From a bacterium (GTDB taxonomy: Bacteria > Patescibacteriota > Minisyncoccia > JAHIHE01), in contig JAUYBG010000010.1 of assembly GCA_030693205.1 (NCBI GenBank), positions 66,059 to 130,058 of the forward strand: a stretch of DNA of 64,000 bases, read 5' to 3'. Numbering within the stretch: position 1 is the first letter of the stretch; each line of letters starts with the position of its first letter. The notes beneath the pieces were generated by a model, which was given only the letters and a program-made list of their open reading frames with translations, ran no database searches and had not been told where the DNA came from. Made by a program: the position numbers and the translations under genes. Shown here in pieces: positions 1 through 64,000 of the stretch.

Positions 1-22
1 TTTTATCGGCAATGGGCCGGTT

Positions 23-463
23 ATGGTCTTTACTTGGAGCGCATTCGCGATCATAGGGATTTTAGGAATGACATATAAGAAATATGAAACTCGATTTGTC
101 ATTGCGAGCGAATCGCCAGCAGGCGGTGAGTGCGGCAATCTCGTGCTTATAAAAAAAATCTTAGGATTGCTTCGTCGCTTCGCTTCTCGCAATGACAGTA
201 AGAGAATCTTGGGACTGGCCGGAGTGGGAATTATTTCTTCGGTTTTTTTCTTTCTCTATACTAATTTCGGCTGGTGGCTGGTTTCCGGAATGTATCCGCA
301 TACTTTGGACGGATTGATCCAGTGCTATATTATGGGATTGCCATTTTTCAAGAATAATTTGATCGGAAATCTGATTTTCGTGCCAATGGCGAGCGGCGCG
401 GCGATTTTAATCGGGAACCTAAAGACGAAGAGTTTTAAATTAAGCATGAAAAAGTTTAGCTAA
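23..463 (+). CDS. Small hydrophobic membrane protein; the reading frame passes through a palindromic repeat copy (98-196)
   Basis: Hydrophobic segments such as AFAIIGILG and GVGIISSVFFFLY. A central block ...VIASESPAGGECGNL...RFASRNDS... is the translation of the repeat element. The start is not certain. Confidence 0.35.
   Translation: MVFTWSAFAIIGILGMTYKKYETRFVIASESPAGGECGNLVLIKKILGLLRRFASRNDSKRILGLAGVGIISSVFFFLYTNFGWWLVSGMYPHTLDGLIQCYIMGLPFFKNNLIGNLIFVPMASGAAILIGNLKTKSFKLSMKKFS
98..196. repeat. Palindromic hairpin repeat, family A (gtcattgcgagcg ... cgctcgcaatgac type), copy 1, lying in-frame inside a CDS
   Basis: The termini gtcattgcgagcg / ctcgcaatgac are inverted. Related copies occur at 9451-9533 and 15438-15530. 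Confidence 0.7.
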
Positions 464-543
464 AAATTGATTTGATTTTCCACTAAAATTTGCTATAATA
501 TTAAGACAGCAATGTCTTTTTTAAAACTTTAATATTAAAAACT

Positions 544-1083
544 ATGGATAAATTCGACATGAGCTATAAGGTTATTACGGATTATAAAAAATTATCGGAA
601 ATAATCAATGCTTATAAAATTCTGGGTAAAAAGATAGTGTGCACGATTGGGTCTTGGGATATGCTGCATATCGGGCATTTACGGTATTTGCATAAGGCTA
701 AAAGCGAAGGGGATATTTTGATCGTCGGCGCGGACAGCGACCGGGCGATCAAGCTTTACAAAAATAATCCTTTGAGGCCGGTGATCCCGGAAGACGAAAG
801 AATGGAAATGTTGAGCTATCAGAATTTTGTGGATTATGTGACGCTTGTTGACGATGTGGACGATAAAGGCGCGTGGCAGATGAAACTTTTGAAAATGGCG
901 CATCCGGATGTATTTGTGGCGGTTAAGGAAAGTTATCCGCCGAATCAGATCAAAGAGATCAAGAAATATGTCAAAACAATGAAAATTCTCAAGCGCCAGG
1001 CGGAAAAAACTTCCACCACGCTTATTATCGAGAGGACATTCAAAAAAAGACTGGAGTATGTTTTATCCAACGCTAAATTATAA
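544..1083 (+). CDS. Cytidylyltransferase-family nucleotidyltransferase, similar to HldE/RfaE domain II and TagD
   Basis: GSWDMLHIGHLRYL matches the (T/H)xGH motif. The block IVGADSDRAIKLYK...RPVIPEDERMEML resembles the ADP-heptose synthase adenylyltransferase domain. Confidence 0.6.
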   Translation: MDKFDMSYKVITDYKKLSEIINAYKILGKKIVCTIGSWDMLHIGHLRYLHKAKSEGDILIVGADSDRAIKLYKNNPLRPVIPEDERMEMLSYQNFVDYVTLVDDVDDKGAWQMKLLKMAHPDVFVAVKESYPPNQIKEIKKYVKTMKILKRQAEKTSTTLIIERTFKKRLEYVLSNAKL

Positions 1084-1091
1084 GATATTTT

Positions 1092-1157
1092 GTCACCCTG
1101 AGCTTGTCGAAGGGTGATTAATTGCGTTTTTCATGGTTCGACAGGCTCACCATGACA
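1092..1157. repeat. Double-hairpin repeat, family B (tcaccctgagcttgtcgaagggtga + tcatggttcgacaggctcaccatgaca)
   Basis: Two adjacent stem-loops with 7-bp stems. A half-copy at 49797-49822 is the reverse complement of the second hairpin. Confidence 0.6.
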
Positions 1158-1174
1158 GACAGTAAAGCCGTATT

Positions 1175-1618
1175 ATGCTTAAAAAAGTTGTTGATCTGAG
1201 GTTCGCGAAAACCAAGGATTATCGGAAAACTCTGGAAACTATCCAGAAAAAAGGCAAGTGTCCGTTTTGTCCGGAAAATTTTATTTATCACAAAAACCCG
1301 ATATTGAAAAAAAACGGCGATTGGCTGATTACCTTGAGCAGCTGGCCGTATAAGAATTCCGAATATCATTTTTTGATCATCAGTTTGCGGCATAAGGAAA
1401 AATTTAGCGCTCTTGAGCTGGCTGATTTTGGGAGCGTAATGAAGTTGGTAGTTTGGGCGGAGAAAAAATTTAAGATCAAGGGAGGGGGACTGGTTTTGCG
1501 TTTTGGCGATACGGCTTATACGGGTTCGACCGTCTGTCATTTGCATTTCCATTTAATCGTGCCAAAGTTAAACAAAAAAACCAAGCGGGCAAATGCGGTT
1601 TGGTTTCCGATAGGGTGA
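1175..1618 (+). CDS. HIT-family nucleotide hydrolase/transferase (histidine triad)
   Basis: HLHFHLIVP is the HxHxHxx motif. An upstream CPFC motif is typical of the GalT/Ap4A-phosphorylase-like HIT branch. Confidence 0.6.
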   Translation: MLKKVVDLRFAKTKDYRKTLETIQKKGKCPFCPENFIYHKNPILKKNGDWLITLSSWPYKNSEYHFLIISLRHKEKFSALELADFGSVMKLVVWAEKKFKIKGGGLVLRFGDTAYTGSTVCHLHFHLIVPKLNKKTKRANAVWFPIG

Positions 1619-1820
1619 AATATTGTGTGTTAAATTTCGGCAGGATTAAATTTTTCTTAAAAGATGTTCGGCTGTGACAATAATTATTATACATTGATTT
1701 AAATTGCCTCACTCGAATTTTGGCGACATGAAACTTTAGATAAATTATTTTGTTAATATTGTCGCCAAAATGCGCTTTTTGCGAAAAATTTAATCCTGCC
1801 GAAACATTATTATTTACTAT

Positions 1821-2690
1821 ATGAAAAAATTTACAAATTCAATTTTAATTATCGGCGAGTTTTCGGTATTTCACAAAGGTTATGCCGATTTTTTGGCTGA
1901 AATGAGTCAGAATAAGCACAGTAAATTTTTTGTCGGGATTTTGGGGGATAATCTGATCAAATATCTGACCGCGCTTGAACCGGATATCAGGAAGGTTTCA
2001 GCGGAAGATGCCGAGCGGATAATAAATTCATTTTTAGGCGCGGAAAAATATTTTACGGTTGAAAAAGACAATTTCGCCGATATTATCAAGGAGATCAGCC
2101 CTGAAAAAATAATCATTTTAAAAGGCGACAAAAGCGAAAATTTCGCGGAAAAATATCTCGGAAATTATAAAGATATTATAGAATATTTTGATATTAGATT
2201 GCGATGGAAAGATTCGCGCGTTCAGGAATTTAAAAAAGAAGTTTCGGATATTCCTCCAAAAGAATTAGCGGAATATCAGGGCTTTATGACCGAAGCTCAA
2301 GCGGAAGCGGAAAAATCCAAATGCTGGTGGCGGCAAGTCGGGGCGGTGGCGGTAAAAGACGGAAAAGTGATATTTAAGGGATTCAACAGGATGATGCCCA
2401 ATGACGATGAATGTTATAAAATCGGCTGTATTCGCGACCCTATCGCTCCAGGAAAAAGCCCGGAGATTTGCAGTGTTACTCATGCCGAGGCAACGATCAT
2501 TTCTTTGGCGGCCAATGAAGGCGCGTCTTTGAAAGGCGCGACATTGTTTGTCACTCACTTTCCTTGTCCGGCTTGCGCGAAATTGGTAGCTTTGTCGGGG
2601 TTTAAAAAACTTGTCTATACCCGCGGTTCATCGGTTTTCGACGGGGAAAGAGTGATGGCCAGCGGGGGAGTTGACATAATTAAGATTTAG
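1821..2690 (+). CDS. dCMP/cytidine deaminase-family zinc deaminase (C-terminal half) fused to a roughly 160-aa N-terminal nucleotidyltransferase-like domain
   Basis: C-terminal half has SVTHAEATII (HAE zinc motif) and HFPCPACAKL (PCxxC). The N-terminal GEFSVFHKGY resembles the G-x-F-x-x-x-H-x-G-H motif. Confidence 0.65.
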   Translation: MKKFTNSILIIGEFSVFHKGYADFLAEMSQNKHSKFFVGILGDNLIKYLTALEPDIRKVSAEDAERIINSFLGAEKYFTVEKDNFADIIKEISPEKIIILKGDKSENFAEKYLGNYKDIIEYFDIRLRWKDSRVQEFKKEVSDIPPKELAEYQGFMTEAQAEAEKSKCWWRQVGAVAVKDGKVIFKGFNRMMPNDDECYKIGCIRDPIAPGKSPEICSVTHAEATIISLAANEGASLKGATLFVTHFPCPACAKLVALSGFKKLVYTRGSSVFDGERVMASGGVDIIKI

Positions 2691-2733
2691 TATTAGTATT
2701 TTGATATAAGAGACCTTAAAAGTCTTTTTAAAA

Positions 2734-3330
2734 TTGAATAAAAATAGAGGAGGAATAGAAACGAAAGAAAAGAAGATTATTAAAAATGGCATACTTGCAG
2801 ATTCATCTATAATATATGGAAAAAAGATGAAATGGTTGCCGCTATTAGCTTATTTGTTTGCCAATATTTGTTTGGTAACAAAGTCTGGAGAAGTCATATT
2901 GGTTTTGACCGAAGAAAGGAAGAGTAAAAATATATACGTTATCCCAGGTGGAGAACTTTTATATTCATTATCGGAAACCTTTAAGACTGCGGTTATAAGA
3001 GAAGCCGGAAAAGAGGAAATGGGCATTAAGCTAAATTCTAAAAAGATAAAAATCTTTGATGCTCAAATAGGGTATCCGATAAAAGGCAGTCCCTATGAAG
3101 AAAAAGGCATAACTTCTGTGATAGTTTCGTATCTGTATTTTATTACAGACAAAGAACTTAAAAAGATCAGAATAAATGCTGTTCCGGAAAAAGGATGTGA
3201 TATCGTAAAAGTTTTAGTGAAACCCGTACCAGACATTTTGCAAGATATTGAAGATGGAAAAATAAATGTATATCCTGCTTTAAAGGAAACATTAGCTAAA
3301 CTGGATTTATTTTTTAGAGAAGGAAATTAA
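2734..3330 (+). CDS. Nudix hydrolase
   Basis: VIPGGELLYSLSETFKTAVIREAGKEEMGI approximates the Nudix box GX5EX7REUXEEXGU. The true start may be downstream, at MKWLPLL. Confidence 0.5.
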   Translation: MNKNRGGIETKEKKIIKNGILADSSIIYGKKMKWLPLLAYLFANICLVTKSGEVILVLTEERKSKNIYVIPGGELLYSLSETFKTAVIREAGKEEMGIKLNSKKIKIFDAQIGYPIKGSPYEEKGITSVIVSYLYFITDKELKKIRINAVPEKGCDIVKVLVKPVPDILQDIEDGKINVYPALKETLAKLDLFFREGN

Positions 3331-3378
3331 CCCTTCTTTTTATTTGAAAAAAAATCTTAAATATGGTAAATTTAAGCA

Positions 3379-3891
3379 ATGAAGAAGAATAACAAAAAAC
3401 TGGAATTTCCGCCGCAAAAAACTTATTTTGTTGCTTCAATGGTATTGATAAACGAAGAAGGACAGCTTTTACTGACCAAAGAAAAAAATAATCGCAATAT
3501 TTGGACTGTTCCGGGCGGGGAAGTTGATTATAAGGCAAAAGAGCAATTTTTGGACGCGGCTATCCGTGAAACGAAAGAGGAGGTTGATGTTTCGGTTGAT
3601 CCTCGCGAAGCGCAATTGATCGATGTCAGGATCTCTTATGCCGAAGGAGATAATCCTTACAAAAAGCATAATATTTTTATTTTGATTGCGACTTGCATAG
3701 CGCATTTTTCCCCAAAGCAAAAAATAACGCTTAAAAGATCTTTTGACGCTTTGGAGCGTAAATATGACGTGAAAGATTTTATTTGGATCGCGCCGGAAGA
3801 GATCTCGAAGAAAAAAATAAAAGTGCATAAAAATTTTATCAAAACGATTCCGATAATCAACCAATGGATCGAAAAATATGGAAAAGGATAA
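3379..3891 (+). CDS. Nudix hydrolase
   Basis: VPGGEVDYKAKEQFLDAAIRETKEEVDV is a Nudix box. Confidence 0.6.
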   Translation: MKKNNKKLEFPPQKTYFVASMVLINEEGQLLLTKEKNNRNIWTVPGGEVDYKAKEQFLDAAIRETKEEVDVSVDPREAQLIDVRISYAEGDNPYKKHNIFILIATCIAHFSPKQKITLKRSFDALERKYDVKDFIWIAPEEISKKKIKVHKNFIKTIPIINQWIEKYGKG

Positions 3892-5353
3892 GCAAAAAAC
3901 AAAATTCGCTTGCGCCGGCGATATCGGCTGGCCGATATATTATTCGGATAGCCTGATCAAGGGTAATCCGGAAAGCGAAATTGGAATTACTACTCTTTGG
4001 ACGCCGGCGAAATTAATCGCGGACAAGATCGACCCAAAGCTTTTTTCCGTGGTCGGTCAGCTCTATTCCAAGGAAGGCATAAATTTTATTTTGCGGAATA
4101 TTCTGGCAAATCCGCGCATTCGCTATATAATTGTTTGCGGCACTGAACTTTCCGGATCCGGCAAAGCGCTGGTGGATTTTTTTGCCAAAGGCGTGGACAA
4201 AGACAATAATATTATCGGCAATGATTTTGCCGCGATCCATAAAGAAATTCCGCTTGAGGCGATCGAAATGGTGAGGAAAAATGTCAAATGCGAGAATCTT
4301 ATTGGCGTCGCCGATGCGGAAAAGATCATCGAAAAGATCAAAAATTATAAGCCGGAAGGAAAACCTTTTTCCGAGCCGCAAACATTTCCTGAACCTAAAA
4401 ATGATCTGGCGGTTTCTTTCCCCGGCGAAGATACCGTGTTTCCTATACGCCATAAATATATCGGCGGAGCGTGGCTTGAAATACTCAAGCATATCCAGCG
4501 CTTCGGTACGATCCGGAATAATTTTTATGGCGGCAGTGTGCGGGAAATTTTTAATATCGCGGCGGTCGTTACGGACGAGGATTCTTTCAATCCGAAAATA
4601 TTTCCTTATATGCAAGTTTGCAAGAAAGAGATCGAGAAATATTGCCAGTATATTTTGAATGGCAATAAAGGGGATGAGGTTTATACTTATGGCGAGCGGC
4701 TTTGGAATTATAAGGGAATTAATCAAGTGGAAGACGTGATCATTCCATATTTAAAAAAATATCCGACTGATCGGGCGGCAGTGGCTATGATGTTTGATCT
4801 GGCGGTTGATCACAAGGCAAGCCGCGCGCCTTGTATGTGTATGGTGCAGGCCGCGACGCTCGGCGATAAATTGAATCTGACCGCGTATTTCCGAAGCCAT
4901 GCGGTGTTTTCCGGTTGGGTGTTGAATGCGTTTGGCTTAAGGCGGTTGCAGAAATATATTGCCGATAAGCTAAATTTAAAAATTGGCACTTTGACCGTAT
5001 TTTCCAATTGCGCGCATATTTACGATAATGAGTGGAGTGCGGCGGAAAAAATAGTCAAAGATCATGGCAATAATTTCGAGGTTATACTGGATCCGCGCGG
5101 ATATTTTATGATCTCGTTGGATAAAAAAGAGATCGTGGCAAAACATTATTCGCCGGATGGAAGATTTTTGGAAGAATTCAGGCAGGACGGCATGATCCCA
5201 AAATCGGCGATGGCGCTGTATGCGAAGCTTGCCGCCGCCAATACTGTTTCCGTAATATCTCACGCTTTTGATCTTGGCGTAGAGCTGGAAAAAGCGGAAT
5301 TCGCGATTAAATTGGGATTAGAATATTCGCAGGATAAAGAATTAAAATTTTAA
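3878..5353 (+). CDS. Two-domain protein: N-terminal MtrA-like domain (tetrahydromethanopterin S-methyltransferase subunit A family) fused to a C-terminal thymidylate synthase (ThyA)-like domain
   Basis: The N-terminal GWPIYYSD...NPESEIGITTLWT...NILANPRIRYIIVCGTELSGSGKAL...NIIGN resembles MtrA. In the C-terminal half, TYGERLWNY, DRAAVAMMFDLA, APCMCMVQ (catalytic Cys in the PCH position), AYFRSHAVFSGWVLNAFGL and NCAHIYDNEW align with ThyA conserved blocks. Confidence 0.6.
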   Translation: MEKDKQKTKFACAGDIGWPIYYSDSLIKGNPESEIGITTLWTPAKLIADKIDPKLFSVVGQLYSKEGINFILRNILANPRIRYIIVCGTELSGSGKALVDFFAKGVDKDNNIIGNDFAAIHKEIPLEAIEMVRKNVKCENLIGVADAEKIIEKIKNYKPEGKPFSEPQTFPEPKNDLAVSFPGEDTVFPIRHKYIGGAWLEILKHIQRFGTIRNNFYGGSVREIFNIAAVVTDEDSFNPKIFPYMQVCKKEIEKYCQYILNGNKGDEVYTYGERLWNYKGINQVEDVIIPYLKKYPTDRAAVAMMFDLAVDHKASRAPCMCMVQAATLGDKLNLTAYFRSHAVFSGWVLNAFGLRRLQKYIADKLNLKIGTLTVFSNCAHIYDNEWSAAEKIVKDHGNNFEVILDPRGYFMISLDKKEIVAKHYSPDGRFLEEFRQDGMIPKSAMALYAKLAAANTVSVISHAFDLGVELEKAEFAIKLGLEYSQDKELKF

Positions 5354-5454
5354 ACAAATCAATTTTATGAGCGCTTTAGGGGTTAGAAGCTTTGACAATT
5401 CTTCCGTTTAACGCTAACATTACTAGTAATATAATAATTTATAAATAATTTTTT

Positions 5455-6036
5455 ATGACTAATTATAAGACCCAGAAGCCAACTGATATTTTAAAAAAAG
5501 ACCACAAGATCATCAAGGATATTATTAAAGTGCTGGAGGCATGCGCCGGTTCGCTTGAGAAAGGCGGAAAATGCGATTTAGACATATTGAACGGCAGTAT
5601 GAATTTGATCAAGAATTTTAATCATAAATATCATCGGCGGACGGAGGAGAGCGTTTTGTTTAAAATCGCTGAGAAAAAAGAAGCGCCTTGGAGCGGAGGA
5701 GATATCAGTTCGATAATCAGAGAGCACGAGGAAGGTGCGGAACAAGTGCGGCGTGTCGCGGATCTTCTCAGGGAATCGGTCGCGGCGGGCATTTTCAGTA
5801 AAAAATCGAAAAAGGCCGTAGTAAAAAATTTATATGCCTATAGCTCGCTTTTGGGCAGCCATCTTATGCAGGAAGAAAAAACCCTATATCCGGTGATCGA
5901 GAGCTTGCTGACCAATCAAGAGAAAAAAAATATTTTACAAAGCTTTGAAAGACTGGCGCAAGAAATGAAGGAAATTGGAGACAAAGAACGATACACAAAT
6001 TCGATCAAAGAGTATAAAAAAAGATTAGCCATTTAA
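5455..6036 (+). CDS. Hemerythrin-like (HHE cation-binding) domain protein
   Basis: LKKDHKIIKD, NHKYHRRTEE and IIREHEEGAE are H/E-rich helices typical of hemerythrin-like domains. Confidence 0.45.
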   Translation: MTNYKTQKPTDILKKDHKIIKDIIKVLEACAGSLEKGGKCDLDILNGSMNLIKNFNHKYHRRTEESVLFKIAEKKEAPWSGGDISSIIREHEEGAEQVRRVADLLRESVAAGIFSKKSKKAVVKNLYAYSSLLGSHLMQEEKTLYPVIESLLTNQEKKNILQSFERLAQEMKEIGDKERYTNSIKEYKKRLAI

Positions 6037-6045
6037 TATTTATTT

Positions 6046-7602
6046 ATGGTTTATAAACCTACTATCGGTTTGGAAATTCATGTTGAACTAAAAACAAACT
6101 CAAAAATGTTTTGCGGTTGCGCCAATAACGCGCTGGAAAAAAGGCCGAATTTTAATATTTGTCCTGTTTGCACCGGCCAGCCGGGAACTTTGCCCTTGGC
6201 AAATAAAAAAGCGATAGAGCTGGTGGTCAGGGCGGCTTTGGCTTTAAATTGTAATATAAATAAATTTTCAAAATTCGACCGAAAAAATTATTTTTATCCG
6301 GATCTGCCGAAAGGTTATCAGATCTCGCAATATGACAAGCCGTTGAGCAAAGAGGGATATCTTGATATTAATATCACAGATTATAATGGTGATATTAATA
6401 AATCCCAAATCCCAAATCCCAAATCCCAAATAAATTCTAAATTACAAACTGCAAAAGTTAAACGGGTGCGAATTACTAGAATACATCTGGAAGAAGATAC
6501 GGGCAAATTATTGCATCCCGATAATGCCGATTATAGCTTGATCGATTATAATCGGGCCGGCGCTCCATTGATGGAATTGGTGACTGAGCCCGACATTGCT
6601 TCGTCCGGCGAAGCGAAGAAATTTTGCCAGGATCTTCAGCTGATCTTTCGTTATTTGGATATTTCCGACGCTGATATGGAAAAAGGGCAAATGCGCTGCG
6701 AGGTAAATATTTCTTTATCAGACAGCGATAAATTGGGAACAAAAGCGGAAATTAAAAATCTCAATTCTTTTAAAGCGGTGGAAAAATCCATTGAGTATGA
6801 GATTGTTCGCCAGAGAAAAGCGCTTACAAAAGGCGAAAAAATTGTTCAAGAAACTCGCGGTTGGGATGAAAACAAAGGCGTAACTTTTTCCCAGCGTGCC
6901 AAAGAAGAAGCTCATGATTATCGGTATTTTCCCGAACCCGATTTGCCGCCGATCGATTTTGAAAAAAACACAGTAGCCGATATTGAAGCGATAAGAAATC
7001 AGCTGCCGGAATTGCCGGAAATAAAAAGAAAAAGATTTTTTGAAGAATATAAATTGCCGGCCAGCGATATTGAAGTTTTGGTTTCAAATAAAAAATTCGC
7101 GGAATATTTCGAGGAAGCCGCTTCCGAATTGGATTCTTGGATCGAAGATAAAAATCTTCCAATAAAAGGCAAAGAGCATCTCCGAATGATCAAAATGGTC
7201 GTTAATTATTTGATTGGCGACATACAATATTTATTGGCGAATTCTAAAACGGAAATAGGTTCTATCAAGATCACGCCGGAAAATTTTGCGGAATTTGTCA
7301 CTCTTGTTTTTGAAGGAAAAATTTCTTCAGCGGCGGCCAAGACGGTTTTGGCGGAAATGTTTGCCAATGGTTCGGATCCGTCGAATATTATTGAAGCAAA
7401 GGAGTTGGCGCAGGAAAGCGGGGAAGATTCTCTGGGCGCGGCGGCGGATGAAGCAATAAAAAATAACCCCGGTCCGGCGGGGGATTATAAGGCAGGCAAA
7501 ACTCAGGCTTTGCAGTTTTTGGTGGGGCAGGTAATGAAGATCAGTAAAGGTAAGGCGAATCCCAAAATTGCAATGGAGTTGCTGAAGAAAAAATTGGGTT
7601 AA
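6046..7602 (+). CDS. gatB: Asp-tRNA(Asn)/Glu-tRNA(Gln) amidotransferase subunit B
   Basis: The N-terminus IGLEIHVELKTNSKMFCGC...CPVCTGQPGTLP is the GatB signature. A C-terminal YqeY-like tail is present. Confidence 0.9.
   Translation: MVYKPTIGLEIHVELKTNSKMFCGCANNALEKRPNFNICPVCTGQPGTLPLANKKAIELVVRAALALNCNINKFSKFDRKNYFYPDLPKGYQISQYDKPLSKEGYLDINITDYNGDINKSQIPNPKSQINSKLQTAKVKRVRITRIHLEEDTGKLLHPDNADYSLIDYNRAGAPLMELVTEPDIASSGEAKKFCQDLQLIFRYLDISDADMEKGQMRCEVNISLSDSDKLGTKAEIKNLNSFKAVEKSIEYEIVRQRKALTKGEKIVQETRGWDENKGVTFSQRAKEEAHDYRYFPEPDLPPIDFEKNTVADIEAIRNQLPELPEIKRKRFFEEYKLPASDIEVLVSNKKFAEYFEEAASELDSWIEDKNLPIKGKEHLRMIKMVVNYLIGDIQYLLANSKTEIGSIKITPENFAEFVTLVFEGKISSAAAKTVLAEMFANGSDPSNIIEAKELAQESGEDSLGAAADEAIKNNPGPAGDYKAGKTQALQFLVGQVMKISKGKANPKIAMELLKKKLG
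6401..6431. repeat. (AAATCCC)4 heptanucleotide microsatellite in-frame inside gatB
   Basis: aaatcccaaatcccaaatcccaaatcccaaat encodes KSQIPNPKSQI. Confidence 0.8.
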
Positions 7603-8606
7603 TTATTTAAAAACCGTTTACAGGTTTTAACGATTTTGCTAAACCCGTTTTTGCTATCCGGTTTTACCCATTTTATTTTTTTATCTTTCTTGAACCAGGT
7701 CATTTGGCGCCGCACGTAATTATGCGTGGCAAATTTTATTAATTCTTTGGTTTTTTCGAGTGTAATTTCGCTTTTCAAATACATTCCGATTTCTCTGTAT
7801 CCGATGCCGCTCATTGCCGGAAGCTTCCATGAATATTTTTTTGCCAGACTTTTTGTTTCATTGACCAATCCGGTTTTAAACATTTTTTCGACCCGATCGT
7901 CGATTTTTTTGTATAATTTTTCACGAGGAATATCAAGCCCAATTTGCAAACAATCAAAAAGCGGCGCGCCTTTTTCTTTTTGAGCGGAAAACGGTTTGCC
8001 GGTAGAGATGGCCACTTCCAGGGCGCGGATTATGCGTCTTTTGTTTTTTTTATCAATATTGATAAAAGCAGCTGTATCTAATTTTTTAAGTTGTTTTAGC
8101 AATACAACAAGGGATTTATTTTCTAATTTTTTTCGCAAAGATAAATTTGGTTTGACTTTTGGAATTTCAATATTATCCACTATCGATGAAATATAAAGTC
8201 CGGTTCCGCCGGTCAAGATCGGGATCTTTCCGCGGCGAGTAATATCGCGGATTATTTTTATAGCTAATTCTTTATATTTAGCAACAGAGAATTTCTCACC
8301 AGGTTCTATAATATCTATTAAATAATGCGGAGTTTTTCTAATTAAAATATATTTTAACTTTTTATTTTTTGATTTTTTGGCGAGTCTGCCGTTGAGGCGG
8401 ATTAGTTTTTTGTCTTGTGGCATTTTAGCGGTTCCAATATTCATTTCTTTATAGATTTGGCGCGAATCTGCCGAAATGATCTCACTATTGAATTTTTTGG
8501 CCAATTTCAAAGCTAGTTCCGATTTTCCGGAAGCAGTGGGGCCGAGGATGATAATAAGAGGTTTTAGGGCTTCTTTGGCATTTAAATTTTTATTTTTAGT
8601 TGACAT
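7599..8606 (-). CDS. miaA: tRNA dimethylallyltransferase
   Basis: P-loop GPTASGKS, and ...ISADSRQIYKEMNIGTAK. Confidence 0.85.
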   Translation of the reverse strand: MSTKNKNLNAKEALKPLIIILGPTASGKSELALKLAKKFNSEIISADSRQIYKEMNIGTAKMPQDKKLIRLNGRLAKKSKNKKLKYILIRKTPHYLIDIIEPGEKFSVAKYKELAIKIIRDITRRGKIPILTGGTGLYISSIVDNIEIPKVKPNLSLRKKLENKSLVVLLKQLKKLDTAAFINIDKKNKRRIIRALEVAISTGKPFSAQKEKGAPLFDCLQIGLDIPREKLYKKIDDRVEKMFKTGLVNETKSLAKKYSWKLPAMSGIGYREIGMYLKSEITLEKTKELIKFATHNYVRRQMTWFKKDKKIKWVKPDSKNGFSKIVKTCKRFLNN

Positions 8607-8647
8607 TTTGATTATAAAAGCTTATTTTATATACAGGAGGACAAAAT

Positions 8648-8926
8648 ATGAACGGAATGATTTTACCAACACTAATTGTTTTAAGTATATTTCTCGTTTT
8701 TCTTAATTTTTCGAAAAAAAACGAGGATATAATAAGCATAATATTGTATGGTATACTTGGTATTTTGAGTATGTATTGGCTTGCTCAAATAATTTATAGT
8801 GATTTGGGGATGCCGCATGAATGGTGGAAGGAGGCTGTAATATTGCCTGGTTTTATGATAGTTTTGATCGTTTGGTCGGCTATTGATGACTTTGGAATTA
8901 TGCTTAAATTATTCAAGGCGTCATAG
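8648..8926 (+). CDS. Small integral membrane protein
   Basis: Three predicted TM helices. No recognisable domain. Confidence 0.3.
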   Translation: MNGMILPTLIVLSIFLVFLNFSKKNEDIISIILYGILGILSMYWLAQIIYSDLGMPHEWWKEAVILPGFMIVLIVWSAIDDFGIMLKLFKAS

Positions 8927-8955
8927 TGCTATTTGTTTCACATCTAGCACTTTTT

Positions 8956-10416
8956 TTATTCTACAAATTTTCCTTCCAGTCCCCAGGCGCTTGCCTGGGT
9001 TATTTTTATTTTAGCGAATTGGCCCACAGTAAGTTTGCCTTCCAAGGACTCCCCTTGGAAGTTTCCAAGGGGAGTCCTTGGAAGGGAGAGAATAGCAATC
9101 CTCACATTTTTAAAAGTTCTTGTTTTTCCGGCTGCAAATCCGCCATCCAATTTTTCTATTAAAACCTCAACTATTTTCCCGACATATTTTTTATTATTCG
9201 CGAGGGCGGTTTTTCTGAGAATGTCATTAAGAAATTCTTTGCGGCGTTTTTTTTCGGTAATTGGCACATTATCTTTCAGCTTTGCCGCGGCAGTGCCGGT
9301 GCGAGGGGAATATTGGGCTAAATAGGCCATGTCGTATTTTACGCTTCGCATGATTTTGGCGGTGTTGGCGAATTGCGCTTTGGTCTCTCCCGGGAATCCG
9401 ACAATAATATCGGTGGAAATCGCGATTGGCGGATTCCAAACACTCGACTTGTCATTGCGAGCGTTAGCGAAGCAATCTCTTGTGCTATTCTTATGTTTTG
9501 AGATTGCTTCGTCGCTTTGCTCCTCGTAATGACGGAATTGGTATGTTTTTTTAATTTTATTTATTAATTTCAGATATTGCACGCTGGTATAGCGCCGGTT
9601 CATTTTTTCGAGGATTTTATCATCTCCGGCTTGGATCGGCAGATGCACATATTCGCAGATTTTTTTGGATTTTGCCATTATTCGGATCAATTCGTCGCTC
9701 ATATCTTTCGGATGGCTGGTAAGGAAGCGGATCCAAAAATTGCCGGGAATAGCATTGATTAATTTTAAGAGCTGGGGAAAAGTAACGGGTTTTTTCTTAT
9801 TCTCTATTGATTTATAAGAATTTACATTTTGCCCCAGTAGTGTGATTTCTTTATATCCTTTGCCGATCAATCTTTTCACTTCTTTGATTATTTCTTTTGC
9901 CGGCCGCGATATTTCCCGTCCCCGGGTATAAGGCACGGCGCAATAAGAGCAAAAATTATTGCAGCCGGTCATAATCGGAATATATGCGCTAAAATTGCTT
10001 TGGTATTGGGGATTGATCCTGAAATAATCGGTATAATCAAAAGCTTTGAATTCTTGTTCGCTCGCATCGGGGTTCAGGAGTTTGAGCAGTTTTTTAAGTT
10101 CGTCGTTCTTGGGACTGGTTAATTCTTTAATATCGATGATCAGGTCAAATTTATCTTTGAGTTTCTTTTTATCCGATTCAAGAAGGCAGCCGGTCAGAAT
10201 AGTTTTGCCGGATTTATTTATTTTCCTGAAATTTATCAGTTGTCCGTATATTCTATTGATGGCGGATTGGCGGACAGAGCAGGAGTTTATTATAAGCAAA
10301 TCGGCTTCATTGATATTTTTTGCCGGCATGATTTTTGCCAATTTCAAGATCGCCGCGATTCTTTCACTATCGCTTATATTCATCTGACATCCATATGTTA
10401 TGATAAAATATTTCAT
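8956..10416 (-). CDS. miaB: tRNA methylthiotransferase (MiaB/RimO-family radical SAM enzyme) carrying two palindromic in-frame insertions
   Basis: MTTase N-terminal domain YGCQMN..., radical SAM motif CNNFCSYCAVPYTRG, and a TRAM-like C-terminus. It is adjacent to miaA. Confidence 0.8.
   Translation of the reverse strand: MKYFIITYGCQMNISDSERIAAILKLAKIMPAKNINEADLLIINSCSVRQSAINRIYGQLINFRKINKSGKTILTGCLLESDKKKLKDKFDLIIDIKELTSPKNDELKKLLKLLNPDASEQEFKAFDYTDYFRINPQYQSNFSAYIPIMTGCNNFCSYCAVPYTRGREISRPAKEIIKEVKRLIGKGYKEITLLGQNVNSYKSIENKKKPVTFPQLLKLINAIPGNFWIRFLTSHPKDMSDELIRIMAKSKKICEYVHLPIQAGDDKILEKMNRRYTSVQYLKLINKIKKTYQFRHYEEQSDEAISKHKNSTRDCFANARNDKSSVWNPPIAISTDIIVGFPGETKAQFANTAKIMRSVKYDMAYLAQYSPRTGTAAAKLKDNVPITEKKRRKEFLNDILRKTALANNKKYVGKIVEVLIEKLDGGFAAGKTRTFKNVRIAILSLPRTPLGNFQGESLEGKLTVGQFAKIKITQASAWGLEGKFVE
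9035..9085. repeat. Near-perfect 21-bp-stem palindrome (ttccaaggactccccttggaa-gtt-tccaaggggagtccttggaa) inside the 3' end of miaB
   Basis: The two arms are exact reverse complements around a 3-nt loop. It is translated in-frame as ...LPRTPLGNFQGESLEG... Confidence 0.8.
9451..9533. repeat. Palindromic hairpin repeat, family A, copy 2, in-frame inside miaB
   Basis: gtcattgcgagcgttagcgaagcaatc...gattgcttcgtcgctttgctcctcgtaatgac. It is translated as ...EAISKHKNSTRDCFANARNDK... Confidence 0.7.
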
Positions 10417-10588
10417 AATATAAAGTAATAATAAGCCGCTTGCCTCGCGTCGATGAGCTTTGCGAGTCGAGGCGGGTAGGTAATGATATGATATTTCATA
10501 AGTTCATTTTAACATAGTTTTATTTATTTTCAATCCAAAAACCCGCTTTTGGCGGGCATTTGGATATTGATAAAGAAAGAACTTTTAT

Positions 10589-12094
10589 TTAGTATAGATC
10601 TTTGGAGTCAGTGCCAGTTCCGGATATTGGACATTTGTCTACTTTTCTCCAATTAGCTGGCACATCGCAGGGTGTGGGAAATACTTTACAGATTCCTTCC
10701 GGACTGATTGCCGGTGTGATCACTTGAATACAGACTGCTGGTTTAGGAGTAATGCTTACAGTAGGTGGAATTTCCGGTATACTTATGTCCGGTGGGATTT
10801 TTGGTATGCCTGTAATAGGCGGAGTTTCACAAGTTCCTTTCCGAATTATTTCCATTCCGGCCGCTTTGGCAAAACACTCATTAGAATAAGTTTTACCGTT
10901 TTTACCGCAAACCGGATTCCATATCTCAATACAAGCGGGGCCAACATTCAAAACAGGAGGGGTATTTGGGGGAGTAACGCCTGTATCGGGAGTAATGATT
11001 CTATTGGGTGGAACCACCACATCGCCCGTGACTATACATATGGGTTGCGAAGGACAGCCTTTTATGTCCGGGCCAAAAACCACTCTTCCGTTTTTGCAAA
11101 AATCAGAGGCAACGCCCCAAGCCGCACAGCCGATTCGCCGCCCTTCCTCGTTTATTTTTTTTAAAATATCCGCTTTTCCCGCCTCCAGTTTTTCTTGCAG
11201 CCGGGGAGTCTCAACTGTCGCGGTTCCCGCTTTTATTCTCGCTTTCAAATTTTCCAATATTTCCAGTTGTGTTTTTTTGACGCCGGAAATTGTTCCGATA
11301 TAGCCTTTAAATTTTTCCTGATCTTCCGGGCTCATTTTTTCCAGATCCCTCTGCAGTCTTTTCAGAGAATTTTCTTCGGCTTTTTGGATTGCTCCTCTTG
11401 CCTGTTCCGGTAATTTTTCTCCCAAATTTTTTAAAACTTCCAAATTTTTGAATTCTTTAAACTGGCTGCCTGCCTGTTTATCCAGGGCGCTATCAAGCTT
11501 TTCGGTTATTTTTTCCGGCCTGTCTTCCAATTTTTGCATTACGTTATTAAATCTTTCCAGCTGCGCGTCTTTTGCTTCTTTTATTTTTGCGAGCGCTTCC
11601 GATGGAACCTGGGTTTCCAATTTTTGAAGAAGTTTTTGGTGCAGGGCTTGCTGGCCGATGAATTTATTAAGGAAAGTTTCCACTTGAGGATTTTCTTTGG
11701 CTTTTTGATTTATTGCGTTGGCTGCTGTTTTCAGCTGTTCGGCTTCTTTTTGGTAATTTTCCGTTGCCTTTTTAATCGCTTCTTGGTTTTTATTTTGTTC
11801 GATCGTTTTTTTCAGTTCCAGTAATTTTTCATTGGCAAATTTCTCTTTTAGCTCAGTTTTGGCGATAGAGCTAAAAGTGAAAAAACTCTGGATTCCTCTT
11901 TGCCAGTTTTTTAGAAAATAAAATGAGCTATCCGGCAGAATTACTGGTTCGCTGATCCCCAGATCGCTTGCTTGTATATTTTCATCGAGATTCACGGCGG
12001 CTGCCGTTTCTGGCGCTGTTTCCTGGGCTAAGGCCGTCAATCCAAAAATAAAAATCATCGCTAAGCTTAAACCGAAGATTTTTAAACTTTTCAT
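10589..12094 (-). CDS. Secreted coiled-coil protein with a C-terminal Kazal-type protease-inhibitor domain
   Basis: Signal peptide MKSLKIFGLSLAMIFIFGLTALA. A long E/K/Q-rich helical region. Kazal signature C-IEIWN-PVCGKNGKTYSNEC-FAKAAGMEIIRKGTC. Confidence 0.6.
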   Translation of the reverse strand: MKSLKIFGLSLAMIFIFGLTALAQETAPETAAAVNLDENIQASDLGISEPVILPDSSFYFLKNWQRGIQSFFTFSSIAKTELKEKFANEKLLELKKTIEQNKNQEAIKKATENYQKEAEQLKTAANAINQKAKENPQVETFLNKFIGQQALHQKLLQKLETQVPSEALAKIKEAKDAQLERFNNVMQKLEDRPEKITEKLDSALDKQAGSQFKEFKNLEVLKNLGEKLPEQARGAIQKAEENSLKRLQRDLEKMSPEDQEKFKGYIGTISGVKKTQLEILENLKARIKAGTATVETPRLQEKLEAGKADILKKINEEGRRIGCAAWGVASDFCKNGRVVFGPDIKGCPSQPICIVTGDVVVPPNRIITPDTGVTPPNTPPVLNVGPACIEIWNPVCGKNGKTYSNECFAKAAGMEIIRKGTCETPPITGIPKIPPDISIPEIPPTVSITPKPAVCIQVITPAISPEGICKVFPTPCDVPANWRKVDKCPISGTGTDSKDLY

Positions 12095-12205
12095 ATTTTT
12101 TTATTGATTAATTATTTATAATTTATATTTTTATTGCTTTAATTTTAGTCTTTTTTAGAAACGCTGTCAATTTTTTCAATGCTAATTTTCATCTTGACCG
12201 TTCAT

Positions 12206-13651
12206 TTAGCTCAAAAAATCAATTATTCCCATTTCAAATTTATCCAGTTCCGGCGTCATTGGCCAGCCATACGAAAGAGGGGTAAGAATGGCGAAGCTTA
12301 TGGCGATTAAAATCAACAACGCGGCGAAAATCTCTTTGTCTTTTTGGTAAATTTTTTCCAGATAAATGCTTAAAAGCAGAATGGCAAACGTGGCCGAGAG
12401 CAGGTAATGATAAAGAAAAGCCACGCGTTTGACCCCGATGAAAGGCAGGATATTGGCAAAATACGCCAAAACCAGCAAATACATAAACGGTGTAATTTTT
12501 TGCCGTTCTTTTTTACTGACTATTAAAATCAAAGTCAGAGCGATCGCTCCAAACGCGAGCCCCCAGAGGACAGGATTTCCGAGAAAATAAATTTTTCCGA
12601 TCTTTTGTCCATTGTCGGGAGTCGGCGCTTGATACCAATAATATATCGGTTTTTTATCAGAAGGCCATTCGTTCCATACACTGCTAAAAGGATGAGTGGC
12701 GGTCAGTCCGGCGCTGGCGCCGTACATTGTGGCATTTAACTCAATGAATTTTTCCCAAAAATTAAGCGGATCGGGAGTATCTTCTTTTCCGTTTTTGAGT
12801 TCGGACTGGAAAGGCGCGCTCATAAACGCGTCGCCCTGTCCGGACTTGGTCAGAAGATCGAAATGGATATAAAACGGGATCAAATAAATCAGGAATCCCG
12901 TCACGAAAATGATCACAATGCCGGCGATAGCTTCTTTGATTTTGATCATTATAGAAACGGCATGATTTTCCGGGCTTAGCCAATCGGACATTTTTCTGCT
13001 AATAATTTTAATCAATAAAATTGTTACAATAACGCCGATTGTCGCGAGTCCTGTCCATTTTATTGAAACAGTTAATCCGAAACTAACGCCGGTTAGCGCC
13101 AGAAAAGCAAACCATTTCTTGCTGAAGATTTTTTCTTTTTGATAAAGCAGGAAAAAGCAGAAAGTCAGGATCTCAAAAAACACGAGGAAGATATCAATAG
13201 CGATTATTTTTGATTGAACCAGGAAGGCGTTATCGAGTAGGATCAGCACTCCGGCGATCAGGGCAATCTGTCTTGAGCGGGTGGCAAGGTACGCGAACCA
13301 CGAAAAAAGCAATACGAATAAACTTCCGAACAAAGCCGGCAGAAATCTTAAGGTGAAAAATAATTGCGAGTTTGCCGCTTCGCCGATTTTGTCAAAGTTA
13401 AACACAAGATCGAAATTCATTAATTTTGCCCAGCCGGCGATGATAAGCTTTCCCAGAGGCGGGTGGATGTCAAAATAATATTGGTGGTTGAAATAAGCCG
13501 CGGCAAATTTACCAAAGTATATTTCGTCAAAAATTGTCTGATTGGGGTAGGCGAGGAAGGCGAAATGAACAATGAAAGCCGATATTGCCAGAATAACGAA
13601 TAGATAGTTTGTTCTGAGAAAATCTTTTAGCCAAATTATTGACAAATGCAT
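12206..13651 (-). CDS. GT39 (PMT/ArnT-like) membrane glycosyltransferase, resembling protein O-mannosyltransferases
   Basis: FDEIYFGKFAAAY...YFDIHPPLGKLIIAGW matches the conserved PMT loop-1 motif. Multiple TM helices. Confidence 0.6.
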   Translation of the reverse strand: MHLSIIWLKDFLRTNYLFVILAISAFIVHFAFLAYPNQTIFDEIYFGKFAAAYFNHQYYFDIHPPLGKLIIAGWAKLMNFDLVFNFDKIGEAANSQLFFTLRFLPALFGSLFVLLFSWFAYLATRSRQIALIAGVLILLDNAFLVQSKIIAIDIFLVFFEILTFCFFLLYQKEKIFSKKWFAFLALTGVSFGLTVSIKWTGLATIGVIVTILLIKIISRKMSDWLSPENHAVSIMIKIKEAIAGIVIIFVTGFLIYLIPFYIHFDLLTKSGQGDAFMSAPFQSELKNGKEDTPDPLNFWEKFIELNATMYGASAGLTATHPFSSVWNEWPSDKKPIYYWYQAPTPDNGQKIGKIYFLGNPVLWGLAFGAIALTLILIVSKKERQKITPFMYLLVLAYFANILPFIGVKRVAFLYHYLLSATFAILLLSIYLEKIYQKDKEIFAALLILIAISFAILTPLSYGWPMTPELDKFEMGIIDFLS

Positions 13652-13652
13652 A

Positions 13653-15428
13653 TTATTTTTTTTCTTCGATTTCTTTTTTAATCATTTCAATGAACTTTTT
13701 AATTTCCAGAGTTTCGGTTTTTTTATCGCCGCGAGTCCGGACATTGACGGATTTGGATTCTATTTCTTTATCTCCAACCACAAGAAGATAGGGGATCTTT
13801 TGCATTTCTCCGGCGCGGACTTTTTTGCCAAGAGTTTCATTGGTTTCGTCAATTTCAACCCTTATGTCATTATTCAGAAGTTCTTTGTGGATTTTTTTGG
13901 CGTAATCCAGGTGTTTTTCAGTGGATATCGGAACGATTCGCGTTTGTACAGGCGCGAGCCAAGCGGGAAAAGCTCCAGCGGTCTGTTCGACCAAAAAAGC
14001 GAAGAATCTATCGAAAGAACCCATTATTGCACGGTGTATTATAACCGGTTTTTCTTTTTCACCTTTTTCATTGATAAAAGACAGATCAAACCTGTCGGGC
14101 GAATAGAAGTCTAATTGGCAAGTTGCTATCGAGTCTTCTTTTCTTGCCACATTTTTGATCTGGACGTCGATCTTTGGTCCGTAGAACGCCGCTTCTCCCA
14201 CCGCTTCCACGAATTTTACTTTAAGTTTTTTTAAGACCGACCTTACTATTTCGGACGATTTCTCCCATAATTCTTTATTCTCGATATTGCCATATTTTTC
14301 TTTATTATTAAAGTCAGGGAGAGACAGCCTGAACCAATATCCTTCGATCCGGAAATCCTCGTAGACTTTTTGGAAAAGGGCGATTACTTTTTCCAATTCT
14401 TCTTTTACTTGCTTTTGAGCGCAATATATATGGGAATCGTTTTGTGAAAAACATCTTGCCCGGATCAGTCCGGTTAAGACGCCTGATCTTTCAAACCGGT
14501 GAAGCAAGCTGAAGTCGGATAATCTTAAAGGAAGGTCCTTATAACTTTTAAGCCCATGTTTGAAAATTATATGATGATGCGGACAATTCATCGGCTTCAG
14601 ATAATATTTTTCTCCCTCGATGTCAATAGGACTGTACATGTCGTCTTTATAATGCGCAAGATGTCCTGAGGTTTTGTATAATCTTTCATGAGTTAAGGCG
14701 GGAGTATAAACGAAACTATATCCGTTTTTTTTCTCCAGCTCATACATATAATCTTCGAGCCTTTTTCTGATAAAAGCGCCTTTGGGAAGCCAGAGAGGAA
14801 GTCCTTTGCCGACTTCTTCAGAAATCATAAATAGATCCAGTTGTTCGGCTAATTTCCTGTGGTCTCTTTTTTCCGCTTCTTCCTGTTGTTTTAAATACTC
14901 TTGAAGAGCTTTTTTGTCCTGAAAAGCTACGCCGTAAATTCGCTGGAGCATTTTATTTTTTTCGTCTCCGCGCCAATAAGCGCCGGCGATTTTGGTGAGT
15001 TTGAAGCTGGTAGCGTCGATTTCGCCGGCAGAATCAATATGCGGCCCGCGGCAAAGATCCACGAAGTTTTCGGTTTTATATACGGTTACTTTCGGTTCTT
15101 TGGCCTCGGTTGCCAGTATTTCTATCTTATATTTTTGCATCGCCTTATTGAAATGAATAACCGCTTCTTCGTGTGAAATTTCTTGTCTTTCAAAAGGCAG
15201 GTTTTTATTGATTATTTTTCGCATTTTTTCCTCCAGTATCGGCAAATCTTCGGGGATCAAAGTTCGCGGCAGATCGAAATCATAATAAAATCCATTTTCG
15301 ATATTCGGTCCTACGCCGAATTTCGCTTCCGGAAACATATCGAGAACGGCGGAAGCTAAGATATGCGCTAATGAGTGGCGTTTGATTTCAATATCATAAT
15401 TTTTCTTATTTTCGTTGTTTTTGTTCAT
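13653..15428 (-). CDS. thrS: Threonyl-tRNA synthetase
   Basis: Editing-domain N-terminus (HSLAHILASAV), a class II core (RGPHIDSAGE..., FRLSLPD...), and a C-terminal anticodon-binding domain. Confidence 0.9.
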   Translation of the reverse strand: MNKNNENKKNYDIEIKRHSLAHILASAVLDMFPEAKFGVGPNIENGFYYDFDLPRTLIPEDLPILEEKMRKIINKNLPFERQEISHEEAVIHFNKAMQKYKIEILATEAKEPKVTVYKTENFVDLCRGPHIDSAGEIDATSFKLTKIAGAYWRGDEKNKMLQRIYGVAFQDKKALQEYLKQQEEAEKRDHRKLAEQLDLFMISEEVGKGLPLWLPKGAFIRKRLEDYMYELEKKNGYSFVYTPALTHERLYKTSGHLAHYKDDMYSPIDIEGEKYYLKPMNCPHHHIIFKHGLKSYKDLPLRLSDFSLLHRFERSGVLTGLIRARCFSQNDSHIYCAQKQVKEELEKVIALFQKVYEDFRIEGYWFRLSLPDFNNKEKYGNIENKELWEKSSEIVRSVLKKLKVKFVEAVGEAAFYGPKIDVQIKNVARKEDSIATCQLDFYSPDRFDLSFINEKGEKEKPVIIHRAIMGSFDRFFAFLVEQTAGAFPAWLAPVQTRIVPISTEKHLDYAKKIHKELLNNDIRVEIDETNETLGKKVRAGEMQKIPYLLVVGDKEIESKSVNVRTRGDKKTETLEIKKFIEMIKKEIEEKK

Positions 15429-15437
15429 AGTATTTTT

Positions 15438-15530
15438 GTCATTCCGAGCGGAGCGAGGAATCTCTTGGGCTCAATAAAATAATAATAAGTCTAAGAGATT
15501 TCTCAGTCGTTGCTACTCCTTCGAAATGAC
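15438..15530. repeat. Palindromic hairpin repeat, family A, copy 3 (intergenic, in the thrS upstream leader)
   Basis: gtcattccgagcggagcgaggaatctc ... gagatttctcagtcgttgctactccttcgaaatgac. Confidence 0.6.
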
Positions 15531-15820
15531 AAATAAAATTAGCGATTTATTTAATAAAAAAAGCACTATTAATTTAGTACTTCAGGGCGTAAATAACTCA
15601 TAACCAATGACCTATAACTGATAACAAATAAAAGTTATGGGTTATAAGTTTTTAGTTATTAGTTGTTTTGCGCGGTTCCACCTGTATTTATGGCTCGTGA
15701 ATTGTCTAGAAACTTAGTCTGCCGATGAGGCAGGTTCCTTGCGGAAAAAGGCTTGGTAAGCCCTTCAATCGTTTCTAAATATATAATAGGAGATTTTAGG
15801 AAGCGTGTCAAATGTTGGCG

Positions 15821-18800
15821 CTATTCAATTCTAATATTCTCTTTTGCCACTATTTTTTCCAGCGTTTCTTGCAGCGCCGGCGTATAATTCACCGAATACG
15901 GCGTTTTGAGGGTTTTTGTTCCGCTAGCGGATTCAATATTGAGAATGACTTGATTGATTCCTTTTTCCGCGCCGGCAATCATATTTTTCAATTCAGTCAT
16001 TTTTTCCTTATTCCAATCAGCGCTGATTTTGATGAAAATCTTTGGAGCGTTTGGAGGATTATATATTCCATCTCGATTGTTTGCTTGATCGCTGCCAGAA
16101 GAGCCATTGCCGCCCGAAGCAGTGTTGTCAGAATGGGATTTTAATTTTTCTTCAGTGATGATATTTGCCTCGTCCACCAAAATTTTTGTTTCATTGTCGC
16201 GAAAATTCACTTTGCCGGTTATGATGACGATATTATTTTCCGTCCAGACCAGCGGATTTTTGTCCAGAACTTTGGCAAAAACCACCGCTTCGGTTTTGCC
16301 GGTAAGGTCTTCTATTTCCGCGAAGACCATCAGGCGATTGGTTTTGGTCATAATTTTTTTGACACTATTGATGATCGCGCCGATCTTTACCGGAGATCCT
16401 TCGCTTTTGTGCTTTAGGTCTTTGATCGGAATTCCGATCTTTTTAAAATATTGGCTGTAGCGGGCGAGAGGGTGGCCGGAAACATACAAGCCCATTAATT
16501 CTTTTTCCCAGTTCAAATACGCCGTCTTATCGTCGGCGGTCAGTTCGCGGGAAGGCAAGTTCAAATGACTTACGGAAAAAGCGGCATCGCCGAAGAGGCT
16601 TGCTTGCATACTGCTTTTATTTTTGTGGAGTTCGTGGGAATATTCAAGGATTTTTTCAATATTTTCCACAATCGTATGGCGGGGCAGGAATTTATCGAAA
16701 GCTCCGGTTTTTGCCAGCGCTTCAATGGATTTCTTGTTTAATTCGTGAGGGTCAAGCCTTTCCAGAATGTCTTCGAAGTTTTTAAAAGCGCCATGAGCTT
16801 TTCGCTCCGCGACCAGATTTTCGACAAATTTTTCGCCGATATTTTTTATCGCCAAAAGTCCGAAGCGGATAGTTTTTTCGTCAATGTAAGTGAAGTTTTT
16901 CAAGCTTTCGTTGATATCGGGAGGCAAGACTTTTATGCCCATATTTTCGCATTCTTCCACGGCTTCGGCGATCTTTTCGGTATCATCGGATTCCGCAGTC
17001 ATTACCGCCGCCATAAATTCCGCTGGGAAATTGGCTTTCATATAAGCGGTATAATAGGCGACATTGGCATAGCTCGCGGCATGGGCTTTATTGAATCCGT
17101 AAGCGGCAAAAGGCTCGATCAGAGTAAAAAGTTCCTGGGCTTTTTGCTTTGTCATTCCTCCGGCGATCGCTCCATCAGTGAATTTTATTTTTTGGCGCGC
17201 CATTTCCTCGGCGATTTTTTTGCCCATGGCTTTACGGAGCTTGTCGGCTTCTTCCCAAGTATAGCCGGCGATATTGATGGCGATAAGGAGCACGTCGTCT
17301 TGATAGGTGATGATTCCGTAAGACATGTCGAGAATACTTCTCATTCGCGGATCAAGCACTTTGATCAAAGTCGGGTTATGCTTTCTCGCGATGAATTCCG
17401 GAATGGAATTCATCGGGCCCGGGCGGAAAAGCGCTACCATGGCCATGATATCGAAAATAGTCGTGGGTTTTAATTCTTTGAGATAGCGCGTCATGCCGGA
17501 TCCGGAAAGCTGAAAAACTCCCATAGTTTGGCCTTTGGTCAGGAGGTCGAATGTTTTTTTGTCGTCCATGGGAATAGCCTGAAAATCAACCGTGATGCCT
17601 TTGGTGCCTTTGACGATTTTTACCGCTTGTCCCAAGATCGACAGATTTCTTATTCCCAAAAAGTCCATTTTTACCAATCCCACTTCTTCCACGGCGCCCA
17701 TTTCATATTGAGTGATCACTTTTTCTCCGCCAGGATCTTTTTGAAGCGGCAGGTAATCAGTCAGGTCGGTAGGCGAAATAACCACTCCGGCAGCGTGCAC
17801 TGACGCGTGGCGCGCCACTCCTTCCAGTTTTTCCGCCAAATCCAGTATTTTTTTCACTTCCGGGTCGTTTTTGTAGGCGGCTCCGAGCGATGGCGTCATT
17901 TTTTTTGCCTGATCGATCGTCATAGTGGAGCCCTGGCTTCCCATCGGGATCATTTTGGCGATCGAGTCGGATTTGGTATAGGGAATGCCAAGCGCCCGGG
18001 CTACGTCTCGCACGGAAGCTCTCGCGGCCATGGTTCCAAAAGTGACAATTTGCGCGACTTTGTCTTTGCCGTATTTTTGGGTGACGTATTCAATTACTTT
18101 ATCGCGCTTGTCATCGGCAAAGTCCATATCAATATCCGGAGGAGAGGGGCGAAAGGGATTCAAAAATCTTTCAAAAGGCAGATTGTATTTCAGGGGATTG
18201 ATATTCGTGATCGCCAGGCAGTATGAGACAAAGCTTCCGGCAGCCGAACCTCTGGTGGTAGAAATTATTCCTTCCGTTCTTGACCAGTTGACGAAATCCG
18301 CCACAATGAGAAAATAAGCCGAATATTTTTTTTGGAAAACAATGCCTAATTCATACTCGATTCTTTCTATTTCTTTGGGGTCAACTTTTCCATGGAGAGC
18401 TTCGGGGAAAACATCTTCCGGTTTTACGGCAATATTATTTCTTCCAGCCAATCCTTCATAGGTTTTTCTTTTTAAATACTGATCGACAGTGTAATTTTCC
18501 GGCAAAGGAAAGGCGGGAAAATGCCGGGCGGTAAGTTCGATCGCGAGATCGCACATCGCGGCGATTTTTTCAGTATTTTCGATCGCTTCAGGCGTTTCTT
18601 TCATTGCTTCGATCATTTCTTCCGGCGTTTTGAAGGAAAAATCTTCTCCCAGCATGCTCATCCTGTCTTTTTCCGTGACTTTCCGGTTCATTTGGATGCA
18701 AAGCAGAGTATCCTGCGCTTCGGCGTCTTCTTTCAGCAAATAATGCGCGTCGTTTGTCGCTACCAGAGGAATATTCAATTTTTTGGAAATTTCAATCAGA

Positions 18801-19366
18801 GCTTTGTTGACTATCAGCTGTTCCGGCAGATTTGGATGGGGTTCAATTTCAAGATAAAAATTTTCATGGCCGAAAATATCTTCATATTCTCGGGCGAGTT
18901 TTTCGGCTTTTTCCCGGTCGTTGCCGAGAATTGCCTGGCCGATCTCGCCTTTAATGCAGGCGGAAAGGCCGATAATGCCTTTGGCATATTTTCTCAAAAT
19001 TTCCTTGTCAATTCTGGGCTTATAATAAAATCCGTCCAAATGGGCAATGGAATTCAACTTGATCAGATTTTTGTAGCCTTCCTGGTTTTTGGCCAGAAGC
19101 ACCAGATGATAGCGGATATCATCAACCCTCGGCTCTTTATCAGAGAGCTTTCTTTTGGCGACATAGCTTTCCATGCCGATTATCGGCTTAATGCCGGCGG
19201 CTGTGGCTTTTTTGTAAAATTCTATCGCGCCATACATTGAGCCGTGATCGGTGACGGCAAGGCTGGTCATTCCGAGTTTTTTGGCGCGTTCAATCAAAGG
19301 ATCGATCTGGATCATCCCGTCAAGAAGGCTATAGTGAGAATGGACGTGTAAATGCGTGAATTTCAT
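15821..19366 (-). CDS. dnaE: DNA polymerase III alpha subunit
   Basis: The PHP-domain N-terminus HLHVHSHYSLLDG... and the full-length 1181-aa architecture. Confidence 0.9.
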   Translation of the reverse strand: MKFTHLHVHSHYSLLDGMIQIDPLIERAKKLGMTSLAVTDHGSMYGAIEFYKKATAAGIKPIIGMESYVAKRKLSDKEPRVDDIRYHLVLLAKNQEGYKNLIKLNSIAHLDGFYYKPRIDKEILRKYAKGIIGLSACIKGEIGQAILGNDREKAEKLAREYEDIFGHENFYLEIEPHPNLPEQLIVNKALIEISKKLNIPLVATNDAHYLLKEDAEAQDTLLCIQMNRKVTEKDRMSMLGEDFSFKTPEEMIEAMKETPEAIENTEKIAAMCDLAIELTARHFPAFPLPENYTVDQYLKRKTYEGLAGRNNIAVKPEDVFPEALHGKVDPKEIERIEYELGIVFQKKYSAYFLIVADFVNWSRTEGIISTTRGSAAGSFVSYCLAITNINPLKYNLPFERFLNPFRPSPPDIDMDFADDKRDKVIEYVTQKYGKDKVAQIVTFGTMAARASVRDVARALGIPYTKSDSIAKMIPMGSQGSTMTIDQAKKMTPSLGAAYKNDPEVKKILDLAEKLEGVARHASVHAAGVVISPTDLTDYLPLQKDPGGEKVITQYEMGAVEEVGLVKMDFLGIRNLSILGQAVKIVKGTKGITVDFQAIPMDDKKTFDLLTKGQTMGVFQLSGSGMTRYLKELKPTTIFDIMAMVALFRPGPMNSIPEFIARKHNPTLIKVLDPRMRSILDMSYGIITYQDDVLLIAINIAGYTWEEADKLRKAMGKKIAEEMARQKIKFTDGAIAGGMTKQKAQELFTLIEPFAAYGFNKAHAASYANVAYYTAYMKANFPAEFMAAVMTAESDDTEKIAEAVEECENMGIKVLPPDINESLKNFTYIDEKTIRFGLLAIKNIGEKFVENLVAERKAHGAFKNFEDILERLDPHELNKKSIEALAKTGAFDKFLPRHTIVENIEKILEYSHELHKNKSSMQASLFGDAAFSVSHLNLPSRELTADDKTAYLNWEKELMGLYVSGHPLARYSQYFKKIGIPIKDLKHKSEGSPVKIGAIINSVKKIMTKTNRLMVFAEIEDLTGKTEAVVFAKVLDKNPLVWTENNIVIITGKVNFRDNETKILVDEANIITEEKLKSHSDNTASGGNGSSGSDQANNRDGIYNPPNAPKIFIKISADWNKEKMTELKNMIAGAEKGINQVILNIESASGTKTLKTPYSVNYTPALQETLEKIVAKENIRIE

Positions 19367-19600
19367 AGGGTTGTTTAGTACACCTATTCTAACAAAAAAA
19401 CGGAATTAGGCAACCCCGTCGAATTTTAAAGAATAATATAATTTTAATTAAAAAATATTTTGTTTACTGTGTTAAAATTTTATTTAACGCGGTGGATAAC
19501 TTTTTTTGACAGAATTCCGTGATTAATCTATTATTACTTTGCAAGCTTGACATTTTAGGGATATAGGCTATAATTTAAAGTCTAATACTAAATAAACATT

Positions 19601-19921
19601 ATGCTTAATCAAATATTTCGCTTTATTTATCCGCCTCTCTCTTCATTTGAAATAAGAAGAAAATATAATATTCCTGATAAATTTAATTTAACCGTTGAAT
19701 TAACTGTTGATGGCTTTTTTGTCTTAACTTCCGAGGAATTGCCCGGACTTATAACGGAAGCGAAAGACGGAAAAGAGCTTATTAAAATGTTCAACGATGC
19801 AGTGCTTACTTACTATGATGTTCCAAAACGCGAGGGCGATATTGCTTTTGAAAGATTAAACCTTGACGGCTATGGGACTTTTACCTTAAAAGCCGATAAT
19901 CGAGTTAAACAAGAAGCATAA
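19601..19921 (+). CDS. hicB: HicB-family antitoxin (UPF0150/RNase H-like fold)
   Basis: ...ELTVDGFFVLTSEELPGLITEAKDGKELIKMFNDAVLTYY is typical of HicB. Its stop overlaps the hicA start (taATGg). Confidence 0.55.
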   Translation: MLNQIFRFIYPPLSSFEIRRKYNIPDKFNLTVELTVDGFFVLTSEELPGLITEAKDGKELIKMFNDAVLTYYDVPKREGDIAFERLNLDGYGTFTLKADNRVKQEA

Positions 19922-20178
19922 TGGGCAAACTTGATTTTAATCGAGATCAATGTATTAGAGCATTGATAAAAATAGGATTTAGAGATGGAAATAATCGTCG
20001 TGGCAATCACGACAAATTTTTAATACCGAAACATCTTGAAGGCACCAGAAACCCCAGCCAACCTCCTTTTATTGTTGTCCCCAGAAGCAGACAATTGCAT
20101 TGCCAATTCGCGATAATAAAAGAATTAAAGAAGCTTGGCGGTGAAGAACTGGCAGATAATTTTTTAAAAAACATTTAG
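19921..20178 (+). CDS. hicA: HicA-family mRNA interferase toxin
   Basis: RGNHDKFLIPKHLEGTRNPSQPPFIVVPRSRQLHCQFAIIKELKKLG matches the HicA/YcfA dsRBD-like core. Confidence 0.65.
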   Translation: MGKLDFNRDQCIRALIKIGFRDGNNRRGNHDKFLIPKHLEGTRNPSQPPFIVVPRSRQLHCQFAIIKELKKLGGEELADNFLKNI

Positions 20179-20328
20179 AAAAAATTAATTTTGTCTTAAT
20201 AAAAAAAGCGATTCAAAAAGGAGGATCGCCTTTTGTTTTATTGAAGATATTTATTTAAAATTCATCCTTCATTGTTTTAGCAGACTATTAAGAATACGGT
20301 GGGAACAGCATTAGTCCGCAAAAAATGA

Positions 20329-21081
20329 TCAGCTGTTATTGAATTTTCGCGGCGAAATTCCCTGGAGAATTTTAAAATCTTTTGAAACAAAAACCGCGAT
20401 GATCATCAGGGGAATGCTGAAATAGATCGCCGAGGTTTCTTTTGAAACGATGATAAAATAATTAAAAACGCCGTGCAAAATTATGGCAAAGGCGAAACCT
20501 TTGGCTATCAATAGACGCGGGTTTGCCGGGCATTGGTCGCGCTTGCAGAGCGAAAGAGCGTAATAGAATCCGATGATGGCTGACGCCAAAGTATGGAGAA
20601 AAGTGGCTCCAATAAAGCGAATTCCCAATATATAAAGAGGCAGAGCCGGGTCAAAGAAAAAAGCCGGCGAGAACAAAAGCATTACCATGATATTTTCCAC
20701 TGCCGCGAATCCCAGAGCCGCGACGATCATATAGATCATCGCGTCTTCGGGCTCGTCGAAAACAGGATTATGCTTCATTGCCAGGCGCACGACCAGATAT
20801 TTGAAAAATTCTTCTATTGCCGCGATGCCGATAAAAACAATCGCGAGATTTTTCGCGAAAGAGTTGAAGAAATCCGGCAAAGCTGAATTTAGAAAATTGA
20901 AAAATCCGATAGCTTGCCATTCAATGATGATCACCAAAGGCACGATGGCCATTCCGGCCAAGAATATCAGCAAAAGCCATTTTTTGGGCTCGGGATGGAT
21001 ATCTTTCCGCAAATAAAAAGCGAGCCAGACGATGCTGGGCAAAATTCCCAAAATAATCGCAAGAAAATAATTATATGGCAT
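20329..21081 (-). CDS. PrsW-family intramembrane metalloprotease
   Basis: Polytopic membrane protein with AAIEEFFKYL (EExxK) and AALGFAAVEN (FxxxE) motifs. Confidence 0.55.
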   Translation of the reverse strand: MPYNYFLAIILGILPSIVWLAFYLRKDIHPEPKKWLLLIFLAGMAIVPLVIIIEWQAIGFFNFLNSALPDFFNSFAKNLAIVFIGIAAIEEFFKYLVVRLAMKHNPVFDEPEDAMIYMIVAALGFAAVENIMVMLLFSPAFFFDPALPLYILGIRFIGATFLHTLASAIIGFYYALSLCKRDQCPANPRLLIAKGFAFAIILHGVFNYFIIVSKETSAIYFSIPLMIIAVFVSKDFKILQGISPRKFNNS

Positions 21082-21291
21082 AAAATAATTTTAACTCCGC
21101 CAGTTGGCGGATTAACGCTTTAATATTTTAACATAAAAATTAACTAATGGACAATGAATTTGAAAAAATCTGGAAAAAATTCTTGACAAAAAATACCGTT
21201 GTGATAGTATTATTCACAAACAGTAAATTTAATAAATTATTAATAATTAACCTGCCTTCGCTGAAGCTTCGGCGAGGCAAGCAATAAAAAT

Positions 21292-24200
21292 ATGAATACC
21301 CCCCCCGTTAGTTTAAAGAATAAGGTTTACCGAATTTTTAAACAATCATTTTTTATTATTTTCGCCGCGGCATTTTTAATGGGCGGTTTTTTTGTTGCCG
21401 ATAGCGCATTGGCAACTGGCGGAACGGTTTCGGTTATTGCGCAAAATTCGCAAGTAAACGTTTCAGCAGATGCCGTTAGCGGTTCAAGTGTCAGCGTAGG
21501 AACAATTACAATGACCGAAGGTAATAACGGAGCTTTTCAGTTGGGCACTATAACTTTGACGCCCCCGACAGGTTTTATATTTGATATAACGTCTATTGTA
21601 GACATTGAAATTATTGGCGATTCTTCTTTCGCTAATAATATTAATAATGCAGTAAGTGGAACGCATTTCTCAGCTTCTACCGTAGCATCTTTAATAAGTT
21701 TTAATATTATCGCGCCAAGCGCTAACAATAAAGCCGGCACATTGGTATGGTCAAATATAAAAGTAAAGCCGACATCTGGATCGCCTTTAGTTTCAGGTAG
21801 AATAACAATTGGCGGAACATCCGTGGCATCCCCTAACGCATATAATAATGTTTTTCCAATTTTATTAAATGAAGTTGCCGGTTATCCAAGTGTAAGTAAT
21901 TCAACTTTTGTCTGCAATCCTACAGTGCAAGCTGCAGGCGGTATATCTACTTGTAATATCACAGTAAGAGATCAGTTTAATAATTCAATATCAAGTGCTT
22001 CAGTTCTACTTTCGTCTACTGGTTCGGGTAATAATTTTAGTACCAATCCAGCTTTGACCGACGCAAATGGCAATACTACGATAACTTTGGGATCAGGTAC
22101 GGCAGAGACTAAGATTGTTACTGCAACTATTGACGGAAGTGTGATTCTACCGACGCAATTGATCATATTTTATGTTAGCACTCCAACCCAAGCACATATT
22201 GTTGCAATTCCAAATACTCAAGAAGCAAGTTTAAGTGGTAGCAGTGTTAATTTAACTATCAGTATTACTGATCAGCATGGTAATCCAGCCAATGATGGTA
22301 TTGTGGTAAATGTCTCCGGTATTCCGAGCACGTTAGGTACCGTTACAGTTACTGGAAGTGGAAATACAGCAAGTGGTCAGGTAACACGTGTTTTAACTTT
22401 TAATAATAAAGGCGATATTACTTTGACAGTTAATATTTCATCTATAGGTAATCTTGCCTTGACTGGTGATAGTATTGTTCATTTTGTTGATACAATCAAA
22501 CCGGTAATTACTATTATACTTCCAAATCCAGCCGAGGTTGAATATCGCGGCACGTATTCAGATGCGGGCGCTACAGCTTTTGATAATATAGATGGAAATA
22601 TTACCAGCAGTATTATGGCTATCAATCTAGTTAACCCAAATACTATAAATGTAGTACCGAATTCGATTACAAAAATCGTTGGAGTTTATACGGTTACTTA
22701 CAATGTTTCTGATAGCGTTCCAAACGCCGCTGATCCCGCAGTAAGAACCGTCAATGTATTGGACAGAATTGCTCCGATAATTACTTCCATCACTTCTGAC
22801 GCTACGGCAGAAGGAGCTTTAAAAATTGGCAATACGATTACTTTTACTCTTACCCCAACTCCCGCAGAACCAGTTGCTACAGTAAGCGGTTCCTACAATG
22901 GACATTCTTTAACCTGGTCTACTGTTAATAGCGGGGTAACCTATACCGCAACTTATACTGTAATTGAGGGTGACACAGACCGAATTTCGCCATGGCAAAT
23001 TACCGGCGTGATAATGACCGATGAAGCTGGCAACATAAGTGTTTCTGCAAACGGCACTGATGTAGTAAAGACGATTGATGCGAATACTCCTTCAATTCCG
23101 AGTGTGTTGGTTGCCGCTGGTCCGTACATCAACGCCGCAGAAGAATTGGCGGGATTTACGACGATGGTTTCTTACAACACGACACTTTCCAACGGCGCCA
23201 AAGCAGGCGACACGCTCGAGTTGTGGCTCAACGGTGCGCCGTTTATGATTGCGAAGACTGTCGTACTTTCAGCGAGCGACATTACTGCAGGTTCGTATAG
23301 TTTCACTATCATTACCGACGAGTTGGGCGCAGACGGCGTAAAGTTGCTGACCGCACGGCTCACGGATGTTGCAGGCAATGTGGGATTATGGAGTGCGTCT
23401 CTCGTTCTCACGCTCGACACAGGTATTCCGTCTGTACCCTCGGCACCGGATCTCGATGCGGCATCAGACCTTGGTCTATCAGATACCGACAATATTACCA
23501 ACGACAACACGCCGTCCTTTAACGGCACGGCTGAAGCAGGTTCAACAGTGAAGCTCTACGATGGCGCAACTGAAATCGGAAACGGCACGGCAACGGGAGG
23601 AGGGGCGTGGAGCATCATTTCTACTCTTCTTGTGGACGGTGCACACACCATTACCGCGACCGCGACGGATGCCGCAGGCAACACGAGCGGTGCGTCTGAA
23701 TCACTTTCTGTCACGATTGATACGGAACTTGTCGCGCTCTCCTTGACCTCCACTGCACCAAATCCGACAAAAGCATCTCCGATTTTGATAACCGCACAAT
23801 TTACACAAGATGTAAACGGTTTTGAAGTTGGTGATATTGTCGTTACTAATGGAGCGGTTGGTACTTTTGTCAAAGTTAATGCTAGTACCTATCAGTTTGA
23901 TGTAATACCCGCTGGACAAGGCGCGGTGACGGTCAATATCGCGGCAGGAGTCGCACATGATACAGCTGGCAACGGCAATACAGTAGCGACCGGACTCTCT
24001 CGCATCTACGACACGATAAACCCGACGGTTACATTGGTGGCGCTCTCTGATCTCGACGCGCTTGTGAAGCAAGGTGATACGCTAATAATCACGGCGACAT
24101 TCAGCGAAGACATGGCGCTCTCGCCGGTGCCAACGATAGAACTTACTGGCACCAATACAGTTGCACCTGTCGCAATGACGCGCACTAGTGCGACCAACTA

Positions 24201-25911
24201 CACTTACTCTCACACAGTCGGCGCCGGAGATGGTTTAGTAACTATCATTATTGCTGGTGGCACTGACCTTGCGACAAACACATTGATTATTAACTCCGCC
24301 ACGACATTTACCGTAGACAATACCCTGCCGGTGATTGCGTCGAGCGATCCGATAAATACTGTTGCAAATGCGATAGGAGGCGCGACTGTTTTTTATACGA
24401 CTCCGATTGCAACTGACCTTTATCCTGTAAATCCTGTAGTCACTTGTCTGCCTGCATCGGGTGCATTCTTTGTTCTTGGGAATACAATCGTAACCTGCAA
24501 TGCAACTGACCAAGCGGGAAATATCGCAATTCCAATGACATTTAATGTTATGGTTAATCCTGACACAGTAACGCATATAATTTTGATTGCCTCACCGACG
24601 AGTTTAGCTTTCAGCCAGACAAGCTTAATCACTATTACGGGAAAAGATCAATACGATAATACAGTAACTAATAACGATTCAACCGTAATTGTTCTTTCCG
24701 CTGACGGTGGCGGAAGTCTTGGCGATACAATTTTAACTTTATCAGAAGGTGTGGCAACAACAAACCTTTCTAAAGATTCAGTTGGTATAGTTCACGTTAC
24801 AGCATCCAGCGTTGGATTAAGTCCGCAAGCAGTGACAGTTACATTTACTAAAACCGATACCAGCAGTCCATATGTGGAAAGCCATACTCCAGTTAATGGA
24901 GCTACAGGCGTCGCTTTAAATATTCATCCGGTTTTAATATTTTCTGAACCACTAGACACTACCACAGTAAGTTCAGCCAATATTCAATTACGTAAATACA
25001 GTGATAATTCAGTGATACTAGCAAACGTTTCTCCTGCAGAGGGAGACAGACAGGTAATTATTACTCCAGCAAGTTCTTTGGATTTTAGCACCTCATACTA
25101 CCTTGCAGTTTCAGCTGGCGTAACAGATAAAGTGGGCAATCCAGCAGTAGTGTTAGACAATAGCACCAAAGGCAATCATATGTTTACCACGCTAGTTGAT
25201 AACACTGTTTTAGCGGTAACATATATTTCTGCGGTTGCAAACGCACACGGCTCAACAGGATTTGCCATAGCAAATAACACCTTTGAGGATGGCTGGGCGT
25301 GGATATTCTATATCACTGTCCCTACAAATGAGACTGCTTTCGCAATGAAATTTGCTGATTGGACAAGCGTTTTGCCAAATACAATTCCTGTTGCCAATAA
25401 TGTCAGATATTCTTCAGTACAGGCGAGTAATGGTCCATTTGAAATTACCGAAGCAAATGAGCTTGGTGGATATCTAAATCTGACAGGCGATTTGTTCCCT
25501 GGAATTGCAGGCAGGCAAATTGAAATTTTAGTTGAAGCAAAAATACCGCTACTTTCGGCTGGAGGATCTTACTCAACAAGCTATGGCATACAAACAAATC
25601 CTGCAATTGCTCAAGCCACGGACGCAGAAAATGTCGCTGCCGCCCAAGCCGCTGTGACCGCACTGGCACAACCTTGGTCCCCAATCTATAATAATAATCG
25701 GAATATTATCACGGACCTGCAGGCGATAGTTGACGCAGTTTCAACCGGCGTAACAGTAACGATTAAAACAACCAATAACTCGCAAATTTCAATAGATGGT
25801 GCCATTGCATACCCGGGAGTGGCAGTTACCGGAAACGTAATATTTACCTTAACCAAAGGCACAGAAATTGTAGATCAGACAATTTCAGTGATTATTTATC
25901 CTCTCGGCTAA
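21292..25911 (+). CDS. Giant secreted surface protein (1539 aa) with tandem bacterial Ig-like (Big) domains; adhesin-like
   Basis: N-terminal signal/TM. Repeated beta-rich T/S/V domains, including Big_3-like segments (DNTPSFNGTAEAGSTVKLYDGATEIGNGTATGGGAWSI) and HYR/DUF5011-like segments (AFDNIDGNITS...). No catalytic motifs. Confidence 0.65.
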   Translation: MNTPPVSLKNKVYRIFKQSFFIIFAAAFLMGGFFVADSALATGGTVSVIAQNSQVNVSADAVSGSSVSVGTITMTEGNNGAFQLGTITLTPPTGFIFDITSIVDIEIIGDSSFANNINNAVSGTHFSASTVASLISFNIIAPSANNKAGTLVWSNIKVKPTSGSPLVSGRITIGGTSVASPNAYNNVFPILLNEVAGYPSVSNSTFVCNPTVQAAGGISTCNITVRDQFNNSISSASVLLSSTGSGNNFSTNPALTDANGNTTITLGSGTAETKIVTATIDGSVILPTQLIIFYVSTPTQAHIVAIPNTQEASLSGSSVNLTISITDQHGNPANDGIVVNVSGIPSTLGTVTVTGSGNTASGQVTRVLTFNNKGDITLTVNISSIGNLALTGDSIVHFVDTIKPVITIILPNPAEVEYRGTYSDAGATAFDNIDGNITSSIMAINLVNPNTINVVPNSITKIVGVYTVTYNVSDSVPNAADPAVRTVNVLDRIAPIITSITSDATAEGALKIGNTITFTLTPTPAEPVATVSGSYNGHSLTWSTVNSGVTYTATYTVIEGDTDRISPWQITGVIMTDEAGNISVSANGTDVVKTIDANTPSIPSVLVAAGPYINAAEELAGFTTMVSYNTTLSNGAKAGDTLELWLNGAPFMIAKTVVLSASDITAGSYSFTIITDELGADGVKLLTARLTDVAGNVGLWSASLVLTLDTGIPSVPSAPDLDAASDLGLSDTDNITNDNTPSFNGTAEAGSTVKLYDGATEIGNGTATGGGAWSIISTLLVDGAHTITATATDAAGNTSGASESLSVTIDTELVALSLTSTAPNPTKASPILITAQFTQDVNGFEVGDIVVTNGAVGTFVKVNASTYQFDVIPAGQGAVTVNIAAGVAHDTAGNGNTVATGLSRIYDTINPTVTLVALSDLDALVKQGDTLIITATFSEDMALSPVPTIELTGTNTVAPVAMTRTSATNYTYSHTVGAGDGLVTIIIAGGTDLATNTLIINSATTFTVDNTLPVIASSDPINTVANAIGGATVFYTTPIATDLYPVNPVVTCLPASGAFFVLGNTIVTCNATDQAGNIAIPMTFNVMVNPDTVTHIILIASPTSLAFSQTSLITITGKDQYDNTVTNNDSTVIVLSADGGGSLGDTILTLSEGVATTNLSKDSVGIVHVTASSVGLSPQAVTVTFTKTDTSSPYVESHTPVNGATGVALNIHPVLIFSEPLDTTTVSSANIQLRKYSDNSVILANVSPAEGDRQVIITPASSLDFSTSYYLAVSAGVTDKVGNPAVVLDNSTKGNHMFTTLVDNTVLAVTYISAVANAHGSTGFAIANNTFEDGWAWIFYITVPTNETAFAMKFADWTSVLPNTIPVANNVRYSSVQASNGPFEITEANELGGYLNLTGDLFPGIAGRQIEILVEAKIPLLSAGGSYSTSYGIQTNPAIAQATDAENVAAAQAAVTALAQPWSPIYNNNRNIITDLQAIVDAVSTGVTVTIKTTNNSQISIDGAIAYPGVAVTGNVIFTLTKGTEIVDQTISVIIYPLG

Positions 25912-25944
25912 TGGAGATTAAAAGTGTAACAAAAAACTACAATT

Positions 25945-26568
25945 ATGAAAAATTTAATAAAAATTATATCTGTGATATTTCTGGCGTTGTTTTACGCGGT
26001 TAATTTTGCTTCAGCTTCAACAACAGGCGGTAATTTAAACACAGGAATAGACACGGGAATTGGTGGAACTGTTATTGTAAATCCAACTGCAAATGTGCCG
26101 TCTGGAATATATACATCGGTGCAATATGTCAGCTTGGCGGCAATAGGTTCTTTAAGCGTTTACTATACAACTAATGGAGATGCGCCCATTTGTTTAGCCT
26201 CAAGCATTTATTCAGCTCCGATAGTTATTTCCGCAACGTCAACCTTAGAAGCAATTGCTTGTTATGCAAATAGTATTACATCAAGTATCTCTTCGTTTCC
26301 TTATGTGATTAATTTGCCTACTACTCCCACGCCTAGCCCAACTCCCACGCCAGTACAGCAATCTTCAGGTGGCGGAGGAGGTTCATATACCCCTCCCCCA
26401 ACATCCAAAACGGGCGACATTGATGGCAATGGCAAAGTTGATAAATATGATTTTGCTATGCTGATGGCATCTTGGGATCAAACCGGATCAAATTCATCTG
26501 ATTTAAATCACGATAATAAAGTTGATAAATATGACTTCGCTTTATTAATGTTAAACTGGGGTAAATAA
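25945..26568 (+). CDS. Secreted protein with a CHB_HEX_C/Fn3-like domain, a PT linker and a C-terminal dockerin module
   Basis: Signal peptide. PTTPTPSPTPTP linker. Two Ca-binding dockerin repeats, DIDGNGKVDKYDFAMLM and DLNHDNKVDKYDFALLM. Confidence 0.55.
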   Translation: MKNLIKIISVIFLALFYAVNFASASTTGGNLNTGIDTGIGGTVIVNPTANVPSGIYTSVQYVSLAAIGSLSVYYTTNGDAPICLASSIYSAPIVISATSTLEAIACYANSITSSISSFPYVINLPTTPTPSPTPTPVQQSSGGGGGSYTPPPTSKTGDIDGNGKVDKYDFAMLMASWDQTGSNSSDLNHDNKVDKYDFALLMLNWGK

Positions 26569-26577
26569 AACAAAAAT

Positions 26578-27369
26578 ATGAAAAACACCAAAACAAAAAT
26601 TATATTATCAGCGATTATCTTTTTGTCAGTTGCCGGTTTTGCCGGAATAGTTGCCGCCGCGGGTTCTTCCGTGTATGTTTCCCCGGCAAGCTTGACCAAA
26701 ACCGTCGGGGACATTTTTAGCGTGTCCGCAGGAGTTAGCACTTCGGGAAGCAAAGTTTGCGCTGTTGAGGGGAGATTAGTTTTTAACAATCTGTCTTGCC
26801 AAAGCATAACTGTGGACGGAAATGTCACTCCGCAATCTGTGCCTACTTGTTCAAATCCATATTTTTTAATTGGCGTGCCAAGCTGTTCAACAGCAGATAA
26901 GGTATTGTTTACAGTGTCAGCCAAGGCCGGAAGCGCCGGCACAGCCTCTATTAGCTTCACAGGCGTTGATATAATAGGCGAAGGTGTGTCAGTTGGCACA
27001 GCTTCGGTAAGTGGAAATTATACGATCAATGCTATTCTAACAGCAACCTTAACACCAGCGCCGACAACTGCGCCAAAAACCGCATCAACACCAACGCCCA
27101 AATCTATGCCCAAATCAACGGTCACGCCGACTTCTACGCCTACTCCGGTTTCAGACGAACAGCCTTCTGTATTAACTCCAACCCCGACTCCATTACCTCA
27201 AACAGTGTCAAACGAACAGCCTCCGAAACAATCTTCGTTCATGGCGGCAGTTAGTAGTGTCTTCACTCTGGGAACTGGAAATATCTGGGTAAGTCTTTTA
27301 ATTCTATTGATCATCGGCGGTGTAATTTATTACTTTATTCGAAGAGAGCGCCGCAAGAACTTGGAGTAA
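26578..27369 (+). CDS. Cohesin-like domain protein with a P/T-rich stalk and a C-terminal transmembrane anchor
   Basis: Signal peptide. About 130 aa with a cohesin-like beta-sandwich pattern (VYVSPASLTKTVGDIFSVSAGV...VLFTVSAKAGSAGTASISFTGV). TPTPTP linker. C-terminal TM IWVSLLILLIIGGVIYYFIRRERRK. Confidence 0.45.
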   Translation: MKNTKTKIILSAIIFLSVAGFAGIVAAAGSSVYVSPASLTKTVGDIFSVSAGVSTSGSKVCAVEGRLVFNNLSCQSITVDGNVTPQSVPTCSNPYFLIGVPSCSTADKVLFTVSAKAGSAGTASISFTGVDIIGEGVSVGTASVSGNYTINAILTATLTPAPTTAPKTASTPTPKSMPKSTVTPTSTPTPVSDEQPSVLTPTPTPLPQTVSNEQPPKQSSFMAAVSSVFTLGTGNIWVSLLILLIIGGVIYYFIRRERRKNLE

Positions 27370-27676
27370 ACTCGTTATAAAAAACTCCCGCGATCAATAT
27401 TGCGGGAGTTTTGATTTGTCGATAACCCCTTGCTTTTTTACGGAAAAGTAGTAAGCTATGTTTATTGTTGTACGCAACAAAAGGAGGTAATAAAGGTACG
27501 GCAATAAAACTAAAACATTCCTTGAGGCTTATGGCACTATTAAGCCTCGGTTTATTCTCACTAACATTAAATAATGTTGAAAAAGTTGAGAAAATACCCA
27601 TTTCCGTATATCCTATTGTGGGATTATTAATTATGTATGGTATATATATTAACGGAAAAAAAAGTCCTGACACATG

Positions 27677-27713
27677 CGCTGAAAAAAAATAAATTTCAGC
27701 GCTGTTTTTTTTG
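27677..27713 (+). terminator. Rho-independent terminator (gcgctgaaa...tttcagcgc + T-run)
   Basis: 9-bp stem followed by tgtttttttt. Confidence 0.55.
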
Positions 27714-27831
27714 CGATTAAAGATTTTTCTATACATATATAAAGATAATATAACTAAGCGGATATTGCAAAATATTTGATATTATAATCTTCCTGTGTTA
27801 GAATGAAAATATAATTGTTAAAATAATTTAT
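27684..27831. repeat. 150-bp direct repeat, copy 1 (terminator/promoter module upstream of the subtilisin gene)
   Basis: About 92% identical to 29543-29690. Contains a candidate sigma70 promoter TTGATA-17-TAGAAT. Confidence 0.75.
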
Positions 27832-27912
27832 TAATTAAATTTACCCCGGTTAAATAAATTGCTATGCAATTTAAAATTCTAGTGAATTTTATTTAACGGG
27901 GCAGGAAAAACT

Positions 27913-29115
27913 ATGAAAAACAAAATCAAAGTTTTTATTGCCGGCGGTGCGGCAATAATCGCAATCCTTGGCTTAGTTTCGCCGATTTTCGCTTCACAGT
28001 CTAATAGTGAACCCTCGCAAAGAAAAATTGTAGTTTTCAAGCAAGGAGTTTTAAGCGAATCGGAGAAAGACGCTTTAGTTGATAATTCAGGCGGAGCAAG
28101 AATTAAAGATTTAAAATTAATCAATGGCAAGGCGGTTATTTTGTCTCCAAGAGCGGAAAAAGCCCTGGCAAAAAGACCGGAAGTTTTAAGAATTGACGAC
28201 GATGCGGTGGTTGAAGCTTTAGTAAAAGGCGGTATTTCTGCCAAGCCTGCTCCTGCTAATCCTGCTGAAATTTTGCCTTGGGGAGTGGATAGAATTGACG
28301 CGGAAAAGGTTTGGAGCGCCACCACTGGCGATCCGATTAAAGTCGCAGTGCTTGATACGGGCATTGATATTTATCACCCTGACTTAAAAGCCAATTTAAA
28401 GGGAGGATTTAATACCATCAATCCTTTTAAAAGCTATAACGATGACAACGGACATGGCACTCATGTGGCGGGCATTATCGCAGCGGCGGACAATGAAATC
28501 GGCGTAATCGGCGTGGGACCAAAAATTGATCTTTATGCGGTTAAAGCGTTGGATCGCAATGGCTCCGGTTATCTTTCCGATATTATCGAAGGCCTTGATT
28601 GGGCGATTGCCAACGGCATGCAAGTGGTAAATATGAGTTTGGGAACAACGGCCGATGTGCAATCTTTTCGAGAAGCGGTGCAAAAAGCGAATGCCGCGGG
28701 AATTGTGCAGGTAGCGGCTGCGGGCAATAACGGAGTATCTGTAATTTATCCCGCCGCATATTCGGAAGTAATCGCCGTTTCGGCAACTGATAAGACGGAT
28801 GTTGCCGCTTCTTGGTCTTCTCGCGGGCCGGAAGTTGATTTAGCCGCGCCGGGAGTTTCCATTTATTCAACCTACAAAGGCTCAACATATAAAACTTTAA
28901 GTGGTACTTCTATGGCTTCTCCTCATGTCGCTGGCGTCGCGGCCCTGGCTTTGACAACCTCAATTGGTACCTGGGATTTAGACGGTGACGGTGTTTGGGA
29001 TCCGGTGGAAGTTCAGAATAAGTTGGAGCGAACCGCGGAAGATTTGGGCGCGGAGGGCAGAGATAATTTATACGGCGCAGGGCTGGTTGACGCGGAAGCG
29101 GCGGTATTAAGGTAA
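27913..29115 (+). CDS. Subtilisin-like serine protease (S8) with an N-terminal I9 propeptide
   Basis: Signal peptide. Catalytic triad blocks VAVLDTGID (Asp), HGTHVAGIIAA (His) and GTSMASPHVAGVAAL (Ser). Confidence 0.85.
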   Translation: MKNKIKVFIAGGAAIIAILGLVSPIFASQSNSEPSQRKIVVFKQGVLSESEKDALVDNSGGARIKDLKLINGKAVILSPRAEKALAKRPEVLRIDDDAVVEALVKGGISAKPAPANPAEILPWGVDRIDAEKVWSATTGDPIKVAVLDTGIDIYHPDLKANLKGGFNTINPFKSYNDDNGHGTHVAGIIAAADNEIGVIGVGPKIDLYAVKALDRNGSGYLSDIIEGLDWAIANGMQVVNMSLGTTADVQSFREAVQKANAAGIVQVAAAGNNGVSVIYPAAYSEVIAVSATDKTDVAASWSSRGPEVDLAAPGVSIYSTYKGSTYKTLSGTSMASPHVAGVAALALTTSIGTWDLDGDGVWDPVEVQNKLERTAEDLGAEGRDNLYGAGLVDAEAAVLR

Positions 29116-29178
29116 AACTAAATATGAAAATTAAGAAAATATTCACCCCGTTAAATAATTTTAAATTTTAAAATTCTC

Positions 29179-29433
29179 ATGTATTATGTTTATGTGCTGT
29201 TAAGTGAAAAAGACAATAAAAAGTACATAGGTTATACTAAAAATTTAAAATTAAGATTTGAGCTTCACCAGAAAGGGAAAGTGGATTCTACTAAAGACAG
29301 GTGTCCTCTGAAATTAATTTATTATGAAGCCTGTTTAAGTCAACATGATGCGACACATCGTGAGAAATATTTAAAAACCTATCATGGGAGTATGTTTATA
29401 AAAAATCGGCTCAAATCTTATTTAACTGGGTAA
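29179..29433 (+). CDS. GIY-YIG nuclease-domain protein (small, stand-alone)
   Basis: YYVYVLLSEKDNKKYIGYTKNLKLRFELH...RE..LK matches the GIY-YIG core (GIY...YIG...R...E). Confidence 0.6.
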   Translation: MYYVYVLLSEKDNKKYIGYTKNLKLRFELHQKGKVDSTKDRCPLKLIYYEACLSQHDATHREKYLKTYHGSMFIKNRLKSYLTG

Positions 29434-29542
29434 AGAAAAATGAACATCCAAAAAATTCTATCCAATTTTATTTACCGCGGCTATGTTAGCAGTCCTGTTA
29501 TATTTCGGTTATCGGTCGAAAAATAAAAAAGCCGAATCTATT

Positions 29543-29690
29543 AAAAAATAAATTTCAACGCTATTTTTTTGCGATTAAAAAGTTTCGCTATACATATATA
29601 AAGATAATATAATTAAGCGGATATTGCAAAATATTTGATATTATAATCTTCTTATGCTAAAATGAAATTATAATTGTTAAAATAATTTAT
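29543..29690. repeat. 150-bp direct repeat, copy 2 (immediately upstream of the 29689 gene)
   Basis: Aligns with 27684-27831. The same promoter-like TTGATA-17-TAAAAT precedes ATG 29689. Confidence 0.75.
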
Positions 29691-30516
29691 GGCTGAAAAT
29701 AAATTACCATCTATAAAATCACTTTTAATTTTTATCATTGTTTTGTTTGCCCTTATCGTAGCGCTGATTACGGCTATTAATTTTCCTGCGCTTAAAAATT
29801 ATCCGCCGGTTGTTGTTCAGCCGACAGTAGCTCCAACAATTACGATGGCAGTTCCGACGCTCAAGCCGACAGTAACTTCTATTATTGAAGTAATGAAATG
29901 GATAACCTATAGAAATTCAGATATAAGCGTAGGGTTTAAATATTCAAGTACATTGGGAACACCTGAAATTTTCCAAACCGATAATACTAACAAAAAACCT
30001 GAGAATGTTTTTGCAGGAAAGAAAATCGATGTTTATTTTAAAGATGCAGACTATAATTGGTTTTCATTTGCAGCTTATACATCTGATTATCAAAGTTTTA
30101 AAGATTTCTTTATTTTTAGAGGTAGTGATGATATCAATACAGAATGTCCAAATCCGTTTATATATAACAATAAAGGCGAAGCTTGCAAGATAATAGAAGT
30201 CGCAGATAATAAGGTGATTTGGAAAAATTACTTTAATGAGGATGAGTGTTCTCCTGTCTTTGAAAGTCAAATATATTTTAATAATAAAAGTCAATCAATT
30301 TATAAAGGATTATCATTTACATTTAACTTAAAAGATGCTGAGAAAAAAGTCACCGATCTTTATAGTTGCATTGATGATAAAGCAACAGAACTGGCATATT
30401 TAGAGGCGGTTACTCAGTCAAAAAATATTATGGAAAGAAAAAATTTGTCTGAGAATGACTTACAGAGACTTGATATAATAGATGAAATTTTGGCCAGCTT
30501 TAAATTTATCAAATAA
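29689..30516 (+). CDS. Hypothetical secreted/membrane-anchored protein
   Basis: N-terminal TM/signal. No recognisable domain. Confidence 0.35.
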   Translation: MAENKLPSIKSLLIFIIVLFALIVALITAINFPALKNYPPVVVQPTVAPTITMAVPTLKPTVTSIIEVMKWITYRNSDISVGFKYSSTLGTPEIFQTDNTNKKPENVFAGKKIDVYFKDADYNWFSFAAYTSDYQSFKDFFIFRGSDDINTECPNPFIYNNKGEACKIIEVADNKVIWKNYFNEDECSPVFESQIYFNNKSQSIYKGLSFTFNLKDAEKKVTDLYSCIDDKATELAYLEAVTQSKNIMERKNLSENDLQRLDIIDEILASFKFIK

Positions 30517-30578
30517 ATAATTTAAAAAACAACCCGCAAAAGATTGTTTTTTTTATTTTAGTTAGATCGTTTTTTCTA

Positions 30579-31157
30579 TTATTGTTTGTTTAAAAACTTG
30601 AATGTGGAAAGAATTTGTTTAAATTGTTCATCGTTTTTACCAACGGGTGCCGAAATTCGATATACATTATCATTTTTAAAGACAAAAACTACCTCAATAT
30701 CTGTACCCATAGTTACTGGGTCGTGTAACAAAAAAGTTTCAGTTCCGGCAATGGTTATATCCTCTATTTTTTGATACGGAATATCATTTCGATCGTTTTC
30801 TGCTTTTCCCGTAACCCAATCATAAATATTTTTATTATTGCTTTTTATCGTTTTTATACTAAGAGGGTTGATAAAAGGAGAATCGAGGAAATCTTTATAT
30901 TTTATGTCTGACCATTGTATCAAAGATATATCTGTTGAATTTATATCCCAGTGACTAGGATATTTAATTTCATATCCATAGTCTTCGTTCTTGTAACTCT
31001 TCAAATTTAATGTATCAATATTAGGAGTAATAATAGGCGTAGAGCTAGGAGTAGCTACTGGTGGTATTTTTTTTCCACTTTCATATACAGCATAAAATAT
31101 TATGGCTAAAATTATTCCCACCAATAGTAAAGCTTTTGCAATAATAGTTAATTTCAT
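30579..31157 (-). CDS. Hypothetical membrane-anchored protein
   Basis: N-terminal TM helix. No recognisable domain. Confidence 0.35.
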   Translation of the reverse strand: MKLTIIAKALLLVGIILAIIFYAVYESGKKIPPVATPSSTPIITPNIDTLNLKSYKNEDYGYEIKYPSHWDINSTDISLIQWSDIKYKDFLDSPFINPLSIKTIKSNNKNIYDWVTGKAENDRNDIPYQKIEDITIAGTETFLLHDPVTMGTDIEVVFVFKNDNVYRISAPVGKNDEQFKQILSTFKFLNKQ

Positions 31158-31421
31158 ATAAATTTTTATTTATTTATTTTAACATTATAAAGTTATCATA
31201 ATTAATCTTTTAAGTCAAATTATTGCTTTGATAACTATGCGCGTAAATTATTGACAAATTAGCTAAGATATACTAATCTATATAGGTTCACTTTAAACAA
31301 AAAGTGATAGAAGGAAGCTAAAATGCACACTACAATCGAAAGACAAAAAACAAGGAATCTGATAGATTTCCAAGGTATCAACAGAGAAACAAAAAACAAT
31401 ATAGGAGAAAAGTGATCGGAA

Positions 31422-33212
31422 ATGAAAGAAAAAATTAGAAATATATCGAGCGCATTGCTTACGTTTGGAATAATAGTGGTACTATTTTCTAGCGTAGTAA
31501 TGGCAGCAGATAACACTTTCCAATACCCGCTTGATGTACCATGGAATCCATCCCGTAATTTTAGTGAATGGATAAATAACTGGGATGGAAATGGATCCAA
31601 TGGTTACCATTTGGGTGTAGATATACCCGCAGATCCACTTATAAAAGTTAAAGCCGCTTCTGACGGTATTGTCATATTTGCCGGTCCAATGATAGGATAC
31701 GGAAATGTAGTTATAATCAAACACCCAAATAGTGATGTAACTACTCTTTATGGCCATTTGGGCAAAAGTCTCAATGTAAGCAATAAAGATTCTATAAACA
31801 AAGGACAAATAATTGGATACATCGGAAACAGTTCAGAAAATGGTGGATGGTTGTTTACGCACTTACATTTTGGTATACGTAAAGGGCTAGACAAAACAAC
31901 AGCTTTGATTTGCGGTAATTGGCCATATGTCGGGTACTCGCAACCATGTAAAAAATTTACTCATGAACAACAGGTTGACATGTGGTATAACCCATCAGAG
32001 TTTATTAAAGAACATCTTCAACCCCCAATCCCGCCAAAACAAAAACTCACAGTTCTCTCTCCCAATGGCGGAGAAAACTGGCCGGTTGGAAGCGAGCAAA
32101 AGATCCAGTGGAAGTTTACGGGAAAACAAACAACATCAGTAAAAATTGAACTTCAAAAAAGTTCTTCTTCCTTGTTCACTGAACTCATTGCTATATTTGT
32201 TCCAACAGACTATAACGGCGATGGTTCGTATCTTTGGACTATTCCTGCCACTCATGAGACAGGAACTGACTACAAGATAATTGTTACGAGCATAGAAAAC
32301 TCAAAACGTACTGACACGAGCGATGGATATTTCACCATCAGCGCGCCAGCACCGCCTCCAACCCCCACCGAACCTGTGCATAATGTCAATAAAAATACTG
32401 ACTACACATCTGTTCAGGGAGCCATAAACGATGCGAATATCGGAGATGAGATCGATGTTTACAGCGGCACGTATTATGAGAACGTGAATGTAAATAAGCA
32501 GTTAATACTGGAAGGAATTGGAAATCCTATCGTAGATGCCCATAGCAATGGAAGCGCGATCACGCTTTCCGCGAACGGAATTAGGCTGGAAGGATTTACT
32601 GCAATCAATGCCAGCTCTTCAGGAGCAGGAATCTGGATTGCTTCCAACAACAACACGCTGATTGAAAATAATGCCGGCCCGAATAATCACTTCGGTATCT
32701 ATATGGCCTATTCCAACAATAATACATTGAACGGGAACAATGTAAACTCGAATAATTATCACGGCATTCTGATGGAAGGCGGAAACAATAACAACACATT
32801 GATCGGTAATAATATCAGTTCAAACAATATTGATGGCATCTTCCTGTATTCTTCCGGCAACAACACTTTGACTGGCAACAATGTATCGGATAACCACCGT
32901 AACGGCATTTATATATGGTATTCCAGCAACAATAACACAGTGAACGGCAACAGCGCCTCGAATAATAGTTATGGGATCGTTTTGGAAGCTTCTATCTACA
33001 ACAAAGTTTACCAAAATAATCTTGTTAGCAATAGCTATAATGGTTATGATTCAAGCATCGACAATCAATGGGACAATGGCACAGTAGGCAACTATTACAG
33101 CGATTATACAGGCATAGACCTGAACGGCGACGGTATAGGTGATACTCCATATCCAATACCCGGAGGCAGCAGCAGAGACAGATACCCGCTGATGAATAAA
33201 TGGCAAAACTAG
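31422..33212 (+). CDS. Secreted M23-family peptidase fused to right-handed parallel beta-helix (PbH1/NosD-like) repeats
   Basis: M23 motifs HLGVDIPAD...DGIVIFAG...HLHFGIR. The C-terminus has 8 or more repeats of the form NNTLxGNNxxxNxxxGIxL. Confidence 0.7.
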   Translation: MKEKIRNISSALLTFGIIVVLFSSVVMAADNTFQYPLDVPWNPSRNFSEWINNWDGNGSNGYHLGVDIPADPLIKVKAASDGIVIFAGPMIGYGNVVIIKHPNSDVTTLYGHLGKSLNVSNKDSINKGQIIGYIGNSSENGGWLFTHLHFGIRKGLDKTTALICGNWPYVGYSQPCKKFTHEQQVDMWYNPSEFIKEHLQPPIPPKQKLTVLSPNGGENWPVGSEQKIQWKFTGKQTTSVKIELQKSSSSLFTELIAIFVPTDYNGDGSYLWTIPATHETGTDYKIIVTSIENSKRTDTSDGYFTISAPAPPPTPTEPVHNVNKNTDYTSVQGAINDANIGDEIDVYSGTYYENVNVNKQLILEGIGNPIVDAHSNGSAITLSANGIRLEGFTAINASSSGAGIWIASNNNTLIENNAGPNNHFGIYMAYSNNNTLNGNNVNSNNYHGILMEGGNNNNTLIGNNISSNNIDGIFLYSSGNNTLTGNNVSDNHRNGIYIWYSSNNNTVNGNSASNNSYGIVLEASIYNKVYQNNLVSNSYNGYDSSIDNQWDNGTVGNYYSDYTGIDLNGDGIGDTPYPIPGGSSRDRYPLMNKWQN

Positions 33213-33405
33213 AAATTAGCAGAGGTGAAAAATAAAAAACCAATTAGTAAAACCAATAAAAATAAACATTTAAGAAGCTGAATTAAAAGAACATTAATTT
33301 CGGCTTATTTTTTTGCTTAAAAAGCTAAAACAGGAAAATATGGATTTTGGCTTTTTTGGTTTTTGGGTGTATAATATAAGAAATAAGTTTTAATATTATC
33401 AAATC

Positions 33406-33618
33406 ATGCCCCAAGAAGATCCGGATAAAAAACCGCCGATGAAGCCGGAAGAACTTAATACGATTTTGATTATCGGAGGAATTTTATTTTTGTATATTGT
33501 TCCTACGATCATTTTGATGATCTTTCACGCCGGAGCCAGAGAATATCTGGTGGCGTTCACTATATTTATGATCTTGGGAATGATCTTTTGGCACGCGGGA
33601 GCCGTACTTAGAGACTAG
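33406..33618 (+). CDS. Small two-TM membrane protein
   Basis: Two hydrophobic helices, each ending in HAGA. Confidence 0.3.
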   Translation: MPQEDPDKKPPMKPEELNTILIIGGILFLYIVPTIILMIFHAGAREYLVAFTIFMILGMIFWHAGAVLRD

Positions 33619-33667
33619 AAGCGTTTTGTATTTTATGGTTAAATCCATTTTTTTGTTTTTTTAATTT

Positions 33668-34738
33668 ATGATCATTGAGCAAGAATTAAAAAATTTTAAA
33701 ACTGTTTTTGATAAAGAAATGGAAAAATTTTTGGACTTGAAAATTGTTCAAGCCAAAAAAATATCGCCGGAGGCTTCTGGTGCGGTTCAAAATCTTAAAA
33801 ATTATGTTTTAGGTTCCGGCAAAAGGATCAGGCCGGCGTTAATGTATTACGCATATTTAGCTTTGGGCGGGAAAAACAAAAAAGAAGCCTTGAGGCTGGC
33901 TATGGCATCGGAATTTATCCATGCTTTTTTAATTATCCATGACGATGTTATAGATAGGGATGATTTCAGAAGAGGAATGCCGTCGATCCATTGTATTTAT
34001 AAAAAAATAGCTCTAAAAGATCATTATTCCGTCAGCGCGCCGCATTATGGGAATTCGCAGGCGATCTCTATCGGCGATATGTGTTTTAGCTTTGTCGGCG
34101 AGATTATTTCTCAAAGCAAATTTAATCGCGGCATTAAAGATAAGTTATTAAAAAAAATAAGCGATATTGTATTCAATACGACGATAGGGCAATTCCACGA
34201 TGTATTCGCGGCGGCGGTGAAAAATGGAATTGACGAGAAGCACGTGTTGACGATTTTGGAATATAAAACAGCCCGCTATACCGTAGAAGGCCCGCTTCAT
34301 TTGGGAGCGATAATGGCTGGCGCCAGCGGCAGAGTCTTAAAAAGTTTAAGCGATTTTTCAATTCCTCTGGGAATCGCTTTCCAGATCCAAGATGATATTC
34401 TTGGTGTTTTCGGATCAAGCCAAGAGACGGGAAAACCGGTTGGCGCCGATATTCGGGAAGGCAAAAAAACATTATTGATCGTCAGAGCGCTGGAGCAGGC
34501 AAGCGCGAACCAGAAAAAAGATCTGCATCTTGCCTTGGGAAACGATAAGGCTGGCAGAGAACAGATTGAGAGAGCAAGAAAAATTATTATTGATATCGGG
34601 TCTCTCGAATATTCAAAAAGATCCGCGGAAAAATTAGTCAATGCTTCGCGTCTCGTGCTCACGCGCAGCAATTTGAACAAAGAAAGCAAAGAATTTTTTT
34701 CCGCCGTAGCGGAGTTTATGATCAAGAGAGATCATTGA
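33668..34738 (+). CDS. Polyprenyl diphosphate synthase (trans-isoprenyl diphosphate synthase family)
   Basis: First Asp-rich motif LIIHDDVIDRDD, second FQIQDDILG. Confidence 0.8.
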   Translation: MIIEQELKNFKTVFDKEMEKFLDLKIVQAKKISPEASGAVQNLKNYVLGSGKRIRPALMYYAYLALGGKNKKEALRLAMASEFIHAFLIIHDDVIDRDDFRRGMPSIHCIYKKIALKDHYSVSAPHYGNSQAISIGDMCFSFVGEIISQSKFNRGIKDKLLKKISDIVFNTTIGQFHDVFAAAVKNGIDEKHVLTILEYKTARYTVEGPLHLGAIMAGASGRVLKSLSDFSIPLGIAFQIQDDILGVFGSSQETGKPVGADIREGKKTLLIVRALEQASANQKKDLHLALGNDKAGREQIERARKIIIDIGSLEYSKRSAEKLVNASRLVLTRSNLNKESKEFFSAVAEFMIKRDH

Positions 34739-34940
34739 TTTTTTCATAAATTTTTTGTGAAGGAAAAAATATGAGAGAATGTGGATAAAATGTGAATAAG
34801 TTGTAATCTTTTTAGCCCCGTTTTTATTGAAAAACCTTTTAAACAAAAGGTTTTTTGTTTTTTTAAAAAAAATATCAAAGTGTTTGACATAAGATTAAAG
34901 TGGGGTATAATTATATTACTGTGGTTGAAAGTGGATAATA

Positions 34941-35447
34941 TTGGGGAAAAGTAAGAAAAACAGTGGAAAACAAAAAATAATTTTTAAGTTAAATTCGCCA
35001 GTTGCGCAAAGAATTATGTTTATCGGCCAATACTCGCATCTCATTGATCCGAAAAAAAGATTGGCAGTGCCGTCGAAATTTCGGAAGCAGCTAGGCTCTA
35101 CCGTGGTTGTCACGAGAGGAATTGACAATTGTCTTTTTGTTTATACCCTGAAGGACTGGAAAGAGCTGGCGGAAAAATTAAGCCATTTGCCGATCTCGAA
35201 ATCAAACACTCGCGCTTTTGGCCGTTTGATGCTAGCCGGAGCGATGGACGTGGAAATTGATTCACAGGGGCGAATTCTTGTGCCGGATTATTTAAAAGAA
35301 TATGCCAAGCTCAAGGATAAGGTTGTTATCGCCGGCTTGTATAACCGGCTCGAGATCTGGGACGAAGAAATTTGGAATAATTATAAAAACAAAACTGAAA
35401 AAGAAAGCTCCAGCATCGCCGAACAGCTGGGAGAGTTGGGAGTTTAG
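34941..35447 (+). CDS. mraZ: Transcriptional regulator MraZ (the true start is probably near 35013, at MFIGQYSH)
   Basis: Duplicated SpoVT/AbrB-like halves: DPKKRLAVPSKFR and GRILVPDYLKEYAKL. It precedes rsmH. Confidence 0.7.
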   Translation: MGKSKKNSGKQKIIFKLNSPVAQRIMFIGQYSHLIDPKKRLAVPSKFRKQLGSTVVVTRGIDNCLFVYTLKDWKELAEKLSHLPISKSNTRAFGRLMLAGAMDVEIDSQGRILVPDYLKEYAKLKDKVVIAGLYNRLEIWDEEIWNNYKNKTEKESSSIAEQLGELGV

Positions 35448-35478
35448 TTAAAAATTTAAATTTAGATATTTTACAGAT

Positions 35479-36444
35479 ATGGCTCATGTACCGGTTCTAT
35501 TAAAGGAGGTGCTTCAGTATTTGGATCCTAAACCGAATGAAAATTTTCTTGACGCAACGCTGGGAGACGGAGGGCACGCGAAAGAAATTTTGAAACTAAC
35601 CGCGCCGGATGGAAAATTACTGGGAATCGATAAGGATATAAATTCGATAAAGATCGCCGAAGAAAATCTCGCGGAGTTTAAAGACAGGGTTATGATCGTT
35701 CACGGAAATTTTCTGGATATAAAAAAAATTGTTGCGGATAATCCCGAAGCGGGAAAGTTGAGCGGCATATTGGCGGATCTGGGATTGAGTTCCAGGCAGT
35801 TCGAGGAAAGCGGCAGGGGATTTTCTTTCCAGCGCGATGAGCCTCTGATCATGAGTATGTCTTGGCCCCTCAAGGAAGGGCGGAAGATAGCGCTTCAGAT
35901 AATCAATGAAGCGAGCGCCAGGGAGCTCGAGGAGATCTTTAAAGAATACGGCGAAGAGCGCCTTGCGCGCCCGATCGCCGAAAGAATAGTCCGGGTGCGG
36001 GAAGATAAAAGGATCGAGCGGACTCTGGAACTGGCCGATATCGCCATCAGCGCTTATAAGAAGTTTTTTGGAGACAAGACATGGCATGTTCATCCCGCGA
36101 CAAAGATTTTTATGGCCTTGAGGATCGCGGTCAATGAAGAGCTGGCGGATCTCGAAAAATTCTTGCCTGACGCTTTGAGCGTATTGCCGGAAAAAGGGAG
36201 GCTCGCGGTTATAAGTTTTCATTCTCTTGAAGACAGGATAGCAAAAAATTTTTTCCGGCGGGAGTCTCATGGCTGTGTTTGCACTAAAGATCAGATGGAA
36301 TGCGTTTGCGGCCACGAGCGAAGTCTGAAAATAATCACCAAGCGGCCGGTTGGCGCAAGCGCGGATGAAATGGAAAAAAATCCCAGGAGCCGAAGCGCTA
36401 AATTGCGAGTAGCGGAAAAATTAAGCATATCAAACGATTATTAA
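35479..36444 (+). CDS. rsmH: 16S rRNA m4C1402 methyltransferase
   Basis: HVPVLLKEVLQYL...DATLGDGGHA... is the MraW signature. Confidence 0.9.
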   Translation: MAHVPVLLKEVLQYLDPKPNENFLDATLGDGGHAKEILKLTAPDGKLLGIDKDINSIKIAEENLAEFKDRVMIVHGNFLDIKKIVADNPEAGKLSGILADLGLSSRQFEESGRGFSFQRDEPLIMSMSWPLKEGRKIALQIINEASARELEEIFKEYGEERLARPIAERIVRVREDKRIERTLELADIAISAYKKFFGDKTWHVHPATKIFMALRIAVNEELADLEKFLPDALSVLPEKGRLAVISFHSLEDRIAKNFFRRESHGCVCTKDQMECVCGHERSLKIITKRPVGASADEMEKNPRSRSAKLRVAEKLSISNDY

Positions 36445-36462
36445 TATTTTTACAAGATCAAT

Positions 36463-36783
36463 ATGGAAGCTAACTATTGTTCAATCCGAGAAAAACCCAA
36501 CTACACTTTTTTAGGCCTGGCTGTTTTCTTTTTGATCGCCGTCAGTTCTTTGGGTTATTTTACCCAGACGAATGCCGCGTCTTCTTTGGGCTATGAAATC
36601 AAGTTTTATCAGAAAAAAATAGACAAGCTGACCGGTGAAAATCAGAAGATGAAAATAACCATTGCCGAAAAGTCTTCTTTTAAAAAGATCAGTGAAAATG
36701 GCAGCGCGGAAAAAATGAATCTTGTCAGCGTATCGGATCAGCGCTATTTGCTGATATCGTCTTCAAGCTTAGCAAGCAGATAG
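36463..36783 (+). CDS. ftsL: FtsL-like cell division protein (single TM plus coiled coil)
   Basis: Small bitopic protein sitting between rsmH and ftsI. The assignment rests on position and topology. Confidence 0.4.
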   Translation: MEANYCSIREKPNYTFLGLAVFFLIAVSSLGYFTQTNAASSLGYEIKFYQKKIDKLTGENQKMKITIAEKSSFKKISENGSAEKMNLVSVSDQRYLLISSSSLASR

Positions 36784-36786
36784 ATT

Positions 36787-38550
36787 TTGCGCTTTATTTA
36801 TCTTTTAGAGATTATGGCTGAAAATACTAACAAGCGGATCAATTTTGCATTGCTGTTAATTTTTTTATTTTCCGGCGTGGTTCTTTACAGGATGTTCAAT
36901 TGGCAGATACTCCGGCATTCGTTTTATATCGCTTTGGCCGAAGGCCAGCATAATTTTTTGGGCCAGCTTTTTCCGGACAGGGGAGAGATTTTTATTAAAG
37001 ACAAATCAAGCTTAAGGCTTGTCGGGGATCGGACAGAATCATATTTTCCGGTGGCGGTAAATAATCGAGGCTATGTCGTTTATGCGGTTCCACGGGATAT
37101 AAAAGATATTTCAGGCACAATAAAGGTTCTTGAAGGTTTTCTCGGCATTCCCGCCCAAGAGCTGGCGAAACGGCTTAATAAGCCGAATGATTCTTATGAA
37201 ATACTTGCCCACAAGGTTCCGGAGGAAATGGTAAAGAAAATCGAAGAAGCGAAGCTTAAAGGCATAAAAAGCGAGGAAGAGGCGTGGCGGTATTGGCCGG
37301 AGAATAATTTTATGAGCCATGTTTTGGGGTTTGTGGGCTATTCCGGATCTAAAAGAGTGGGGCAATACGGGCTGGAAGGATATTACAATAGCAATCTTGA
37401 AGGCCAAAGCGGCTTAATCGAATCAGAGCAGGATGTTGGAGGCAAGTGGATTACTTTTGGAATGAAACAATATGTTCCGGCGCGAAATGGAGTGGATCTG
37501 ATACTGACCATTGATAGATCGATACAATATAAAGTTGAGCAGGTTCTTAACAAGAAAGCGGAAGAGATCAAAGCCGTATCCGCTTCGGCGATAGTAATGG
37601 ATCCGGCGACCGGAAAGATCCTGGCGATGGCCAGTTGGCCGAATTTCGATTTGAATAATTATTCGGCTGTAAAAAATTACGATACATTTTTAAATACGAA
37701 TATCCAATCGAGGTACGAGCCGGGTTCGGTGATAAAATCTTTTACGATGGCCGCGGCGTTGAATGAAGGCAAGATCACGCCGGATACCGTATATGAAGAT
37801 AAGGGAAAAATGATCATTGATGGCTGGCCGGTAAGCAACGCGGAAAATAAAATATATGGCCGCCAGACGATGACTCAGGTTTTGGAAAATTCTATCAACA
37901 CGGGAGCGATCTTTGCTTCATCGAGGATCGATAAAAATAAATTTTTGGATTATTTTAAAAATTTCGGCTTTGATGTTCCGACCGGAATAGAATTGCAGGG
38001 AGAGATCGCGGGGGATTTGAGCAATTTGGACGCAAAAAAAGACGTGGCTTTCGCCAATGCTTCATTTGGACAGGGAATTGCCATGACCCCTCTGGAACTG
38101 ATCACCGCTTTTTCGAGCCTCGTCAACGGAGGAAAATTGATGAAGCCGTATATTGTTGAAAAAATATTAGAGGGAAATAAAGTCGTTGAAGAGCATTATC
38201 CGGAAACGGTTCGCCAGATAATTTCCGAAGGAACTTCCGCCAAGATCATGTCAATGCTTGTGAGCGTGGTAGAGAGCGGACACTCAAAAGGAGCGAAAAT
38301 AAATGGCTATTGGATCGGAGGCAAAACCGGTACGGCTCAGATCTCTTTTAAAAACAAGAAAGGGTATTCGGATAAGACAGTCCATACTTTTGTGGGTTTT
38401 GGTTCCGCTCCCGACCCGAAATTCATTATTTTGGTAAAGTTTGACGAACCGGAGATCGCGGAATACGCCAATGCGTCGGCAACGCCGGTTTTTAGCGAGA
38501 TCGCAAAATTCTTGGTAAATTATTTGGAGATTCCTCCGAACAGAAAGTGA
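36787..38550 (+). CDS. ftsI: Class B penicillin-binding protein (FtsI/PBP2 transpeptidase)
   Basis: SVIKS (SxxK), SINTG (SxN) and KTGTA (KTG). Confidence 0.85.
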   Translation: MRFIYLLEIMAENTNKRINFALLLIFLFSGVVLYRMFNWQILRHSFYIALAEGQHNFLGQLFPDRGEIFIKDKSSLRLVGDRTESYFPVAVNNRGYVVYAVPRDIKDISGTIKVLEGFLGIPAQELAKRLNKPNDSYEILAHKVPEEMVKKIEEAKLKGIKSEEEAWRYWPENNFMSHVLGFVGYSGSKRVGQYGLEGYYNSNLEGQSGLIESEQDVGGKWITFGMKQYVPARNGVDLILTIDRSIQYKVEQVLNKKAEEIKAVSASAIVMDPATGKILAMASWPNFDLNNYSAVKNYDTFLNTNIQSRYEPGSVIKSFTMAAALNEGKITPDTVYEDKGKMIIDGWPVSNAENKIYGRQTMTQVLENSINTGAIFASSRIDKNKFLDYFKNFGFDVPTGIELQGEIAGDLSNLDAKKDVAFANASFGQGIAMTPLELITAFSSLVNGGKLMKPYIVEKILEGNKVVEEHYPETVRQIISEGTSAKIMSMLVSVVESGHSKGAKINGYWIGGKTGTAQISFKNKKGYSDKTVHTFVGFGSAPDPKFIILVKFDEPEIAEYANASATPVFSEIAKFLVNYLEIPPNRK

Positions 38551-39755
38551 AATTTATGATAAAATTATTGGCAAAAAAGATCATTGAATTATATAAGCCG
38601 ACGATCGTCGGGGTTCTTTCTTTTGATTCGGAGTTTGATCCTTCCAGCATCTCTCTCCTTGCTTTATCGAAAAGATTTATTATGGCAAAAAAATCCGTAG
38701 AGGTCAGGAACGCGGATGATGTTATCGGAGGGATCTTGAATATAGAAGCGGGTCAGGGTCCGATCAATAAATTTCTTGCGGCTTTGCATTGGCTGGTCTC
38801 GAAAAAAACCGATTATCCGGAAATAATTTTGTTTGACATTTCCAATCAATGGGTGCTCAGGGAGATGAGAAGCTTGGCTGATTTTTTGAAATTTAATTTT
38901 TTGATAATTTTGCCGCGATCTTCGAAAAAAGATATTATTGACCGGGAAAATATCAGTTTTTTTCTGGCCAAGAATTCAAAGCTTATTTTGAAATCGACCG
39001 ACAGGAATATCTACGAATTTTTGAAAAAAAAGTGCGCGATCCTGACTTATTCTTCCAAAGACTCGGATATTTTCGCGAGTGATATGGTTCTTCAGTCTAA
39101 CGGCGGGATAAAAGGAGCCGCCCGATGCGGGATCAGCTTCAAGATCAATTATAAAGGCAGCCTTTTGCCGGTAAGAATAAATTATAGCATAAACGAAAAA
39201 GAAGTGTGCAATGTTTTGATCGCCACTCTTTTGGGGCTTGAAATGGGGATGAATTTGGTGGAAATTGCCAGTTCTTTTTCCAATTATCGACCGGTAAACA
39301 GCATGAGAGTTCTTAACGGGATAAAGCACAGCGTGATCATTGATAATTCCGATAATTACAATTATGACAGCGCTCATACCGCTTTGGACCATTTTGAAAA
39401 AATAAAAGCCAGCCGAAAAATTATTGTGGCGGGCGATATTTTGGGTTTGGGCGTAAAATCGGAAGATCTGCACCGGGAACTTGCCAGAAAGATCTTTGAA
39501 CAAGGGCTCGATCTGATCTTTTGCGTCGGCGGACGGGGTAATTTTATCTTTGATGAACTGAAAAAGCTTAATTTTCACTCCGACAGGCTTTACAAGTTTG
39601 ATAGCGCGGGCGAGGTGGAAAAGATCCTTCAGCCCAAAATACAGGAAGATGACGTGATATTGATCAGCGGTTCAAAAGAGATCGGACTGGATCTGGTGGT
39701 CAGGCAGATCATGGCCAATCCCACGCCCAATGGCAGGCAGGCGCTGATAAAATAA
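38547..39755 (+). CDS. MurF-like Mur ligase homolog with no recognisable ATP-binding P-loop
   Basis: Conserved Mur-ligase C-terminal blocks VIIDNSDNYNYDSAHTAL, AGDILGLG and ILISGSKEIG, but no GxxGKT/S motif in the N-terminal half. It sits in the dcw position. Confidence 0.45.
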   Translation: MKFMIKLLAKKIIELYKPTIVGVLSFDSEFDPSSISLLALSKRFIMAKKSVEVRNADDVIGGILNIEAGQGPINKFLAALHWLVSKKTDYPEIILFDISNQWVLREMRSLADFLKFNFLIILPRSSKKDIIDRENISFFLAKNSKLILKSTDRNIYEFLKKKCAILTYSSKDSDIFASDMVLQSNGGIKGAARCGISFKINYKGSLLPVRINYSINEKEVCNVLIATLLGLEMGMNLVEIASSFSNYRPVNSMRVLNGIKHSVIIDNSDNYNYDSAHTALDHFEKIKASRKIIVAGDILGLGVKSEDLHRELARKIFEQGLDLIFCVGGRGNFIFDELKKLNFHSDRLYKFDSAGEVEKILQPKIQEDDVILISGSKEIGLDLVVRQIMANPTPNGRQALIK

Positions 39756-39778
39756 AAAGTTTTTTTCAAAAAGTTTTT

Positions 39779-40831
39779 TTAGTAAAAAGCGTTTTTGGCG
39801 ATTTTTTTATGAAGTTTGAGATACCAAGGTTCTAATTTTTGCCAGACGGAATAAGTCTGTTTTTTAATCGGCAGATCGAGGCATCCGACGAACTCGGTAA
39901 TATCCGGATTGAATCCCGATTTAAATCGATAGAGTCCCCACCAAGGACTTTTTTCGTTGCGCTCTTTCAAGGGAGGCACGGCAACCATATCATAGGTTTC
40001 AAAGCCGTTTTGTTTTGCCCATCGCATCGCGGTCCATTGAAGAGCGTAAGGCGACATGGTTTTTTGGGAATTTCTGGAAGAACCGCCGTCTTTGTACCAG
40101 ATTTTTTTGCCGAGATGGTAAGCAAATAAAGCCGCCAAAGGTTCGCCATTGAGCGAGGCGATAAAAATTTTTCCCGAGTTAGCCTCGATGCATTTTTTCC
40201 AATAACTTAAAATATATTCTTTGGGCCGGATAAAAAAATTCGCGCGGCTGCTTGTTTCTTCGTACAGTTCGTACATAATTTTTATCCCTTCCTGGGAGTT
40301 GTCTTCTTTGACAGCGACGCCGTGTTTTTGGGCGAGGCGGATATTGTAGCGGGTTTTTTGTTTGAATCCGGCCAAAATTTCTTCCTCGGTTTTTCGCAAG
40401 TCCACGAAAGTTGTGGCCTTGAACTGGAGGTCAAGTTGTGATTTTATCAATCCCAGCGACGCGTATTTTTTTATTTCTTTCTCGGTTTCAACGATCTCCG
40501 GTTCGATTTTTATAAGGAGAACGTTGTTTTTTTCGGCAATTTCCGCCAGAGATTTCAAAAGATAATGCCATTGATCGCATGAAAAGCTGGATAAGTTCGG
40601 GCCTTTGGGCGCGTACCAGATCCATCCAAAGGGAGTTTTTCTTTTCAAAATTTGAATGGCTAATTTTTTACCATCGTTTTCTTCCAAGATAAAGCGCAAA
40701 GGCTGCCATCCCCATTCCGCCTTGAACTCTCCCCACTGGGAAGATTGTAAAAAATGGCCGCCATCGGGATTGGCGACAATAAGTTCGTTCCAATGATTCT
40801 CTTCTTCTTTTGTGGCTGGGCGAAAAAGCAT
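39779..40831 (-). CDS. FemAB-family peptidoglycan interpeptide-bridge aminoacyltransferase
   Basis: FemAB fold blocks (W...FLQS.QWGEFK..GW..., ...TRYNIRLAQKHGV). Confidence 0.65.
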   Translation of the reverse strand: MLFRPATKEEENHWNELIVANPDGGHFLQSSQWGEFKAEWGWQPLRFILEENDGKKLAIQILKRKTPFGWIWYAPKGPNLSSFSCDQWHYLLKSLAEIAEKNNVLLIKIEPEIVETEKEIKKYASLGLIKSQLDLQFKATTFVDLRKTEEEILAGFKQKTRYNIRLAQKHGVAVKEDNSQEGIKIMYELYEETSSRANFFIRPKEYILSYWKKCIEANSGKIFIASLNGEPLAALFAYHLGKKIWYKDGGSSRNSQKTMSPYALQWTAMRWAKQNGFETYDMVAVPPLKERNEKSPWWGLYRFKSGFNPDITEFVGCLDLPIKKQTYSVWQKLEPWYLKLHKKIAKNAFY

Positions 40832-40899
40832 TAAATTTATTTAAATTTACCCCGTGAAATAAAATCCTGTAAGGATTTTAGAATGCTTTGCATTCTATT

Positions 40900-41877
40900 T
40901 CACTGGGTGAATTTTTTTCCTAATTTATAAAGTTTGAACCAGAAGCCGGAAAAAGGATGATCGTACGCTCCGATATAATGCGTTCTTTTGCCGCCAAAGC
41001 TTTCTTTGAATTTAGTCAGTCCGTGCCACGGATGTTTTTCATCCGCTCCGGCCGGAGAAACGCCATACATATCAAAATTTTCGCAAAGCTTTCTTTTCGC
41101 TTCTTTCATGGCGAACCAGACCAGCGCGTTGGCGGCGCGGTAAGAGCCGCTTGAAGCCGCGTGAATATATGAGGCGGTTTTTCCAAAATAAACCACGATG
41201 CATCCCGAGATTATTTCCGCGCCGATTTTGGCAAAAAACAGATCAACTTGGCCGGCGGGTTTGAGGGCGTTAATAAGCGTTTGATAGTAGGCGATCGGAT
41301 GAGTCCGGAAAGAATCGCGTTTGGCGGTTTTTTCGAGAAGTTCCAGGAAATTTTTTATGCCCGCATCAGTCGAGTCAGTGCAAAGCGCCACATTTTTTTT
41401 GTCAGCTTGCTTGATCTCGTTTCGGCAGCGTTTCTCAAAGCTTTCGAAGATCTCGTGCTCCGCTCGAGAGATATCTATGATCAGCGAATTTTCGGGCTGA
41501 ATGGATTTTTCGGCTTTTTTAAATCCTAAGTTTTGAAGAGCGGAAGCGATTTTCTCGTCGGACGTTTTCGGCTCTATTTTCAGGAAGATCGTATCATGAT
41601 CTTTGGCGATGGATCTAATCTTATTCAAAAAATTTGCAAAGACGGTTTCCGCGTCGTTTTTTTGATTGTCAAAAACCGGGCCATATGGCGCGTAAAAATA
41701 AGTTTTTCCAAAGCGCAGGGGATTGATTATGATCAAAGCTTGCCAGTCGTTTTCTTTTAGGTACAGAACTTCTTTGCCGGCGGCTTTTTGAAATTGACCC
41801 CATGCCCAGGATTGCAAAAAAGAGCCGTCGTGGCTTAAAATAAACGAATCCCAGTTTTCGCGATTTAGTTCTGACAT
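40900..41877 (-). CDS. FemAB-family peptidoglycan interpeptide-bridge aminoacyltransferase (second tandem paralog)
   Basis: The same family blocks (FLQSWAWGQFQ...). Confidence 0.65.
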   Translation of the reverse strand: MSELNRENWDSFILSHDGSFLQSWAWGQFQKAAGKEVLYLKENDWQALIIINPLRFGKTYFYAPYGPVFDNQKNDAETVFANFLNKIRSIAKDHDTIFLKIEPKTSDEKIASALQNLGFKKAEKSIQPENSLIIDISRAEHEIFESFEKRCRNEIKQADKKNVALCTDSTDAGIKNFLELLEKTAKRDSFRTHPIAYYQTLINALKPAGQVDLFFAKIGAEIISGCIVVYFGKTASYIHAASSGSYRAANALVWFAMKEAKRKLCENFDMYGVSPAGADEKHPWHGLTKFKESFGGKRTHYIGAYDHPFSGFWFKLYKLGKKFTQ

Positions 41878-42034
41878 ATTTTTAAATTCTCCAAAGCGCG
41901 TATTTTATTGTATAATTATATGGTATTTGACGAGTAGAGTCAATTTTAATTAATGAACTTTATAACTCGATAACTGCCGAGCTCTTGTTATTTTTCCATT
42001 TTATCGCTAGAATTATGTTATTGGTTATTTGCGG

Positions 42035-42106
42035 GGCCCTATCGTCTAGTGGCTAGGACAGGTGGTTCTCATCCACCAAACAGGGGTCCGATTCCCCTTA
42101 GGGCTA
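42035..42106 (+). tRNA. tRNA-Glu (anticodon CUC)
   Basis: Cloverleaf folded by hand: acceptor GGCCCTA/TAGGGCT, D-arm GTCT-AGTGGCTAG-GAC, anticodon arm GGTGG-TTCTCAT-CCACC, T-arm AGGGG-TCCGATT-CCCCT. It aligns with E. coli tRNA-Glu. Confidence 0.75.
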
Positions 42107-42198
42107 CTAAATAAAATTAATAATTTAAAACCGAGAACGCTAAACGATAAATTCAAAATTTAACGTCGCAGACCCAGCGTTCAAAGTTTATACTATTT

Positions 42199-42942
42199 AT
42201 GCAAGAGAAAAAACAGCAAGCGCCGCAGCAAGCGCAACAAGAAGTAAAAGTTACGGAAGATTTTAACAAAAACATCAAAGACCTGGGGTTGGTGATCCTG
42301 ATCGTAGCCGTCGCCGGCTGGGCGCTTTTTAAGTATGACTCAAGAAATGAAAATAATAATTCAAATAATCAAACTAAAGAACAAACTATGGAAAAACCAG
42401 CGATAAAGCAAGTTGAAAAACCGACCAAAGAGGAAGCCGCGAAATATGACGCGATTGCGGACAAAAAAATCGTGGTTATCGAAACCAATAAAGGCGTAAT
42501 AAAAGCGAAGCTTTATGCGAAAGACGCGCCTTATACGGTGGCGAGTTTTATGAAATTGATCGAAAACGGCTTATATGATGGCTTGATCTTTCATCGGGTA
42601 ATTGCCGGTTTTATGATCCAGGGAGGCGATCCTTACGGAAATGGCACTGGCGGACCCGGCTATAAATTTGACGATGAACTGAATGCAAAAACTGTTTCTT
42701 ACAAGGCAGGCTATAAAAAAGGCGTTCTGGCTATGGCAAATTCCGGTCCGAATACCAACGGCAGTCAGTTTTTTATTATGTTAGAGGACTATCAACTACC
42801 GAAGAACTATACGATTTTTGGAAAAGTTACCGTCGGCCAAGAAGTGGTGGACGCGATTGGCAAAGTGGCGACAGATAAGAGTAATGATAAACCTCTCGAA
42901 GACGTGAAAATAACAAAAGTTTATTTAGAGGATGTAAAATAG
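42199..42942 (+). CDS. Cyclophilin-type peptidyl-prolyl cis-trans isomerase with an N-terminal membrane anchor/linker
   Basis: FHRVIAGFMIQGGDP, GGPGYKF, LAMANSGPNTNGSQFFI. Confidence 0.85.
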   Translation: MQEKKQQAPQQAQQEVKVTEDFNKNIKDLGLVILIVAVAGWALFKYDSRNENNNSNNQTKEQTMEKPAIKQVEKPTKEEAAKYDAIADKKIVVIETNKGVIKAKLYAKDAPYTVASFMKLIENGLYDGLIFHRVIAGFMIQGGDPYGNGTGGPGYKFDDELNAKTVSYKAGYKKGVLAMANSGPNTNGSQFFIMLEDYQLPKNYTIFGKVTVGQEVVDAIGKVATDKSNDKPLEDVKITKVYLEDVK

Positions 42943-42966
42943 TCTCAATTCATAAAATATTTTAAA

Positions 42967-42998
42967 ACGGCTCTCGCGAAGAGAACCGTTTTTTTGTA
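42967..42998 (+). terminator. Rho-independent terminator
   Basis: aacggctctcgcgaagagaaccgttttttt: a stem, then a T-run. Confidence 0.5.
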
Positions 42999-43088
42999 AA
43001 AAAAAGAGGCAGAGCAGCTATATCGCTGGTGCCTTATTGGGCAAGTTTTATTTTTTTACTACATGGTATCCGGTAACTGACATTCTAC

Positions 43089-43381
43089 TGCCGCCAGCGG
43101 GATGGGTACCGACAACGGTAAGCAGATTGTCGTCTTGAGGGGTTACCTTTTCCACTATCAGGTTATAAATGTCTCCTTTTTTAGGCGTTTTAATTAATAT
43201 ATTTTGGCCTACTTCTGGCATTTACAACACCACGATCATTTGGTTGGTTCCGCCGTTGAGATTTACTCCTATAGTTGTTTCTGTGGATTCTCCTTTTTCC
43301 GTTTTTAAAATAACGGCATCGTTGATTTGTTTGCCACGTTTTGCGTTTGCTTGTTGCACAAAATCTCCTTTATTTGCCATA
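43089..43381 (-). pseudogene. Small conserved-looking ORF (about 110 aa) interrupted by a single in-frame TAA
   Basis: Minus strand: MANKGDFVQQ...NQMIVVL-TAA-MPEVGQNILIK...GYHVVKK, in one continuous frame. The function is unknown. Confidence 0.2.
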
Positions 43382-43439
43382 TTTTTTCCTCCAATGTTCT
43401 TTTAAAGCTATTTTTGGCTTATATATTTATAGCACAAAA

Positions 43440-44560
43440 AAGTTATTTTGTCAATAAATTGTATAAGTCCACCCTTTTTTGCACTCCTCGTTAATTTTTA
43501 AATTTCTTGGCAAGGATAGGAGATATTGCACCGGCGATAATTTGTTTTGAAAAGCACAATGCGGTCTTTCGGTATTATACCATAAAAGATAATCAATAAC
43601 TTTTCGGTTGAAATTGTCAGGATTTTCCAACTCTCCTAGATGGTAATCAATGAATTCATCTTGAATCGTGCGGTTGAATCTTTCAATATGCGCGTTCATT
43701 TTAGGAGTTCTGGGGTAGGTATGATAATGAATCAAATGCAAGCGATTTAATTCTTCGTTAAAATGCTTCTTGAATTCAGAGCCGTTATCGGTTAAAACGA
43801 AAGTAAAAGGAAACGGGAAAGCTTTCTGGCAGTAATCAAAAAAATCTTTAGCGGCTTTTGAGGCGTGGCTGGTGGTGGCCCAGGCAAAAGCAAATCTGGT
43901 GTGAATGTCTTCAAAGGTAATTATGTATCTTCTGATTCCGTATACGAATTTCTCTATGGAATCCAAAGCAACCAAATGTCCCGGATATTCTGCTTTAAAA
44001 TCCTTTGGCTTACGCAATACTTTCTTTCTTTTAAGAGGTTTGATCTTGCCAAAATGAGTGACTTTTTGAGGAAATATTCTTAAGCCCCCTAAGTCCATAA
44101 TCAGCCTGCCGATAGTGGAAGATTCGGGGCATCGTTGATTATGCTCTTGGCAGAACTTTTTAAGCAAAGGATGAATTTTATCTTTACCCAGATTGGGATG
44201 CTTGAATCTTAATCGTTTGATTTCAGAGATCACTTCTTCCGGCCACAATCTTTTTCTTCTGATTATTGGGGCTTTGGATTTCTCGTTCAGAGCTTCGGGC
44301 TTTCTGCCGCCGCTGATAAACTTGGCTTTCCAGCCATAGAGAGTTCTCTCCTTGGTCTTAAAGGCATCAAGCGCGGCTTCCAGCCCGTGCTTCTCCCAGA
44401 AAGCCAATACTCGAGCTTTATGCAATGCTTTGGCAGTGATCATATATTGGTATTTTAAGGCGTAATTATACAAGGTGATAAAACCTTTAATACCAGTATA
44501 TTTAGAATGGATTGAATTGTAAAACTCCATTTAGGGTTTCATGGAGTGCAAGATGTATGT
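43440..44560 (-). mobile_element. IS element encoding a DDE transposase (rve integrase core; IS481-like)
   Basis: ORF 43451-44530 (-) carries an rve-type D,D,E core (...VALDSIE..., ...VLTDNGSEF..., ...NAHIERFNRTIQDEF). A 9-bp inverted motif ttgcactcc lies at 43479-43487, and its reverse complement ggagtgcaa at 44541-44549. Confidence 0.6.
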
Positions 44561-44576
44561 GAACTTATGCAATGGA

Positions 44577-45023
44577 CTACTGCGGCAAAACACAGCCGGT
44601 TTTTTCTGCCAATTGGCTCATCGGCACCTCTCCTTCCTTTACCGTACCATCGGAAAATTTCCAAGTCGGATATCCTTTTATGCCGGCATCGTTGCAAACT
44701 TGCGCGAAAGTCCCAGCTTTGCCGTCTACGGTACATTCTTGATAATTCACATATTGAAAAGATGAACCAAACGCCGCTTTTTGATTTTTACAATATATGC
44801 ATGTAAAAGCCCCATACATTTTTGCGCCTTTTTCGGTCAAACATTTGGCAAAATTATCATATTTTGACGGAGCAGACGAAGCTACCGTTGGATTAGGGTC
44901 TACATTTCCAAAACTGGCTTTATTCAAATAAACCGCCCCGACAATTATCAAAAAAAATCCCAGCACTCCGATTATTACGTTTTTATTCATAGTCGTAATG
45001 GATAAATTTAAAGTTATTAACAC
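44577..45023 (-). CDS. Membrane-anchored thioredoxin-fold protein (CxxC)
   Basis: N-terminal TM. CIYC redox motif. GIKGYPTWKF matches the cis-Pro loop region of the Trx/DsbA fold. Confidence 0.45.
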   Translation of the reverse strand: MLITLNLSITTMNKNVIIGVLGFFLIIVGAVYLNKASFGNVDPNPTVASSAPSKYDNFAKCLTEKGAKMYGAFTCIYCKNQKAAFGSSFQYVNYQECTVDGKAGTFAQVCNDAGIKGYPTWKFSDGTVKEGEVPMSQLAEKTGCVLPQ

Positions 45024-45368
45024 TTGCTACTTTGTATTATAGCTCATAAAAGAAAAAAACAAAAGCTTTTATGTAAAATTATTTTCATTTTATTATTATT
45101 ATTTTTATCTTATTTAAAAATCAAAACTGCCGAATCAAATATATAACGCTCAATGGCTTTGTTTTGTGACACTGTATCAATAACTTTAAATAAAAAAAAT
45201 AAAATCTACCGATGTTAAAATCCCTTGCTAAAGCTCTATTCCGTCAATGGTGGATTAAAAGTGGATAACTTCTCTTTATTAACGCGTAAACATTCCATTT
45301 TTAAAACCGACAGCTTGTCGTTTTTTGTTTTATCTAAGCCGTTATTTTTAATTATTGTTGTCAAAACA

Positions 45369-45397
45369 TTGACACTCTTTTTGGGTATGCTATACTT
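45369..45397 (+). promoter_or_regulatory. Strong sigma70-like promoter (TTGACA-16-TATACT) in a gene-free region
   Basis: ttgacactctttttgggtatgctatact. Confidence 0.45.
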
Positions 45398-45403
45398 AGT
45401 TTA

Positions 45404-45640
45404 AGATTATATAAGATAAGTTTGTTTAGTGGGTTTTTGGTTGGTGTATCCTTGATCTTTATAGAGGTCAGAGACACACCAACCAAACAAAACAAAAAAT
45501 CAAAACAAAAAAATCGCCCTTCTGAAAGAATGGCACCAAAAAAACAAACAAACCCCAAAACAAACACAAAATAAAAAAATAAAATTATACTTATATAATC
45601 TCTCTCAAAGCATCGATTCACAGGAATCGATTTTTTGATG
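45404..45640 (+). ncRNA. Putative small RNA (about 240 nt) with a long-range stem and a CA-rich tract, ending at a rho-independent terminator
   Basis: The promoter is at 45369-45397. Stem ttggttggtgt / acaccaaccaa. A (CAAAA)-like low-complexity run. Terminator atcgattcacaggaatcgat + TTTTTT at 45612-45640. No convincing ORF. Confidence 0.3.
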
Positions 45641-45742
45641 TCTTTTTTATTTTTAAATTTATAATCATAAACCGATATTTTAAATTTTAAAAGTGCATGT
45701 AAGCGCTTTAATAAGCTCAAAACAACATTTATCGACAGATAT

Positions 45743-45835
45743 TAAAAGCTCGCCAATTTATTTTTGATTGTACAAGGGGGTTCAGGGGTTCCCCTATACA
45801 AGAAAAAATGATTGGCGAGCTTTGCCAAACACAAT
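45743..45835. repeat. IR-bounded repeat, family C (aaagctcgccaat ... attggcgagcttt with a conserved core ttgattgtacaagggg.ttcaggggttcccctatac), copy 1
   Basis: 13-bp perfect terminal inverted repeats. A second copy lies at 57565-57680. Confidence 0.65.
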
Positions 45836-45845
45836 AGAGCATTAA

Positions 45846-46601
45846 TTAAGATTGGGCCACAAACCACGAAGCCACTACTGCCGCGGTTTCTGCGCGCAAT
45901 GTCAGCTTACCCAAACCAGCTGTTTTAAATTTATCGTTTTTTTCTATTTCATCTTTTACCAGTTTCAGCTCCTCCCCGCTCCAACCGCCTTCCGGGCCGA
46001 TAAAAATTCCGATTTTTTTATTTTTCCCCACTTTTAACTCTTCTCTATCCAATAAAGGATAATTCATTTCAAAAAACAAATTCAGATCATTTTGCTCCGC
46101 GCTTTTCAGCGCTTCGTCGAATTTTTGCGGTTCGTACAAAATCGGTAAAATTCCTCTTCCTGACTGCTCAGCCGCTTCCTTGATAATTTTTTCCAATCTT
46201 TCTTTTTTGAAACCCAATTTTACGGTTCTGGCGGACACCAATGGAACAATTTCCTTTATCCCGCACTCAGTCGCTTTTTGGACCACCCATTCAAAATTCT
46301 CCCGCTTCAAGATCGAACAATATAAAACGCCGTATATTTCCGGCTCATTTTTGTTTATATTATGCTCCAAAATTTCCACTTCCAAAAATTTTTTATCCGA
46401 TTCGATGATCTTCACCGAGGCCTCATTCAATTTTCCATCAGCCAAAATCAAACTGTCGCCTTTCCCGAGACGTAAAACGTTCCTAGCCTGATTTAAAATC
46501 TCCGCATCGTAGATTTTAAAGCGATTTTGTTCCAAACTAAAATTTCCGATAAAACGATGTAAACGCATAAAAATAAATTTATTTTTCTCCCCCAAAACCA
46601 A
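45846..46601 (-). CDS. rsmE: 16S rRNA m3U1498 methyltransferase (the true start is probably MRLHRF, near 46568)
   Basis: The N-terminal PUA-like domain and C-terminal SPOUT domain pattern typical of RsmE. Confidence 0.7.
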   Translation of the reverse strand: MVLGEKNKFIFMRLHRFIGNFSLEQNRFKIYDAEILNQARNVLRLGKGDSLILADGKLNEASVKIIESDKKFLEVEILEHNINKNEPEIYGVLYCSILKRENFEWVVQKATECGIKEIVPLVSARTVKLGFKKERLEKIIKEAAEQSGRGILPILYEPQKFDEALKSAEQNDLNLFFEMNYPLLDREELKVGKNKKIGIFIGPEGGWSGEELKLVKDEIEKNDKFKTAGLGKLTLRAETAAVVASWFVAQS

Positions 46602-47118
46602 TTCTCTTTTGAGGATTGTTTTCTTTTTCTTTAAAAAGTTTTCTTAAGGTATCAAAAACGATTTTAAAACTTTTATCATATTTCTTTTCCAGTCCTTCAA
46701 TTTTAATTCTCAGTTCGCGATTAGTCGCAATCATTTCTTTTAACTTAATGAAAGTTTTGATAATTTGAATATTTACTTGTATTGCTCTTTTGCTATTCAA
46801 AACACTGGAGAGCATAGCAACTCCATGCTCAGTAAAAACCAAAGGCGCTTTTCTTGTTCCGCCCCAACTTGATGTCCCAATTTGGGATATCAAAAATTGC
46901 GATTGCCAAATTTCAACTTCTTTTTTATTAAGCTGAAACATAAATTCTTCTGGAAATCTATCCATATTTCTACGAACAACCCGATTAAGAATTCTCGTTT
47001 CCACCCCATAAAGCTCTGCCAAATCCCTATCAAATATAACTTTCTTGCCTCTGATAAAAAATATTTTACTCTCTATCGTTTCATTAACCAAGATAATTGA
47101 TTGATCTTTTGACGGCAT
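46579..47118 (-). CDS. ORF6N-domain protein (phage antirepressor-like, KilA-N related)
   Basis: IRGKKVIFDRDLAELYGVETRILNRVVRRNMDRFPEEFMFQL...FTEHGVAMLSSVLNSKRAIQVNIQIIKTF matches the ORF6N consensus. Confidence 0.55.
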   Translation of the reverse strand: MPSKDQSIILVNETIESKIFFIRGKKVIFDRDLAELYGVETRILNRVVRRNMDRFPEEFMFQLNKKEVEIWQSQFLISQIGTSSWGGTRKAPLVFTEHGVAMLSSVLNSKRAIQVNIQIIKTFIKLKEMIATNRELRIKIEGLEKKYDKSFKIVFDTLRKLFKEKENNPQKRIGFGGEK

Positions 47119-47166
47119 AAATTTTAAAAAATATTAAAATTAAAATTCGGCGCGCCCCGTACAAAG

Positions 47167-47250
47167 TGCTGGGAGGGAGATTTGAACTCCCAAGGGATTG
47201 CTCCCAATGGCTCCTAAGGCCATCGCGTATGCCAGTTCCGCCATCCCAGC
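47167..47250 (-). tRNA. tRNA-Leu (anticodon UAG), type II with a long variable arm
   Basis: Reverse complement: acceptor GCTGGGA/TCCCAGC, anticodon arm ATGGC-CTTAGGA-GCCAT, long variable arm, T-arm GGGAG-TTCAAAT-CTCCC. Confidence 0.75.
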
Positions 47251-47352
47251 ACTTTAAACGGGGTAAATATGCCCTTTTCCGCCACGGGGGCAACTAATAA
47301 CCCGCTCTATAGCGGGTATAATAGCAACTTTCCTGCAAATTATCAAGTAAAA

Positions 47353-47805
47353 TTATTCGATCTTGAACGGACTTGCCGGGTCTTTTTCCCAGCGAATTTC
47401 GTCAACTTCGCTTTTTTTATCAACCCCTGCATAAAGTTTATCAGGCAAATTTACGCACCACCCGTCAACATCGGAAATACATTTATACCCATGCACTACT
47501 CCGGGAGGAACCAATACGGCTGTTTGATTATCTTGGCCGCCTTCTATTTCCAGTTTTTCTTTATAAGTCGGGCTATCGGCCCTATTATCCCATAAATATA
47601 TCCTGAATTTGCCGGGTCCGATAAAAACAAACAGGTCCGATTGCTCTTTATGCTCATGCGGACCTCGCGCAACGCCCGGCTTTGTCGATGAAATATAGCT
47701 CATTGCCGGCGCATATTTTATTTCGTCATTGCGATAAATTTCCACCAGCCATCCCCGAACATCTTCATTCTTCTTCAATTTTTTGATTACCACTCCTTCG
47801 ATCAT
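47353..47805 (-). CDS. RmlC-like cupin (dTDP-4-dehydrorhamnose 3,5-epimerase family)
   Basis: DVRGWLVEIY...GVARGPHEHK...VLVPPGVVHGY follows the cupin/RmlC pattern. Confidence 0.55.
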   Translation of the reverse strand: MIEGVVIKKLKKNEDVRGWLVEIYRNDEIKYAPAMSYISSTKPGVARGPHEHKEQSDLFVFIGPGKFRIYLWDNRADSPTYKEKLEIEGGQDNQTAVLVPPGVVHGYKCISDVDGWCVNLPDKLYAGVDKKSEVDEIRWEKDPASPFKIE

Positions 47806-47810
47806 ATTTT

Positions 47811-48869
47811 TTAGCTCCCGATGACTTGGCGGATAAAATCCTTAAACTCATCAACTCCGATAAAAATATTGCCGGCCCTGTCTTTTTCATTAATAATATT
47901 TATTCCAATCATTTTGCCTTTATTGTCAACCAAAGGACCGCTGCCAAAATACGCGTCGGACGGATTATTGTCTATGCTGATTATTCCATTGGCGCCACGC
48001 TCGGAAATAATTCCGGAAAAAACATTATTTCCCAAAGCGACAACCCTTTCCCCGACTTCCGCGTTTATCGAATCGCCCAACGCCACCACCGGCAAATTCT
48101 TCGCTTTAATTTTTAAAATTACCATATTGCCTTTTACTGTTCCACCGACAGCCTTGTCAACCGCGTCGTAAAAAGTGATGTTTTCCGAACCGGAAACCGT
48201 AAATTCTTTTCCGCCATAACTTACCGTATAATTCACTTCGGTAAAATCGTTTTTGGCCAAATCGATCTTAAAATTCTCGGGATCCCGCGTCAAAATCAAA
48301 CCATCGCTCGTAATAATAACTCCGTTAAAGTTTCGGTTTTCAATGCTTGTTTTCGGCTTTACGCCGGCTTTTATTTTGGCAGCTGAAAGTTTTTCTCGAA
48401 ATACGTAATTTGCCGTGATCTTAACCACCGATGGGCTCACTTTTCTGATGCTTTCCAAAATAGCCGAATCATCGGAAATTATTACATTGTTTGTTTGATT
48501 GATAATACTGGTGCGGTCGTTAACAGATTTGAAAAAAGCATAATTATTAAACGGCGCTTGCGCTGCCAACTTCGGCATTATTGATTGTTCCATCCAGACC
48601 CCGCCGGCTCCGCCAAGAAAAAAAATCAATAAAAAGAACGCCAGCTGATTCAATCTTTTTATCAGTCCTTGCGGCTTATATTGATTATCGGTCGGGATAA
48701 AGATCGGATTATTCGCCCCTCGGTTGTTTCCAACCAAAAACTCTTCCATTTTTTTATCTCTGTCTTCTTCTCCGGTGTTCTGTCCGAATTCTTCGCTCTT
48801 AACTGAAGTTATTTTTATATCGTTTGTATCTTTCACCCCGTTAGAAAATTTCTGTTTTTGAATATCCAT
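47811..48869 (-). CDS. Membrane-anchored trypsin-like serine protease (S1, HtrA-like, no PDZ)
   Basis: N-terminal TM. FGSGPLVDNKGKMIGINI resembles the GNSGGPL catalytic-Ser region. Confidence 0.45.
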   Translation of the reverse strand: MDIQKQKFSNGVKDTNDIKITSVKSEEFGQNTGEEDRDKKMEEFLVGNNRGANNPIFIPTDNQYKPQGLIKRLNQLAFFLLIFFLGGAGGVWMEQSIMPKLAAQAPFNNYAFFKSVNDRTSIINQTNNVIISDDSAILESIRKVSPSVVKITANYVFREKLSAAKIKAGVKPKTSIENRNFNGVIITSDGLILTRDPENFKIDLAKNDFTEVNYTVSYGGKEFTVSGSENITFYDAVDKAVGGTVKGNMVILKIKAKNLPVVALGDSINAEVGERVVALGNNVFSGIISERGANGIISIDNNPSDAYFGSGPLVDNKGKMIGINIINEKDRAGNIFIGVDEFKDFIRQVIGS

Positions 48870-48934
48870 AATAATTTATATGCTTAAATTTGATTATTCT
48901 AATCTTTGTTAAAAAATATAATTTCTAACGGGGT

Positions 48935-49735
48935 TCATAGAGGAAGCCATTTGGTATAATTAAAAATTATAATTATTATTAATGCTGCGAATGCCAATTC
49001 GGCTATCACATATTTTTTTTCAAACCGGCCAAAAAGATATTCTTTCAAAACAGATATGATCGTATAGTAAATTATAGTGATTATAAACGCCGCTGTCAAA
49101 TAACCAAAAGGCCAAAAACCCACTATCCAGCTTATCTGACCGATAACCAATCCGCTCGTCCAGGCATAAAGCAAAAATTCTTGATTAAGATCGGCCTTGT
49201 CTGAAATAGAATAGACTTTTAAAACAAAAGAGGACAAAAAGAAAGTAATGGAAAAAATCACCAGCAGCGTAATATAAAAAGGCAGGCCCAAGACCGAATA
49301 AATAATAAAAGCATCGGTATACCAAATAAAAGCGACCAAAAAAAGAAGCGCTAAAATCAAGTTTCTTGCGAACTCGTATTTTTTAATAAAATCCTGCGAA
49401 TCTTCTCCGGTAATATTCGGCAATATTTTATACAGCGAAGAAAAATAATTACTGACGCAAAAAGCAATAAAAAAAACTCCGCCGGTGACAAATAAAAATC
49501 CCTTGCCGATAATTTCGCCTGGCGTCAGATAGAAAAATAAAAACCATCCGATAATAAAAAGAAAAGGCAGCCGCGCCAAAGTAAAGCTTTGCCCCCCGAC
49601 GCTCAAAGACAGGAAAAAGCTCGCTCCCAAAAACAATACCCCGATAAAAAAATCGGAAATATTGGTTATCAATAAGAGTTCAATGATCGCCACAAGCAAA
49701 ACCGAGAAAAAAATATTTTTGATAATATAATTCAT
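48935..49735 (-). CDS. Polytopic membrane protein, function unknown
   Basis: Seven or more hydrophobic helices. Confidence 0.35.
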   Translation of the reverse strand: MNYIIKNIFFSVLLVAIIELLLITNISDFFIGVLFLGASFFLSLSVGGQSFTLARLPFLFIIGWFLFFYLTPGEIIGKGFLFVTGGVFFIAFCVSNYFSSLYKILPNITGEDSQDFIKKYEFARNLILALLFLVAFIWYTDAFIIYSVLGLPFYITLLVIFSITFFLSSFVLKVYSISDKADLNQEFLLYAWTSGLVIGQISWIVGFWPFGYLTAAFIITIIYYTIISVLKEYLFGRFEKKYVIAELAFAALIIIIIFNYTKWLPL

Positions 49736-49823
49736 TGCTAAAAGATTTTGATGTTTGTCTTAAAACCCTTCAAAAAACTCGGTATAACATTAAATTGTCA
49801 TGGTGAGCCTGTCGAACCATATT

Positions 49824-50117
49824 TCATTTTACTGCTTCTTTATTAAAATTACCCAATCCTCCTAAAATCAGTAATAATCCCCCGATTACATAAGACCATT
49901 TTTTAAGGATTGGCGGATCATACGTTATATATTTTATTCGGTAATAGATATAGCCAGATGCCACTATAAAAACTAAACCAAGAGGCCAAACAGGAGAAAC
50001 CAACATAACAATACCCATAATTCCCCAAAAAATGATTAAAATTTTGAGAAAAGAACGCCCAATTCCCATAGTAGCTATTTTTTCTTTCTCAAGTTGCTTT
50101 TGCAAGAAATTTTTCAT
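49824..50117 (-). CDS. Small membrane protein
   Basis: Three TM helices. Confidence 0.3.
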   Translation of the reverse strand: MKNFLQKQLEKEKIATMGIGRSFLKILIIFWGIMGIVMLVSPVWPLGLVFIVASGYIYYRIKYITYDPPILKKWSYVIGGLLLILGGLGNFNKEAVK

Positions 50118-50230
50118 ATTTTTTACATTTTTAAATTAATTAATATTATGAATATTCCAATTTTATTTCTTCTTCCTATGCCCCCCAATCGCCTCGTGCA
50201 GAGCTTCAACGGAGAGATAAAACATTTCAC

Positions 50231-51280
50231 CTATTTATTAGACTCATTTTTTGCCCTATCGACCATAAACTTTACCGCTTCATTCATATTTTCTTCCTCA
50301 AGTTTGATATCCGGATGTTTTTGCTTAAATACTCTGAATATCTCATCGGCAAATGCCTGACCAACCATAGGTACCTTATCAAAATCAAATAAGATAACTT
50401 TAAATTTTTCCAAGCCTGACAAAATTCGGCGCGCCTGCGAACGAGAAACATGAATGCCGCCAACAACATAAAGCTTAACTCGTATTTCTGTTTTATCAAA
50501 TCCATGATCGCTACCATTGCCAATATTAGTATATTCTTTAAAAATATCATTCAAATGTCGGCTTGAAGCTATGTTTATCTTAAAAATAACTCCAGTGCCT
50601 TTTTTAATTTTCTTTACTTTTTGGACAAATACATCGGGAAGCTTATTATTAAAAATCAATCTATAACCGTAACTATCTAAAATAAATTCATCGGCTGACC
50701 TCGAAGTGAAAAAAATTCCTTCGCCGGAATGCGACTTGGGCATAGTGGTTGTTTTACCTTTTAAAATATCTTGTATTGCTTCAAGCTCTGAATTTAAATG
50801 TTTTTTTTGCATCACGCTTCTCCAAACCCCCATACCTGAATCTTTCACCATAAAAGACAAAACGCCATCGCGAATCAAAACTTCTACTGTAATAATCTTA
50901 GATCGTGAATGTTCAATCGCATTATTCAACATTTCAGAAAAAGCATAAGTAAAAATGCTTCGCACGTTTTCCGGCAACTTAGAAAGCAGAGGCGATTTTT
51001 TTTCAACTTCATCCAGAACTTTGTGCTCTTCCAACGATACATTTTTAAATGATTTTATAAAGCGCACAGGAAAAATCTCTTGGTGTTTTTGGGCATATTC
51101 GGGCAATACATAAAAAGCCTTTCTGGTCGAACCGATCTTTATAAGTTTATTTTTCGATACGAGCAAACCTATGATGCTATTCACATATTGCCTGGAAACG
51201 CCAAAAGAAGCGGTTATATCCTTGCTTACCACTTTTCCCTTTGTTTTCGCTATTTCCAAGATCTTTTCTCCTGTTAACAT
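50231..51280 (-). CDS. Regulator with N-terminal wHTH, a GHKL (HATPase_c) ATPase domain and a C-terminal DUF4325/STAS-like domain
   Basis: N-box EMLNNAIEHS and G1 box DSGMGV. The C-terminal VILFDFDKVPMVGQAFADEIF is typical of DUF4325. Confidence 0.5.
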   Translation of the reverse strand: MLTGEKILEIAKTKGKVVSKDITASFGVSRQYVNSIIGLLVSKNKLIKIGSTRKAFYVLPEYAQKHQEIFPVRFIKSFKNVSLEEHKVLDEVEKKSPLLSKLPENVRSIFTYAFSEMLNNAIEHSRSKIITVEVLIRDGVLSFMVKDSGMGVWRSVMQKKHLNSELEAIQDILKGKTTTMPKSHSGEGIFFTSRSADEFILDSYGYRLIFNNKLPDVFVQKVKKIKKGTGVIFKINIASSRHLNDIFKEYTNIGNGSDHGFDKTEIRVKLYVVGGIHVSRSQARRILSGLEKFKVILFDFDKVPMVGQAFADEIFRVFKQKHPDIKLEEENMNEAVKFMVDRAKNESNK

Positions 51281-51328
51281 ATTTTAATTCAACTGATTGT
51301 AAACTAATTATAAACCAATAATATTTAA

Positions 51329-51384
51329 TTGTCAAGTGATTGACAAGTGACCTAGAAACAATTGTCAAGTGATTGACAAGTGAC
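51329..51384. promoter_or_regulatory. Tandem palindromic operator (2x TTGTCAA-gtga-TTGACAA-gtgac) overlapping -35-like TTGACA boxes, upstream of the HTH-GHKL-DUF4325 gene
   Basis: Two copies of ttgtcaagtgattgacaagtgac, 33 bp apart. Confidence 0.45.
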
Positions 51385-51440
51385 ATTTACCCAATAAAAA
51401 ACATGGAAACTCAGTCTCCATGTTAGTAAAAAACTCTTTG

Positions 51441-51860
51441 TTATTTCTTCTTCCTGTATTCCTCTATCGCCTTATGCAGAGCTTCGGCAGCCAGATTTGA
51501 GCAATGCATCTTGATCGGCGGCAAACTGCCAAGCTCATCCGCCACTTGCATTCTCGTGATCTTCATTGCGTCTTCCAAAGTTTTTCCCATAGCCAATTCA
51601 GTCACCATTGAAGAAGTGGCGATCGCGGCCGCGCAACCAAGAGTTTCAAATTTGATGTCTTTGATAAACTCTTCGGTTTTGCTTGCTTCGACTCGTACTC
51701 GAGGCGAGCCGGCTACCTTTCTTTTCCCGATCTTAAGATAAATTGTCATTAAATCCCCGCAAACGGGATTTCCCGCCTCGCCCGCCGCGTCCGGGTTTTT
51801 CATTTTCCCAATATTACGAGGGTGGGTAAAATGATCGATGACTTTTGATGAATAAACCAT
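51441..51860 (-). CDS. iscU: Fe-S cluster assembly scaffold (IscU/NifU-like)
   Basis: GNPVCGD, ETLGCAAAIA and MHCSNLAAEAL give the three conserved Cys and the LPPVK-like motif. Confidence 0.85.
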   Translation of the reverse strand: MVYSSKVIDHFTHPRNIGKMKNPDAAGEAGNPVCGDLMTIYLKIGKRKVAGSPRVRVEASKTEEFIKDIKFETLGCAAAIATSSMVTELAMGKTLEDAMKITRMQVADELGSLPPIKMHCSNLAAEALHKAIEEYRKKK

Positions 51861-52002
51861 AGGTTTAACAAATTTTCAATTTACAATTCTCAATTTTCAA
51901 TCAAATCCCAATGAATCAATTTTCAAACATTCAATTAAAATTGAAAATTAAAACATTGAAAATTCATTGTAAATTGGTACTTGATGCTTGAAAATTAAAT
52001 TA

Positions 52003-53880
52003 TTACTTCTTCATTATCTCAATAAATACGCTTTGCGGGATTTCCACGCGACCCATCGCTTTCATTTTTTTCTTGCCTTTCTTTTGCTTTTCAAGTAATT
52101 TGTTCTTTCTAGTCACATCTCCGCCGTAAAGTTTTTTGGTCACATCTTTCCGGTAAGGACTGATCGTTTCGCGCGCGATGATCTTTCCTCCGATCGCCGC
52201 CTGGATCGGAATGACGAATTGCGAACGAGGAATTGCTTCTTTTAATTTTGCCGCCATGGCGCGGCCGATCTCCATCGCCGATTTTTCCACGACAATCCTC
52301 GAAAATGCCTCAACCTTGTCTCCTCCTACCAGTATATCCAAGCGCACCAGATCGCCTCTGCGCCAACCGATAATGTCGTAGCTCATGGAAGCAAAACCGG
52401 AACTGACTGATTTTAAATTATCGTGAAGATCAGTGATGATATTGGCCAGAGGAGCTTCATACTGGATGATCACATGAGCATCGTTGATATAATCGGTTTT
52501 TATATAAATGCCGCGGATAGATTCCATTAAGGTCATTACTTTCCCAATATAATCCGCCGGTGTGATCACGTCAACTTTCGCCCACGGCTCATGCATTTCG
52601 GCGATCACTTCGGGCAGCGGCAAATGGCTCGCGGAAAAGATCTCTTCCAGCTCGCCCTTCTCGCTATTCCTTCTCTTTATTTTATAAATTACGCTTGGCG
52701 CTGTCAAGATGAAATTAATATTGTATTCCCGCTTGATGCGCTCCGCCATAATTTCCAAATGTAACAATCCCAAAAACCCGCAACGAAAGCCTTTTCCCAG
52801 CACCGAGGAACTTTCCGGCTCAAAAGTAAAAGCAGCATCGGTCAATTTTAACTTGCTCAGCGCTTCCCGCAAATAAAAATAGTCATCACCTTCGGCCGGA
52901 TAAAAACTGGCATAAACTACCGGTTTGGGCTCATGATAACCCGGCAACGGCTCGATTGTCTGATTGTTTTGAATATCTTGATCTTCCTTTTCTTCCTTAT
53001 GTTTTCCGCTCTCCGCTTTCAAACTTGTGATCGTATCGCCGGCCCGGCACTTTTCGATCGCTTTCAACCCCGTCGCGATCCAACCAATTTCTCCGCTGGT
53101 CAAATTATCTTTCTTTTTTAATTCCGGAATAAAAATCCCGGTTTCCAAAACATCGCCCTTAGCGCCTGACGCCATCAAATAAACAGAATCTTCAGCGCGA
53201 ACAACCCCGTCAACAATTTTTACGTAAGCAATCACGCCTTTGAAGGTGTCGTAATATGAATCAAAGATCAGCGCGCGCAAAGGCTTGTCGTCATTATTCT
53301 TTGGCGAGGGTATTTCCCGGATAACCGTTTCCAGCACCTTATCCACTCCCATACCGCTTTTGGCGGAAATTTTCAAGATCGAATCGCTCTCGCAACCTAA
53401 TAATTTTACTATGTCTTTTTCCACCTGCTCCACGTTCGCCGTCGGCAGGTCAACTTTATTGATCACCGGAATAATCACCAAGTCTTGTTCCATGGCTAAA
53501 TATAAATTCGATAAAGTCTGCGCCTGAATTCCCTGTGTCGCGTCTACTAAAAGTATCGCGCCTTCCACGGCTGCCAAACTTCTTGAAACCTCATAATTGA
53601 AATCCACATGGCCTGGAGTATCAATCAGATCCAAAATATATTCCGTGCCGTTCAAAGAGTAATTCATCCTGACCGGCTGAAGTTTAATCGTAATCCCGCG
53701 CTCTTTCTCCAGATCCATGCTATCCAAATACTGTTCGGACATTTTTCTTTTATCAACTGTTCCGGTAATTTCCAATAACCGATCGGCCAAGGTCGATTTT
53801 CCATGGTCTATATGGGCCACAATTGAAAAGTTCCTAATGTTATTTTTTACTTCTGTCATATAAGTTTTGTAAACACTCAT
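52003..53880 (-). CDS. lepA: Elongation factor 4
   Basis: G-domain NFSIVAHIDHGKSTLADRLL and the LepA-specific C-terminal domain. Confidence 0.9.
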   Translation of the reverse strand: MSVYKTYMTEVKNNIRNFSIVAHIDHGKSTLADRLLEITGTVDKRKMSEQYLDSMDLEKERGITIKLQPVRMNYSLNGTEYILDLIDTPGHVDFNYEVSRSLAAVEGAILLVDATQGIQAQTLSNLYLAMEQDLVIIPVINKVDLPTANVEQVEKDIVKLLGCESDSILKISAKSGMGVDKVLETVIREIPSPKNNDDKPLRALIFDSYYDTFKGVIAYVKIVDGVVRAEDSVYLMASGAKGDVLETGIFIPELKKKDNLTSGEIGWIATGLKAIEKCRAGDTITSLKAESGKHKEEKEDQDIQNNQTIEPLPGYHEPKPVVYASFYPAEGDDYFYLREALSKLKLTDAAFTFEPESSSVLGKGFRCGFLGLLHLEIMAERIKREYNINFILTAPSVIYKIKRRNSEKGELEEIFSASHLPLPEVIAEMHEPWAKVDVITPADYIGKVMTLMESIRGIYIKTDYINDAHVIIQYEAPLANIITDLHDNLKSVSSGFASMSYDIIGWRRGDLVRLDILVGGDKVEAFSRIVVEKSAMEIGRAMAAKLKEAIPRSQFVIPIQAAIGGKIIARETISPYRKDVTKKLYGGDVTRKNKLLEKQKKGKKKMKAMGRVEIPQSVFIEIMKK

Positions 53881-54673
53881 TTAGATTTCTTAATCTTTTT
53901 TTGTGTTTTAAGTATTTTTTAACTATATTTAATAAAATTATCAAAGATTCCTGCTTGCTTACCCTAATTCTCCAAAGATCTTTATTGTATTTATAACCAA
54001 AGATTTTATTATAAATTTGATTTTTTACCGCTATTCTGCTTGGCGCCGGACAATAAATTTTATTTTTTATAAACCAATCATAAAACCAAAAAATTATATT
54101 TTTATCATAACTATCTATTTTCAACCTCGCTCTACCGTCATAAACGCCAATATTACCTTCGGCATCAATATAGCCAGCGGCAAAAGCTGTAGAATAATTA
54201 TTATCTTGAGAAATCCAATCTTCAACCAAGTCTACCTTGGGCAATAAAAAATTAAAACTTTCATTTAAAAAACAATTTATATGATAAGATTTATTTTTTT
54301 TGTTTTCTGCGATGCTAACTTGTCCGTATTGGCAAAAAAGCGCCTTCATAATTTCAACCTGATCAATATTCGTAGTATGGCACCGAACAATTACCACCTC
54401 AGACAAATTTGTTGTTTTGTAAACATTTAAATCTCCTAATCTAAACCCAACGATATAGGCTTTTTCCTCGTTAGTGCCGGAAAAATTTTTCTTCTCATAT
54501 TTACTCTGTATAATAGACCTCGATAATGGTTCCATTCCATATTCTCTCATTCTATTCAATACGGTTTTAAAACTACAATTATATATATCCCCAATTTTAT
54601 ACTTGGATTTTTTTTCTTTATAATACAAGTTCTCTAGCTCTTTTTTGGAAATTATAATTTTTTTTCTACTCAT
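53840..54673 (-). CDS. Free-standing LAGLIDADG-like homing endonuclease homolog (two motifs) with an N-terminal HTH
   Basis: YIVGFRLGDLNVY and AAGYIDAEGNIGV resemble the two LAGLIDADG motifs. It overlaps the lepA start by 41 nt. Confidence 0.5.
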   Translation of the reverse strand: MSRKKIIISKKELENLYYKEKKSKYKIGDIYNCSFKTVLNRMREYGMEPLSRSIIQSKYEKKNFSGTNEEKAYIVGFRLGDLNVYKTTNLSEVVIVRCHTTNIDQVEIMKALFCQYGQVSIAENKKNKSYHINCFLNESFNFLLPKVDLVEDWISQDNNYSTAFAAGYIDAEGNIGVYDGRARLKIDSYDKNIIFWFYDWFIKNKIYCPAPSRIAVKNQIYNKIFGYKYNKDLWRIRVSKQESLIILLNIVKKYLKHKKRLRNLNECLQNLYDRSKK

Positions 54674-54880
54674 ATTAAATTAATATAGCATAAATGTTTA
54701 AAATGTGCAACCATGCAAACCTACTATTGTTTTTACAGCTTTTGTGTTTTAAATTTGTAAAAACGCTTGGAATTTGATATTATAATTAAAAGTTGAAACC
54801 AGAAAGTTCGTATAATAATTGTTATCCAAGTATCGCTTCGATCACTAGCTAAACAAAATTATTAATTTAATTATTTTTTT

Positions 54881-55630
54881 ATGTCACAAATTACATGGTA
54901 CGAACCACTAGAAAAGATCACCCCTTTTGTATTTAAAATTAAAACGCCCAGCGGAATAGGCACAGGATTTCAAATTTCTTATATTGAAAGGAATGGATTT
55001 TGCGGGATTGCCACTGCTGACCACGTTATCGCTCATGAACATGAATAGGAAGAACCAATAAAAATTATCCATCACCAATCGGGTAAATCGCTACTTCTTA
55101 AAAGTTCCGACAGAGTAGTTTGGCGTTATCCAGACAAAGACCTTGCTTTCATTCTATTTCAAAAAAAGAGTTTGCCAATCTTACCTAAGCCCTTATCGCT
55201 AATTAGCAAAGGTCATACAGTGAAGCAAGGGGTAGAAGTAGGCTGGTGCGGATTTCCATCAGTAGCAATTGATCAGCTGTGTTTTTTTGCTGGCTACATT
55301 AGTTGTCCAATTCGACAAGAAGAATCTTATTTAGTAGACGGGGTTGCAATAAATGGTGTTAGTGGAGGACCGGCTTTTTATATTGATCCTCTAACCAAAG
55401 AACCCAAATTTTTTGGGGTCATATCTGCGTATCGCGCCAATAGAGCGACTGGTGAAGCTTTACCTGGATTATGTATAGTAAGATCTGTTAACTCTTACCA
55501 ATCCACACTCGAACAGATAAATTCTATTGAAGAAGCGAAACGCAAAGAAGAGGAAGAAAAGAAAAAGTTGGAAGAAGAAGCGAAACGCAAAGAAGAGGAA
55601 GAAAAGAAAAATAAATCCGTAAAAATATAA
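54881..55630 (+). pseudogene. Trypsin-like serine protease gene interrupted by an in-frame TAG at 55046-55048; the 3' end carries a 2x42-bp tandem repeat
   Basis: ...ATADHVIAHEHE-TAG-EEPIKI... is in frame with GVSGGPAFYIDP (the GDSGGP-like Ser). Tandem repeat at 55529-55612 (EEAKRKEEEEKKKL x2). Confidence 0.45.
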
Positions 55631-55905
55631 CATAACAAAAAAATAATTAAATTATTAATTCTATCTTGCCCTTTGGATTACGATACCTGAGATCTCTCGT
55701 TCACATTTAATACAGAACGAGCAACTTTACTTTTCCTTTCGATGGTTGCCCTTCACTCATACTAATTCTTCTTGCCAACATGTCGGCCGCAATATCAAAT
55801 ACACGCAAATATTATCTAAAAACATAAATTTAATCAATACAAAAAACCGCCTTCACCGGCGTTTTTTTTTGCCCAAGCGCACAATAGCAATTTTTAATAT
55901 TTTGG

Positions 55906-57546
55906 CTATATTTTTCCGCTTCCTCCATCCACTTCCGACGCGCTAACGGTAAAAATATTAACCAAGCGCCTTTTGACCGCACGGACAAACAGCGAAAGTT
56001 CGCGAACCTGGAAAATCCAGGCAAAAAACGAAAAAGCCAGCGCCAGAGCTGCAAAGCCGGCCGTTAAACGAATCGCCAGCGCCAAACTGTTCATTTTATA
56101 AAAATCGCCCGGGAATAAACTCGTCAAAAACCAAACCGCGGCTCCGCCCAAGGCGCTGGCAACAAAAATTTTGCCAAACGATTTCACAACACGCGCTTCG
56201 TCCAAGTAATTTATTTTTCTTCTCAAGAAAAAATACAGCATAAAAAAATTAACAATATTCATCAACGAAAAAGCGATCGCAAGCCCCACCACGCCGAAAC
56301 CGGAATAAAAAACAAACCAAGTCGCCGCCCCGACATTCGCCGCCAAGCCGAACAAGCTGGTGTAGAAAGGGGTTTTTGTGTCGCCCAGCGCCCAAAAAGT
56401 TCTCACTACTTGCGAGACCAAAGATTGCGCCGCGAGCCCCAAAGCCAGAAAAACCAAACTGGTTTCCGTGGTCGCATAATCGATATCTGCTCTTCTCCCG
56501 ATAAAATGGACGATCTCGGATCTAAAAATAACAAGAAATGCCGTTGCCGGAATTATAAAAAAAATAATTTCCCTCATCGTGCGGGAAAAAACAGCGGTAA
56601 ATTTTTCTTTCTCGCCATTGGCCAAAAAAGCGGAGAGCGCGGGAAAAGCCGCGACTGAAAAAGATATTCCAATAAGGCCGAAAAATATATTATGGATATT
56701 GCCGGCAAGATAAAAAATAGACAGGCTTCCTGAAGCCAAAAATGAAGCAAAGATCGTAATAATAAAAAAATTTATCTGATTCACGCCCAAGCTCAAGGTT
56801 CTGGGCAGCATTATCCTGAAAATCCGCCGGACATCCGGGTTTTTCCAGTTAAAAGAAATTTTGTATTTATATCCGAGAGAAATTAAAACCGGAAGCTGCA
56901 CTAAAAAATGCAATATTGATCCCAGTATCACTCCCAGCGCTACGCCATAAATTCCCATTGATTTCGCAAAAAAAACCGCTCCAATGATTATTCCCGCATT
57001 ATAGACGACCGGCGCGAAAGCAAACATCATAAATCTTTTGCTGGATTGCAAAGCCGCGCCAACAACACTACTGATAGTAAGAAATATCGGACTTAAAAGC
57101 ATAATTCTCGTAAGCGCCAAAGTAGTTGCGAATTTTTCTCCGCTCCATCCCGGAACAATAAATTTCAAAAGAACCGGAGCGAATACCGCCAAAAGAAAAC
57201 TGCCCAGAATCACGCTAAATAAAAATATATTCATCACGTCATTGATCGTCTTCCAGGCAAGAGCGTCTTCCTTCCTGTAAAAATATTTGGAAAGTATCGG
57301 CACAAAACTGGCCGACAAAGCTCCGATTATCAAAAGATTGAATATCGTGTCGGGGATCCTGAAAGCGGCGTAATATATATCCAATTGATCTCCCGTGCCA
57401 AAAGTGCCGAATAAAATGCGATCCCGCACCAAACCTAAAAACTTGCTGGCTAAAGAAAAAAAACCGAGGACAATCGCCGCAGAAGCCAGGCTATCGATTT
57501 GATTGAAAAATATTTTTTTTAATATGTTCATTTTATATAAATACAA
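55906..57546 (-). CDS. murJ: Lipid II flippase MurJ (MviN)
   Basis: 14-TM MOP-family pattern, with the N-terminus SKFLGLVRDRILFGTFG... Confidence 0.85.
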   Translation of the reverse strand: MYLYKMNILKKIFFNQIDSLASAAIVLGFFSLASKFLGLVRDRILFGTFGTGDQLDIYYAAFRIPDTIFNLLIIGALSASFVPILSKYFYRKEDALAWKTINDVMNIFLFSVILGSFLLAVFAPVLLKFIVPGWSGEKFATTLALTRIMLLSPIFLTISSVVGAALQSSKRFMMFAFAPVVYNAGIIIGAVFFAKSMGIYGVALGVILGSILHFLVQLPVLISLGYKYKISFNWKNPDVRRIFRIMLPRTLSLGVNQINFFIITIFASFLASGSLSIFYLAGNIHNIFFGLIGISFSVAAFPALSAFLANGEKEKFTAVFSRTMREIIFFIIPATAFLVIFRSEIVHFIGRRADIDYATTETSLVFLALGLAAQSLVSQVVRTFWALGDTKTPFYTSLFGLAANVGAATWFVFYSGFGVVGLAIAFSLMNIVNFFMLYFFLRRKINYLDEARVVKSFGKIFVASALGGAAVWFLTSLFPGDFYKMNSLALAIRLTAGFAALALAFSFFAWIFQVRELSLFVRAVKRRLVNIFTVSASEVDGGSGKI

Positions 57547-57564
57547 TTACGGCACATATTGAAA

Positions 57565-57680
57565 GCGAAGCCAATTTATTTTTGATTGTACAAGGGGATT
57601 CAGGGGTTCCCCTATACTCGCCTCGATTCGTCGAGTCGAAGCGGGCAAGAAAAAATAATTGGCGAGCTTTGCCAAAAAAA
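57565..57680. repeat. IR-bounded repeat, family C, copy 2 (with an internal palindromic insertion)
   Basis: Shares ccaatttatttttgattgtacaagggg.ttcaggggttcccctatac and the terminal attggcgagctttgccaaa with copy 1. Confidence 0.65.
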
Positions 57681-57703
57681 GATTCAAAATCCTTATTAAT
57701 AAA

Positions 57704-59410
57704 TTATTTTCCAAAAATAACACCAGAAAATTTATCGCTTTCCATGTCTATAACTTTGGATATTTTTCCGTTTTTTATCGTAAAATCGGCGTAATTACCG
57801 ATTATTCTCCAATTTTCAGGAAAAGAAATTTCATGATTTATCGTTTTCAACCTCGCTCCGGATTGTTTTTGGAACAAAATACTGTAAGAACCGGTGGCTT
57901 GCGGAGCGTCAAAATCAACTTTGAATGGCAATCTGTAGCGGTACGAAACGGTAACGCTCTCGCCAAGGCTGACATAAACCCAGGAAGCAAAAACCGTCTT
58001 TTCCGCTTCGCGCAAAATTTCCACGTTATTTTTCAAATCAACTTCTTTGCTATTTTCTGTTTCTGTCAATAATTCATCTTTTACAAAATTACTGTAATCA
58101 ACCGCGGAGTCTTTGACAAAATGATCATCCTTTGTCATTCCTGTCGCCTCGATAAGTTCACTGCCGCGGGGAACGTAAATCCTGAGATAATCGCTATTTA
58201 CTCTCTTATACCAATCATCCATGCTTTCATCCCCTTTGTGCGCGCGCGTGATCGTCAGCGTATTAATTACGGAACCGTCTTCTTCTATCTCGCTCGTCAA
58301 AGTCGCGGCCTCATCCATCACCGCATCGGTCTTAAAGCCATTAATGCTCGAGTGCACGATGGCCAAATAATCTTTTTCGGAATAATTGGCTTTCCCCGCC
58401 CAATTATGGTCTTCAACAAATGCCTGCGCTCCGCTATCTTTAAAATTCACTTGAATATCTTTTTGATCCAGATTAACAATGAAATTTTTGGCAATGGAAA
58501 TCTTTTTATACGCTGGCAAACTATCAAGCTTTTCTTTCAGCACCTTAAGAAAATCCGCCAAAAAAAGCTTGGGCTGATTGACGGTTTTGTCGTATTCGCT
58601 TTCCACCTGCCGCGATGTCAGCTCAATGAAATTCTTCTCGCTTAATTCAACGCCATATTTTTCAACCTTTACCGGTCCGATCGCTTTCAGCAGATCCAAA
58701 ACAACTTTCGGGTTTATCGCGATTATGCCGTCCATCGTCTCTCCTCCGGCTCTCTCGTAAAACCAGTTTATTTTTTCCGACGAAGTGGGAAAATCAAAAA
58801 ACCAATTAGAGTCATGCAGGCTCCAGGCAGCGCTTATTTTTTTTATCGGCCGCGGGGGCTCAATGTTCCCGATAAGCTGGCCATCGATATTATAAACATC
58901 GTTCAGTTTTATGCTTTCAACTTTTCCCCCGTCGATTTTTAAAACCCCGACGCTCCCGATAAATCCGCCGGTGGCTCTGGATTCGGACGGGTTTTGAAAG
59001 ACGAGAAGATATTTCTTGGGCCAATCAAAACCCAAGATACTCTTGAATTCTTCGAAACTGCCCGCCAGCTCTTTTATTTTCTTGGTTTCCTTGGTTCCGG
59101 GAAGAAAATTTACCGCTTCCAAAAGCCTGCCAAGCTCCGCAATATTTTCTTCGCTCATGGCGCTCGCCGTCAGATAATTATTTTTTATTTCCCTAAAACT
59201 TTTGTAAAGATCCGTGCTGTAATTCGCGATGCTTAAAAACGCCGCGAGAATTATACCGGCGATCATTTTTTTAAAAGGAAATCTGCTTTTTACCGGTTGC
59301 GCTTCGCACAAGACTTCTTTCTCTTTTCTCGACAAGTCCAGCACATAAGGACCCAAATCATTGCCATTTTCCTTTTTATTCATTCCGTTGGAAATATTAT
59401 ATTTTTGCAT
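57704..59410 (-). CDS. DUF4012-domain envelope protein (N-terminal TM)
   Basis: SESRATGGFIGSVGVLKIDGG matches the DUF4012 signature region. Confidence 0.45.
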   Translation of the reverse strand: MQKYNISNGMNKKENGNDLGPYVLDLSRKEKEVLCEAQPVKSRFPFKKMIAGIILAAFLSIANYSTDLYKSFREIKNNYLTASAMSEENIAELGRLLEAVNFLPGTKETKKIKELAGSFEEFKSILGFDWPKKYLLVFQNPSESRATGGFIGSVGVLKIDGGKVESIKLNDVYNIDGQLIGNIEPPRPIKKISAAWSLHDSNWFFDFPTSSEKINWFYERAGGETMDGIIAINPKVVLDLLKAIGPVKVEKYGVELSEKNFIELTSRQVESEYDKTVNQPKLFLADFLKVLKEKLDSLPAYKKISIAKNFIVNLDQKDIQVNFKDSGAQAFVEDHNWAGKANYSEKDYLAIVHSSINGFKTDAVMDEAATLTSEIEEDGSVINTLTITRAHKGDESMDDWYKRVNSDYLRIYVPRGSELIEATGMTKDDHFVKDSAVDYSNFVKDELLTETENSKEVDLKNNVEILREAEKTVFASWVYVSLGESVTVSYRYRLPFKVDFDAPQATGSYSILFQKQSGARLKTINHEISFPENWRIIGNYADFTIKNGKISKVIDMESDKFSGVIFGK

Positions 59411-59431
59411 TTTATAATTTTCTTTTAAATC

Positions 59432-60619
59432 TTATGGCTTCTCGGGAGATAAGTTTTTTTCTAAAATTTTGCGATAGATTTTATAAGTTTCTTCCGCCAT
59501 GCGGCGCCAAGAAAAATCTTCCAGTCTTCTATGTCCACTCTTGATCATTTTTTCCCTTAAATCACTGTCGGTTAAAACTTTTTTCATCGCCTCTGCCATT
59601 TCTTGATGATCATTGGGATCAAAATACAATGCGCTTTCGCCCAATACCTCGGGAAGCGAAGTTATTCTAGAAGCAACTACCGGCGCGCCGCTAGCAAACG
59701 CTTCCAGTCCCACCAGCCCAAAACCCTCGTAAAAAGACGGGATGACAAAAAGCGAGCAAATATTATAAAACTGGCACAATTCGCCGGCAGGAATAAAGCC
59801 GGGACAAATTATATCGTTTTCCAAATTTAAACTGCGAATTGTTTTTTTAACCTCCGGATAAAAAGGATCTTCTTTGCCGCCAAGAACCAGCTGATAAGCG
59901 CTTCCAAAATCTTTTTTAAAAATCGCAAAGGCCTTGATCAGCCCAACAATATTTTTATGATTGCGCCAGACACCGGTATAAAAAATGAACGGCTTCGCGA
60001 TGCCATATTTAGCGCTTAGCTCTTCTCTTATTTTATCACGATTTGGCAAAATCCTGAAATCGTCGCTAACCCCTTCATAGGTCACGGTTATTTTGCTTTC
60101 CTTGGCGCCAAAATGCCTTATTATATCACGCTTGGTGGAAGCGGAAACGGCGATAACCGCGCTGGCTTTTTTGATCGAGGCGGCAAAAACCAGCCTGAAA
60201 GCCAATCTTCTTATCAATGAGTTCATTTTATTTCCCGGAAAGAAAAAAGGAGTAATGTCGTGGATGGTCACTACGGACCTTCCGGGATATAAAACCGGGC
60301 TATTGAAATGCGGAAAATGCGCGAGATCCAGCCGCTCGCCCAAAAGGTCAAACGGCAAGGCGATTTGTTCCCGCCATGAATACCAATGAGACCCTGTTTT
60401 TATTTTTTTAAAATTCTTTCCGGGCAATTGGAATCTATCAAACTCTTTCTCCGATAAAAAAATCACATATTGATTATTTTTATCAATTTCCGCCAAATTG
60501 ATGATCAAATTCCGGATATAATTGCCAATACCGGTCTGTTCCGCGCCATACATTCTGGCATCAATACCGATTTTATGCGGTTTAATCTTCTTATTAATCA
60601 ACAGCTCTGTTTTATTCAT
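59432..60619 (-). CDS. GT4-family glycosyltransferase
   Basis: EGFGLVGLEAFASGAPVVAS is the GT-B C-terminal EX7E region. Confidence 0.8.
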   Translation of the reverse strand: MNKTELLINKKIKPHKIGIDARMYGAEQTGIGNYIRNLIINLAEIDKNNQYVIFLSEKEFDRFQLPGKNFKKIKTGSHWYSWREQIALPFDLLGERLDLAHFPHFNSPVLYPGRSVVTIHDITPFFFPGNKMNSLIRRLAFRLVFAASIKKASAVIAVSASTKRDIIRHFGAKESKITVTYEGVSDDFRILPNRDKIREELSAKYGIAKPFIFYTGVWRNHKNIVGLIKAFAIFKKDFGSAYQLVLGGKEDPFYPEVKKTIRSLNLENDIICPGFIPAGELCQFYNICSLFVIPSFYEGFGLVGLEAFASGAPVVASRITSLPEVLGESALYFDPNDHQEMAEAMKKVLTDSDLREKMIKSGHRRLEDFSWRRMAEETYKIYRKILEKNLSPEKP

Positions 60620-60709
60620 ACTTTGACGAAAAAATTGTTTTATTAAGTGATTTTAAGTTTTTTCTAATGGCCATTGATTTAAGCTGAAATATGTTCTTTG
60701 TATCATCCC

Positions 60710-60778
60710 GAACTTGTTTCGGGATTTATCGCGAATTTTCGGCTTGATCTAGATGCTGAAACAAGTTCAGCATGACAA
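60710..60778. repeat. Double-hairpin repeat related to family B (atcccgaacttgtttcgggat ... atgctgaaacaagttcagcatgaca)
   Basis: Two 8-bp-stem hairpins ending in ...catgaca, like 1092-1157. Confidence 0.5.
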
Positions 60779-60916
60779 AACTTAAAATGAGTTCTATTGT
60801 TTATATTATAACACGAGAAGGAATTCGAGAAAACGGCCAAAATAAAAAAGCGCTCTTTGGAGAAGCGTCAAAAAGTCTTTGTATAAAAGGATAATGAAAT
60901 TTATAAGTGATGTTTG

Positions 60917-61282
60917 CTAAAACGCGCTTTTTTCCGCCAGCATTCCCAAAAGATTTTTTACCGCTTCCTGCGAATCTTTTTCGCCTGGGCTGTCAATAAA
61001 TTTTTTCCACTGGGCTAAAATTTCCGCGTCGCCTAAATTCCGCACCGCATTCTCCAATTCCAAACGCGTTTCAATATCCACTGTGCCGTTCGCTTTCAGT
61101 ATTTTATCAATAAACATCTTATTGAAATCCAAATACTTTTTATTGGATTGAACTGCTTCCAAAGAACTTTTTGCCTGATTCAATTCTTTTTGCTGAGAAA
61201 AATATTTAATGGCGAAATAAATGTTGCCGGCTAAGAGCAAAATAAAAACCATGAGGCATGCGAATTTTTGATTATTAGACAT
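60917..61282 (-). CDS. Small secreted/anchored protein
   Basis: N-terminal TM/signal. Helical. Confidence 0.3.
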   Translation of the reverse strand: MSNNQKFACLMVFILLLAGNIYFAIKYFSQQKELNQAKSSLEAVQSNKKYLDFNKMFIDKILKANGTVDIETRLELENAVRNLGDAEILAQWKKFIDSPGEKDSQEAVKNLLGMLAEKSAF

Positions 61283-61446
61283 AGCTGTTGATTTAATTTA
61301 AAATAATAAATTTAAAAATAATTCAAAATGACTAATTTAAAAACTTTTAAATTTTCCTGCACAATTTTTTAATTTGTTTTAATATTTTTAATTTAAAATT
61401 TATCATTGTTTTTGAATTTTAAATTTTGAATTTGTTATTTACAGCT

Positions 61447-63714
61447 TTAACCTTTTCTTCTTCTATCTTGATAAAAATTATATGCCAGAAAATAAGCAAG
61501 GATAAGCGCGACAATAGCCAGTCCTGCTATCGCTATCATCTCCCAATCCCTTGCCAGCGAGAATTTAGGTTTCAATTCCAAATTCATATGAACATTGCCG
61601 GCTTCGGAAACGGCAAAATTATCGCTTTGATGCGGATAATAGCCCGGGGCTTCGGCTTTGAGATAATAAGAACCGGCCGGAACCAGGAAAGAATATTTGC
61701 CGGTAGCATCCGTGGTCTGGGGATTTTTTTGATCAAAGTTTTGAGCCGGCCAGAGTTCATACTGGTTATTGGCAGGATTTAATCGGTAAATTGAAACTTT
61801 CACATTCTTAACTCTCGTTTCTTCTTCATTGGCTTCTTTGCGATACACATACCCTTCCGGATCAATCACTGTGATTAAGCGGATTTCTTTGGCAGGAATT
61901 GATTGATTTTGGTAGCTGATTAAAGAAATAATTTCGTATTCACCGGTGACAGCCGGAGTTTGGATGTCAGCAGTCCAGATGCCGTCTTTGTCAGAGTCAG
62001 AGTATTGAAATTGAGCCAGGACAAATCGCTGCTCGACTTCTTGGGGTTTGGATTCTTGAGCAGAAGCGGAAGAAATTAGAAAAGAAGAAATATCATCCCA
62101 AAAAGAGAGACCTTCTGGCGCGGGATTGGCGGAATACGCGCTTTTTTTCAAAGCTATATAACCGCTGATGGAGCGGGCCGGTTTATCCGGCTTAAAAGCG
62201 ATACTTAGATTGGTTGAGGAAGGAGCGGAGATTTTTTGCTTCAGGGAATTCTCATCCATCACCAAGGAAGAATCAAGATTGATTTTTCCCGAGGCGGCGG
62301 AAACAAAGACGACTTCCGAGGGTATTTGTTCCTTTAAATTGGCGGGAAGATCAGCTAAAGGCGTTGGATTGCTGTCCGCCGGCTGAAGCTTGAGAATTTT
62401 CCAGAGATTGGGAATGCTAAAGCTGACGGATGGAACGCGGGAAGCGATATCGGAAATTTGAGAGATGCCAAGCTTTTTAAAAGTTTCGGCCAAAGAAGAA
62501 AATTTTTCAGTGAAAAAAGATATTTCATTGGTTTGAGGAGAAAAGTTTTTAACTTCCGGCAATTTTATAAGGTTCCAATCGGGATTAACGGGCTCGGGCT
62601 TTTCCGGCGGGGTTTCAAAATATGGAGGAGGAGGAGCGGGCTGGGCTTCGCCCTCCGCAGCCTTTGGTGAAGGATGTGGAGTTGCTTCGCCTGCCGCGGC
62701 TTTTGGCGAAGACTGAGGAGAAACTTGAGGAATTACAGACGGCGCGGGAATAACCGGCAAAGAGGCAATAATAATTATGGAATCGGAATAAACTTGCGAG
62801 CTTACGCCATATTGGGTGTAAAATTTTGCGTATAAAATTCTTTTTATCCCTTGTTTGGGAATTTGGCTATTGGGAATTGGCAATAACTCCCATTTTATTT
62901 CTTGTTGAAAAGGAAACTGGCTGGCATTTTTAAAATCAGGAAATTCGGAAATTGCCATTCTAACAGTGTCCGAGCCGACAATTAAAGTAAGATTAACTGT
63001 GGAACTATTTGTATATTCAGCGCCTTGATTAATGGAAATTTTAAATCCGGCTTCGGGATTAGTTGGCGGATTGTAAGCCGCGGGAGGCAAGCCGCCGCCG
63101 GAAGAGCAAGTTTGGCTTAAAATCGGACTTCCTCCGCTGCATCCGGAAGGAGATGACGAAATAATAGTTCTGGTTTGCTGGCCGACAGAACAACCGCTCC
63201 AGTCGGAATATGTCCAAGATACACAAGGCCTCGCGCTTTGCGGCCGCCAGTCGGTCTTGACTTTATAGTCCCCGCCGAAAATAATCCAGCCGATATTTTC
63301 GCTCAAAGCCGATCCGGTGAATTCGCCCGATGAATTAATAATCACGCCGCCATTAGCCGGATTGAATTTTATCCAGCCGGTGTTTTCGCTCCATCCATAA
63401 CCTGATAAATTTCCTTCGCCATCGTTAATAATATTGCTTAAATTTATCCAGCCGGCAGTTTCACTTAAAGCATATCCAGTCATCCCGGAATCCGTCACAT
63501 GGACATTGCCGTTAGCGGTACCGAAATTTATCCAGCCAATGTTTTCTTCCCAAGCGTATTTATAAACGCTGTCAATAGTGCCGTCAGTGGTTGAAGCGGA
63601 AACGGGAAATGCAAAAATAGCGCTTATAAAAACAAGCCCCGTTAGAAACGCGAAGAAGCTTAGAGCGCCAGCACCAATGATATTTTTTAATTTATCTTGT
63701 TTTTTTACTTTCAT
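61447..63714 (-). CDS. Large surface protein with a signal peptide, N-terminal GW-type short repeats, a Pro-rich linker, a carboxypeptidase-regulatory-like (CarbopepD_reg) domain and a C-terminal TM anchor
   Basis: Likely start at MKVKKQ (signal ...FAFPVSAS). Four repeats of the form ENIGWINFG, ETAGWINLS, ENTGWIKFN and ENIGWIIFG. TDATGKYSFLVPAGSYYLKAEAPGYY. C-terminal TM AIAGLAIVALILAYFLA. Confidence 0.55.
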   Translation of the reverse strand: MKVKKQDKLKNIIGAGALSFFAFLTGLVFISAIFAFPVSASTTDGTIDSVYKYAWEENIGWINFGTANGNVHVTDSGMTGYALSETAGWINLSNIINDGEGNLSGYGWSENTGWIKFNPANGGVIINSSGEFTGSALSENIGWIIFGGDYKVKTDWRPQSARPCVSWTYSDWSGCSVGQQTRTIISSSPSGCSGGSPILSQTCSSGGGLPPAAYNPPTNPEAGFKISINQGAEYTNSSTVNLTLIVGSDTVRMAISEFPDFKNASQFPFQQEIKWELLPIPNSQIPKQGIKRILYAKFYTQYGVSSQVYSDSIIIIASLPVIPAPSVIPQVSPQSSPKAAAGEATPHPSPKAAEGEAQPAPPPPYFETPPEKPEPVNPDWNLIKLPEVKNFSPQTNEISFFTEKFSSLAETFKKLGISQISDIASRVPSVSFSIPNLWKILKLQPADSNPTPLADLPANLKEQIPSEVVFVSAASGKINLDSSLVMDENSLKQKISAPSSTNLSIAFKPDKPARSISGYIALKKSAYSANPAPEGLSFWDDISSFLISSASAQESKPQEVEQRFVLAQFQYSDSDKDGIWTADIQTPAVTGEYEIISLISYQNQSIPAKEIRLITVIDPEGYVYRKEANEEETRVKNVKVSIYRLNPANNQYELWPAQNFDQKNPQTTDATGKYSFLVPAGSYYLKAEAPGYYPHQSDNFAVSEAGNVHMNLELKPKFSLARDWEMIAIAGLAIVALILAYFLAYNFYQDRRRKG

Positions 63715-63830
63715 AATTTCTAACGGGGTAAATGGTATAATGAAATAATGCATTAAGTTTTTGAAGCCTTTGTTTTTATTCATATTTATATTAATATCTA
63801 ATGAAAATTGTATCACTAAATCCGAATACC

Positions 63831-63872
<42 letters not shown>

Positions 63873-64000
63873 AATCCGCGCTCGGATATTCCTGCCCCGT
63901 CAAATCCGCAGGATTATTCGGGGTTTTCTTTTGAAAATCTCCTAATCGCTTATTACCAATGCCGGAAAACTAAAAGAAAAAGCTCAAGCGCGGCAAAATT

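Follow-up and report, generated by a model that had tools for sequence, protein, structure and literature searches.

The 64-kb stretch of Patescibacteria DNA analysed here, called the window, contains palindromes inside protein-coding genes and raises two questions that date from 2000 and 2013: how palindromes resembling the Rickettsia palindromic elements (RPEs) enter protein genes, and which enzyme moves REPs of the CGTC type. A preliminary description of this DNA had reported three copies with shared inverted termini, one inside a membrane-protein ORF and one intergenic. We confirmed the positions of all three, identified the membrane-protein gene as a DUF6580 gene and placed the intergenic copy in the dnaE-thrS spacer. 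The copies and their surroundings are as follows:

98..196, + strand: copy 1, a 99-nt hairpin dimer within the DUF6580 gene; encodes VIASESPAGGECGNLVLIKKILGLLRRFASRND
9451..9533, + strand: copy 2, an 83-nt hairpin dimer within the minus-strand miaB
15438..15530, + strand: copy 3, a 93-nt degenerate dimer in the dnaE-thrS spacer
2..463, + strand: DUF6580 membrane-protein gene that carries copy 1 and, at its 5′ end, extends beyond the left edge of the window (full protein P0121, 221 aa)
8956..10416, − strand: miaB (tRNA methylthiotransferase), which contains copy 2 and a second, unrelated palindrome at 9038-9085
13653..15428, − strand: thrS, with copy 3 in its 5′ leader

All three are imperfect palindromes with the ends GTCATT(G/C)CGAGCG...AATGAC in common, and all are inverted dimers with TGTC heads, the left arms carrying a CTC tail. 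In copy 1 the left unit (98-140) is a long variant with a GCC..GGC distal hairpin, while the inverted right unit (165-196) is of the 32-nt type GTCATTGCGAGAAGCGAAGCGACGAAGCAATC. Copy 2 has its left unit at 9451-9477 (GTCATTGCGAGCGTTAGCGAAGCAATC) and an inverted right unit at 9502-9533, in which the ATTAC/GCAAT stem contains one mismatch; read on the minus strand, it is RHYEEQSDEAISKHKNSTRDCFANARND, 28 aa. Copy 3 lies downstream of dnaE and ends 9 nt upstream of the thrS ATG. Its units, with the stems ATTCC/GGAAT on the left and ATTTC/GAAAT on the right, are each self-complementary yet mismatched against one another; copy 3 is decaying. An exact search of the window with GTCATTSCGAGCG found three left ends only, those of copies 1-3, and allowing 2 mismatches gave 7 matches compared with 1.95 expected, a number reached in 0 of 100 shuffles. 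Folded as ssDNA (+ strand), copies 1, 2 and 3 form long imperfect hairpins with z = −3.3, −6.0 and −3.1, respectively. No Rfam family was matched in the window and five repeat-rich loci under gathering and E-value thresholds. Chance Rfam matches to miRNA hairpin models occurred only at the perfect palindrome 9038-9085.

The count of three in the preliminary description was too low, as the window holds further relatives of the element:

1092..1156, + strand: sister-family dimer in the spacer between the cytidylyltransferase-like and HIT genes; GTCACCCTGAGCTTGTCGAAGGGTG ... inverted GTCATGGTGAGCCTGTCGAACCATG
49797..49820, + strand: intergenic sister-family solo unit; TGTCATGGTGAGCCTGTCGAACCAT
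60698..60776, strand not assigned: intergenic dimer of the continuous 8-bp-stem class

In the 60698-60776 dimer, the inverted right unit is TGTCATGCTGAACTTGTTTCAGCATC and the left unit has a degenerate head (GTATCATCCCGAACTTGTTTCGGGAT). Within the window, the form with an 8-bp stem and a 5-nt loop is represented by the 60753-60776 unit only.

Across the fetched loci the element was found to be an inverted pair of one hairpin unit, heads outward. The unit reads 5′-Y-GTC / ATTGC / GAG / variable mini-hairpin, often GC-GNA-GC / GA(A) / GCAAT / C(C/T)N. We obtained 101 heads-outward arm pairs, and single units occur too. Arms of 26 and 32 nt recur, the only freely varying base in them being the middle of the GNA loop. 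Among 377 arms, the base before GTC was C in 204, T in 158, A in 10 and G in 5 (a pyrimidine in 362), and the tail was CCA in 153 (41%), CTC in 112 (30%) and CCC in 38. Stems typically start with AT (ATTGC/GCAAT, ATTCT/AGAAT, ATCCT/AGGAT, ATTCC/GGAAT, ATGGT/ACCAT); one variant, ACCCT/AGGGT, has C at the second position. Eight distinct 5-bp stems were all self-complementary, compared with 0 among decoys. Compensatory double changes were present in 5 of 7 pairs, and the observed covariation was reached by 0 of 500 shuffles. The distal mini-hairpins are likewise each self-complementary, though they differ between both arms of one element. One long hairpin as the relevant structure is disfavoured, as copy 3 and the non-matching distal hairpins favour folding within each arm.

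Units of 26-44 nt make up elements of 64-130 nt with terminal inverted repeats of at least 11 nt. Such sizes and termini, together with the many copies, would suit a classical MITE, derived by internal deletion from an IS with a DDE transposase and moved via its terminal inverted repeats. However, no target-site duplication was found: direct flank identity in 98 elements was at or below chance for lengths of 1 to 8, and the flanks were inverted Y..R in 92 of them. The arms are also structured hairpins with compensatory changes that are found singly as well, and a search between distant inverted arms gave no DDE transposase. We consider this origin very improbable.

Both host genes, DUF6580 and miaB, are intact ORFs despite the inserts, which suggests that the inserts are translated as extra peptide loops. 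In alignments, MiaB P0003 (441 aa) and the DUF6580 proteins P0127 and P0133 are empty at these positions. Since close orthologs do not have them, the inserts in MiaB and the DUF6580 protein were, judging from these alignments, acquired. The preliminary description would have taken the same peptide in MiaB proteins of distant genomes as a sign of native sequence; close orthologs of MiaB and of the DUF6580 protein are instead without the segments. An in-frame position in functional protein genes combined with absence from orthologs, a feature of RPEs, is found in both alignments.

The miaB insert had been placed between the radical-SAM and TRAM regions, but actually lies inside the radical-SAM core, between modelled helix 278-298 and strand 332-339 and just ahead of the conserved STDIIVGFPGET. 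It lies in a helix-to-strand loop, the alignment to 7MJV is interrupted exactly there, and the MiaB model places the inserts in low-confidence loops (pLDDT < 50 at 310-322 and 445-457). This loop exceeds that of the closest empty ortholog by 32 aa and that of B. uniformis MiaB by 36 aa. The earlier statement had about 28 aa added with the frame kept, but 83 is not divisible by three, and the palindrome by itself therefore does not account for the intact frame. Measured from GTC to GAC, most in-gene dimers have lengths that three does not divide (83, 95, 98, 104 and 104), so these lengths do not define the true inserted unit or its joints; most are 2 mod 3, in a sample too small for interpretation.

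Several hairpin families are found at the same loops of MiaB and of the DUF6580 protein. The lengths of MiaB orthologs lie between 441 and 618 aa, and a metagenome scan for MiaB relatives gave identities of 47% or less among the matches listed. The loops concerned vary in length in all relatives, as would be expected if the palindromes were native coding sequence or chance palindromes, that is, ordinary variable loops that are accidentally self-complementary. We give this reading next to no probability. Arms of 26-32 nt that are the same turn up in unrelated genes, in non-coding as well as coding DNA and across many phyla; this recurrence, the search and folding statistics, and the close orthologs without the segments refute it.

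The element was found again in the window, in syntenic relatives and far beyond, so that a failure to recur, which had been named as an argument against a mobile element, was not seen. The arm motif is present in at least 120 stretches in viral contigs (IMG/VR) and at least 120 in species genomes from many phyla. The preliminary description had proposed a mobile hairpin element of this lineage; the RPE-like behaviour holds, but the element spans many phyla and viral contigs. Presence/absence and copy number suggest that it is mobile. No paper printing the element's sequence turned up in literature searches with exact DNA words, and searches that combined Patescibacteria with palindromic or selfish elements gave nothing relevant.

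The comparison with RPEs made earlier is more than an analogy, because the Y-GTC head, AT-starting stem, C-rich tail and heads-outward dimers reproduce the layout of the CGTC-tagged REPs. These were defined, as families CGTC-1 to CGTC-4, by Di Nocera, De Gregorio & Rocco 2013 (PMC3733652), who equated Rickettsia RPE-4 and RPE-6 and Neisseria dRS3 with CGTC-type units and listed in-gene, in-frame copies. In both sets an unpaired CGTC/TGTC head precedes a stem starting with A-T pairs, a short unpaired CCA-like tail follows, and units are mostly inverted dimers with some single ones. Both also extend over several phyla, include some copies that are read through in genes, and have no dedicated transposase known. 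By head, tail and dimer layout, the palindromes fit the CGTC-tagged REP superfamily. The published stems, in contrast, are continuous (8-9 bp, with loops of 4-5 nt), whereas the element described here has a 5-bp stem, a conserved GAG/GA(A) purine internal loop and a variable distal mini-hairpin. The peptides differ as well: VIPAKAGI, VIAGLDPAIH and VIPWLDHGI in the published supplement versus VIASEAKQS / SLRG..LAMT / ..RND here. Patescibacteria were not included in that survey. Like RPEs, especially RPE-4 and RPE-6, the palindromes belong to a reduced genome in which they persist as peptides inserted in frame into housekeeping proteins. RPE-4 and RPE-6 share head and overall design with the element, a link that relies on the statement in PMC3733652 that they are of CGTC type; their stem and loop sequences are probably different, and they are confined to one genus while the element spans many phyla.

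A class of CGTC-tagged hairpins that is bacteria-wide and includes some RPEs is thus known already. What is new is the interrupted-stem unit, which the published SRM search pattern misses, and the way in which permissive loops of housekeeping proteins in Patescibacteria are colonised densely, repeatedly and in frame. Because SRM searches miss this structurally distinct hairpin class, published counts are too low for these elements. RPE-like in-frame behaviour is hereby extended to a second, unrelated group of reduced genomes, the Patescibacteria.

As for the enzyme, the palindromes could be REPIN-type elements moved by a RAYT, an IS200/IS605-like Y1 HUH transposase, instead of by a GIY-YIG nuclease. 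REPINs (Bertels & Rainey 2011) are likewise inverted doublets of short REP hairpins and non-autonomous, ssDNA-type mobile units; the model also accommodates single units, a conserved unpaired head at the stem foot and the lack of target-site duplications (PMC3733652). We nevertheless consider it quite unlikely. REPINs have a GTAG head and a Y1 transposase, compared with the Y-GTC head and GIY-YIG association here; Di Nocera et al. found no RAYT flanked by CGTC units (PMC3733652). In 240 loci no recurrent transposase-like cluster lies beside the arms: clustering of 1,091 ORFs within 600 nt of arms gave phage-like gene clusters only. No Y1_Tnp domain was present in the 28 scanned ORFs of the window, which has some 30 more. 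Where a gene association has been demonstrated for hairpins of this class, it is with GIY-YIG Ssn genes.

Chenal et al. 2025 (PMC11893778) showed that GIY-YIG Ssn nucleases cut NTS-type hairpins when these are ssDNA and not otherwise, and that such hairpins lie on either side of ssn genes. Neisseria dRS3/NTS, the hairpins cut by Ssn, belong to the same superfamily as the element, with which they share the HGTC head and hairpin and the presence of units on both sides of ssn genes. In locus L182, from a Planctomycetota MAG, two ATTGC arms enclose an Ssn homolog (44% identity to Neisseria SsnA, E 2e-26), which is hence inside a dimer of the element's family; this provides a direct physical link between the interrupted-stem hairpin class and an Ssn-family GIY-YIG gene. 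It is the one case found of an Ssn gene inside an ATTGC dimer; a search of viral contigs for arm-gene-arm arrangements with 340-370-nt spacing gave five matches, all dimer arrays or unrelated ORFs and none with ssn. Units of the GAG..GA class flank ssn homologs in Planktothrix and Spirosoma (loci L330 and L340), and Y-GTC hairpins lie within 200 nt in 8 of 8 Ssn-homolog loci from plasmid records.

The element's units nevertheless fall outside the published SRM pattern (Chenal 2025), HGTCWYN(0-2)YYVSBRHN(0-5)WNVSBRGN(0-2)RNCYNB. It gave 0 matches in the window and 0 in the relatives L003 and L326-L329, while 9, 6 and 4 were obtained in the Neisseria, Rhizobium and Azospirillum loci. Because the pattern matches no unit of this class, cleavage of these units by Ssn would be an extrapolation. 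What has been demonstrated for Ssn nucleases is cutting rather than transposition. In addition, neither the window nor about 90 kb from syntenic relatives yielded an Ssn gene of the cd10448 type. The only candidate hairpin-processing enzyme in the window, with a putative link to the element, is:

29179..29433, + strand: stand-alone GIY-YIG nuclease gene, 84 aa

Its product has 30% identity to Neisseria SsnA, is without the C-terminal extension and has UPF0213 proteins as its best PDB match; no hairpin units flank the gene in the window or in locus L334.

Taken as structures kept for the benefit of the host, the palindromes would be transcript-stabilising or terminator hairpins, or ssDNA restriction sites that limit recombination of incoming DNA. 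The latter role has been proposed for NTS/SsnA in Neisseria, where natural transformation is modulated by this pair (PMC11893778); REPs are mostly located downstream of genes, where transcription of them is probable (PMC3733652). The dnaE-thrS spacer, with dimers also in relatives L003, L326, L328 and L329 and thus in five related genomes in all, could be read in the same way. Copies within miaB and the DUF6580 gene are hardly terminators, however, and copy 3 is decaying. Presence and absence vary among close orthologs, different families occupy the same loop, and no Rfam family match was obtained. On balance such a role is unlikely.

We believe that the palindromes are probably non-autonomous selfish REP-like hairpin dimers, an interrupted-stem branch of the CGTC-tagged REP / Ssn-related-motif superfamily, spread by an Ssn-type nuclease in trans. 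The units would fold into hairpins where DNA is single-stranded, at replication forks or in DNA entering the cell, and there a sequence-specific GIY-YIG Ssn-type ssDNA nuclease acting in trans would recognise them and nick beside the Y-GTC head. Copies may then spread by cutting and rejoining or by way of repair, with no duplication left behind. In a gene-dense Patescibacteria genome many insertions would fall in genes. Copies that survive there would be those that leave the frame unbroken, are not read in the one frame with a stop at the ...AATGAC end and sit in tolerant loops, and they would persist as translated peptide loops of about 28-35 aa.

More tentatively, the GAG/GA(A) interrupted-stem dimers might constitute an undescribed, bacteria-wide Ssn-associated branch with an autonomous form of about 380 nt, arranged arm-ssn-arm as in L182, and with Ssn as the mobilising enzymes. 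If so, GIY-YIG Ssn nucleases would be the long-missing mobilisers of CGTC-type REPs and RPE-like elements, and the elements would be a main origin of the lineage-specific peptide loops found in housekeeping proteins of Patescibacteria. In practice, the elements could mark permissive loops for protein engineering; they also inflate and fragment CPR protein predictions and generate spurious small ORFs.

The preliminary description had placed three copies of a palindromic element in the window, and all three are present there. In a search of the window, the exact left terminus GTCATTSCGAGCG was found at positions 98, 9451 and 15438 only, and allowing two mismatches gave 7 matches versus 1.95 expected. 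As single-stranded DNA, copies 1, 2 and 3 each form a long imperfect hairpin, with plus-strand z scores of -3.3, -6.0 and -3.1, respectively, against dinucleotide shuffles. Over the stretch that they share, the window and a Logan contig of SRR13727537 are identical. The nearest MiaB and DUF6580 homologs bear Patescibacteria (CPR) names, which places the window in a genome of that group. The copies and further relatives in the window are as follows, a unit (or arm) being one short hairpin and a dimer two inverted units.

98-196: copy 1, 99 nt, within a DUF6580 membrane-protein gene whose start lies left of the window
1092-1156: further relative, dimer
9451-9533: copy 2, 83 nt, within miaB (a minus-strand gene), encoding RHYEEQSDEAISKHKNSTRDCFANARND
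15438-15530: copy 3, 93 nt, in the dnaE-thrS spacer, ending 9 nt upstream of the thrS start codon
49797-49820: further relative, solo unit
60698-60776: further relative, dimer

Examples of insert-junction peptides as read from the ORFs are ...TYQFRHYEEQSDEAISK... and ...CFANARNDKSSVWNPPIAISTD....

The alternative that these segments are native protein sequence is refuted by orthologs in which the sites are empty. In an alignment of 24 DUF6580 homologs, nine have no insert in the inter-helix loop, including the close proteins P0127 and P0133 (78-80% identity). In other homologs the same loop holds peptides of the family with the main stem type, ATTGC (FVIAS...RNDS and IVIARS...ARNDS), in some cases read in an alternative frame (SLRGAERRSNL...SLAMT), while in still others it is filled by sister families (VILSGAQQ...GMT and VILNEAKRSEES...). 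Alignment of MiaB to the Bacteroides uniformis protein (7MJV) breaks from query residue 289 to 329, with 39 residues in place of three. The closest empty ortholog (P0003, locus L002) reads IKAAFKKQKRDLAISTD, and the window protein reads IKKTYQF followed by 28 aa and KSSVWNPPIAISTD. This insert had been assigned to the interval between the radical-SAM and TRAM regions, but it actually falls within the radical-SAM core, between a modelled helix (278-298) and strand (332-339), with pLDDT <50 at residues 310-322. The helix-to-strand loops of a radical-SAM barrel are generally on the end away from the active site. In this clade, MiaB orthologs vary in length from 441 to 618 aa and have at least five insertion hot spots with several palindrome families. 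Using a conservative peptide screen, we found dimer peptides in 9 of 120 MiaB homologs versus none in reversed controls, and the ATTGC family occurs at three different MiaB positions. The RPE-like interpretation of the preliminary description holds.

TGA occurs in one of the three reading frames at the ...CGCAATGAC end; in keeping with this, the in-gene copies seen here terminate in ..RND or ..AMT. The GTC-to-GAC length of in-gene dimers is mostly 2 mod 3, so that some flanking bases probably belong to the inserted unit, or its length was probably adjusted after insertion. A second palindrome inside miaB (9038-9085, minus strand), unrelated to the copies, has perfect 23-nt arms (CCTTCCAAGGACTCCCCTTGGAA / TTCCAAGGGGAGTCCTTGGAAGG) and encodes SLPRTPLGNFQGESLEG in the TRAM domain, where pLDDT is <50 at 445-457. 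It occurs once in the window and is without the GTC head. Since peptides related to FPxxLGNxxxK are present in MiaB orthologs at this and other sites, it looks, from sequence, like another in-frame palindrome family.

The element is built from one unit in two inverted copies whose heads face outward. A loose pattern gathered 350 arms, of which the dominant forms are the 26-nt GTCATTGCGAGCGNAGCGAAGCAATC and the 32-nt GTCATTGCGAGGAGCGNAGCGACGAAGCAATC, in which N is the sole freely varying base. By its base order the arm can be divided into GTC, a stem of 5 bp (ATTGC/GCAAT), an internal loop of purines (GA(G)/GA(A)) and, distally, a GC-GNA-GC mini-hairpin. Two of these features point to a single-stranded DNA form: d(GCGNAGC) is well known as a DNA mini-hairpin of unusual stability, and tandem G·A pairs likewise form stably in DNA. 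In other arms the distal part is swapped for unrelated self-complementary sequence (GCTGAC-GAA-GTCAGC or GTCCGTCA..TGACGGAC); within a single element the arms often differ in their distal hairpin, and the spacer at the centre frequently forms a third one. A pyrimidine precedes GTC in 96% of arms, and the tail is CCA in 41% and CTC in 30%. Stems of the same design in the window and syntenic relatives are ATTCT, ATCCT, ATTCC, ACCCT, ATGGT and ATCCC. Compensatory double changes were found in five of seven pairs and the observed covariation was reached by no shuffle, these units having first been collected by a search that demanded a complementary stem (decoy control, 0 versus 339 matches). The stems of copy 3 (left unit ATTCC/GGAAT, right unit ATTTC/GAAAT) pair within each unit and not between units, which favours arm-internal folding. 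No target-site duplication was found at the element flanks, which are inverted (Y..R). Derivation from DDE-type MITEs is rated lower for lack of this duplication and because the arms are structured.

Rfam contains no family matching the element, and a literature search did not find its sequence in print. CGTC-tagged REPs have a CGTC/TGTC head, an A-T stem start and a CCA-like tail, form mostly inverted dimers and occur in several phyla without a dedicated transposase; they include Rickettsia RPE-6 (CGTC-1) and RPE-4 (CGTC-4) and Neisseria dRS3 (CGTC-1), and in-gene copies are listed with their encoded peptides (Di Nocera et al. 2013, PMC3733652). [quoted passage not shown] 2025, PMC11893778). 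The published SRM pattern detects Neisseria, Rhizobium and Azospirillum units, whereas it detects none of the present class, with 0 matches across the window and five of its relatives.

An independent case of this link was found in a Planctomycetota MAG (L182), where a 96-aa GIY-YIG ORF is placed precisely between a pair of ATTGC arms; its product shares 44% identity with Neisseria SsnA (E 2e-26). Y-GTC hairpins were found ≤200 nt from the gene at all eight Ssn-homolog loci from plasmid records, picked irrespective of repeats. Units are on both sides at most of these loci, and at three (Rhizobium, Novosphingobium and Aeromonas) the ssn homolog sits immediately between single inverted units. 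The Planktothrix and Spirosoma homologs are flanked by GAG..GA-class units. The copies are best read as non-autonomous, REP-like ssDNA hairpin elements belonging to the CGTC/SRM superfamily; an Ssn-type nuclease probably processes them in trans. Such elements would spread without target duplication, and selection would leave copies in loops tolerating extra peptide. RAYT-driven REPINs are rated lower, since the head is not theirs and there is no RAYT association, as is a host-beneficial role as RNA or restriction sites, which leaves the in-gene copies unexplained. On Azospirillum lipoferum 4B plasmid AZO_p3 (L332, 3889-4395), an Ssn-type GIY-YIG gene and hairpin dimers lie between sufB and sufC, inside a conserved operon, as expected of a mobile cassette.

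The window also encodes a GIY-YIG protein.

29179-29433: 84-aa GIY-YIG protein, 30% identical to SsnA and nearer to UPF0213 proteins

No hairpin units flank this gene. Its product shares 80-90% identity with >100 protein clusters, which come from widely differing CPR lineages (Moranbacteria, Parcubacteria, Portnoybacteria) and even from a Bathyarchaeia-labelled MAG, whereas the best MiaB homologs, apart from the source organism's near-identical contig, reach only 65-73%; this comparison points to either horizontal spread or exceptionally strong constraint. A motif like TT(C/T)ACCCCGT(T/G)A(A/G)A(A/T)A occurs at 29144, 40848/40902, 48834/48928, 63723, 47258 and 19487, frequently in spacers as inverted pairs. 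One occurrence directly precedes the GIY-YIG gene, and the homolog in L334 has the motif upstream too. Its role may be that of a promoter or terminator, or it may be one more repeat.

The preliminary description had pointed to a mobile hairpin element in this lineage. The arm motif was found in at least 120 stretches of IMG/VR and at least 120 stretches of bacterial contigs (one genome per species), the taxa among the matches listed being Bradyrhizobium, Sphingomonas, Rickettsiales, Gamma- and Deltaproteobacteria, Chloroflexi, Bacteroidota, Cyanobacteria, Planctomycetota, Sporomusa, Helicobacter and Patescibacteria. The ATTGC family is therefore not lineage-specific, and the element is a structurally new variant in a known, bacteria-wide hairpin superfamily rather than a lineage invention. 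No account of its dense in-frame use among proteins of Patescibacteria was found in the searchable literature. The syntenic relative L326 (17 kb) has ∼20 units, six of them within miaB.

The dnaE-thrS spacer is a hot spot, with eight units of three stem families in 900 nt of L326 (4596-5504). ATTGC dimers lie in this spacer in four relatives (among them L003, L328 and L329) at varying distances from thrS. Two IMG/VR contigs (L336, 3052-3440; L338, 4415-4803) have three ATTGC dimers in tandem within 389 nt, in an open frame with repeated VIASAAKQS...LLAMT, and arms at a Chloroflexus locus (L132) have a 51-nt period.

Elsewhere in the window, an inverted repeat at 1635-1804 (TTTCGGCAGGATTAAATTTTTCTTAAAA / TTTTGCGAAAAATTTAATCCTGCCGAAA; two arms of 28 nt with 93% complementarity, separated by 114 nt) is located in the spacer that follows the HIT gene and is partly overlapped by a second inverted pair at 1551-1651. 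Cumulative GC skew peaks near 44 kb, where the dominant gene strand switches, and tRNA genes lie nearby at 42035-42106 (plus strand) and 47167-47250 (minus strand); the region ∼42000-47300 may be a replication terminus or origin. A single 491-aa ORF at 3878-5353 combines MtrA-like, thymidylate-synthase and pterin-binding (DUF4346) domains, a fusion also present in the relative L328.

Follow-up and report, generated by a model that had tools for sequence, protein, structure and literature searches.

Members of the ThyA family can be told apart by a few active-site residues. An Asn at the position equivalent to N177 goes with dUMP specificity, and dCMP-acting homologues carry an Asp there; hydroxymethylases and 5hoC synthases have an acidic residue in the position before the catalytic Cys, and in E. 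coli ThyA, a bulky Leu three residues before this Cys is thought to exclude water (PMC13326640). In the corrinoid protein MtrA, His84 and Glu54 form the cobalamin-ligating His–Glu link (PMC4915002). Here, we analyzed a 64,000-nucleotide stretch of DNA (the window) encoding a ThyA-like protein, ThyF, that unites domains of both types, next to nucleotidyltransferase (NT), HIT, and Nudix enzymes. Our literature search found no paper on such an NT/HIT/Nudix unit or on the two extra domains of ThyF. The comparison set comprised 80 related loci and, in addition, L081 and L082; 50 loci in which ThyF has 3 kb or more of flank on either side formed a well-flanked subset. Domains were called with Pfam and NCBIfam profiles. 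Functions given to the enzymes are predicted ones, assigned from homology or context. We estimate a probability of about 60% that the region is a housekeeping operon for thymidylate synthesis in a Patescibacteria (CPR) lineage, with an NT/HIT/Nudix unit around its deaminase.

Organization of the gene cluster

The ORF listing of the window places seven co-directional ORFs on the + strand between positions 544 and 6036, as the preliminary description had reported. They encode, in order, NT1, a HIT protein, an NT-domain–dCMP deaminase fusion (NT-b–dCD), the Nudix proteins Nud1 and Nud2, ThyF, and a hemerythrin-like protein. All domain calls made earlier hold, but the PterinBD-DUF4346 domain of ThyF had been missed, and the "minimal spacers" are only roughly so. 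The coordinates give spacers of 91, 202, 43, and 48 nt from ORF1 to ORF5 and of 101 nt between ORF6 and ORF7, and the 3′ end of Nud2 (ORF5) overlaps the start of ThyF (ORF6) by 14 nt. A cellular, CPR-like source was borne out: an identical ThyF protein (P0001) is carried by a 195,904-bp NCBI MAG contig, and the nearest relatives are labelled Patescibacteria or Paceibacterota.

A promoter-like site (472..499, + strand; TTGATT-16-TATAAT with extended TG, 10 of 12 consensus matches) lies ahead of NT1. Upstream of it stands the gene of a DUF6580 membrane protein (23..463, + strand), which matches Pfam DUF6580 at 82.5 bits over profile positions 86 to 155 only and whose N terminus is probably cut by the window start. 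Searches for this protein gave neither an NCBIfam family nor a PDB relative nor a paper. It recurs as an upstream neighbor of the module: its homologues are located upstream of NT1 in L002, L003, L005-L007, L011, L027, and L029, and directly upstream of a fused protein in L081 and L082. The 202-nt spacer between HIT and NT-b–dCD contains a 21-bp perfect inverted repeat with a nested 12-bp repeat (1636..1803; arms 1636-1656 and 1783-1803), and the RNA fold of this region reaches −58.4 kcal/mol (z = −7.2). Within the window, the arm sequence is confined to these two positions and, by exact-match search, none of the 80 loci has it; the repeat is lineage specific. No Rfam family reached its gathering score anywhere in positions 1 to 6200.

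The hemerythrin-like gene (5455..6036, + strand, 193 aa; Pfam Hemerythrin, 65.6 bits) had been counted as a member of the module. It has promoter-like sites of its own at 5392-5435, and a homologue was found in a single locus (L001) among all 80, i.e., in 1 of the 50 well-flanked ones. It is an unrelated insertion, specific to this lineage, that separates ThyF from gatB and probably lies outside the module.

ThyF, a predicted three-domain thymidylate synthase

As judged from Pfam/NCBIfam domains and conserved residues, ThyF (3878..5353, + strand, 491 aa) is a thymidylate synthase of unusual build. It is composed of an MtrA-like Rossmann domain (residues ~17-160; Pfam MtrA, 64.2 bits), a methanogen-type ThyA domain (~190-400; Thymidylat_synt, 61.4 bits), and a PterinBD-DUF4346 domain (~404-486; 62.5 bits), and it scores 144 bits against the NCBIfam thymidylate-synthase equivalog, below the cut-off of 174.55. 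Across 17 ThyF sequences of 41-100% identity, P318-C319, R339-S340, N350, H380, Y382, Y271-G272, and E223 are invariant, which include the catalytic Cys (Cys319) and the dUMP-specifying Asn (Asn350). A second TS-like gene lies near ThyF in 2 of the 80 loci.

The preliminary description had raised a modified dUMP or a nucleotide-sugar-decorated product by analogy to phage thymidine hypermodification: ThyF would hydroxymethylate or derivatize dUMP, and the nucleotidyltransferases would activate or decorate the product. We regard this as very unlikely. It would account for the extra transferase domains and for the score under the equivalog cut-off, and it draws on the polar residue (R, S, H, or K) that ThyF has at position −3 from the catalytic Cys, in contrast to the Leu of E. 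coli ThyA (PMC13326640). However, this position is polar (His) as well in a minimal, standalone ThyA-like ORF of archaeal origin (L030), suggesting that the Leu rule may not transfer to the archaeal-type subfamily. Moreover, Asn350 is retained where dCMP-acting homologues have Asp, and the position before Cys is non-acidic, unlike that of hydroxymethylases and 5hoC synthases (PMC13326640). ThyF adjoins Tmk in bacteria and archaea, and its other recurrent partners are dUTPase, GlyA, and FolD. Cellular CPR and DPANN genomes carry the family widely, with 211 confirmed stretches in a species-representative genome collection; no phage in the collection carries a ThyF fusion or NT-b–dCD fusion protein, and no hypermodification-type transferase or kinase recurs in ThyF neighborhoods. 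The fusion partners of NT domains are the deaminase, HIT, and Nudix enzymes, which act before ThyF in the pathway, and never ThyF or a DNA-modifying enzyme. On these grounds, a DNA hypermodification pathway was rejected in favor of a housekeeping dCMP → dUMP → dTMP operon.

Other positions are less telling. The Asp169 equivalent is Ala in the window's ThyF and D, A, E, or S across the family, and a single Arg is retained of the R126/R127 pair. Together with the deviations before Cys, these make cofactor handling, and methylation versus hydroxymethylation, not readable from the ThyF sequence. The MtrA-like domain differs from MtrA in missing both residues of the His–Glu link: His84 is lost with a 2-residue deletion at "QGH", and Glu54 is aligned to Ser64. 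The domain is therefore predicted to no longer bind cobalamin in the manner of MtrA.

The Rossmann domain, having lost its corrinoid-ligating residues, might hold another ligand, if any, and this has a place in a flavin-based scheme: NT1 would be a RibL-like FMN adenylyltransferase, HIT and Nudix proteins FAD pyrophosphatases, and ThyF a flavin-assisted enzyme on a ThyA fold that regenerates tetrahydrofolate rather than dihydrofolate, with no need for dihydrofolate reductase. Weak Pfam FAD_syn matches of NT1 and its relatives are in line with this scheme, as is the lack of a FolA homologue among the ORFs of the 80 loci or the window, although GlyA and FolD are adjacent in five loci. Yet a folA missing within 10 kb says little about a whole genome. 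No FAD synthetase model comes as close to NT1 as HldE domain II does, ThyF is absent from the fusion partners of NT domains, and the likeness of ThyF to 9iqc reflects the general TS fold (19% identity), with Asn instead of Asp at the specificity position of ThyF. The flavin-based scheme is thus highly improbable.

Conserved neighborhoods and natural fusions

NT1, HIT, NT-b–dCD, and ThyF form a conserved four-gene core, co-occurring co-directionally down to ~35% ThyF identity. In the 50 well-flanked loci, ThyF is accompanied by dCD in 37, NT1 in 25, HIT in 21, Tmk in 21, Dut (dUTPase) in 12, GlyA in 5, and FolD in 5, all or nearly all of them co-directional; Tmk, dUTPase, and related neighbors were confirmed by Pfam. 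The gene order differs by lineage (NT1-HIT-dCD-ThyF, NT1-dCD-HIT-ThyF, or HIT-ThyF-NT.NT-dCD). In relatives, Tmk, dUTPase, GlyA, and FolD stand after or before ThyF; Tmk and Dut do so in DPANN archaea as well, and in the Woesearchaeota loci L030 and L036, Tmk is directly upstream of ThyF with Dut nearby. These neighbors fit the earlier suggestion of a dCMP → dUMP → dTMP route fed by nucleotide-splitting enzymes. The thymidylate kinase, dUTPase, GlyA, and FolD of this genome lie outside the 64-kb window. Some lineages have dCD-ThyF-Tmk without NT1 or HIT (Kerfeldbacteria-type L039, L047, and L077, most DPANN, and Chloroflexota), indicating that the accessory unit is dispensable for the thymidylate pathway.

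Synteny has to be read with care. The gatB gene (6046..7602, + strand), which follows ORF7 after 9 nt, is a frequent downstream neighbor (22 of the 50 loci) and functionally unrelated, yet it is as syntenic as NT1; order alone is thus no proof of a functional link, and fusions carry the weight. NT-b–dCD itself (1821..2690, + strand, 289 aa) joins a degenerate cytidylyltransferase-fold domain (NT-b, residues ~1-135, motif GxFxxxHxGY) to a dCMP deaminase (~150-289) with invariant zinc motifs HAE and PCxxC (H221, E223, C249, and C252), and all-against-all ORF clustering identified this fusion in 54 loci. Further architectures are NT+HIT (L042 and L072), NT+NT (L057, L061, and P0370), NT+NT+HIT (P0367), APH-kinase+NT+NT+HIT (L055 and P0404), HIT+Nudix (L050), NT+dCD (P0416), NT1+NT-b+dCD (P0492), ATP-cone+NT+Nudix (P0442), and ATP-cone+NT+Nudix+dCD (P0473). 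The HMM test did not show orthology of the second NT domain of tandem fusions to NT-b. The P0473 gene is located between DUF6580 and ThyF, overlapping the latter by 17 nt, a context as in the window. These fusions tie the accessory NT/HIT/Nudix enzymes to the dCMP deaminase. With synteny and many natural fusions found, the module proposed earlier is conserved and does not dissolve into unlinked generic housekeeping genes.

The combination of deaminase, Nudix, HIT, and nucleotidyltransferase could also suggest an anti-phage system of nucleotide depletion or signalling, a possibility that we find barely credible. There are weak PADLOC matches (dCTPase, 56.9 bits, to the deaminase core; ThsC-like HIT, E 0.003; PDC-S07 for Nud2), and a distant NT1 relative, P0402, is fused to a CAP12/Pycsar TIR domain. 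These matches are at the domain level and far under thresholds, however, the anti-phage dCTP deaminase model giving 55.8 bits against a cut-off of 400. Furthermore, the module has ribosomal-protein/NusG-like ORFs (judged by sequence alone) on one side and gatB on the other, and it shows links to Tmk, Dut, GlyA, and FolD. Its order and sequence are as conserved as those of core genes, with NT1 60-70% identical between lineages.

The accessory enzymes

Pfam, NCBIfam, and motifs identify NT1 (544..1083, + strand, 179 aa) as a HIGH-motif nucleotidyltransferase like HldE domain II. It matches Pfam CTP_transf_like at 62.7 bits, and its top NCBIfam match is rfaE_dom_II (heptose-1-phosphate adenylyltransferase; 87.6 bits, below the cut-off of 181.5). 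The orthogroup is tight (33 clusters at E ≤ 1e-30) and keeps the HxGH and (S/T)STT motifs throughout; the nearest proteins outside it are HldE (44% identity) and GmhA-fused (NT+GmhA) enzymes of the ADP-heptose pathway. Since these relatives use ATP and not CTP, the case for NT1 as a cytidylyltransferase, its earlier label, is weakened.

Such kinship raises the question of whether NT1, HIT, and Nudix are sugar- or alcohol-nucleotide enzymes (ADP-heptose-like or CDP-alcohol) that share the operon by inheritance, as gatB with its equal synteny does. A more distant NT1 relative carries CDP-OH_P_transf and GT2 as fusion partners, and in L055 and L072, a starch-synthase-like glycosyltransferase gene immediately precedes kinase-NT-NT-HIT. 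In 10 loci, the strand opposite to ThyF carries, close by, an ORF of cluster 15, which was judged glycosyltransferase-like from its sequence only. Against this, NT1 scores far under the HldE and TagD equivalog cut-offs, and clustering of ThyF-neighborhood ORFs revealed no recurrent heptose kinase or isomerase. Several independent architectures (NT-b–dCD, P0416, P0492, and P0473) join NT domains covalently to dCMP deaminase, one of them with an ATP-cone and immediately upstream of ThyF. We therefore consider an envelope role unlikely.

The HIT protein (1175..1618, + strand, 147 aa; Pfam HIT, 30.8 bits) belongs to the Hint branch and is a predicted hydrolase/transferase on NMP-X compounds; a PDB profile search gave bacterial Hint-type proteins as top matches (5uvm, 2e-12). 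H122 and H124 are invariant, and three relatives have Gln in place of the last His of HxHxH. Nud1 (2734..3330, + strand, 198 aa) is a divergent Nudix-like protein (Pfam NUDIX, 19 bits; gathering score, 21.1) with a TTG start, an in-frame ATG 31 codons further downstream, and a Nudix box that reads as deviant. Homologues at the equivalent place are confined to the window's clade (L001-L003, L006, L007, L029, and L033). Nud2 (3379..3891, + strand, 170 aa; Pfam NUDIX, 52.1 bits) shows 43% identity over 61 aa (E 4e-9) to the Nudix domain of P0473, of which it is the counterpart, and Nud2-like genes are present in 8 of the 50 well-flanked loci. The two Nudix genes of the original module are thus semi-conserved: they hold within the window's own clade and are sporadic elsewhere.

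Discussion

For the housekeeping thymidylate operon, strong homology predicts that the deaminase domain of NT-b–dCD would convert dCMP to dUMP and that ThyF would produce dTMP by methylating dUMP, drawing on a methylene-pterin (most likely methylene-tetrahydrofolate) and using Cys319 as the nucleophile. In most relatives, Tmk, and often dUTPase or GlyA and FolD, come next in the same operon.

With much lower confidence, NT1, NT-b, HIT, and Nudix may make up a single functional unit with the deaminase at its center, a unit that is probably physical too. Nucleotidyltransferases form NMP-P-X pyrophosphate bonds, and HIT and Nudix enzymes cleave such bonds, which leads us to propose, tentatively, a transfer-then-hydrolysis cycle that would deliver or gate the deaminase's nucleotide. 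In one variant, dCTP + X-P would yield dCDP-X and then dCMP + X-P, for a net conversion of dCTP to dCMP. In the other, ATP + dCMP would give A(5′)pp(5′)dC, to be deaminated on NT-b as a "handle-binding" domain and split into AMP + dUMP; we favor the latter because the closest relatives of NT1 use ATP. The ATP-cone is an allosteric domain typical of ribonucleotide reductase and NrdR, and its presence in some lineages might imply control by the ATP/dATP pool.

A conserved NT/HIT/Nudix set tied to a dCMP deaminase is undescribed in the literature that we found. As for ThyF, its MtrA-like and DUF4346 domains together probably, though at similarly low confidence, bind or position the pterin cofactor; they would thus stand in for the C-terminal segment with which classical ThyA closes its folate site.

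Organization of the gene cluster

Seven codirectional genes had been proposed in the preliminary description of this DNA, and the ORF listing bore this out exactly. On the plus strand, ORFs lie at 544-1083 (NT1), 1175-1618 (HIT), 1821-2690 (NT-dCD), 2734-3330 (Nud1), 3379-3891 (Nud2), 3878-5353 (ThyF), and 5455-6036 (the hemerythrin-like protein). They are set apart by spacers of 91, 202, 43, and 48 nt, then a 14-nt overlap, and then 101 nt, and after a further 9 nt the last of them is followed by gatB (6046-7602). Searches of Pfam and NCBIfam backed every domain that had been named, including a cytidylyltransferase-like nucleotidyltransferase in NT1, a weak CTP_transf_like signal at the N terminus of the deaminase, and two Nudix proteins, one solid (Nud2) and one below threshold (Nud1). 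The 491-aa ThyF had been described as a fusion of an MtrA-like and a ThyA-like domain. Both domains are present, together with a third one that had been missed, PterinBD-DUF4346 (residues 404 to 486; 62.5 bits). The PGAP labels of the genes are "adenylyltransferase/cytidyltransferase family protein," "deaminase," and "thymidylate synthase," and the system is hidden by such generic names.

A terminator scan gave a count not above the shuffled expectation, and an Rfam scan of positions 1 to 6200 at an E value of ≤1 yielded no riboswitch and three subthreshold sRNA matches. The 202-nt spacer between HIT and NT-dCD contains a perfect 21-bp inverted repeat (1636-1656/1783-1803), which encloses a nested 12-bp inverted repeat (~1719-1730/1761-1772), and the RNA fold predicted for this spacer has a value of −58.4 kcal/mol (z = −7.2). 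The arm sequence has no other copy in the window, and an exact-match search of 80 related loci found none. Judged from gene offsets, the spacer is apparently much shorter in close relatives. Conceivably, the repeat acts as an attenuator or a protein-binding palindrome, or it is a small inserted element.

Upstream of NT1, an ORF for a DUF6580 multipass membrane protein (23-463) is probably cut by the window edge. This protein is a recurrent neighbor upstream of the module: its gene also precedes NT1 in loci L003, L006, and L007, and in L081 (240-818) it lies directly before a gene for an ATP-cone–NT–Nudix–deaminase fusion. In the window copy, ~33 residues are inserted. For DUF6580 we found no NCBIfam family, only chance-level PDB sequence matches, and no literature; transport of a precursor or cofactor is a conceivable role. 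Farther along the window, the cumulative GC skew climbs steadily to ~44 kb and then drops (~42000-46000), and the long ORFs change from mostly plus to mostly minus strand near ~44 kb, a pattern that would fit a replication terminus or origin within this DNA.

Active site and accessory domains of ThyF

Alignment of 17 ThyF sequences, 41 to 100% identical to the window protein, revealed that P318-C319 (C319 being the nucleophile), R339-S340, N350, H380, Y382, Y271-G272, and E223 are invariant. The correspondence to ThyA was drawn from motif context and HMM alignments to ThyA structures in the PDB. P318-C319 matches the catalytic Pro-Cys of ThyA (C146 in Escherichia coli), and the ThyA residues R166, S167, H207, Y209, Y94, and E58, which bind phosphate and pyrimidine, correspond to R339, S340, H380, Y382, Y271, and E223 of ThyF, respectively. 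An Asn at the N177 position specifies dUMP, and enzymes acting on dCMP or CMP have Asp there (PMC13326640); ThyF has the Asn, as N350.

The classical folate-site features of ThyA (Asp169, the R126/R127 pair, a bulky Leu143, and a free closing C terminus) are not kept in ThyF. The Asp169 equivalent is Ala342 in the window protein and D, A, E, or S across the family, a single Arg (R299) is kept of the R126/R127 pair, the position three before the catalytic Cys is R, S, H, or K, hence neither Leu nor acidic, and DUF4346 stands in place of the classical C-terminal segment. The Leu143 equivalent is acidic in hydroxymethylases and 5-hydroxy-dCMP synthases (PMC13326640). As a decisive rule for hydroxymethylation, this position was rejected, since a minimal archaeal ThyA-like ORF in locus L030 is also polar there, with a His. 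In profile searches, TIGR03283 matched ThyF end to end (3 to 199 of 201) at 144 bits versus an equivalog cutoff of 174.55, bacterial ThyA models gave ~40 bits versus cutoffs of >100, and the Pfam ThyA domain passed (61.4 versus 24.3).

The L030 ORF (5383-6027, minus strand; Woesearchaeota) is a standalone gene of the archaeal type located ~4 kb from ThyF. With the TS domain of ThyF it shares 37% identity, and it stops right after the HIY motif, so at least some genomes hold both forms. In another locus, from Patescibacteria (L045), a second and very divergent TS-like ORF (11835-12785, minus strand) lies beside ThyF on the opposite strand. It spans 317 residues between stop codons, adjoins a standalone dCMP deaminase, and is acidic at the third position before the catalytic Cys ("DDPPC"), a pattern associated with hydroxymethylases. 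It may mark a true modified-pyrimidine module or else be what is left of a prophage.

The N-terminal domain of ThyF has the Rossmann-type fold of MtrA and lacks its cobalt ligand. In the MtrA profile alignment (5laa), ThyF has a two-residue deletion where the His84 of "QGH" should stand, and the counterpart of Glu54 is Ser64. In MtrA, His84 is the lower axial ligand of cobalt and Glu54 is a hydrogen bond partner (PMC4915002). Their loss indicates that the domain is MtrA-like in fold and not an MtrA-type corrinoid protein. Given the Pfam name PterinBD and a match to the C-terminal part of the dihydropteroate-synthase-like TIGR00284, the likeliest role of the two extra domains of ThyF is to bind the pterin cofactor or hold it in position. 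Using E. coli dihydrofolate reductase (FolA) as the query, blastp and tblastn detected no homologue in any ORF of the 80 loci or in the window, a result limited to those stretches.

Conservation of ThyF and its gene neighborhood

More than 300 ThyF homologues share the three-domain architecture; they are labeled Patescibacteria, Parcubacteria, Pacebacteria, and similar, and also Aenigmarchaeota, and an identical ThyF protein is encoded on a 195,904-bp MAG contig. In the GTDB species set, scanned with one genome for each species, 211 ThyF-encoding stretches were confirmed. Eighty loci were fetched, each flank extending up to 10 kb, the window proteins were compared with all locus ORFs by blastp, neighboring ORFs were clustered without prior labels, and gene maps were drawn.

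For the 50 loci in which both flanks measure at least 3 kb, neighbors within 5 kb of ThyF were counted. The dCMP deaminase is present in 37 of them (35 on the ThyF strand), NT1 in 25, HIT in 21, and gatB in 22, the last three always on the ThyF strand. Thymidylate kinase (Tmk) was found in 21 loci (same strand in 20) and dUTPase (Dut) in 12 (same strand in 9). Less frequent neighbors, all on the ThyF strand, are Nud2-like genes (8/50), Nud1-like genes, GlyA, and FolD (5/50 each), DeoC (4/50), and hemerythrin (1/50). The synteny of NT1 is equaled by that of the functionally unrelated gatB; in these genomes, a conserved order taken by itself proves little.

The window order NT1-HIT-NT.dCD-Nud1-Nud2-ThyF recurs in L002, L003, L006, L007, and L033, and Tmk and/or Dut come next in L002, L006, and L007; hemerythrin occupies that place in the window and L001. 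Other loci have the order NT1-dCD-HIT-ThyF (L012 to L019 and L031) or HIT-ThyF-NT.NT-dCD (L061), and ThyF identity goes down to ~35% in such shuffled-order loci. In two Woesearchaeota loci (L030 and L036), Tmk is directly upstream of ThyF with Dut nearby. GlyA and FolD come directly after ThyF in L004, L009, L042, and L055 and ~2.8 kb downstream of it in L067, a placement that argues for an ordinary folate C1 supply. Within the 64-kb window, tmk, glyA, folD, and deoC were not found by tblastn.

In two Kerfeldbacteria-type loci without NT1 and HIT (L039:8790-9323 and L047:9375-9929), a P-loop kinase of ~180 aa is encoded between a standalone deaminase and ThyF. It has AAA_17/AAA_18 matches and weak dNMP-kinase and CoaE-like matches, and it may be an alternative feed or drain of the same pathway.

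From strong homology and from context, we conclude, with a probability of about 0.8, that the deaminase and ThyF form a housekeeping core in which dCMP would be converted to dUMP by the former and dUMP to dTMP by the latter. Tmk, which would carry dTMP to dTDP, as well as Dut and C1 enzymes, encoded alongside in most relatives, would belong to the same pathway. The preliminary description had seen a hint of a nucleotide-activated or nucleotide-sugar-decorated product, analogous to phage thymidine hypermodification. Phage clusters for pyrimidine hypermodification (the dCMP hydroxymethylase route of T4, the 5hoC/arabinosyl systems of RB69 and DLP3, and thymidine hypermodification) likewise place a TS-family enzyme beside a deaminase and a pyrophosphatase. 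Yet ThyF has the methylation-type Asn for dUMP and no acidic residue before the catalytic Cys, its neighbors are Tmk, Dut, GlyA, and FolD in a cellular core-genome setting, and DNA-acting glycosyltransferases, a phage-type dNMP kinase, and a 5-HMU DNA kinase are missing. No phage carries either fusion: tblastn against a phage collection returned single-domain matches only, with no record covering more than 57% of either fusion protein. The hypermodification reading is thus highly improbable.

The nucleotidyltransferase, HIT, Nudix, and deaminase proteins

NT1 has the features of HIGH-motif nucleotidyltransferases (HxGH and a C-terminal (I/S)STT): H42-x-G44-H45 and S157 of (S/T)STT are conserved across the orthogroup, and a conserved loop, "DDV..G.WQ," sets the group apart. 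An exhaustive phmmer search against 1.84 billion representative proteins indicated that this orthogroup is tight, with only 33 clusters at an E value of ≤1e-30, and its identity between lineages is unusually high (60 to 70%). The best family match of NT1 is heptose-1-phosphate adenylyltransferase, at 87.6 bits versus a cutoff of 181.5 (NCBIfam), and the nearest proteins outside the orthogroup are a true HldE (PfkB+NT; P0460, 44% identity) and NT+GmhA fusions. With such kin, ATP is a likelier donor than CTP, and the name "cytidylyltransferase" is unjustified.

Could NT1 and HIT be envelope sugar-nucleotide enzymes unrelated to the deaminase and ThyF? In sequence space the neighbors of NT1 are heptose-pathway enzymes, and a starch-synthase-like glycosyltransferase is encoded upstream in L055 and L072, both of which speak for this possibility. 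Among the recurrent neighbor families of the ThyF loci, no HldE-type partner (PfkB or SIS) was found. Covalent fusions to the deaminase and to an ATP-cone contradict the envelope reading, and we consider it improbable.

The N-terminal domain of NT-dCD, NT-b, has HxGY instead of HxGH, an invariant ExDxR, and no recognizable ISTT; from these motifs, it may be catalytically inactive and serve as a nucleotide-binding or dimerization domain. HMMs were built to ask whether NT-b has its orthologue in the second NT domain of the tandem fusions; both NT domains of these fusions scored much better with the NT1 model. The deaminase part has the deaminase fold and the (H/C)AE and PCxxC zinc motifs, with HAE and PCxxC invariant. 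A role in defense is extremely improbable: the model for anti-phage dCTP deaminase (NF041025) gave 55.8 bits versus a cutoff of 400, PADLOC matches were marginal or confined to the deaminase core, and the PADLOC and PHROGs libraries yielded domain-level matches only.

The HIT protein carries its triad in HLHFHLI, with H122 and H124 invariant and the third His replaced by Gln in L013, L022, and L023. A PDB search with a profile of 15 homologues placed it as Hint type, and the single sequence gave a marginal result. Motifs read from the two Nudix sequences were set against the reference box Gx5Ex7REUxEExGU. Nud2 (Pfam, 52.1 bits) has REtkEE with the correct spacing to the upstream Glu and the Gly shifted by two residues, and Nud1 (19 bits, under the gathering score) has one extra residue inside the box (REagkEE).

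Fusion proteins

Many of these domains are covalently joined in other lineages. Among the ThyF loci, NT+HIT occurs in L042 (347 aa) and L072 (337 aa), APH-type kinase+NT in L072 (426 aa), HIT+Nudix in L050, tandem NT+NT in L057 and L061 (the deaminase then being standalone), and kinase+NT+NT+HIT in L055 as a single ORF of 745 aa. Pfam analysis of the NT1 phmmer set identified NT+deaminase (P0416), NT1+NT-b+deaminase (P0492), NT+NT+HIT (P0367), kinase+NT+NT+HIT (P0404), ATP-cone+NT+Nudix (P0442), and ATP-cone+NT+Nudix+dCMP deaminase (P0473); in P0417 and P0451, the NT domain alone was recognized. Wherever NT and HIT occur, two NT domains are nearly always present (L067 is an exception), either as NT1 and NT-b or as two NT1-like domains with a standalone deaminase.

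The P0473 gene is located between a DUF6580 gene and the ThyF gene, overlapping the latter by 17 nt (L081 and L082). Its setting is that of the window, with four or five window genes collapsed into one polypeptide. The Nudix domain of P0473 is 43% identical to Nud2 over 61 aa (E value, 4e-9), a much better match than that to Nud1. Taken together, the fusions suggest joint action of the NT domain(s), a HIT and/or Nudix hydrolase, and the deaminase just upstream of ThyF. With the ATP-cone, an allosteric domain known from ribonucleotide reductases and NrdR, control would probably be exerted by the ATP/dATP pool.

Other relatives of NT1 were also recorded. P0402 (313 aa), a more distant one, is fused to a TIR effector domain of the CAP12/Pycsar type, indicating that an NT of this family was recruited into an anti-phage signaling context. 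The close relatives P0391, P0419, and P0421 (480 to 540 aa; ~41 to 50% identical to NT1) have an N-terminal extension of ~300 residues, and that of P0391 has no Pfam or NCBIfam match.

A candidate route to dUMP and dTMP

HIGH-type nucleotidyltransferases make NMP-P-X bonds (NAD, FAD, dephospho-CoA, and ADP-heptose), and HIT and Nudix enzymes hydrolyze such bonds. On this basis, the NT, HIT, and Nudix proteins could constitute a transfer-then-hydrolysis unit around the deaminase, which we propose tentatively, with the odds against it. To a flavin or FAD-cofactor role of these proteins we assign very little probability. For the transfer-then-hydrolysis unit, two variants are conceivable. In variant (a), dCTP and X-P would yield dCDP-X, for a net conversion of dCTP to dCMP. 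In variant (b), ATP and dCMP would yield A(5')pp(5')dC (Ap2dC), which would be deaminated with NT-b holding the adenylyl handle and then split to AMP and dUMP. The kinship of NT1 to ATP-using enzymes favors variant (b), and the need for a dCMP source favors variant (a).

A wider reading, which we regard as doubtful, would join both halves of the cluster: NT1, NT-b, HIT, Nudix, and deaminase would make up an unrecognized multienzyme route to dUMP, and ThyF would represent a new mechanistic class of the ThyA fold. A nucleotide would be joined to a carrier, processed, and freed by HIT or Nudix, with an ATP-cone gate in some lineages; the corrinoid-free MtrA-like domain and DUF4346 would handle the pterin, and a separate dihydrofolate reductase would maybe be needless. 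If true, this would be the main thymidylate route in a large share of CPR bacteria, with ThyF filling an equivalent role in DPANN archaea.

Few pathways have been studied as thoroughly, or targeted with drugs as often, as thymidylate synthesis, and CPR bacteria and DPANN archaea constitute a large part of microbial diversity; their genomes are minimal, so the genes retained in them are informative. Our literature search found nothing describing an MtrA–ThyA–DUF4346 fusion or an NT/HIT/Nudix/deaminase module. The pathway is textbook; undescribed in the literature found are a three-domain, corrinoid-free synthase across CPR and DPANN and a unit of NT, HIT, Nudix, and, in some lineages, ATP-cone joined to a dCMP deaminase. 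The repeatedly fused accessory unit points to missing biochemistry upstream of dUMP. ThyF offers a way into the long-standing cofactor question of archaeal/methanogen-type thymidylate synthases, and it bears on cofactor recycling in organisms without an obvious dihydrofolate reductase.

Comparison with known systems

NT1 shares the HIGH-type nucleotidyltransferase fold, with HxGH and (S/T)STT, with HldE domain II/HldC and with CCT, ECT, and TagD. Its "K..K....RP..P...R" segment, compared by eye with RfaE-II and RibL sequences, is common to RfaE-II, and the presence of two NT domains is reminiscent of ECT with its tandem CT domains. However, NT1 stays well below the equivalog cutoffs, and instead of a heptose kinase or isomerase it is accompanied by HIT, Nudix, dCMP deaminase, and ATP-cone. 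In NadM–Nudix proteins, too, a HIGH-type adenylyltransferase is paired with a Nudix hydrolase, one that cleaves ADP-X compounds, and Nud2 weakly matches the Nudix half of the NadM–Nudix model (PRK05379; E value, 7e-6). In contrast, NT1 fails the NMNAT models (16.9 bits for NadR and no match for the NadM half), and the context of NadM–Nudix is NAD metabolism, whereas here it is pyrimidine deoxynucleotide metabolism.

The dCMP deaminases of T4, cyanophage S-TIM5, and Streptococcus mutans (ComEB/DCTD type) are without the degenerate N-terminal cytidylyltransferase-fold domain (HxGY) of the window enzyme, and they also differ from its homologues in other lineages, which are fused to an active-looking NT, Nudix, and ATP-cone. 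MtrA, the corrinoid subunit of methyl-H4MPT:CoM methyltransferase (5laa and 5l8x), has a membrane anchor that the ThyF domain is without, and the latter is fused to a TS.

ThyF resembles the methanogen/archaeal ThyA (TIGR03283; MJ0757-like) in the TS fold, the Cys, the Arg-Ser, the dUMP Asn, and the His/Tyr pair, and, like minimal archaeal ThyA, it does without the classical C-terminal segment. Unlike the methanogen enzyme, it occurs in CPR bacteria and DPANN archaea rather than in methanogens, and its TS domain lies within one chain of 480 to 490 aa, flanked by an MtrA-like domain on one side and DUF4346 on the other.

Follow-up and report, generated by a model that had tools for sequence, protein, structure and literature searches.

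Patescibacteria (CPR) account for a large part of bacterial diversity, and most of them are thought to live attached to host cells. To our knowledge, the ways in which they hold adhesins and lytic enzymes at their surface are largely unknown, and the genes concerned mostly bear the annotation 'hypothetical'. The locus described here raises the question of whether two adjacent genes of such a bacterium, one for a dockerin-bearing protein and one for a membrane-anchored, cohesin-like protein, encode a docking pair, and what this pair would carry. Dockerin_1 domains and the cohesin fold are hallmark modules of cellulosomes. A first-pass annotation of the sequence had instead placed the pair outside a cellulolytic context and proposed a cell-surface docking system that tethers the adjacent proteins. 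We read the two genes as a non-cellulosomal cohesin-dockerin surface-display cassette and consider it likely that their products make up a plug-and-socket unit, complete in itself, that displays proteins non-covalently at the surface.

Both genes are on the plus strand of the 64-kb stretch of DNA that we analyzed (the window), as are the adhesin gene, the terminator and the subtilisin gene described below. Their starts and stops are exactly those given in the first-pass annotation: gene 1 occupies positions 25945-26568 (207 aa) and gene 2 positions 26578-27369 (263 aa), in the same frame and with a spacing of 9 nt. They sit, as had been noted, between a giant adhesin and a secreted subtilisin. 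The former is a secreted, adhesin-like Ig-repeat protein of 1539 aa (21292-25911), in which Pfam recognizes Big_13, Big_5, Big_1, HYR, Big_6, Big_12 and Bact_surface_Ig-like domains; its gene ends 33 nt before the start of gene 1 and is probably the first of an operon that includes gene 1 and gene 2. An intrinsic terminator hairpin with an A-tract and a U-tract (27381-27412) begins 12 nt past the stop codon of gene 2. This hairpin was overlooked by a consensus terminator scan and revealed by direct folding (14-bp stem, dG -20.6 kcal/mol, z = -5.6, 0 of 200 shuffles equally stable), and it is predicted to close the transcription unit directly 3' of gene 2. The subtilisin, an S8 protease of 400 aa with a signal peptide (27913-29115; Peptidase_S8, 215 bits), is set apart from the gene pair by this strong terminator and a 540-nt gap, with a promoter-like site ahead of its gene at 27776-27804. 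It forms its own transcription unit and is best viewed as functionally associated with the pair, not as a proven client. Also adjacent in the window is a gene for a PrsW intramembrane protease, as in three related loci (L043, L047 and L055).

For gene 1, the candidate client, the first-pass annotation had listed a signal peptide, a CHB_HEX_C/Fn3-like domain, a linker and two dockerin repeats, all of which are present according to Pfam and an AF2 model (mean pLDDT 80.8). The Sec-type signal peptide (aa 1-24, 25945-26016), read from the sequence as ending at NFASA/STTG, corresponds to a model helix at aa 2-19. It is followed by an Ig/FN3-like β-sandwich at aa ~40-122 (26062-26310; pLDDT above 90), which Pfam matches to Fn3_assoc with 41.3 bits and to CHB_HEX_C_1 with 37.5 bits. 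The best Foldseek matches of this cargo domain are a chain of an Akkermansia glycosidase (8ayr; 27-28% identity over ~80 columns) and Fn3-like modules of CbhA. A flexible linker rich in P, T, S and G (aa 123-155, 26311-26409; LPTTPTPSPTPTPVQQSSGGGGGSYTPPPTSKT), with pLDDT below 50 at aa 137-150, leads to the C-terminal dockerin (aa 156-207, 26410-26565).

This dockerin scores 30.7 bits against Dockerin_1 (PF00404; cutoff 22.9, aa 157-202), which was one of the checks suggested for the locus, and 99 bits against a custom HMM of CPR dockerins; nearly all of the 142 gene 1 homologs likewise have PF00404. It consists of two EF-hand-like Ca loops and helices (helices at aa 167-175 and 195-203, pLDDT above 90). 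Repeat 1 spans D158-W177, with DIDGNGKVDKYDF at D158 and predicted Ca ligands D158, D160, N162, D166 and D169; repeat 2 spans D186-W205, with DLNHDNKVDKYDF at D186 and predicted ligands D186, N188, D190, D194 and D197. Both fit the canonical D-x-[DN]-x-[DN]...D9...D12 loop. The model superimposes on the B. cellulosolvens dockerin 2y3n_B with an rmsd of 0.7 Å and a TM-score of 0.82 (Foldseek; 29% identity over 52 columns). By Pfam score, repeat pattern and fold, the C-terminus of gene 1 is a type I dockerin, for which Ca2+-dependent folding and cohesin binding are predicted. The putative recognition residues are K164/K167/Y168 in repeat 1 and K192/K195/Y196 in repeat 2, with K167 and K195 at dockerin position 10.

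Gene 2 encodes the putative receptor, and the AF2 model contains each element of the layout proposed for it: a signal peptide (aa 1-28, 26578-26661, read as ending at GIVAAA/GSS; model helix aa 3-20), a β-sandwich of ~125 aa (aa 29-152, 26662-27033), a T/P/A/S-rich stalk that is disordered in the model (aa 153-219, 27034-27234) and a C-terminal membrane anchor (27235-27366; model helices 220-229 and 236-262). The latter comprises a juxtamembrane helix (aa 220-229, FMAAVSSVFT), a TM helix at about aa 236-257 and the basic tail RRERRKNLE. This architecture recurs in the gene 2 family, where the stalk has a median length of 64 aa and is rich in T, P, A, E and S, and where, in 235 of 263 members, the C-terminus combines at least 16 consecutive uncharged residues with a K/R-rich tail. 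A PMT gene is present elsewhere in the window (12206-13651), and the stalk is a candidate for O-glycosylation.

The β domain is modeled with pLDDT above 90 across about aa 30-152, is all-β at aa 31-151 and has about nine main strands (11 DSSP elements). In a Foldseek search of the PDB, cohesins account for 20 of its 21 top matches, with E-values from 9.5e-8 to 5.7e-4, a probability of 1.00 and TM-scores (target) of 0.6-0.7, at most 0.70. They span types I, II and III and include the non-cellulosomal cohesin 2xdh of A. fulgidus (rank 3) and 2w1n from C. perfringens GH84C (rank 11); the β-sandwiches of CLIPPER (9ifr, E 5e-6), BslA and YcnI are also matched, with weaker E-values. Gene 2 is therefore predicted to adopt the nine-stranded β-sandwich fold of cohesins, on which the first-pass annotation had let its reading depend. 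Conserved in the sandwich are four cysteines (C61, C74, C91 and C103) and the residues K59, E64, G65, Q86, D131 and G134-E135-G136, of which E64, D131 and E135 define what we call a 'class A' cohesin-like domain.

The other check that had been suggested, a search with the Pfam Cohesin model (PF00963), failed: gene 2 has no match at E<=1, and in its family the model gives sub-threshold matches only, in one of 44 and three of 87 members (~130 in all; best E 0.01), although the recurrence of these weak matches speaks for the cohesin fold. Searching PDB sequences with three profiles of the gene 2 family returned no cohesin, only signal peptides of Fabs and low-complexity sequence. An hhalign comparison of the family with authentic CipA cohesins gave a probability of 0.2%, which is a weak test, as the target profile is narrow and comprises only three close sequences. 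The cohesin assignment consequently rests on fold and context, not on sequence. On this footing, we judge the gene 2 family to be a divergent, previously unannotated cohesin family. Its more than 172 close homologs of gene 2 are all 'hypothetical' and lack a Pfam domain. A profile search of 1.84 billion protein representatives yielded 288 clusters at 50% identity (E <= 0.001), and every one of the best 150 matches listed was a clear family member. Nearly all members have a length of 220-290 aa and a single cohesin-like domain.

If this domain is a dockerin receptor, its genomic neighborhood should be informative. Among Patescibacteria MAGs and metagenomes, we collected 58 non-redundant related loci with intact upstream DNA, and in all 58 the cohesin-like gene is immediately preceded by a gene whose product ends in a dockerin. 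Of 35 loci from GTDB species representatives, 33 have this dockerin gene on the same strand with a gap of -13 to +71 nt; of the remaining two, one is at the end of a contig and the other in a chimeric assembly. The sole locus with upstream DNA yet no dockerin, L040, is a gapped or chimeric assembly and was set aside. Only two further dockerin matches were found in 532 kb of retrieved sequence, so that the pairing, without exception in 58 loci, is not due to chance. Across the 58 pairs, Asp or Asn is kept at positions 1, 3, 5, 9 and 12 of the ~22-residue dockerin repeats, and the dockerins of 13 other cassettes score 25-38 bits with PF00404. The cassette does not occur throughout the phylum, since SEML1_0315, the essential dockerin protein of a Saccharibacterium that is the one Patescibacterium tractable to genetics, has no adjacent cohesin-like gene.

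The dockerin is kept while the cargo changes between loci. When we scanned the cargo proteins of 13 loci with Pfam, we found S8 proteases, Ig arrays, VWA together with LTD domains, an alpha/alpha toroid and FN3 domains; two proteins had no domain match besides the dockerin, and no glycoside hydrolase, polysaccharide lyase or carbohydrate esterase (GH/PL/CE) family was matched. S8 proteases occur both as dockerin-fused cargo (L020, L021 and L034) and directly downstream of the cohesin-like gene (L010 and L013). Likewise, the succession of an adhesin, a small dockerin protein and a cohesin-like protein is found in at least seven other loci (L018, L019, L026, L029, L050, L060 and L067), and in L021 a homolog of the giant adhesin is itself fused to a dockerin. 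These observations bear on the earlier proposal that the pair tethers its neighbors. Fold, synteny and the covariation described below lend good support to a non-cellulosomal docking pair, but the adjacent proteins themselves have no dockerin. An HMM scan of the whole window detected none outside gene 1, even with filters switched off and a threshold of E<=10, and thus gave no sign of cryptic dockerins in the flanking adhesin and subtilisin; a loop near the C-terminus of the subtilisin, DLDGDGVWD, falls inside the Peptidase_S8 match (aa 140-390). The tethering of neighbors is thus not supported here, where the subtilisin moreover lies past the terminator, but it regains part of its appeal from loci in which S8 proteases and homologs of the Ig-adhesin carry a dockerin themselves. 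In the window, the demonstrable client of gene 2 is gene 1 itself.

Further evidence comes from residues that covary between the two modules. In 32 unique pairs, a cohesin with Glu64 is encoded next to a dockerin with Lys at position 10, and in 24 unique pairs, Lys64 is combined with Glu or Asp10; one additional pair has Q64 and I10. Discordant pairs are absent (Fisher p = 2e-16, uncorrected). In the K64 class, D131 is replaced by K, N or S, and K7 of the dockerin is mostly lost. The rule was framed on two loci (L036 and L038) and was then upheld in three loci obtained later and in 20 more that were chosen solely by the K64 motif on the cohesin side. There is phylogenetic structure in this covariation, including a single large clade with K64; a neighbor-joining tree with the interface columns masked, which carries no support values, implies at least three state changes, each of them mirrored in the partner. 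Residue 64 is predicted to lie in the third and residue 131 in the eighth strand of the cohesin-like domain. In canonical cohesins, these two strands belong to the dockerin-binding 8-3-6-5 face. An exception-free charge reversal between residue 64 and its counterpart at dockerin position 10 is hard to explain without direct contact, and conserved synteny and charge-swap covariation together argue strongly, and independently of the fold, for a direct interaction of the two proteins.

In the mechanism that we propose, both proteins would be exported via the Sec pathway, and gene 2 would be retained in the membrane by its C-terminal TM helix. Its T/P-rich stalk of ~65 residues, long enough to cross the cell wall, would carry the cohesin-fold domain, presumably stabilized by disulfides, at its end and expose it at the surface. 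The dockerin of gene 1 would fold around two Ca2+ ions and then bind this domain. Contact would be made by the first helix residues past each Ca loop, that is by position 10 (K167/K195) and probably positions 7 and 11, which would meet an acidic patch on the cohesin formed by E64 in the third strand and D131/E135 in the eighth. The near-identical repeats suggest that either dockerin helix may engage, in a dual binding mode. The docked cargo would be the small Ig/FN3-like CHB_HEX_C domain here, and the same socket would take S8 proteases, Ig-repeat adhesins, VWA proteins and others in other genomes.

Given that both hallmark modules are present, and that cargo domains of the CHB_HEX_C/Fn3_assoc type are found as accessory modules in glycosidases, the pair could also be a remnant or minimal cellulosome or amylosome that organizes polysaccharide-degrading enzymes. 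The proteins in question speak against it: there is one cohesin per protein and no multi-cohesin scaffoldin, Pfam detected no CBM in the gene 2 family members or window proteins scanned, and the cargoes that could be identified are proteases, adhesin-like Ig arrays and the other non-CAZyme types listed above. As a Pfam scan of 44 window ORFs did not match any glycoside hydrolase either, the locus does lie outside a cellulolytic context, and we consider a cellulosomal role very improbable. A different objection starts from the sequence searches. The failure of the Pfam Cohesin model, the negative hhalign comparison and the presence of CLIPPER, BslA and YcnI among the fold matches would all fit a generic stalked β-sandwich surface protein, be it a BslA-like coat, a CLIPPER-like adhesin tip or a YcnI-like metal binder, that merely shares an operon with secreted proteins; the dockerin would then be a solo Ca- or carbohydrate-binding module. 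Cohesins, however, dominate the fold matches with the best E-values, and the dockerin gene adjoins in every locus although the cargo varies. The strongest counterpoint is that residue 64 of the cohesin and position 10 of the dockerin reverse their charges together without exception, which makes this explanation improbable as well.

A third possibility accepts the interaction but takes it to be transient. The cohesin-like membrane protein would then be an escort, retention or maturation factor, holding the dockerin protein at the membrane until its release, for instance by the associated S8 or PrsW proteases, and the final target of the dockerin would lie elsewhere, such as in host-cell glycans or another receptor. 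S8 proteases do recur beside or within the cassette, a PrsW protease is adjacent here and in three other loci, and a 1:1 pairing within one operon is reminiscent of systems with dedicated partners. Moreover, the dockerin protein SEML1_0315 of a cultured Saccharibacterium, which, as noted, lacks a cohesin-like gene beside it, was speculated to target host glycans (Wang et al., 2023). The long stalk and TM anchor are nonetheless the architecture of a display scaffold and not of a chaperone, and our data contain no sign of cleavage. In every characterized cohesin-dockerin pair known to us, stable high-affinity tethering is the established function. We thus regard a transient escort as unlikely and favor the stable display cassette.

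Such a cassette would resemble OlpA and OlpC of C. thermocellum and ScaE of R. flavefaciens, in which one surface-anchored cohesin directly captures a dockerin-tagged secreted protein in a Ca-dependent manner. The systems share a two-repeat dockerin that passes the Pfam type I model and, by Foldseek, the same cohesin fold. They differ in their anchors, which are SLH repeats or an LPXTG sortase signal in OlpA, OlpC and ScaE and a T/P stalk, a C-terminal TM helix and a basic tail in gene 2. Furthermore, the cohesin of gene 2 is invisible to the Pfam model and has four conserved cysteines, the gene for its partner directly precedes its own in a cassette that is strictly 1:1, its clients across the family are proteases and adhesins instead of CAZymes, and its host is a CPR bacterium. 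Non-cellulosomal cohesin and dockerin modules have reportedly been found by sequence similarity. Like the cassette, they are used outside plant cell-wall degradation, often in single copy and with protease or adhesin-like domains, and the A. fulgidus cohesin (2xdh) and the toxin/glycosidase pairs of C. perfringens (2w1n) are among the best structural matches of gene 2; unlike them, the gene 2 family is missed by sequence similarity. Structure-only cohesin families have been described in Ruminococcus (Minor et al., mBio 2026, PMC13463774). These belong to scaffoldins with several cohesins, from the cellulosomes or amylosomes of gut Firmicutes, whereas the gene 2 family is single-cohesin, TM-anchored, unconnected to CAZymes and found in CPR bacteria. 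In the searchable literature, we found no description of the conserved gene order in this operon, with the dockerin first and the cohesin second, of its distribution among Patescibacteria or of two specificity classes with reversed charges.

In its outcome, the cassette would also match the sortase/LPXTG and SLH anchoring of monoderms, which keeps secreted adhesins and proteases at the surface, and the C-terminus of gene 2, with a motif, a hydrophobic stretch and a basic tail, has the general layout of a sorting signal. By curated models, gene 2 is not an LPXTG-type sortase substrate: it has no LPXTG motif, the NCBIfam model LPXTG_anchor gives 13.8 bits (cutoff 15.9), Gram_pos_anchor (Pfam) matches weakly in two of 44 and two of 87 family members, and no sortase was found among the window ORFs scanned. 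In contrast to sortase and SLH anchoring, the client would be held non-covalently, via a protein-protein module.

For a family of 288 clusters whose named members, as far as seen, are all 'hypothetical protein', these results provide a fold and a likely role, and they offer candidate partners for the many CPR proteins annotated as 'dockerin type I domain-containing'. To the cohesin-dockerin field, they add a sequence-invisible, TM-anchored cohesin family with putative disulfides. Tentatively, and together with three further ideas, the cassette might be a general mount for host-interaction machinery, such as giant adhesins, S8 proteases and VWA proteins, in wall-bearing, ultra-small CPR of the Paceibacteria type. 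One of these ideas is that at least two electrostatically orthogonal plug/socket specificities may exist, E64/K10 and K64/E10. If so, a cell or community could use them to keep its display channels apart, and such naturally charge-reversed classes could serve as orthogonal parts in protein-assembly engineering. Another is that gene 1 may be an adaptor, its CHB_HEX_C/Fn3-like domain coupling the dockerin-less giant adhesin to the membrane socket. Finally, many members of the gene 2 family have an L-A-[AS]-x-G-like juxtamembrane motif, at which the socket may be processed, possibly by the recurrently adjacent PrsW-type protease.

Two adjacent forward-strand genes, 9 nt apart and in a common frame, lie exactly where the first-pass annotation had placed them: gene 1 (25945–26568, 207 aa) and gene 2 (26578–27369, 263 aa). 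Gene 1 had been described as a CHB_HEX_C/Fn3-like domain followed by a linker and a two-repeat, calcium-type dockerin, and this architecture is confirmed. In Pfam, Fn3_assoc (41.3 bits), CHB_HEX_C_1 (37.5 bits) and Dockerin_1 (30.7 bits vs. a cutoff of 22.9) all score above threshold. The two dockerin repeats, DIDGNGKVDKYDF and DLNHDNKVDKYDF, carry Asp or Asn at the canonical Ca-ligand positions 1, 3, 5, 9 and 12. In an AF2 model based on an alignment of 33 homologs, the β-sandwich (residues ~40–122) and two helices are confident, the P/T/G linker is disordered, and the dockerin superimposes on a solved one (2y3n_B) with an rmsd of 0.7 Å and a TM score of 0.82. Gene 1 thus belongs to Dockerin_1 by sequence, repeat pattern and fold.

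The model of gene 2 likewise bears out the proposed order of signal peptide, β-sandwich, TP-rich stalk and C-terminal TM anchor: an N-terminal signal-peptide helix precedes an all-β domain (residues 31–151, pLDDT >90), after which the chain runs through a T/P-rich region modelled as disordered and a short helix into the TM helix, which carries an RRERRK tail. Judged by this model, gene 2 is a cohesin by fold, but not by sequence. The Pfam Cohesin model does not match gene 2 even at E ≤ 1 and yields only sub-threshold matches in its family (1 of 44 and 3 of 87 members, best E 0.01); three family profiles found no cohesin among PDB sequences, and an hhalign comparison with genuine CipA cohesins from C. 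thermocellum, a narrow target profile, gave a probability of 0.2%. In a Foldseek search of the PDB, by contrast, cohesins are 20 of the 21 top matches (E down to 9.5e-8, probability 1.00, target-normalised TM 0.6–0.7); all three types (I, II and III) are represented, as are the non-cellulosomal A. fulgidus 2xdh and the GH84C cohesin of C. perfringens, and other sandwiches have weaker scores (CLIPPER is 12th, followed by BslA and YcnI). The predicted cohesin fold is therefore recovered, and the Pfam check suggested for it (PF00963) would have misled as a false negative.

The window belongs to a Patescibacteria/CPR MAG. Gene 2 matches a 'hypothetical protein' from an NCBI MAG at 100% identity and has relatives in Wildermuth-, Jorgensen-, Gribaldo-, Staskawicz- and Nealsonbacteria, Minisyncoccia and Paceibacterota. 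A search of 1.84 billion representatives yielded 288 clusters at 50% identity; nearly all members among the matches listed have 220–290 aa, with the domain at residues ~28–154. No Pfam domain was found in members of this cohesin-like family, and those named in their source are all 'hypothetical', bar one JGI 'FliL' label. Conserved are four cysteines (C61, C74, C91 and C103), K59, E64-G65, Q86, P89 and a VDIIGEG motif (D131, G134-E135-G136), and 235 of 263 members continue into a T/P-rich stalk (median 64 aa), a TM segment and a basic tail. Some proteins are unusually long, with 380–590 aa vs. the usual ~250 (fetched loci L027 5929–7221, L037 5956–7230 and L038 5983–7137; members P0247, P0369 and P0251), and at least one member additionally has Bact_surface_Ig-like/DUF5018 domains. 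No natural dockerin–cohesin fusion was found among the cohesin-like proteins examined.

HMMs made for the CPR dockerin and the cohesin-like domain were run over all fetched loci (35 from GTDB species representatives, 8 obtained by exact protein look-up and 24 metagenomic). A dockerin-ending gene lies immediately upstream of the cohesin-like gene, on the same strand, in 58 of 63 non-redundant loci, at a distance of −13 to +71 nt, mostly 4–25. In four of the remaining five, the contig ends at the cohesin-like gene; in L040, the fifth, the assembly is gapped or chimeric and the cohesin-like gene truncated. This locus, which includes 100 N, is an assembly artefact and no true synteny exception: at 4800–6600, the cohesin-like gene stops at about residue 73 and continues into a repeat of the C-terminal part of the ribosomal L7/L12-like gene that lies upstream. 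Since the fetched 532 kb hold only two further dockerin matches, the adjacency is far above background. Some genomes have two cassettes (L014 and L022 in MAG JBAZYR01; P0109 and P0119 on one 785-kb contig). The cassette contigs L011, L020 and L026 belong to MAGs assigned to Firestonebacteria, Bacteroidota and Gammaproteobacteria, and a TPA pipeline gave many other contigs the label 'Saccharibacteria'; mis-binning or loose labelling of Patescibacteria contigs is the likely explanation, with horizontal transfer a less likely one.

The dockerin is highly conserved and never more than 5 residues away from the C-terminus. The cargo measures about 110 to 1,988 aa and comprises S8 subtilases with a fervidolysin-type prodomain, Ig-rich arrays (Bact_surface_Ig-like, DUF5018, Big_5, HYR), VWA + LTD, alpha/alpha toroid and FN3/Pur_ac_phosph_N proteins and, in the window, the small CHB_HEX_C domain of gene 1. 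Several cargoes share an N-terminal domain starting 'SFPSFPMAFWG...', which has no Pfam match (L001 6221–7996, L003 175–1422, L005 7103–7984).

The two modules vary in concert. In the divergent pairs L036 and L038, Glu replaces the conserved Lys at position 10 of both dockerin repeats (the K in KVD-K-YDF), and Lys replaces the otherwise invariant Glu64 of the cohesin-like domain. The Lys64 class comprises about 45 clusters among family representatives, usually also with D131 changed to K/N and E135 to A/V, and we therefore predicted an acidic position 10 in dockerins beside Lys64 genes. This held in three later-fetched loci (INEYDF/VDEYDF, VDELDF/VDELDF and VDDLDF/VNELDF) and in a metagenome scan with loci chosen by the cohesin-side motif C-[VA]-[VI]-K-G alone, where 20 further loci with an upstream dockerin were all acidic at this position; at the level of single repeats, L052 is an exception, with Ile in one. 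Among 58 unique pairs, E64/K10 occurs 32 times, K64 with E or D10 24 times, Q64/I10 once and a discordant pair never (Fisher p = 2.3e-16, uncorrected for phylogeny). Dockerin Lys7 is mostly lost in the Lys64 class. A neighbor-joining tree of the cohesin-like domain with masked interface columns, which carries no support values, requires at least three state changes, one for the main K64 clade, one for L062/L063 as a separate pair and one for the Q64 case; the partner gene mirrors each of them.

In type I complexes (PDB 1OHZ, 2CCL), dockerin repeat positions 10/11 touch the 8-3-6-5 sheet of the cohesin. The gene 2 model places residue 64 on the third strand and residues 131/135 where the eighth strand ends, in apparent agreement with this geometry. 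We take the charge swap between cohesin residue 64 and dockerin position 10 as evidence of a direct contact, and these residues as the predicted interface. In most dockerins, both repeats are near-identical at positions 7, 10 and 11, a hallmark of dual binding modes. L022 and L025 keep K10 in repeat 2 only; in L022, the first repeat has diverged (TVNENDF) and the second retains KYDF, so this paralog may bind in one mode only.

We consider the following mechanism probable as a whole. Both proteins would be exported by Sec, and the C-terminal TM helix would retain the gene 2 product, whose ~65-aa stalk would carry the cohesin-fold domain, with probable disulfide bonds, through the wall; the window encodes MraZ/MraW, a PBP, a Mur ligase, two FemAB proteins and MurJ, hence peptidoglycan is present. 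The gene 1 dockerin would take up Ca2+ and then bind this domain via an electrostatic and hydrophobic patch, K7/K10/Y11 facing E64/D131/E135. The main rival, in which the interaction is real but transient and gene 2 acts in escort or retention, appears unlikely to us. The covariation with the dockerin makes an unrelated sandwich a quite improbable reading of gene 2. A cellulosome is highly improbable in view of the cargo spectrum: no glycoside-hydrolase family matched the cargoes scanned or the 44 window ORFs scanned, and searches for the hallmarks of such complexes returned neither a multi-cohesin scaffoldin nor CAZyme clients, which upholds the first-pass view of a non-cellulosomal pair.

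As noted before, the pair is flanked by a giant adhesin upstream, a 1539-aa Ig-repeat protein (Big_13, Big_5, Big_1, HYR and others in Pfam), and a secreted subtilisin (Peptidase_S8) downstream. The idea that it tethers these two neighbours stands only in part. An HMM scan of the 64 kb (E ≤ 10, HMMER filters off) found the sole dockerin in gene 1 and the sole credible cohesin-like domain in gene 2, with one other cohesin-HMM match (20735–21013, 5.3 bits, E 4.8); adhesin and subtilisin are therefore not canonical clients, but related adhesins and S8 proteases are fused to dockerins elsewhere. The transcription unit likely consists of adhesin, gene 1 and gene 2 (gaps of 33 and 9 nt), because a terminator-type hairpin (14 bp, ΔG −20.6 kcal/mol, z −5.6, U-tract) follows 12 nt past the gene 2 stop and a 540-nt gap with a promoter-like site precedes the subtilisin gene. 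Adhesin homologs lie directly 5' of small CHB_HEX_C-dockerin and cohesin-like genes in seven loci (L018, L019, L026, L029, L050, L060, L067), with both charge classes represented; in L021, the dockerin is fused to an adhesin-like protein with an S8 domain, and S8 proteases occur immediately 3' of the cohesin-like gene (L010, L013) or as dockerin cargo (L020, L034). This 'Rosetta-stone' pattern suggests that adhesin, protease, dockerin and cohesin-like protein belong to one surface module, in which gene 1 may be an adaptor.

The cassette represents no new principle: it would work like OlpA/OlpC and ScaE, the single-cohesin anchoring proteins of cellulosomal bacteria, and it resembles non-cellulosomal cohesin–dockerin modules, a catalogue of which was reportedly compiled by Peer and colleagues in 2009. 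Unlike known cohesin systems, it has a cohesin family with conserved cysteines that is invisible to sequence models, a strictly 1:1, operonic organization, proteases and adhesins as clients, two charge-reversed specificity classes and a CPR host; unlike in SLH or sortase anchoring, its socket uses a TM anchor. Wang et al. (2023) interpret an essential dockerin-domain protein of a Saccharibacterium as glycan-targeting and name no partner; we found no cohesin-like gene adjacent to it (SEML1_0315). Omnitrophota giant proteins contain non-cellulosomal dockerins (PMC10066038), and AlphaFold uncovers sequence-invisible cohesins in Ruminococcus (2026; PMC13463774). No description of the cassette was found in the openly accessible literature. 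A widespread 'hypothetical' CPR family gains a testable function, and the cassette would supply naturally orthogonal cohesin–dockerin pairs.

Several further features accompany the cassette. Many family members have an L-A-[AS]-x-G-like motif ~12–17 residues ahead of the TM segment and basic tail (the corresponding gene 2 region is residues 220–263, window 27235–27366), which resembles the LAxTG sorting signal of class-E sortases; curated LPXTG models score 13.8 bits, just under the cutoff of 15.9, and no sortase was found within the window. A PrsW-family intramembrane metalloprotease (20329–21081, −) adjoins the window cassette, divergent from the adhesin gene, and PrsW directly follows the cohesin-like gene in three loci of the Lys64 class (L043 1141–1878, L047 795–1547, L055 1668–2384). 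Processing of the TM-anchored socket is a possible role, but at 4 of 63 loci, many of them short-flanked, the link is a modest one. The window also encodes a DUF5667 protein bearing a Kazal-type serine-protease-inhibitor motif (10589–12094, −), and a DUF5667 protein occurs near the L003 cassette too (3378–4751); a role as secreted inhibitor partner of the S8 proteases is possible. A PMT-type protein O-mannosyltransferase (PMT + PMT_4TMC; 12206–13651, −) makes the T/P-rich stalk and linkers plausible O-glycosylation substrates. One ORF (3878–5353, +) is an unusual fusion of MtrA-like, thymidylate-synthase-like and PterinBD-DUF4346 parts, and another (31422–33212, +), a possible cell-wall hydrolase of relevance to epibiotic life, unites Peptidase_M23 with a Kre9/KNH-like Ig domain and a NosD/beta-helix region. 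Finally, an rve-type integrase/transposase (43451–44530, −) and an ORF6N-domain protein (46579–47118, −) indicate a mobile-element remnant ~16 kb downstream of the cassette.
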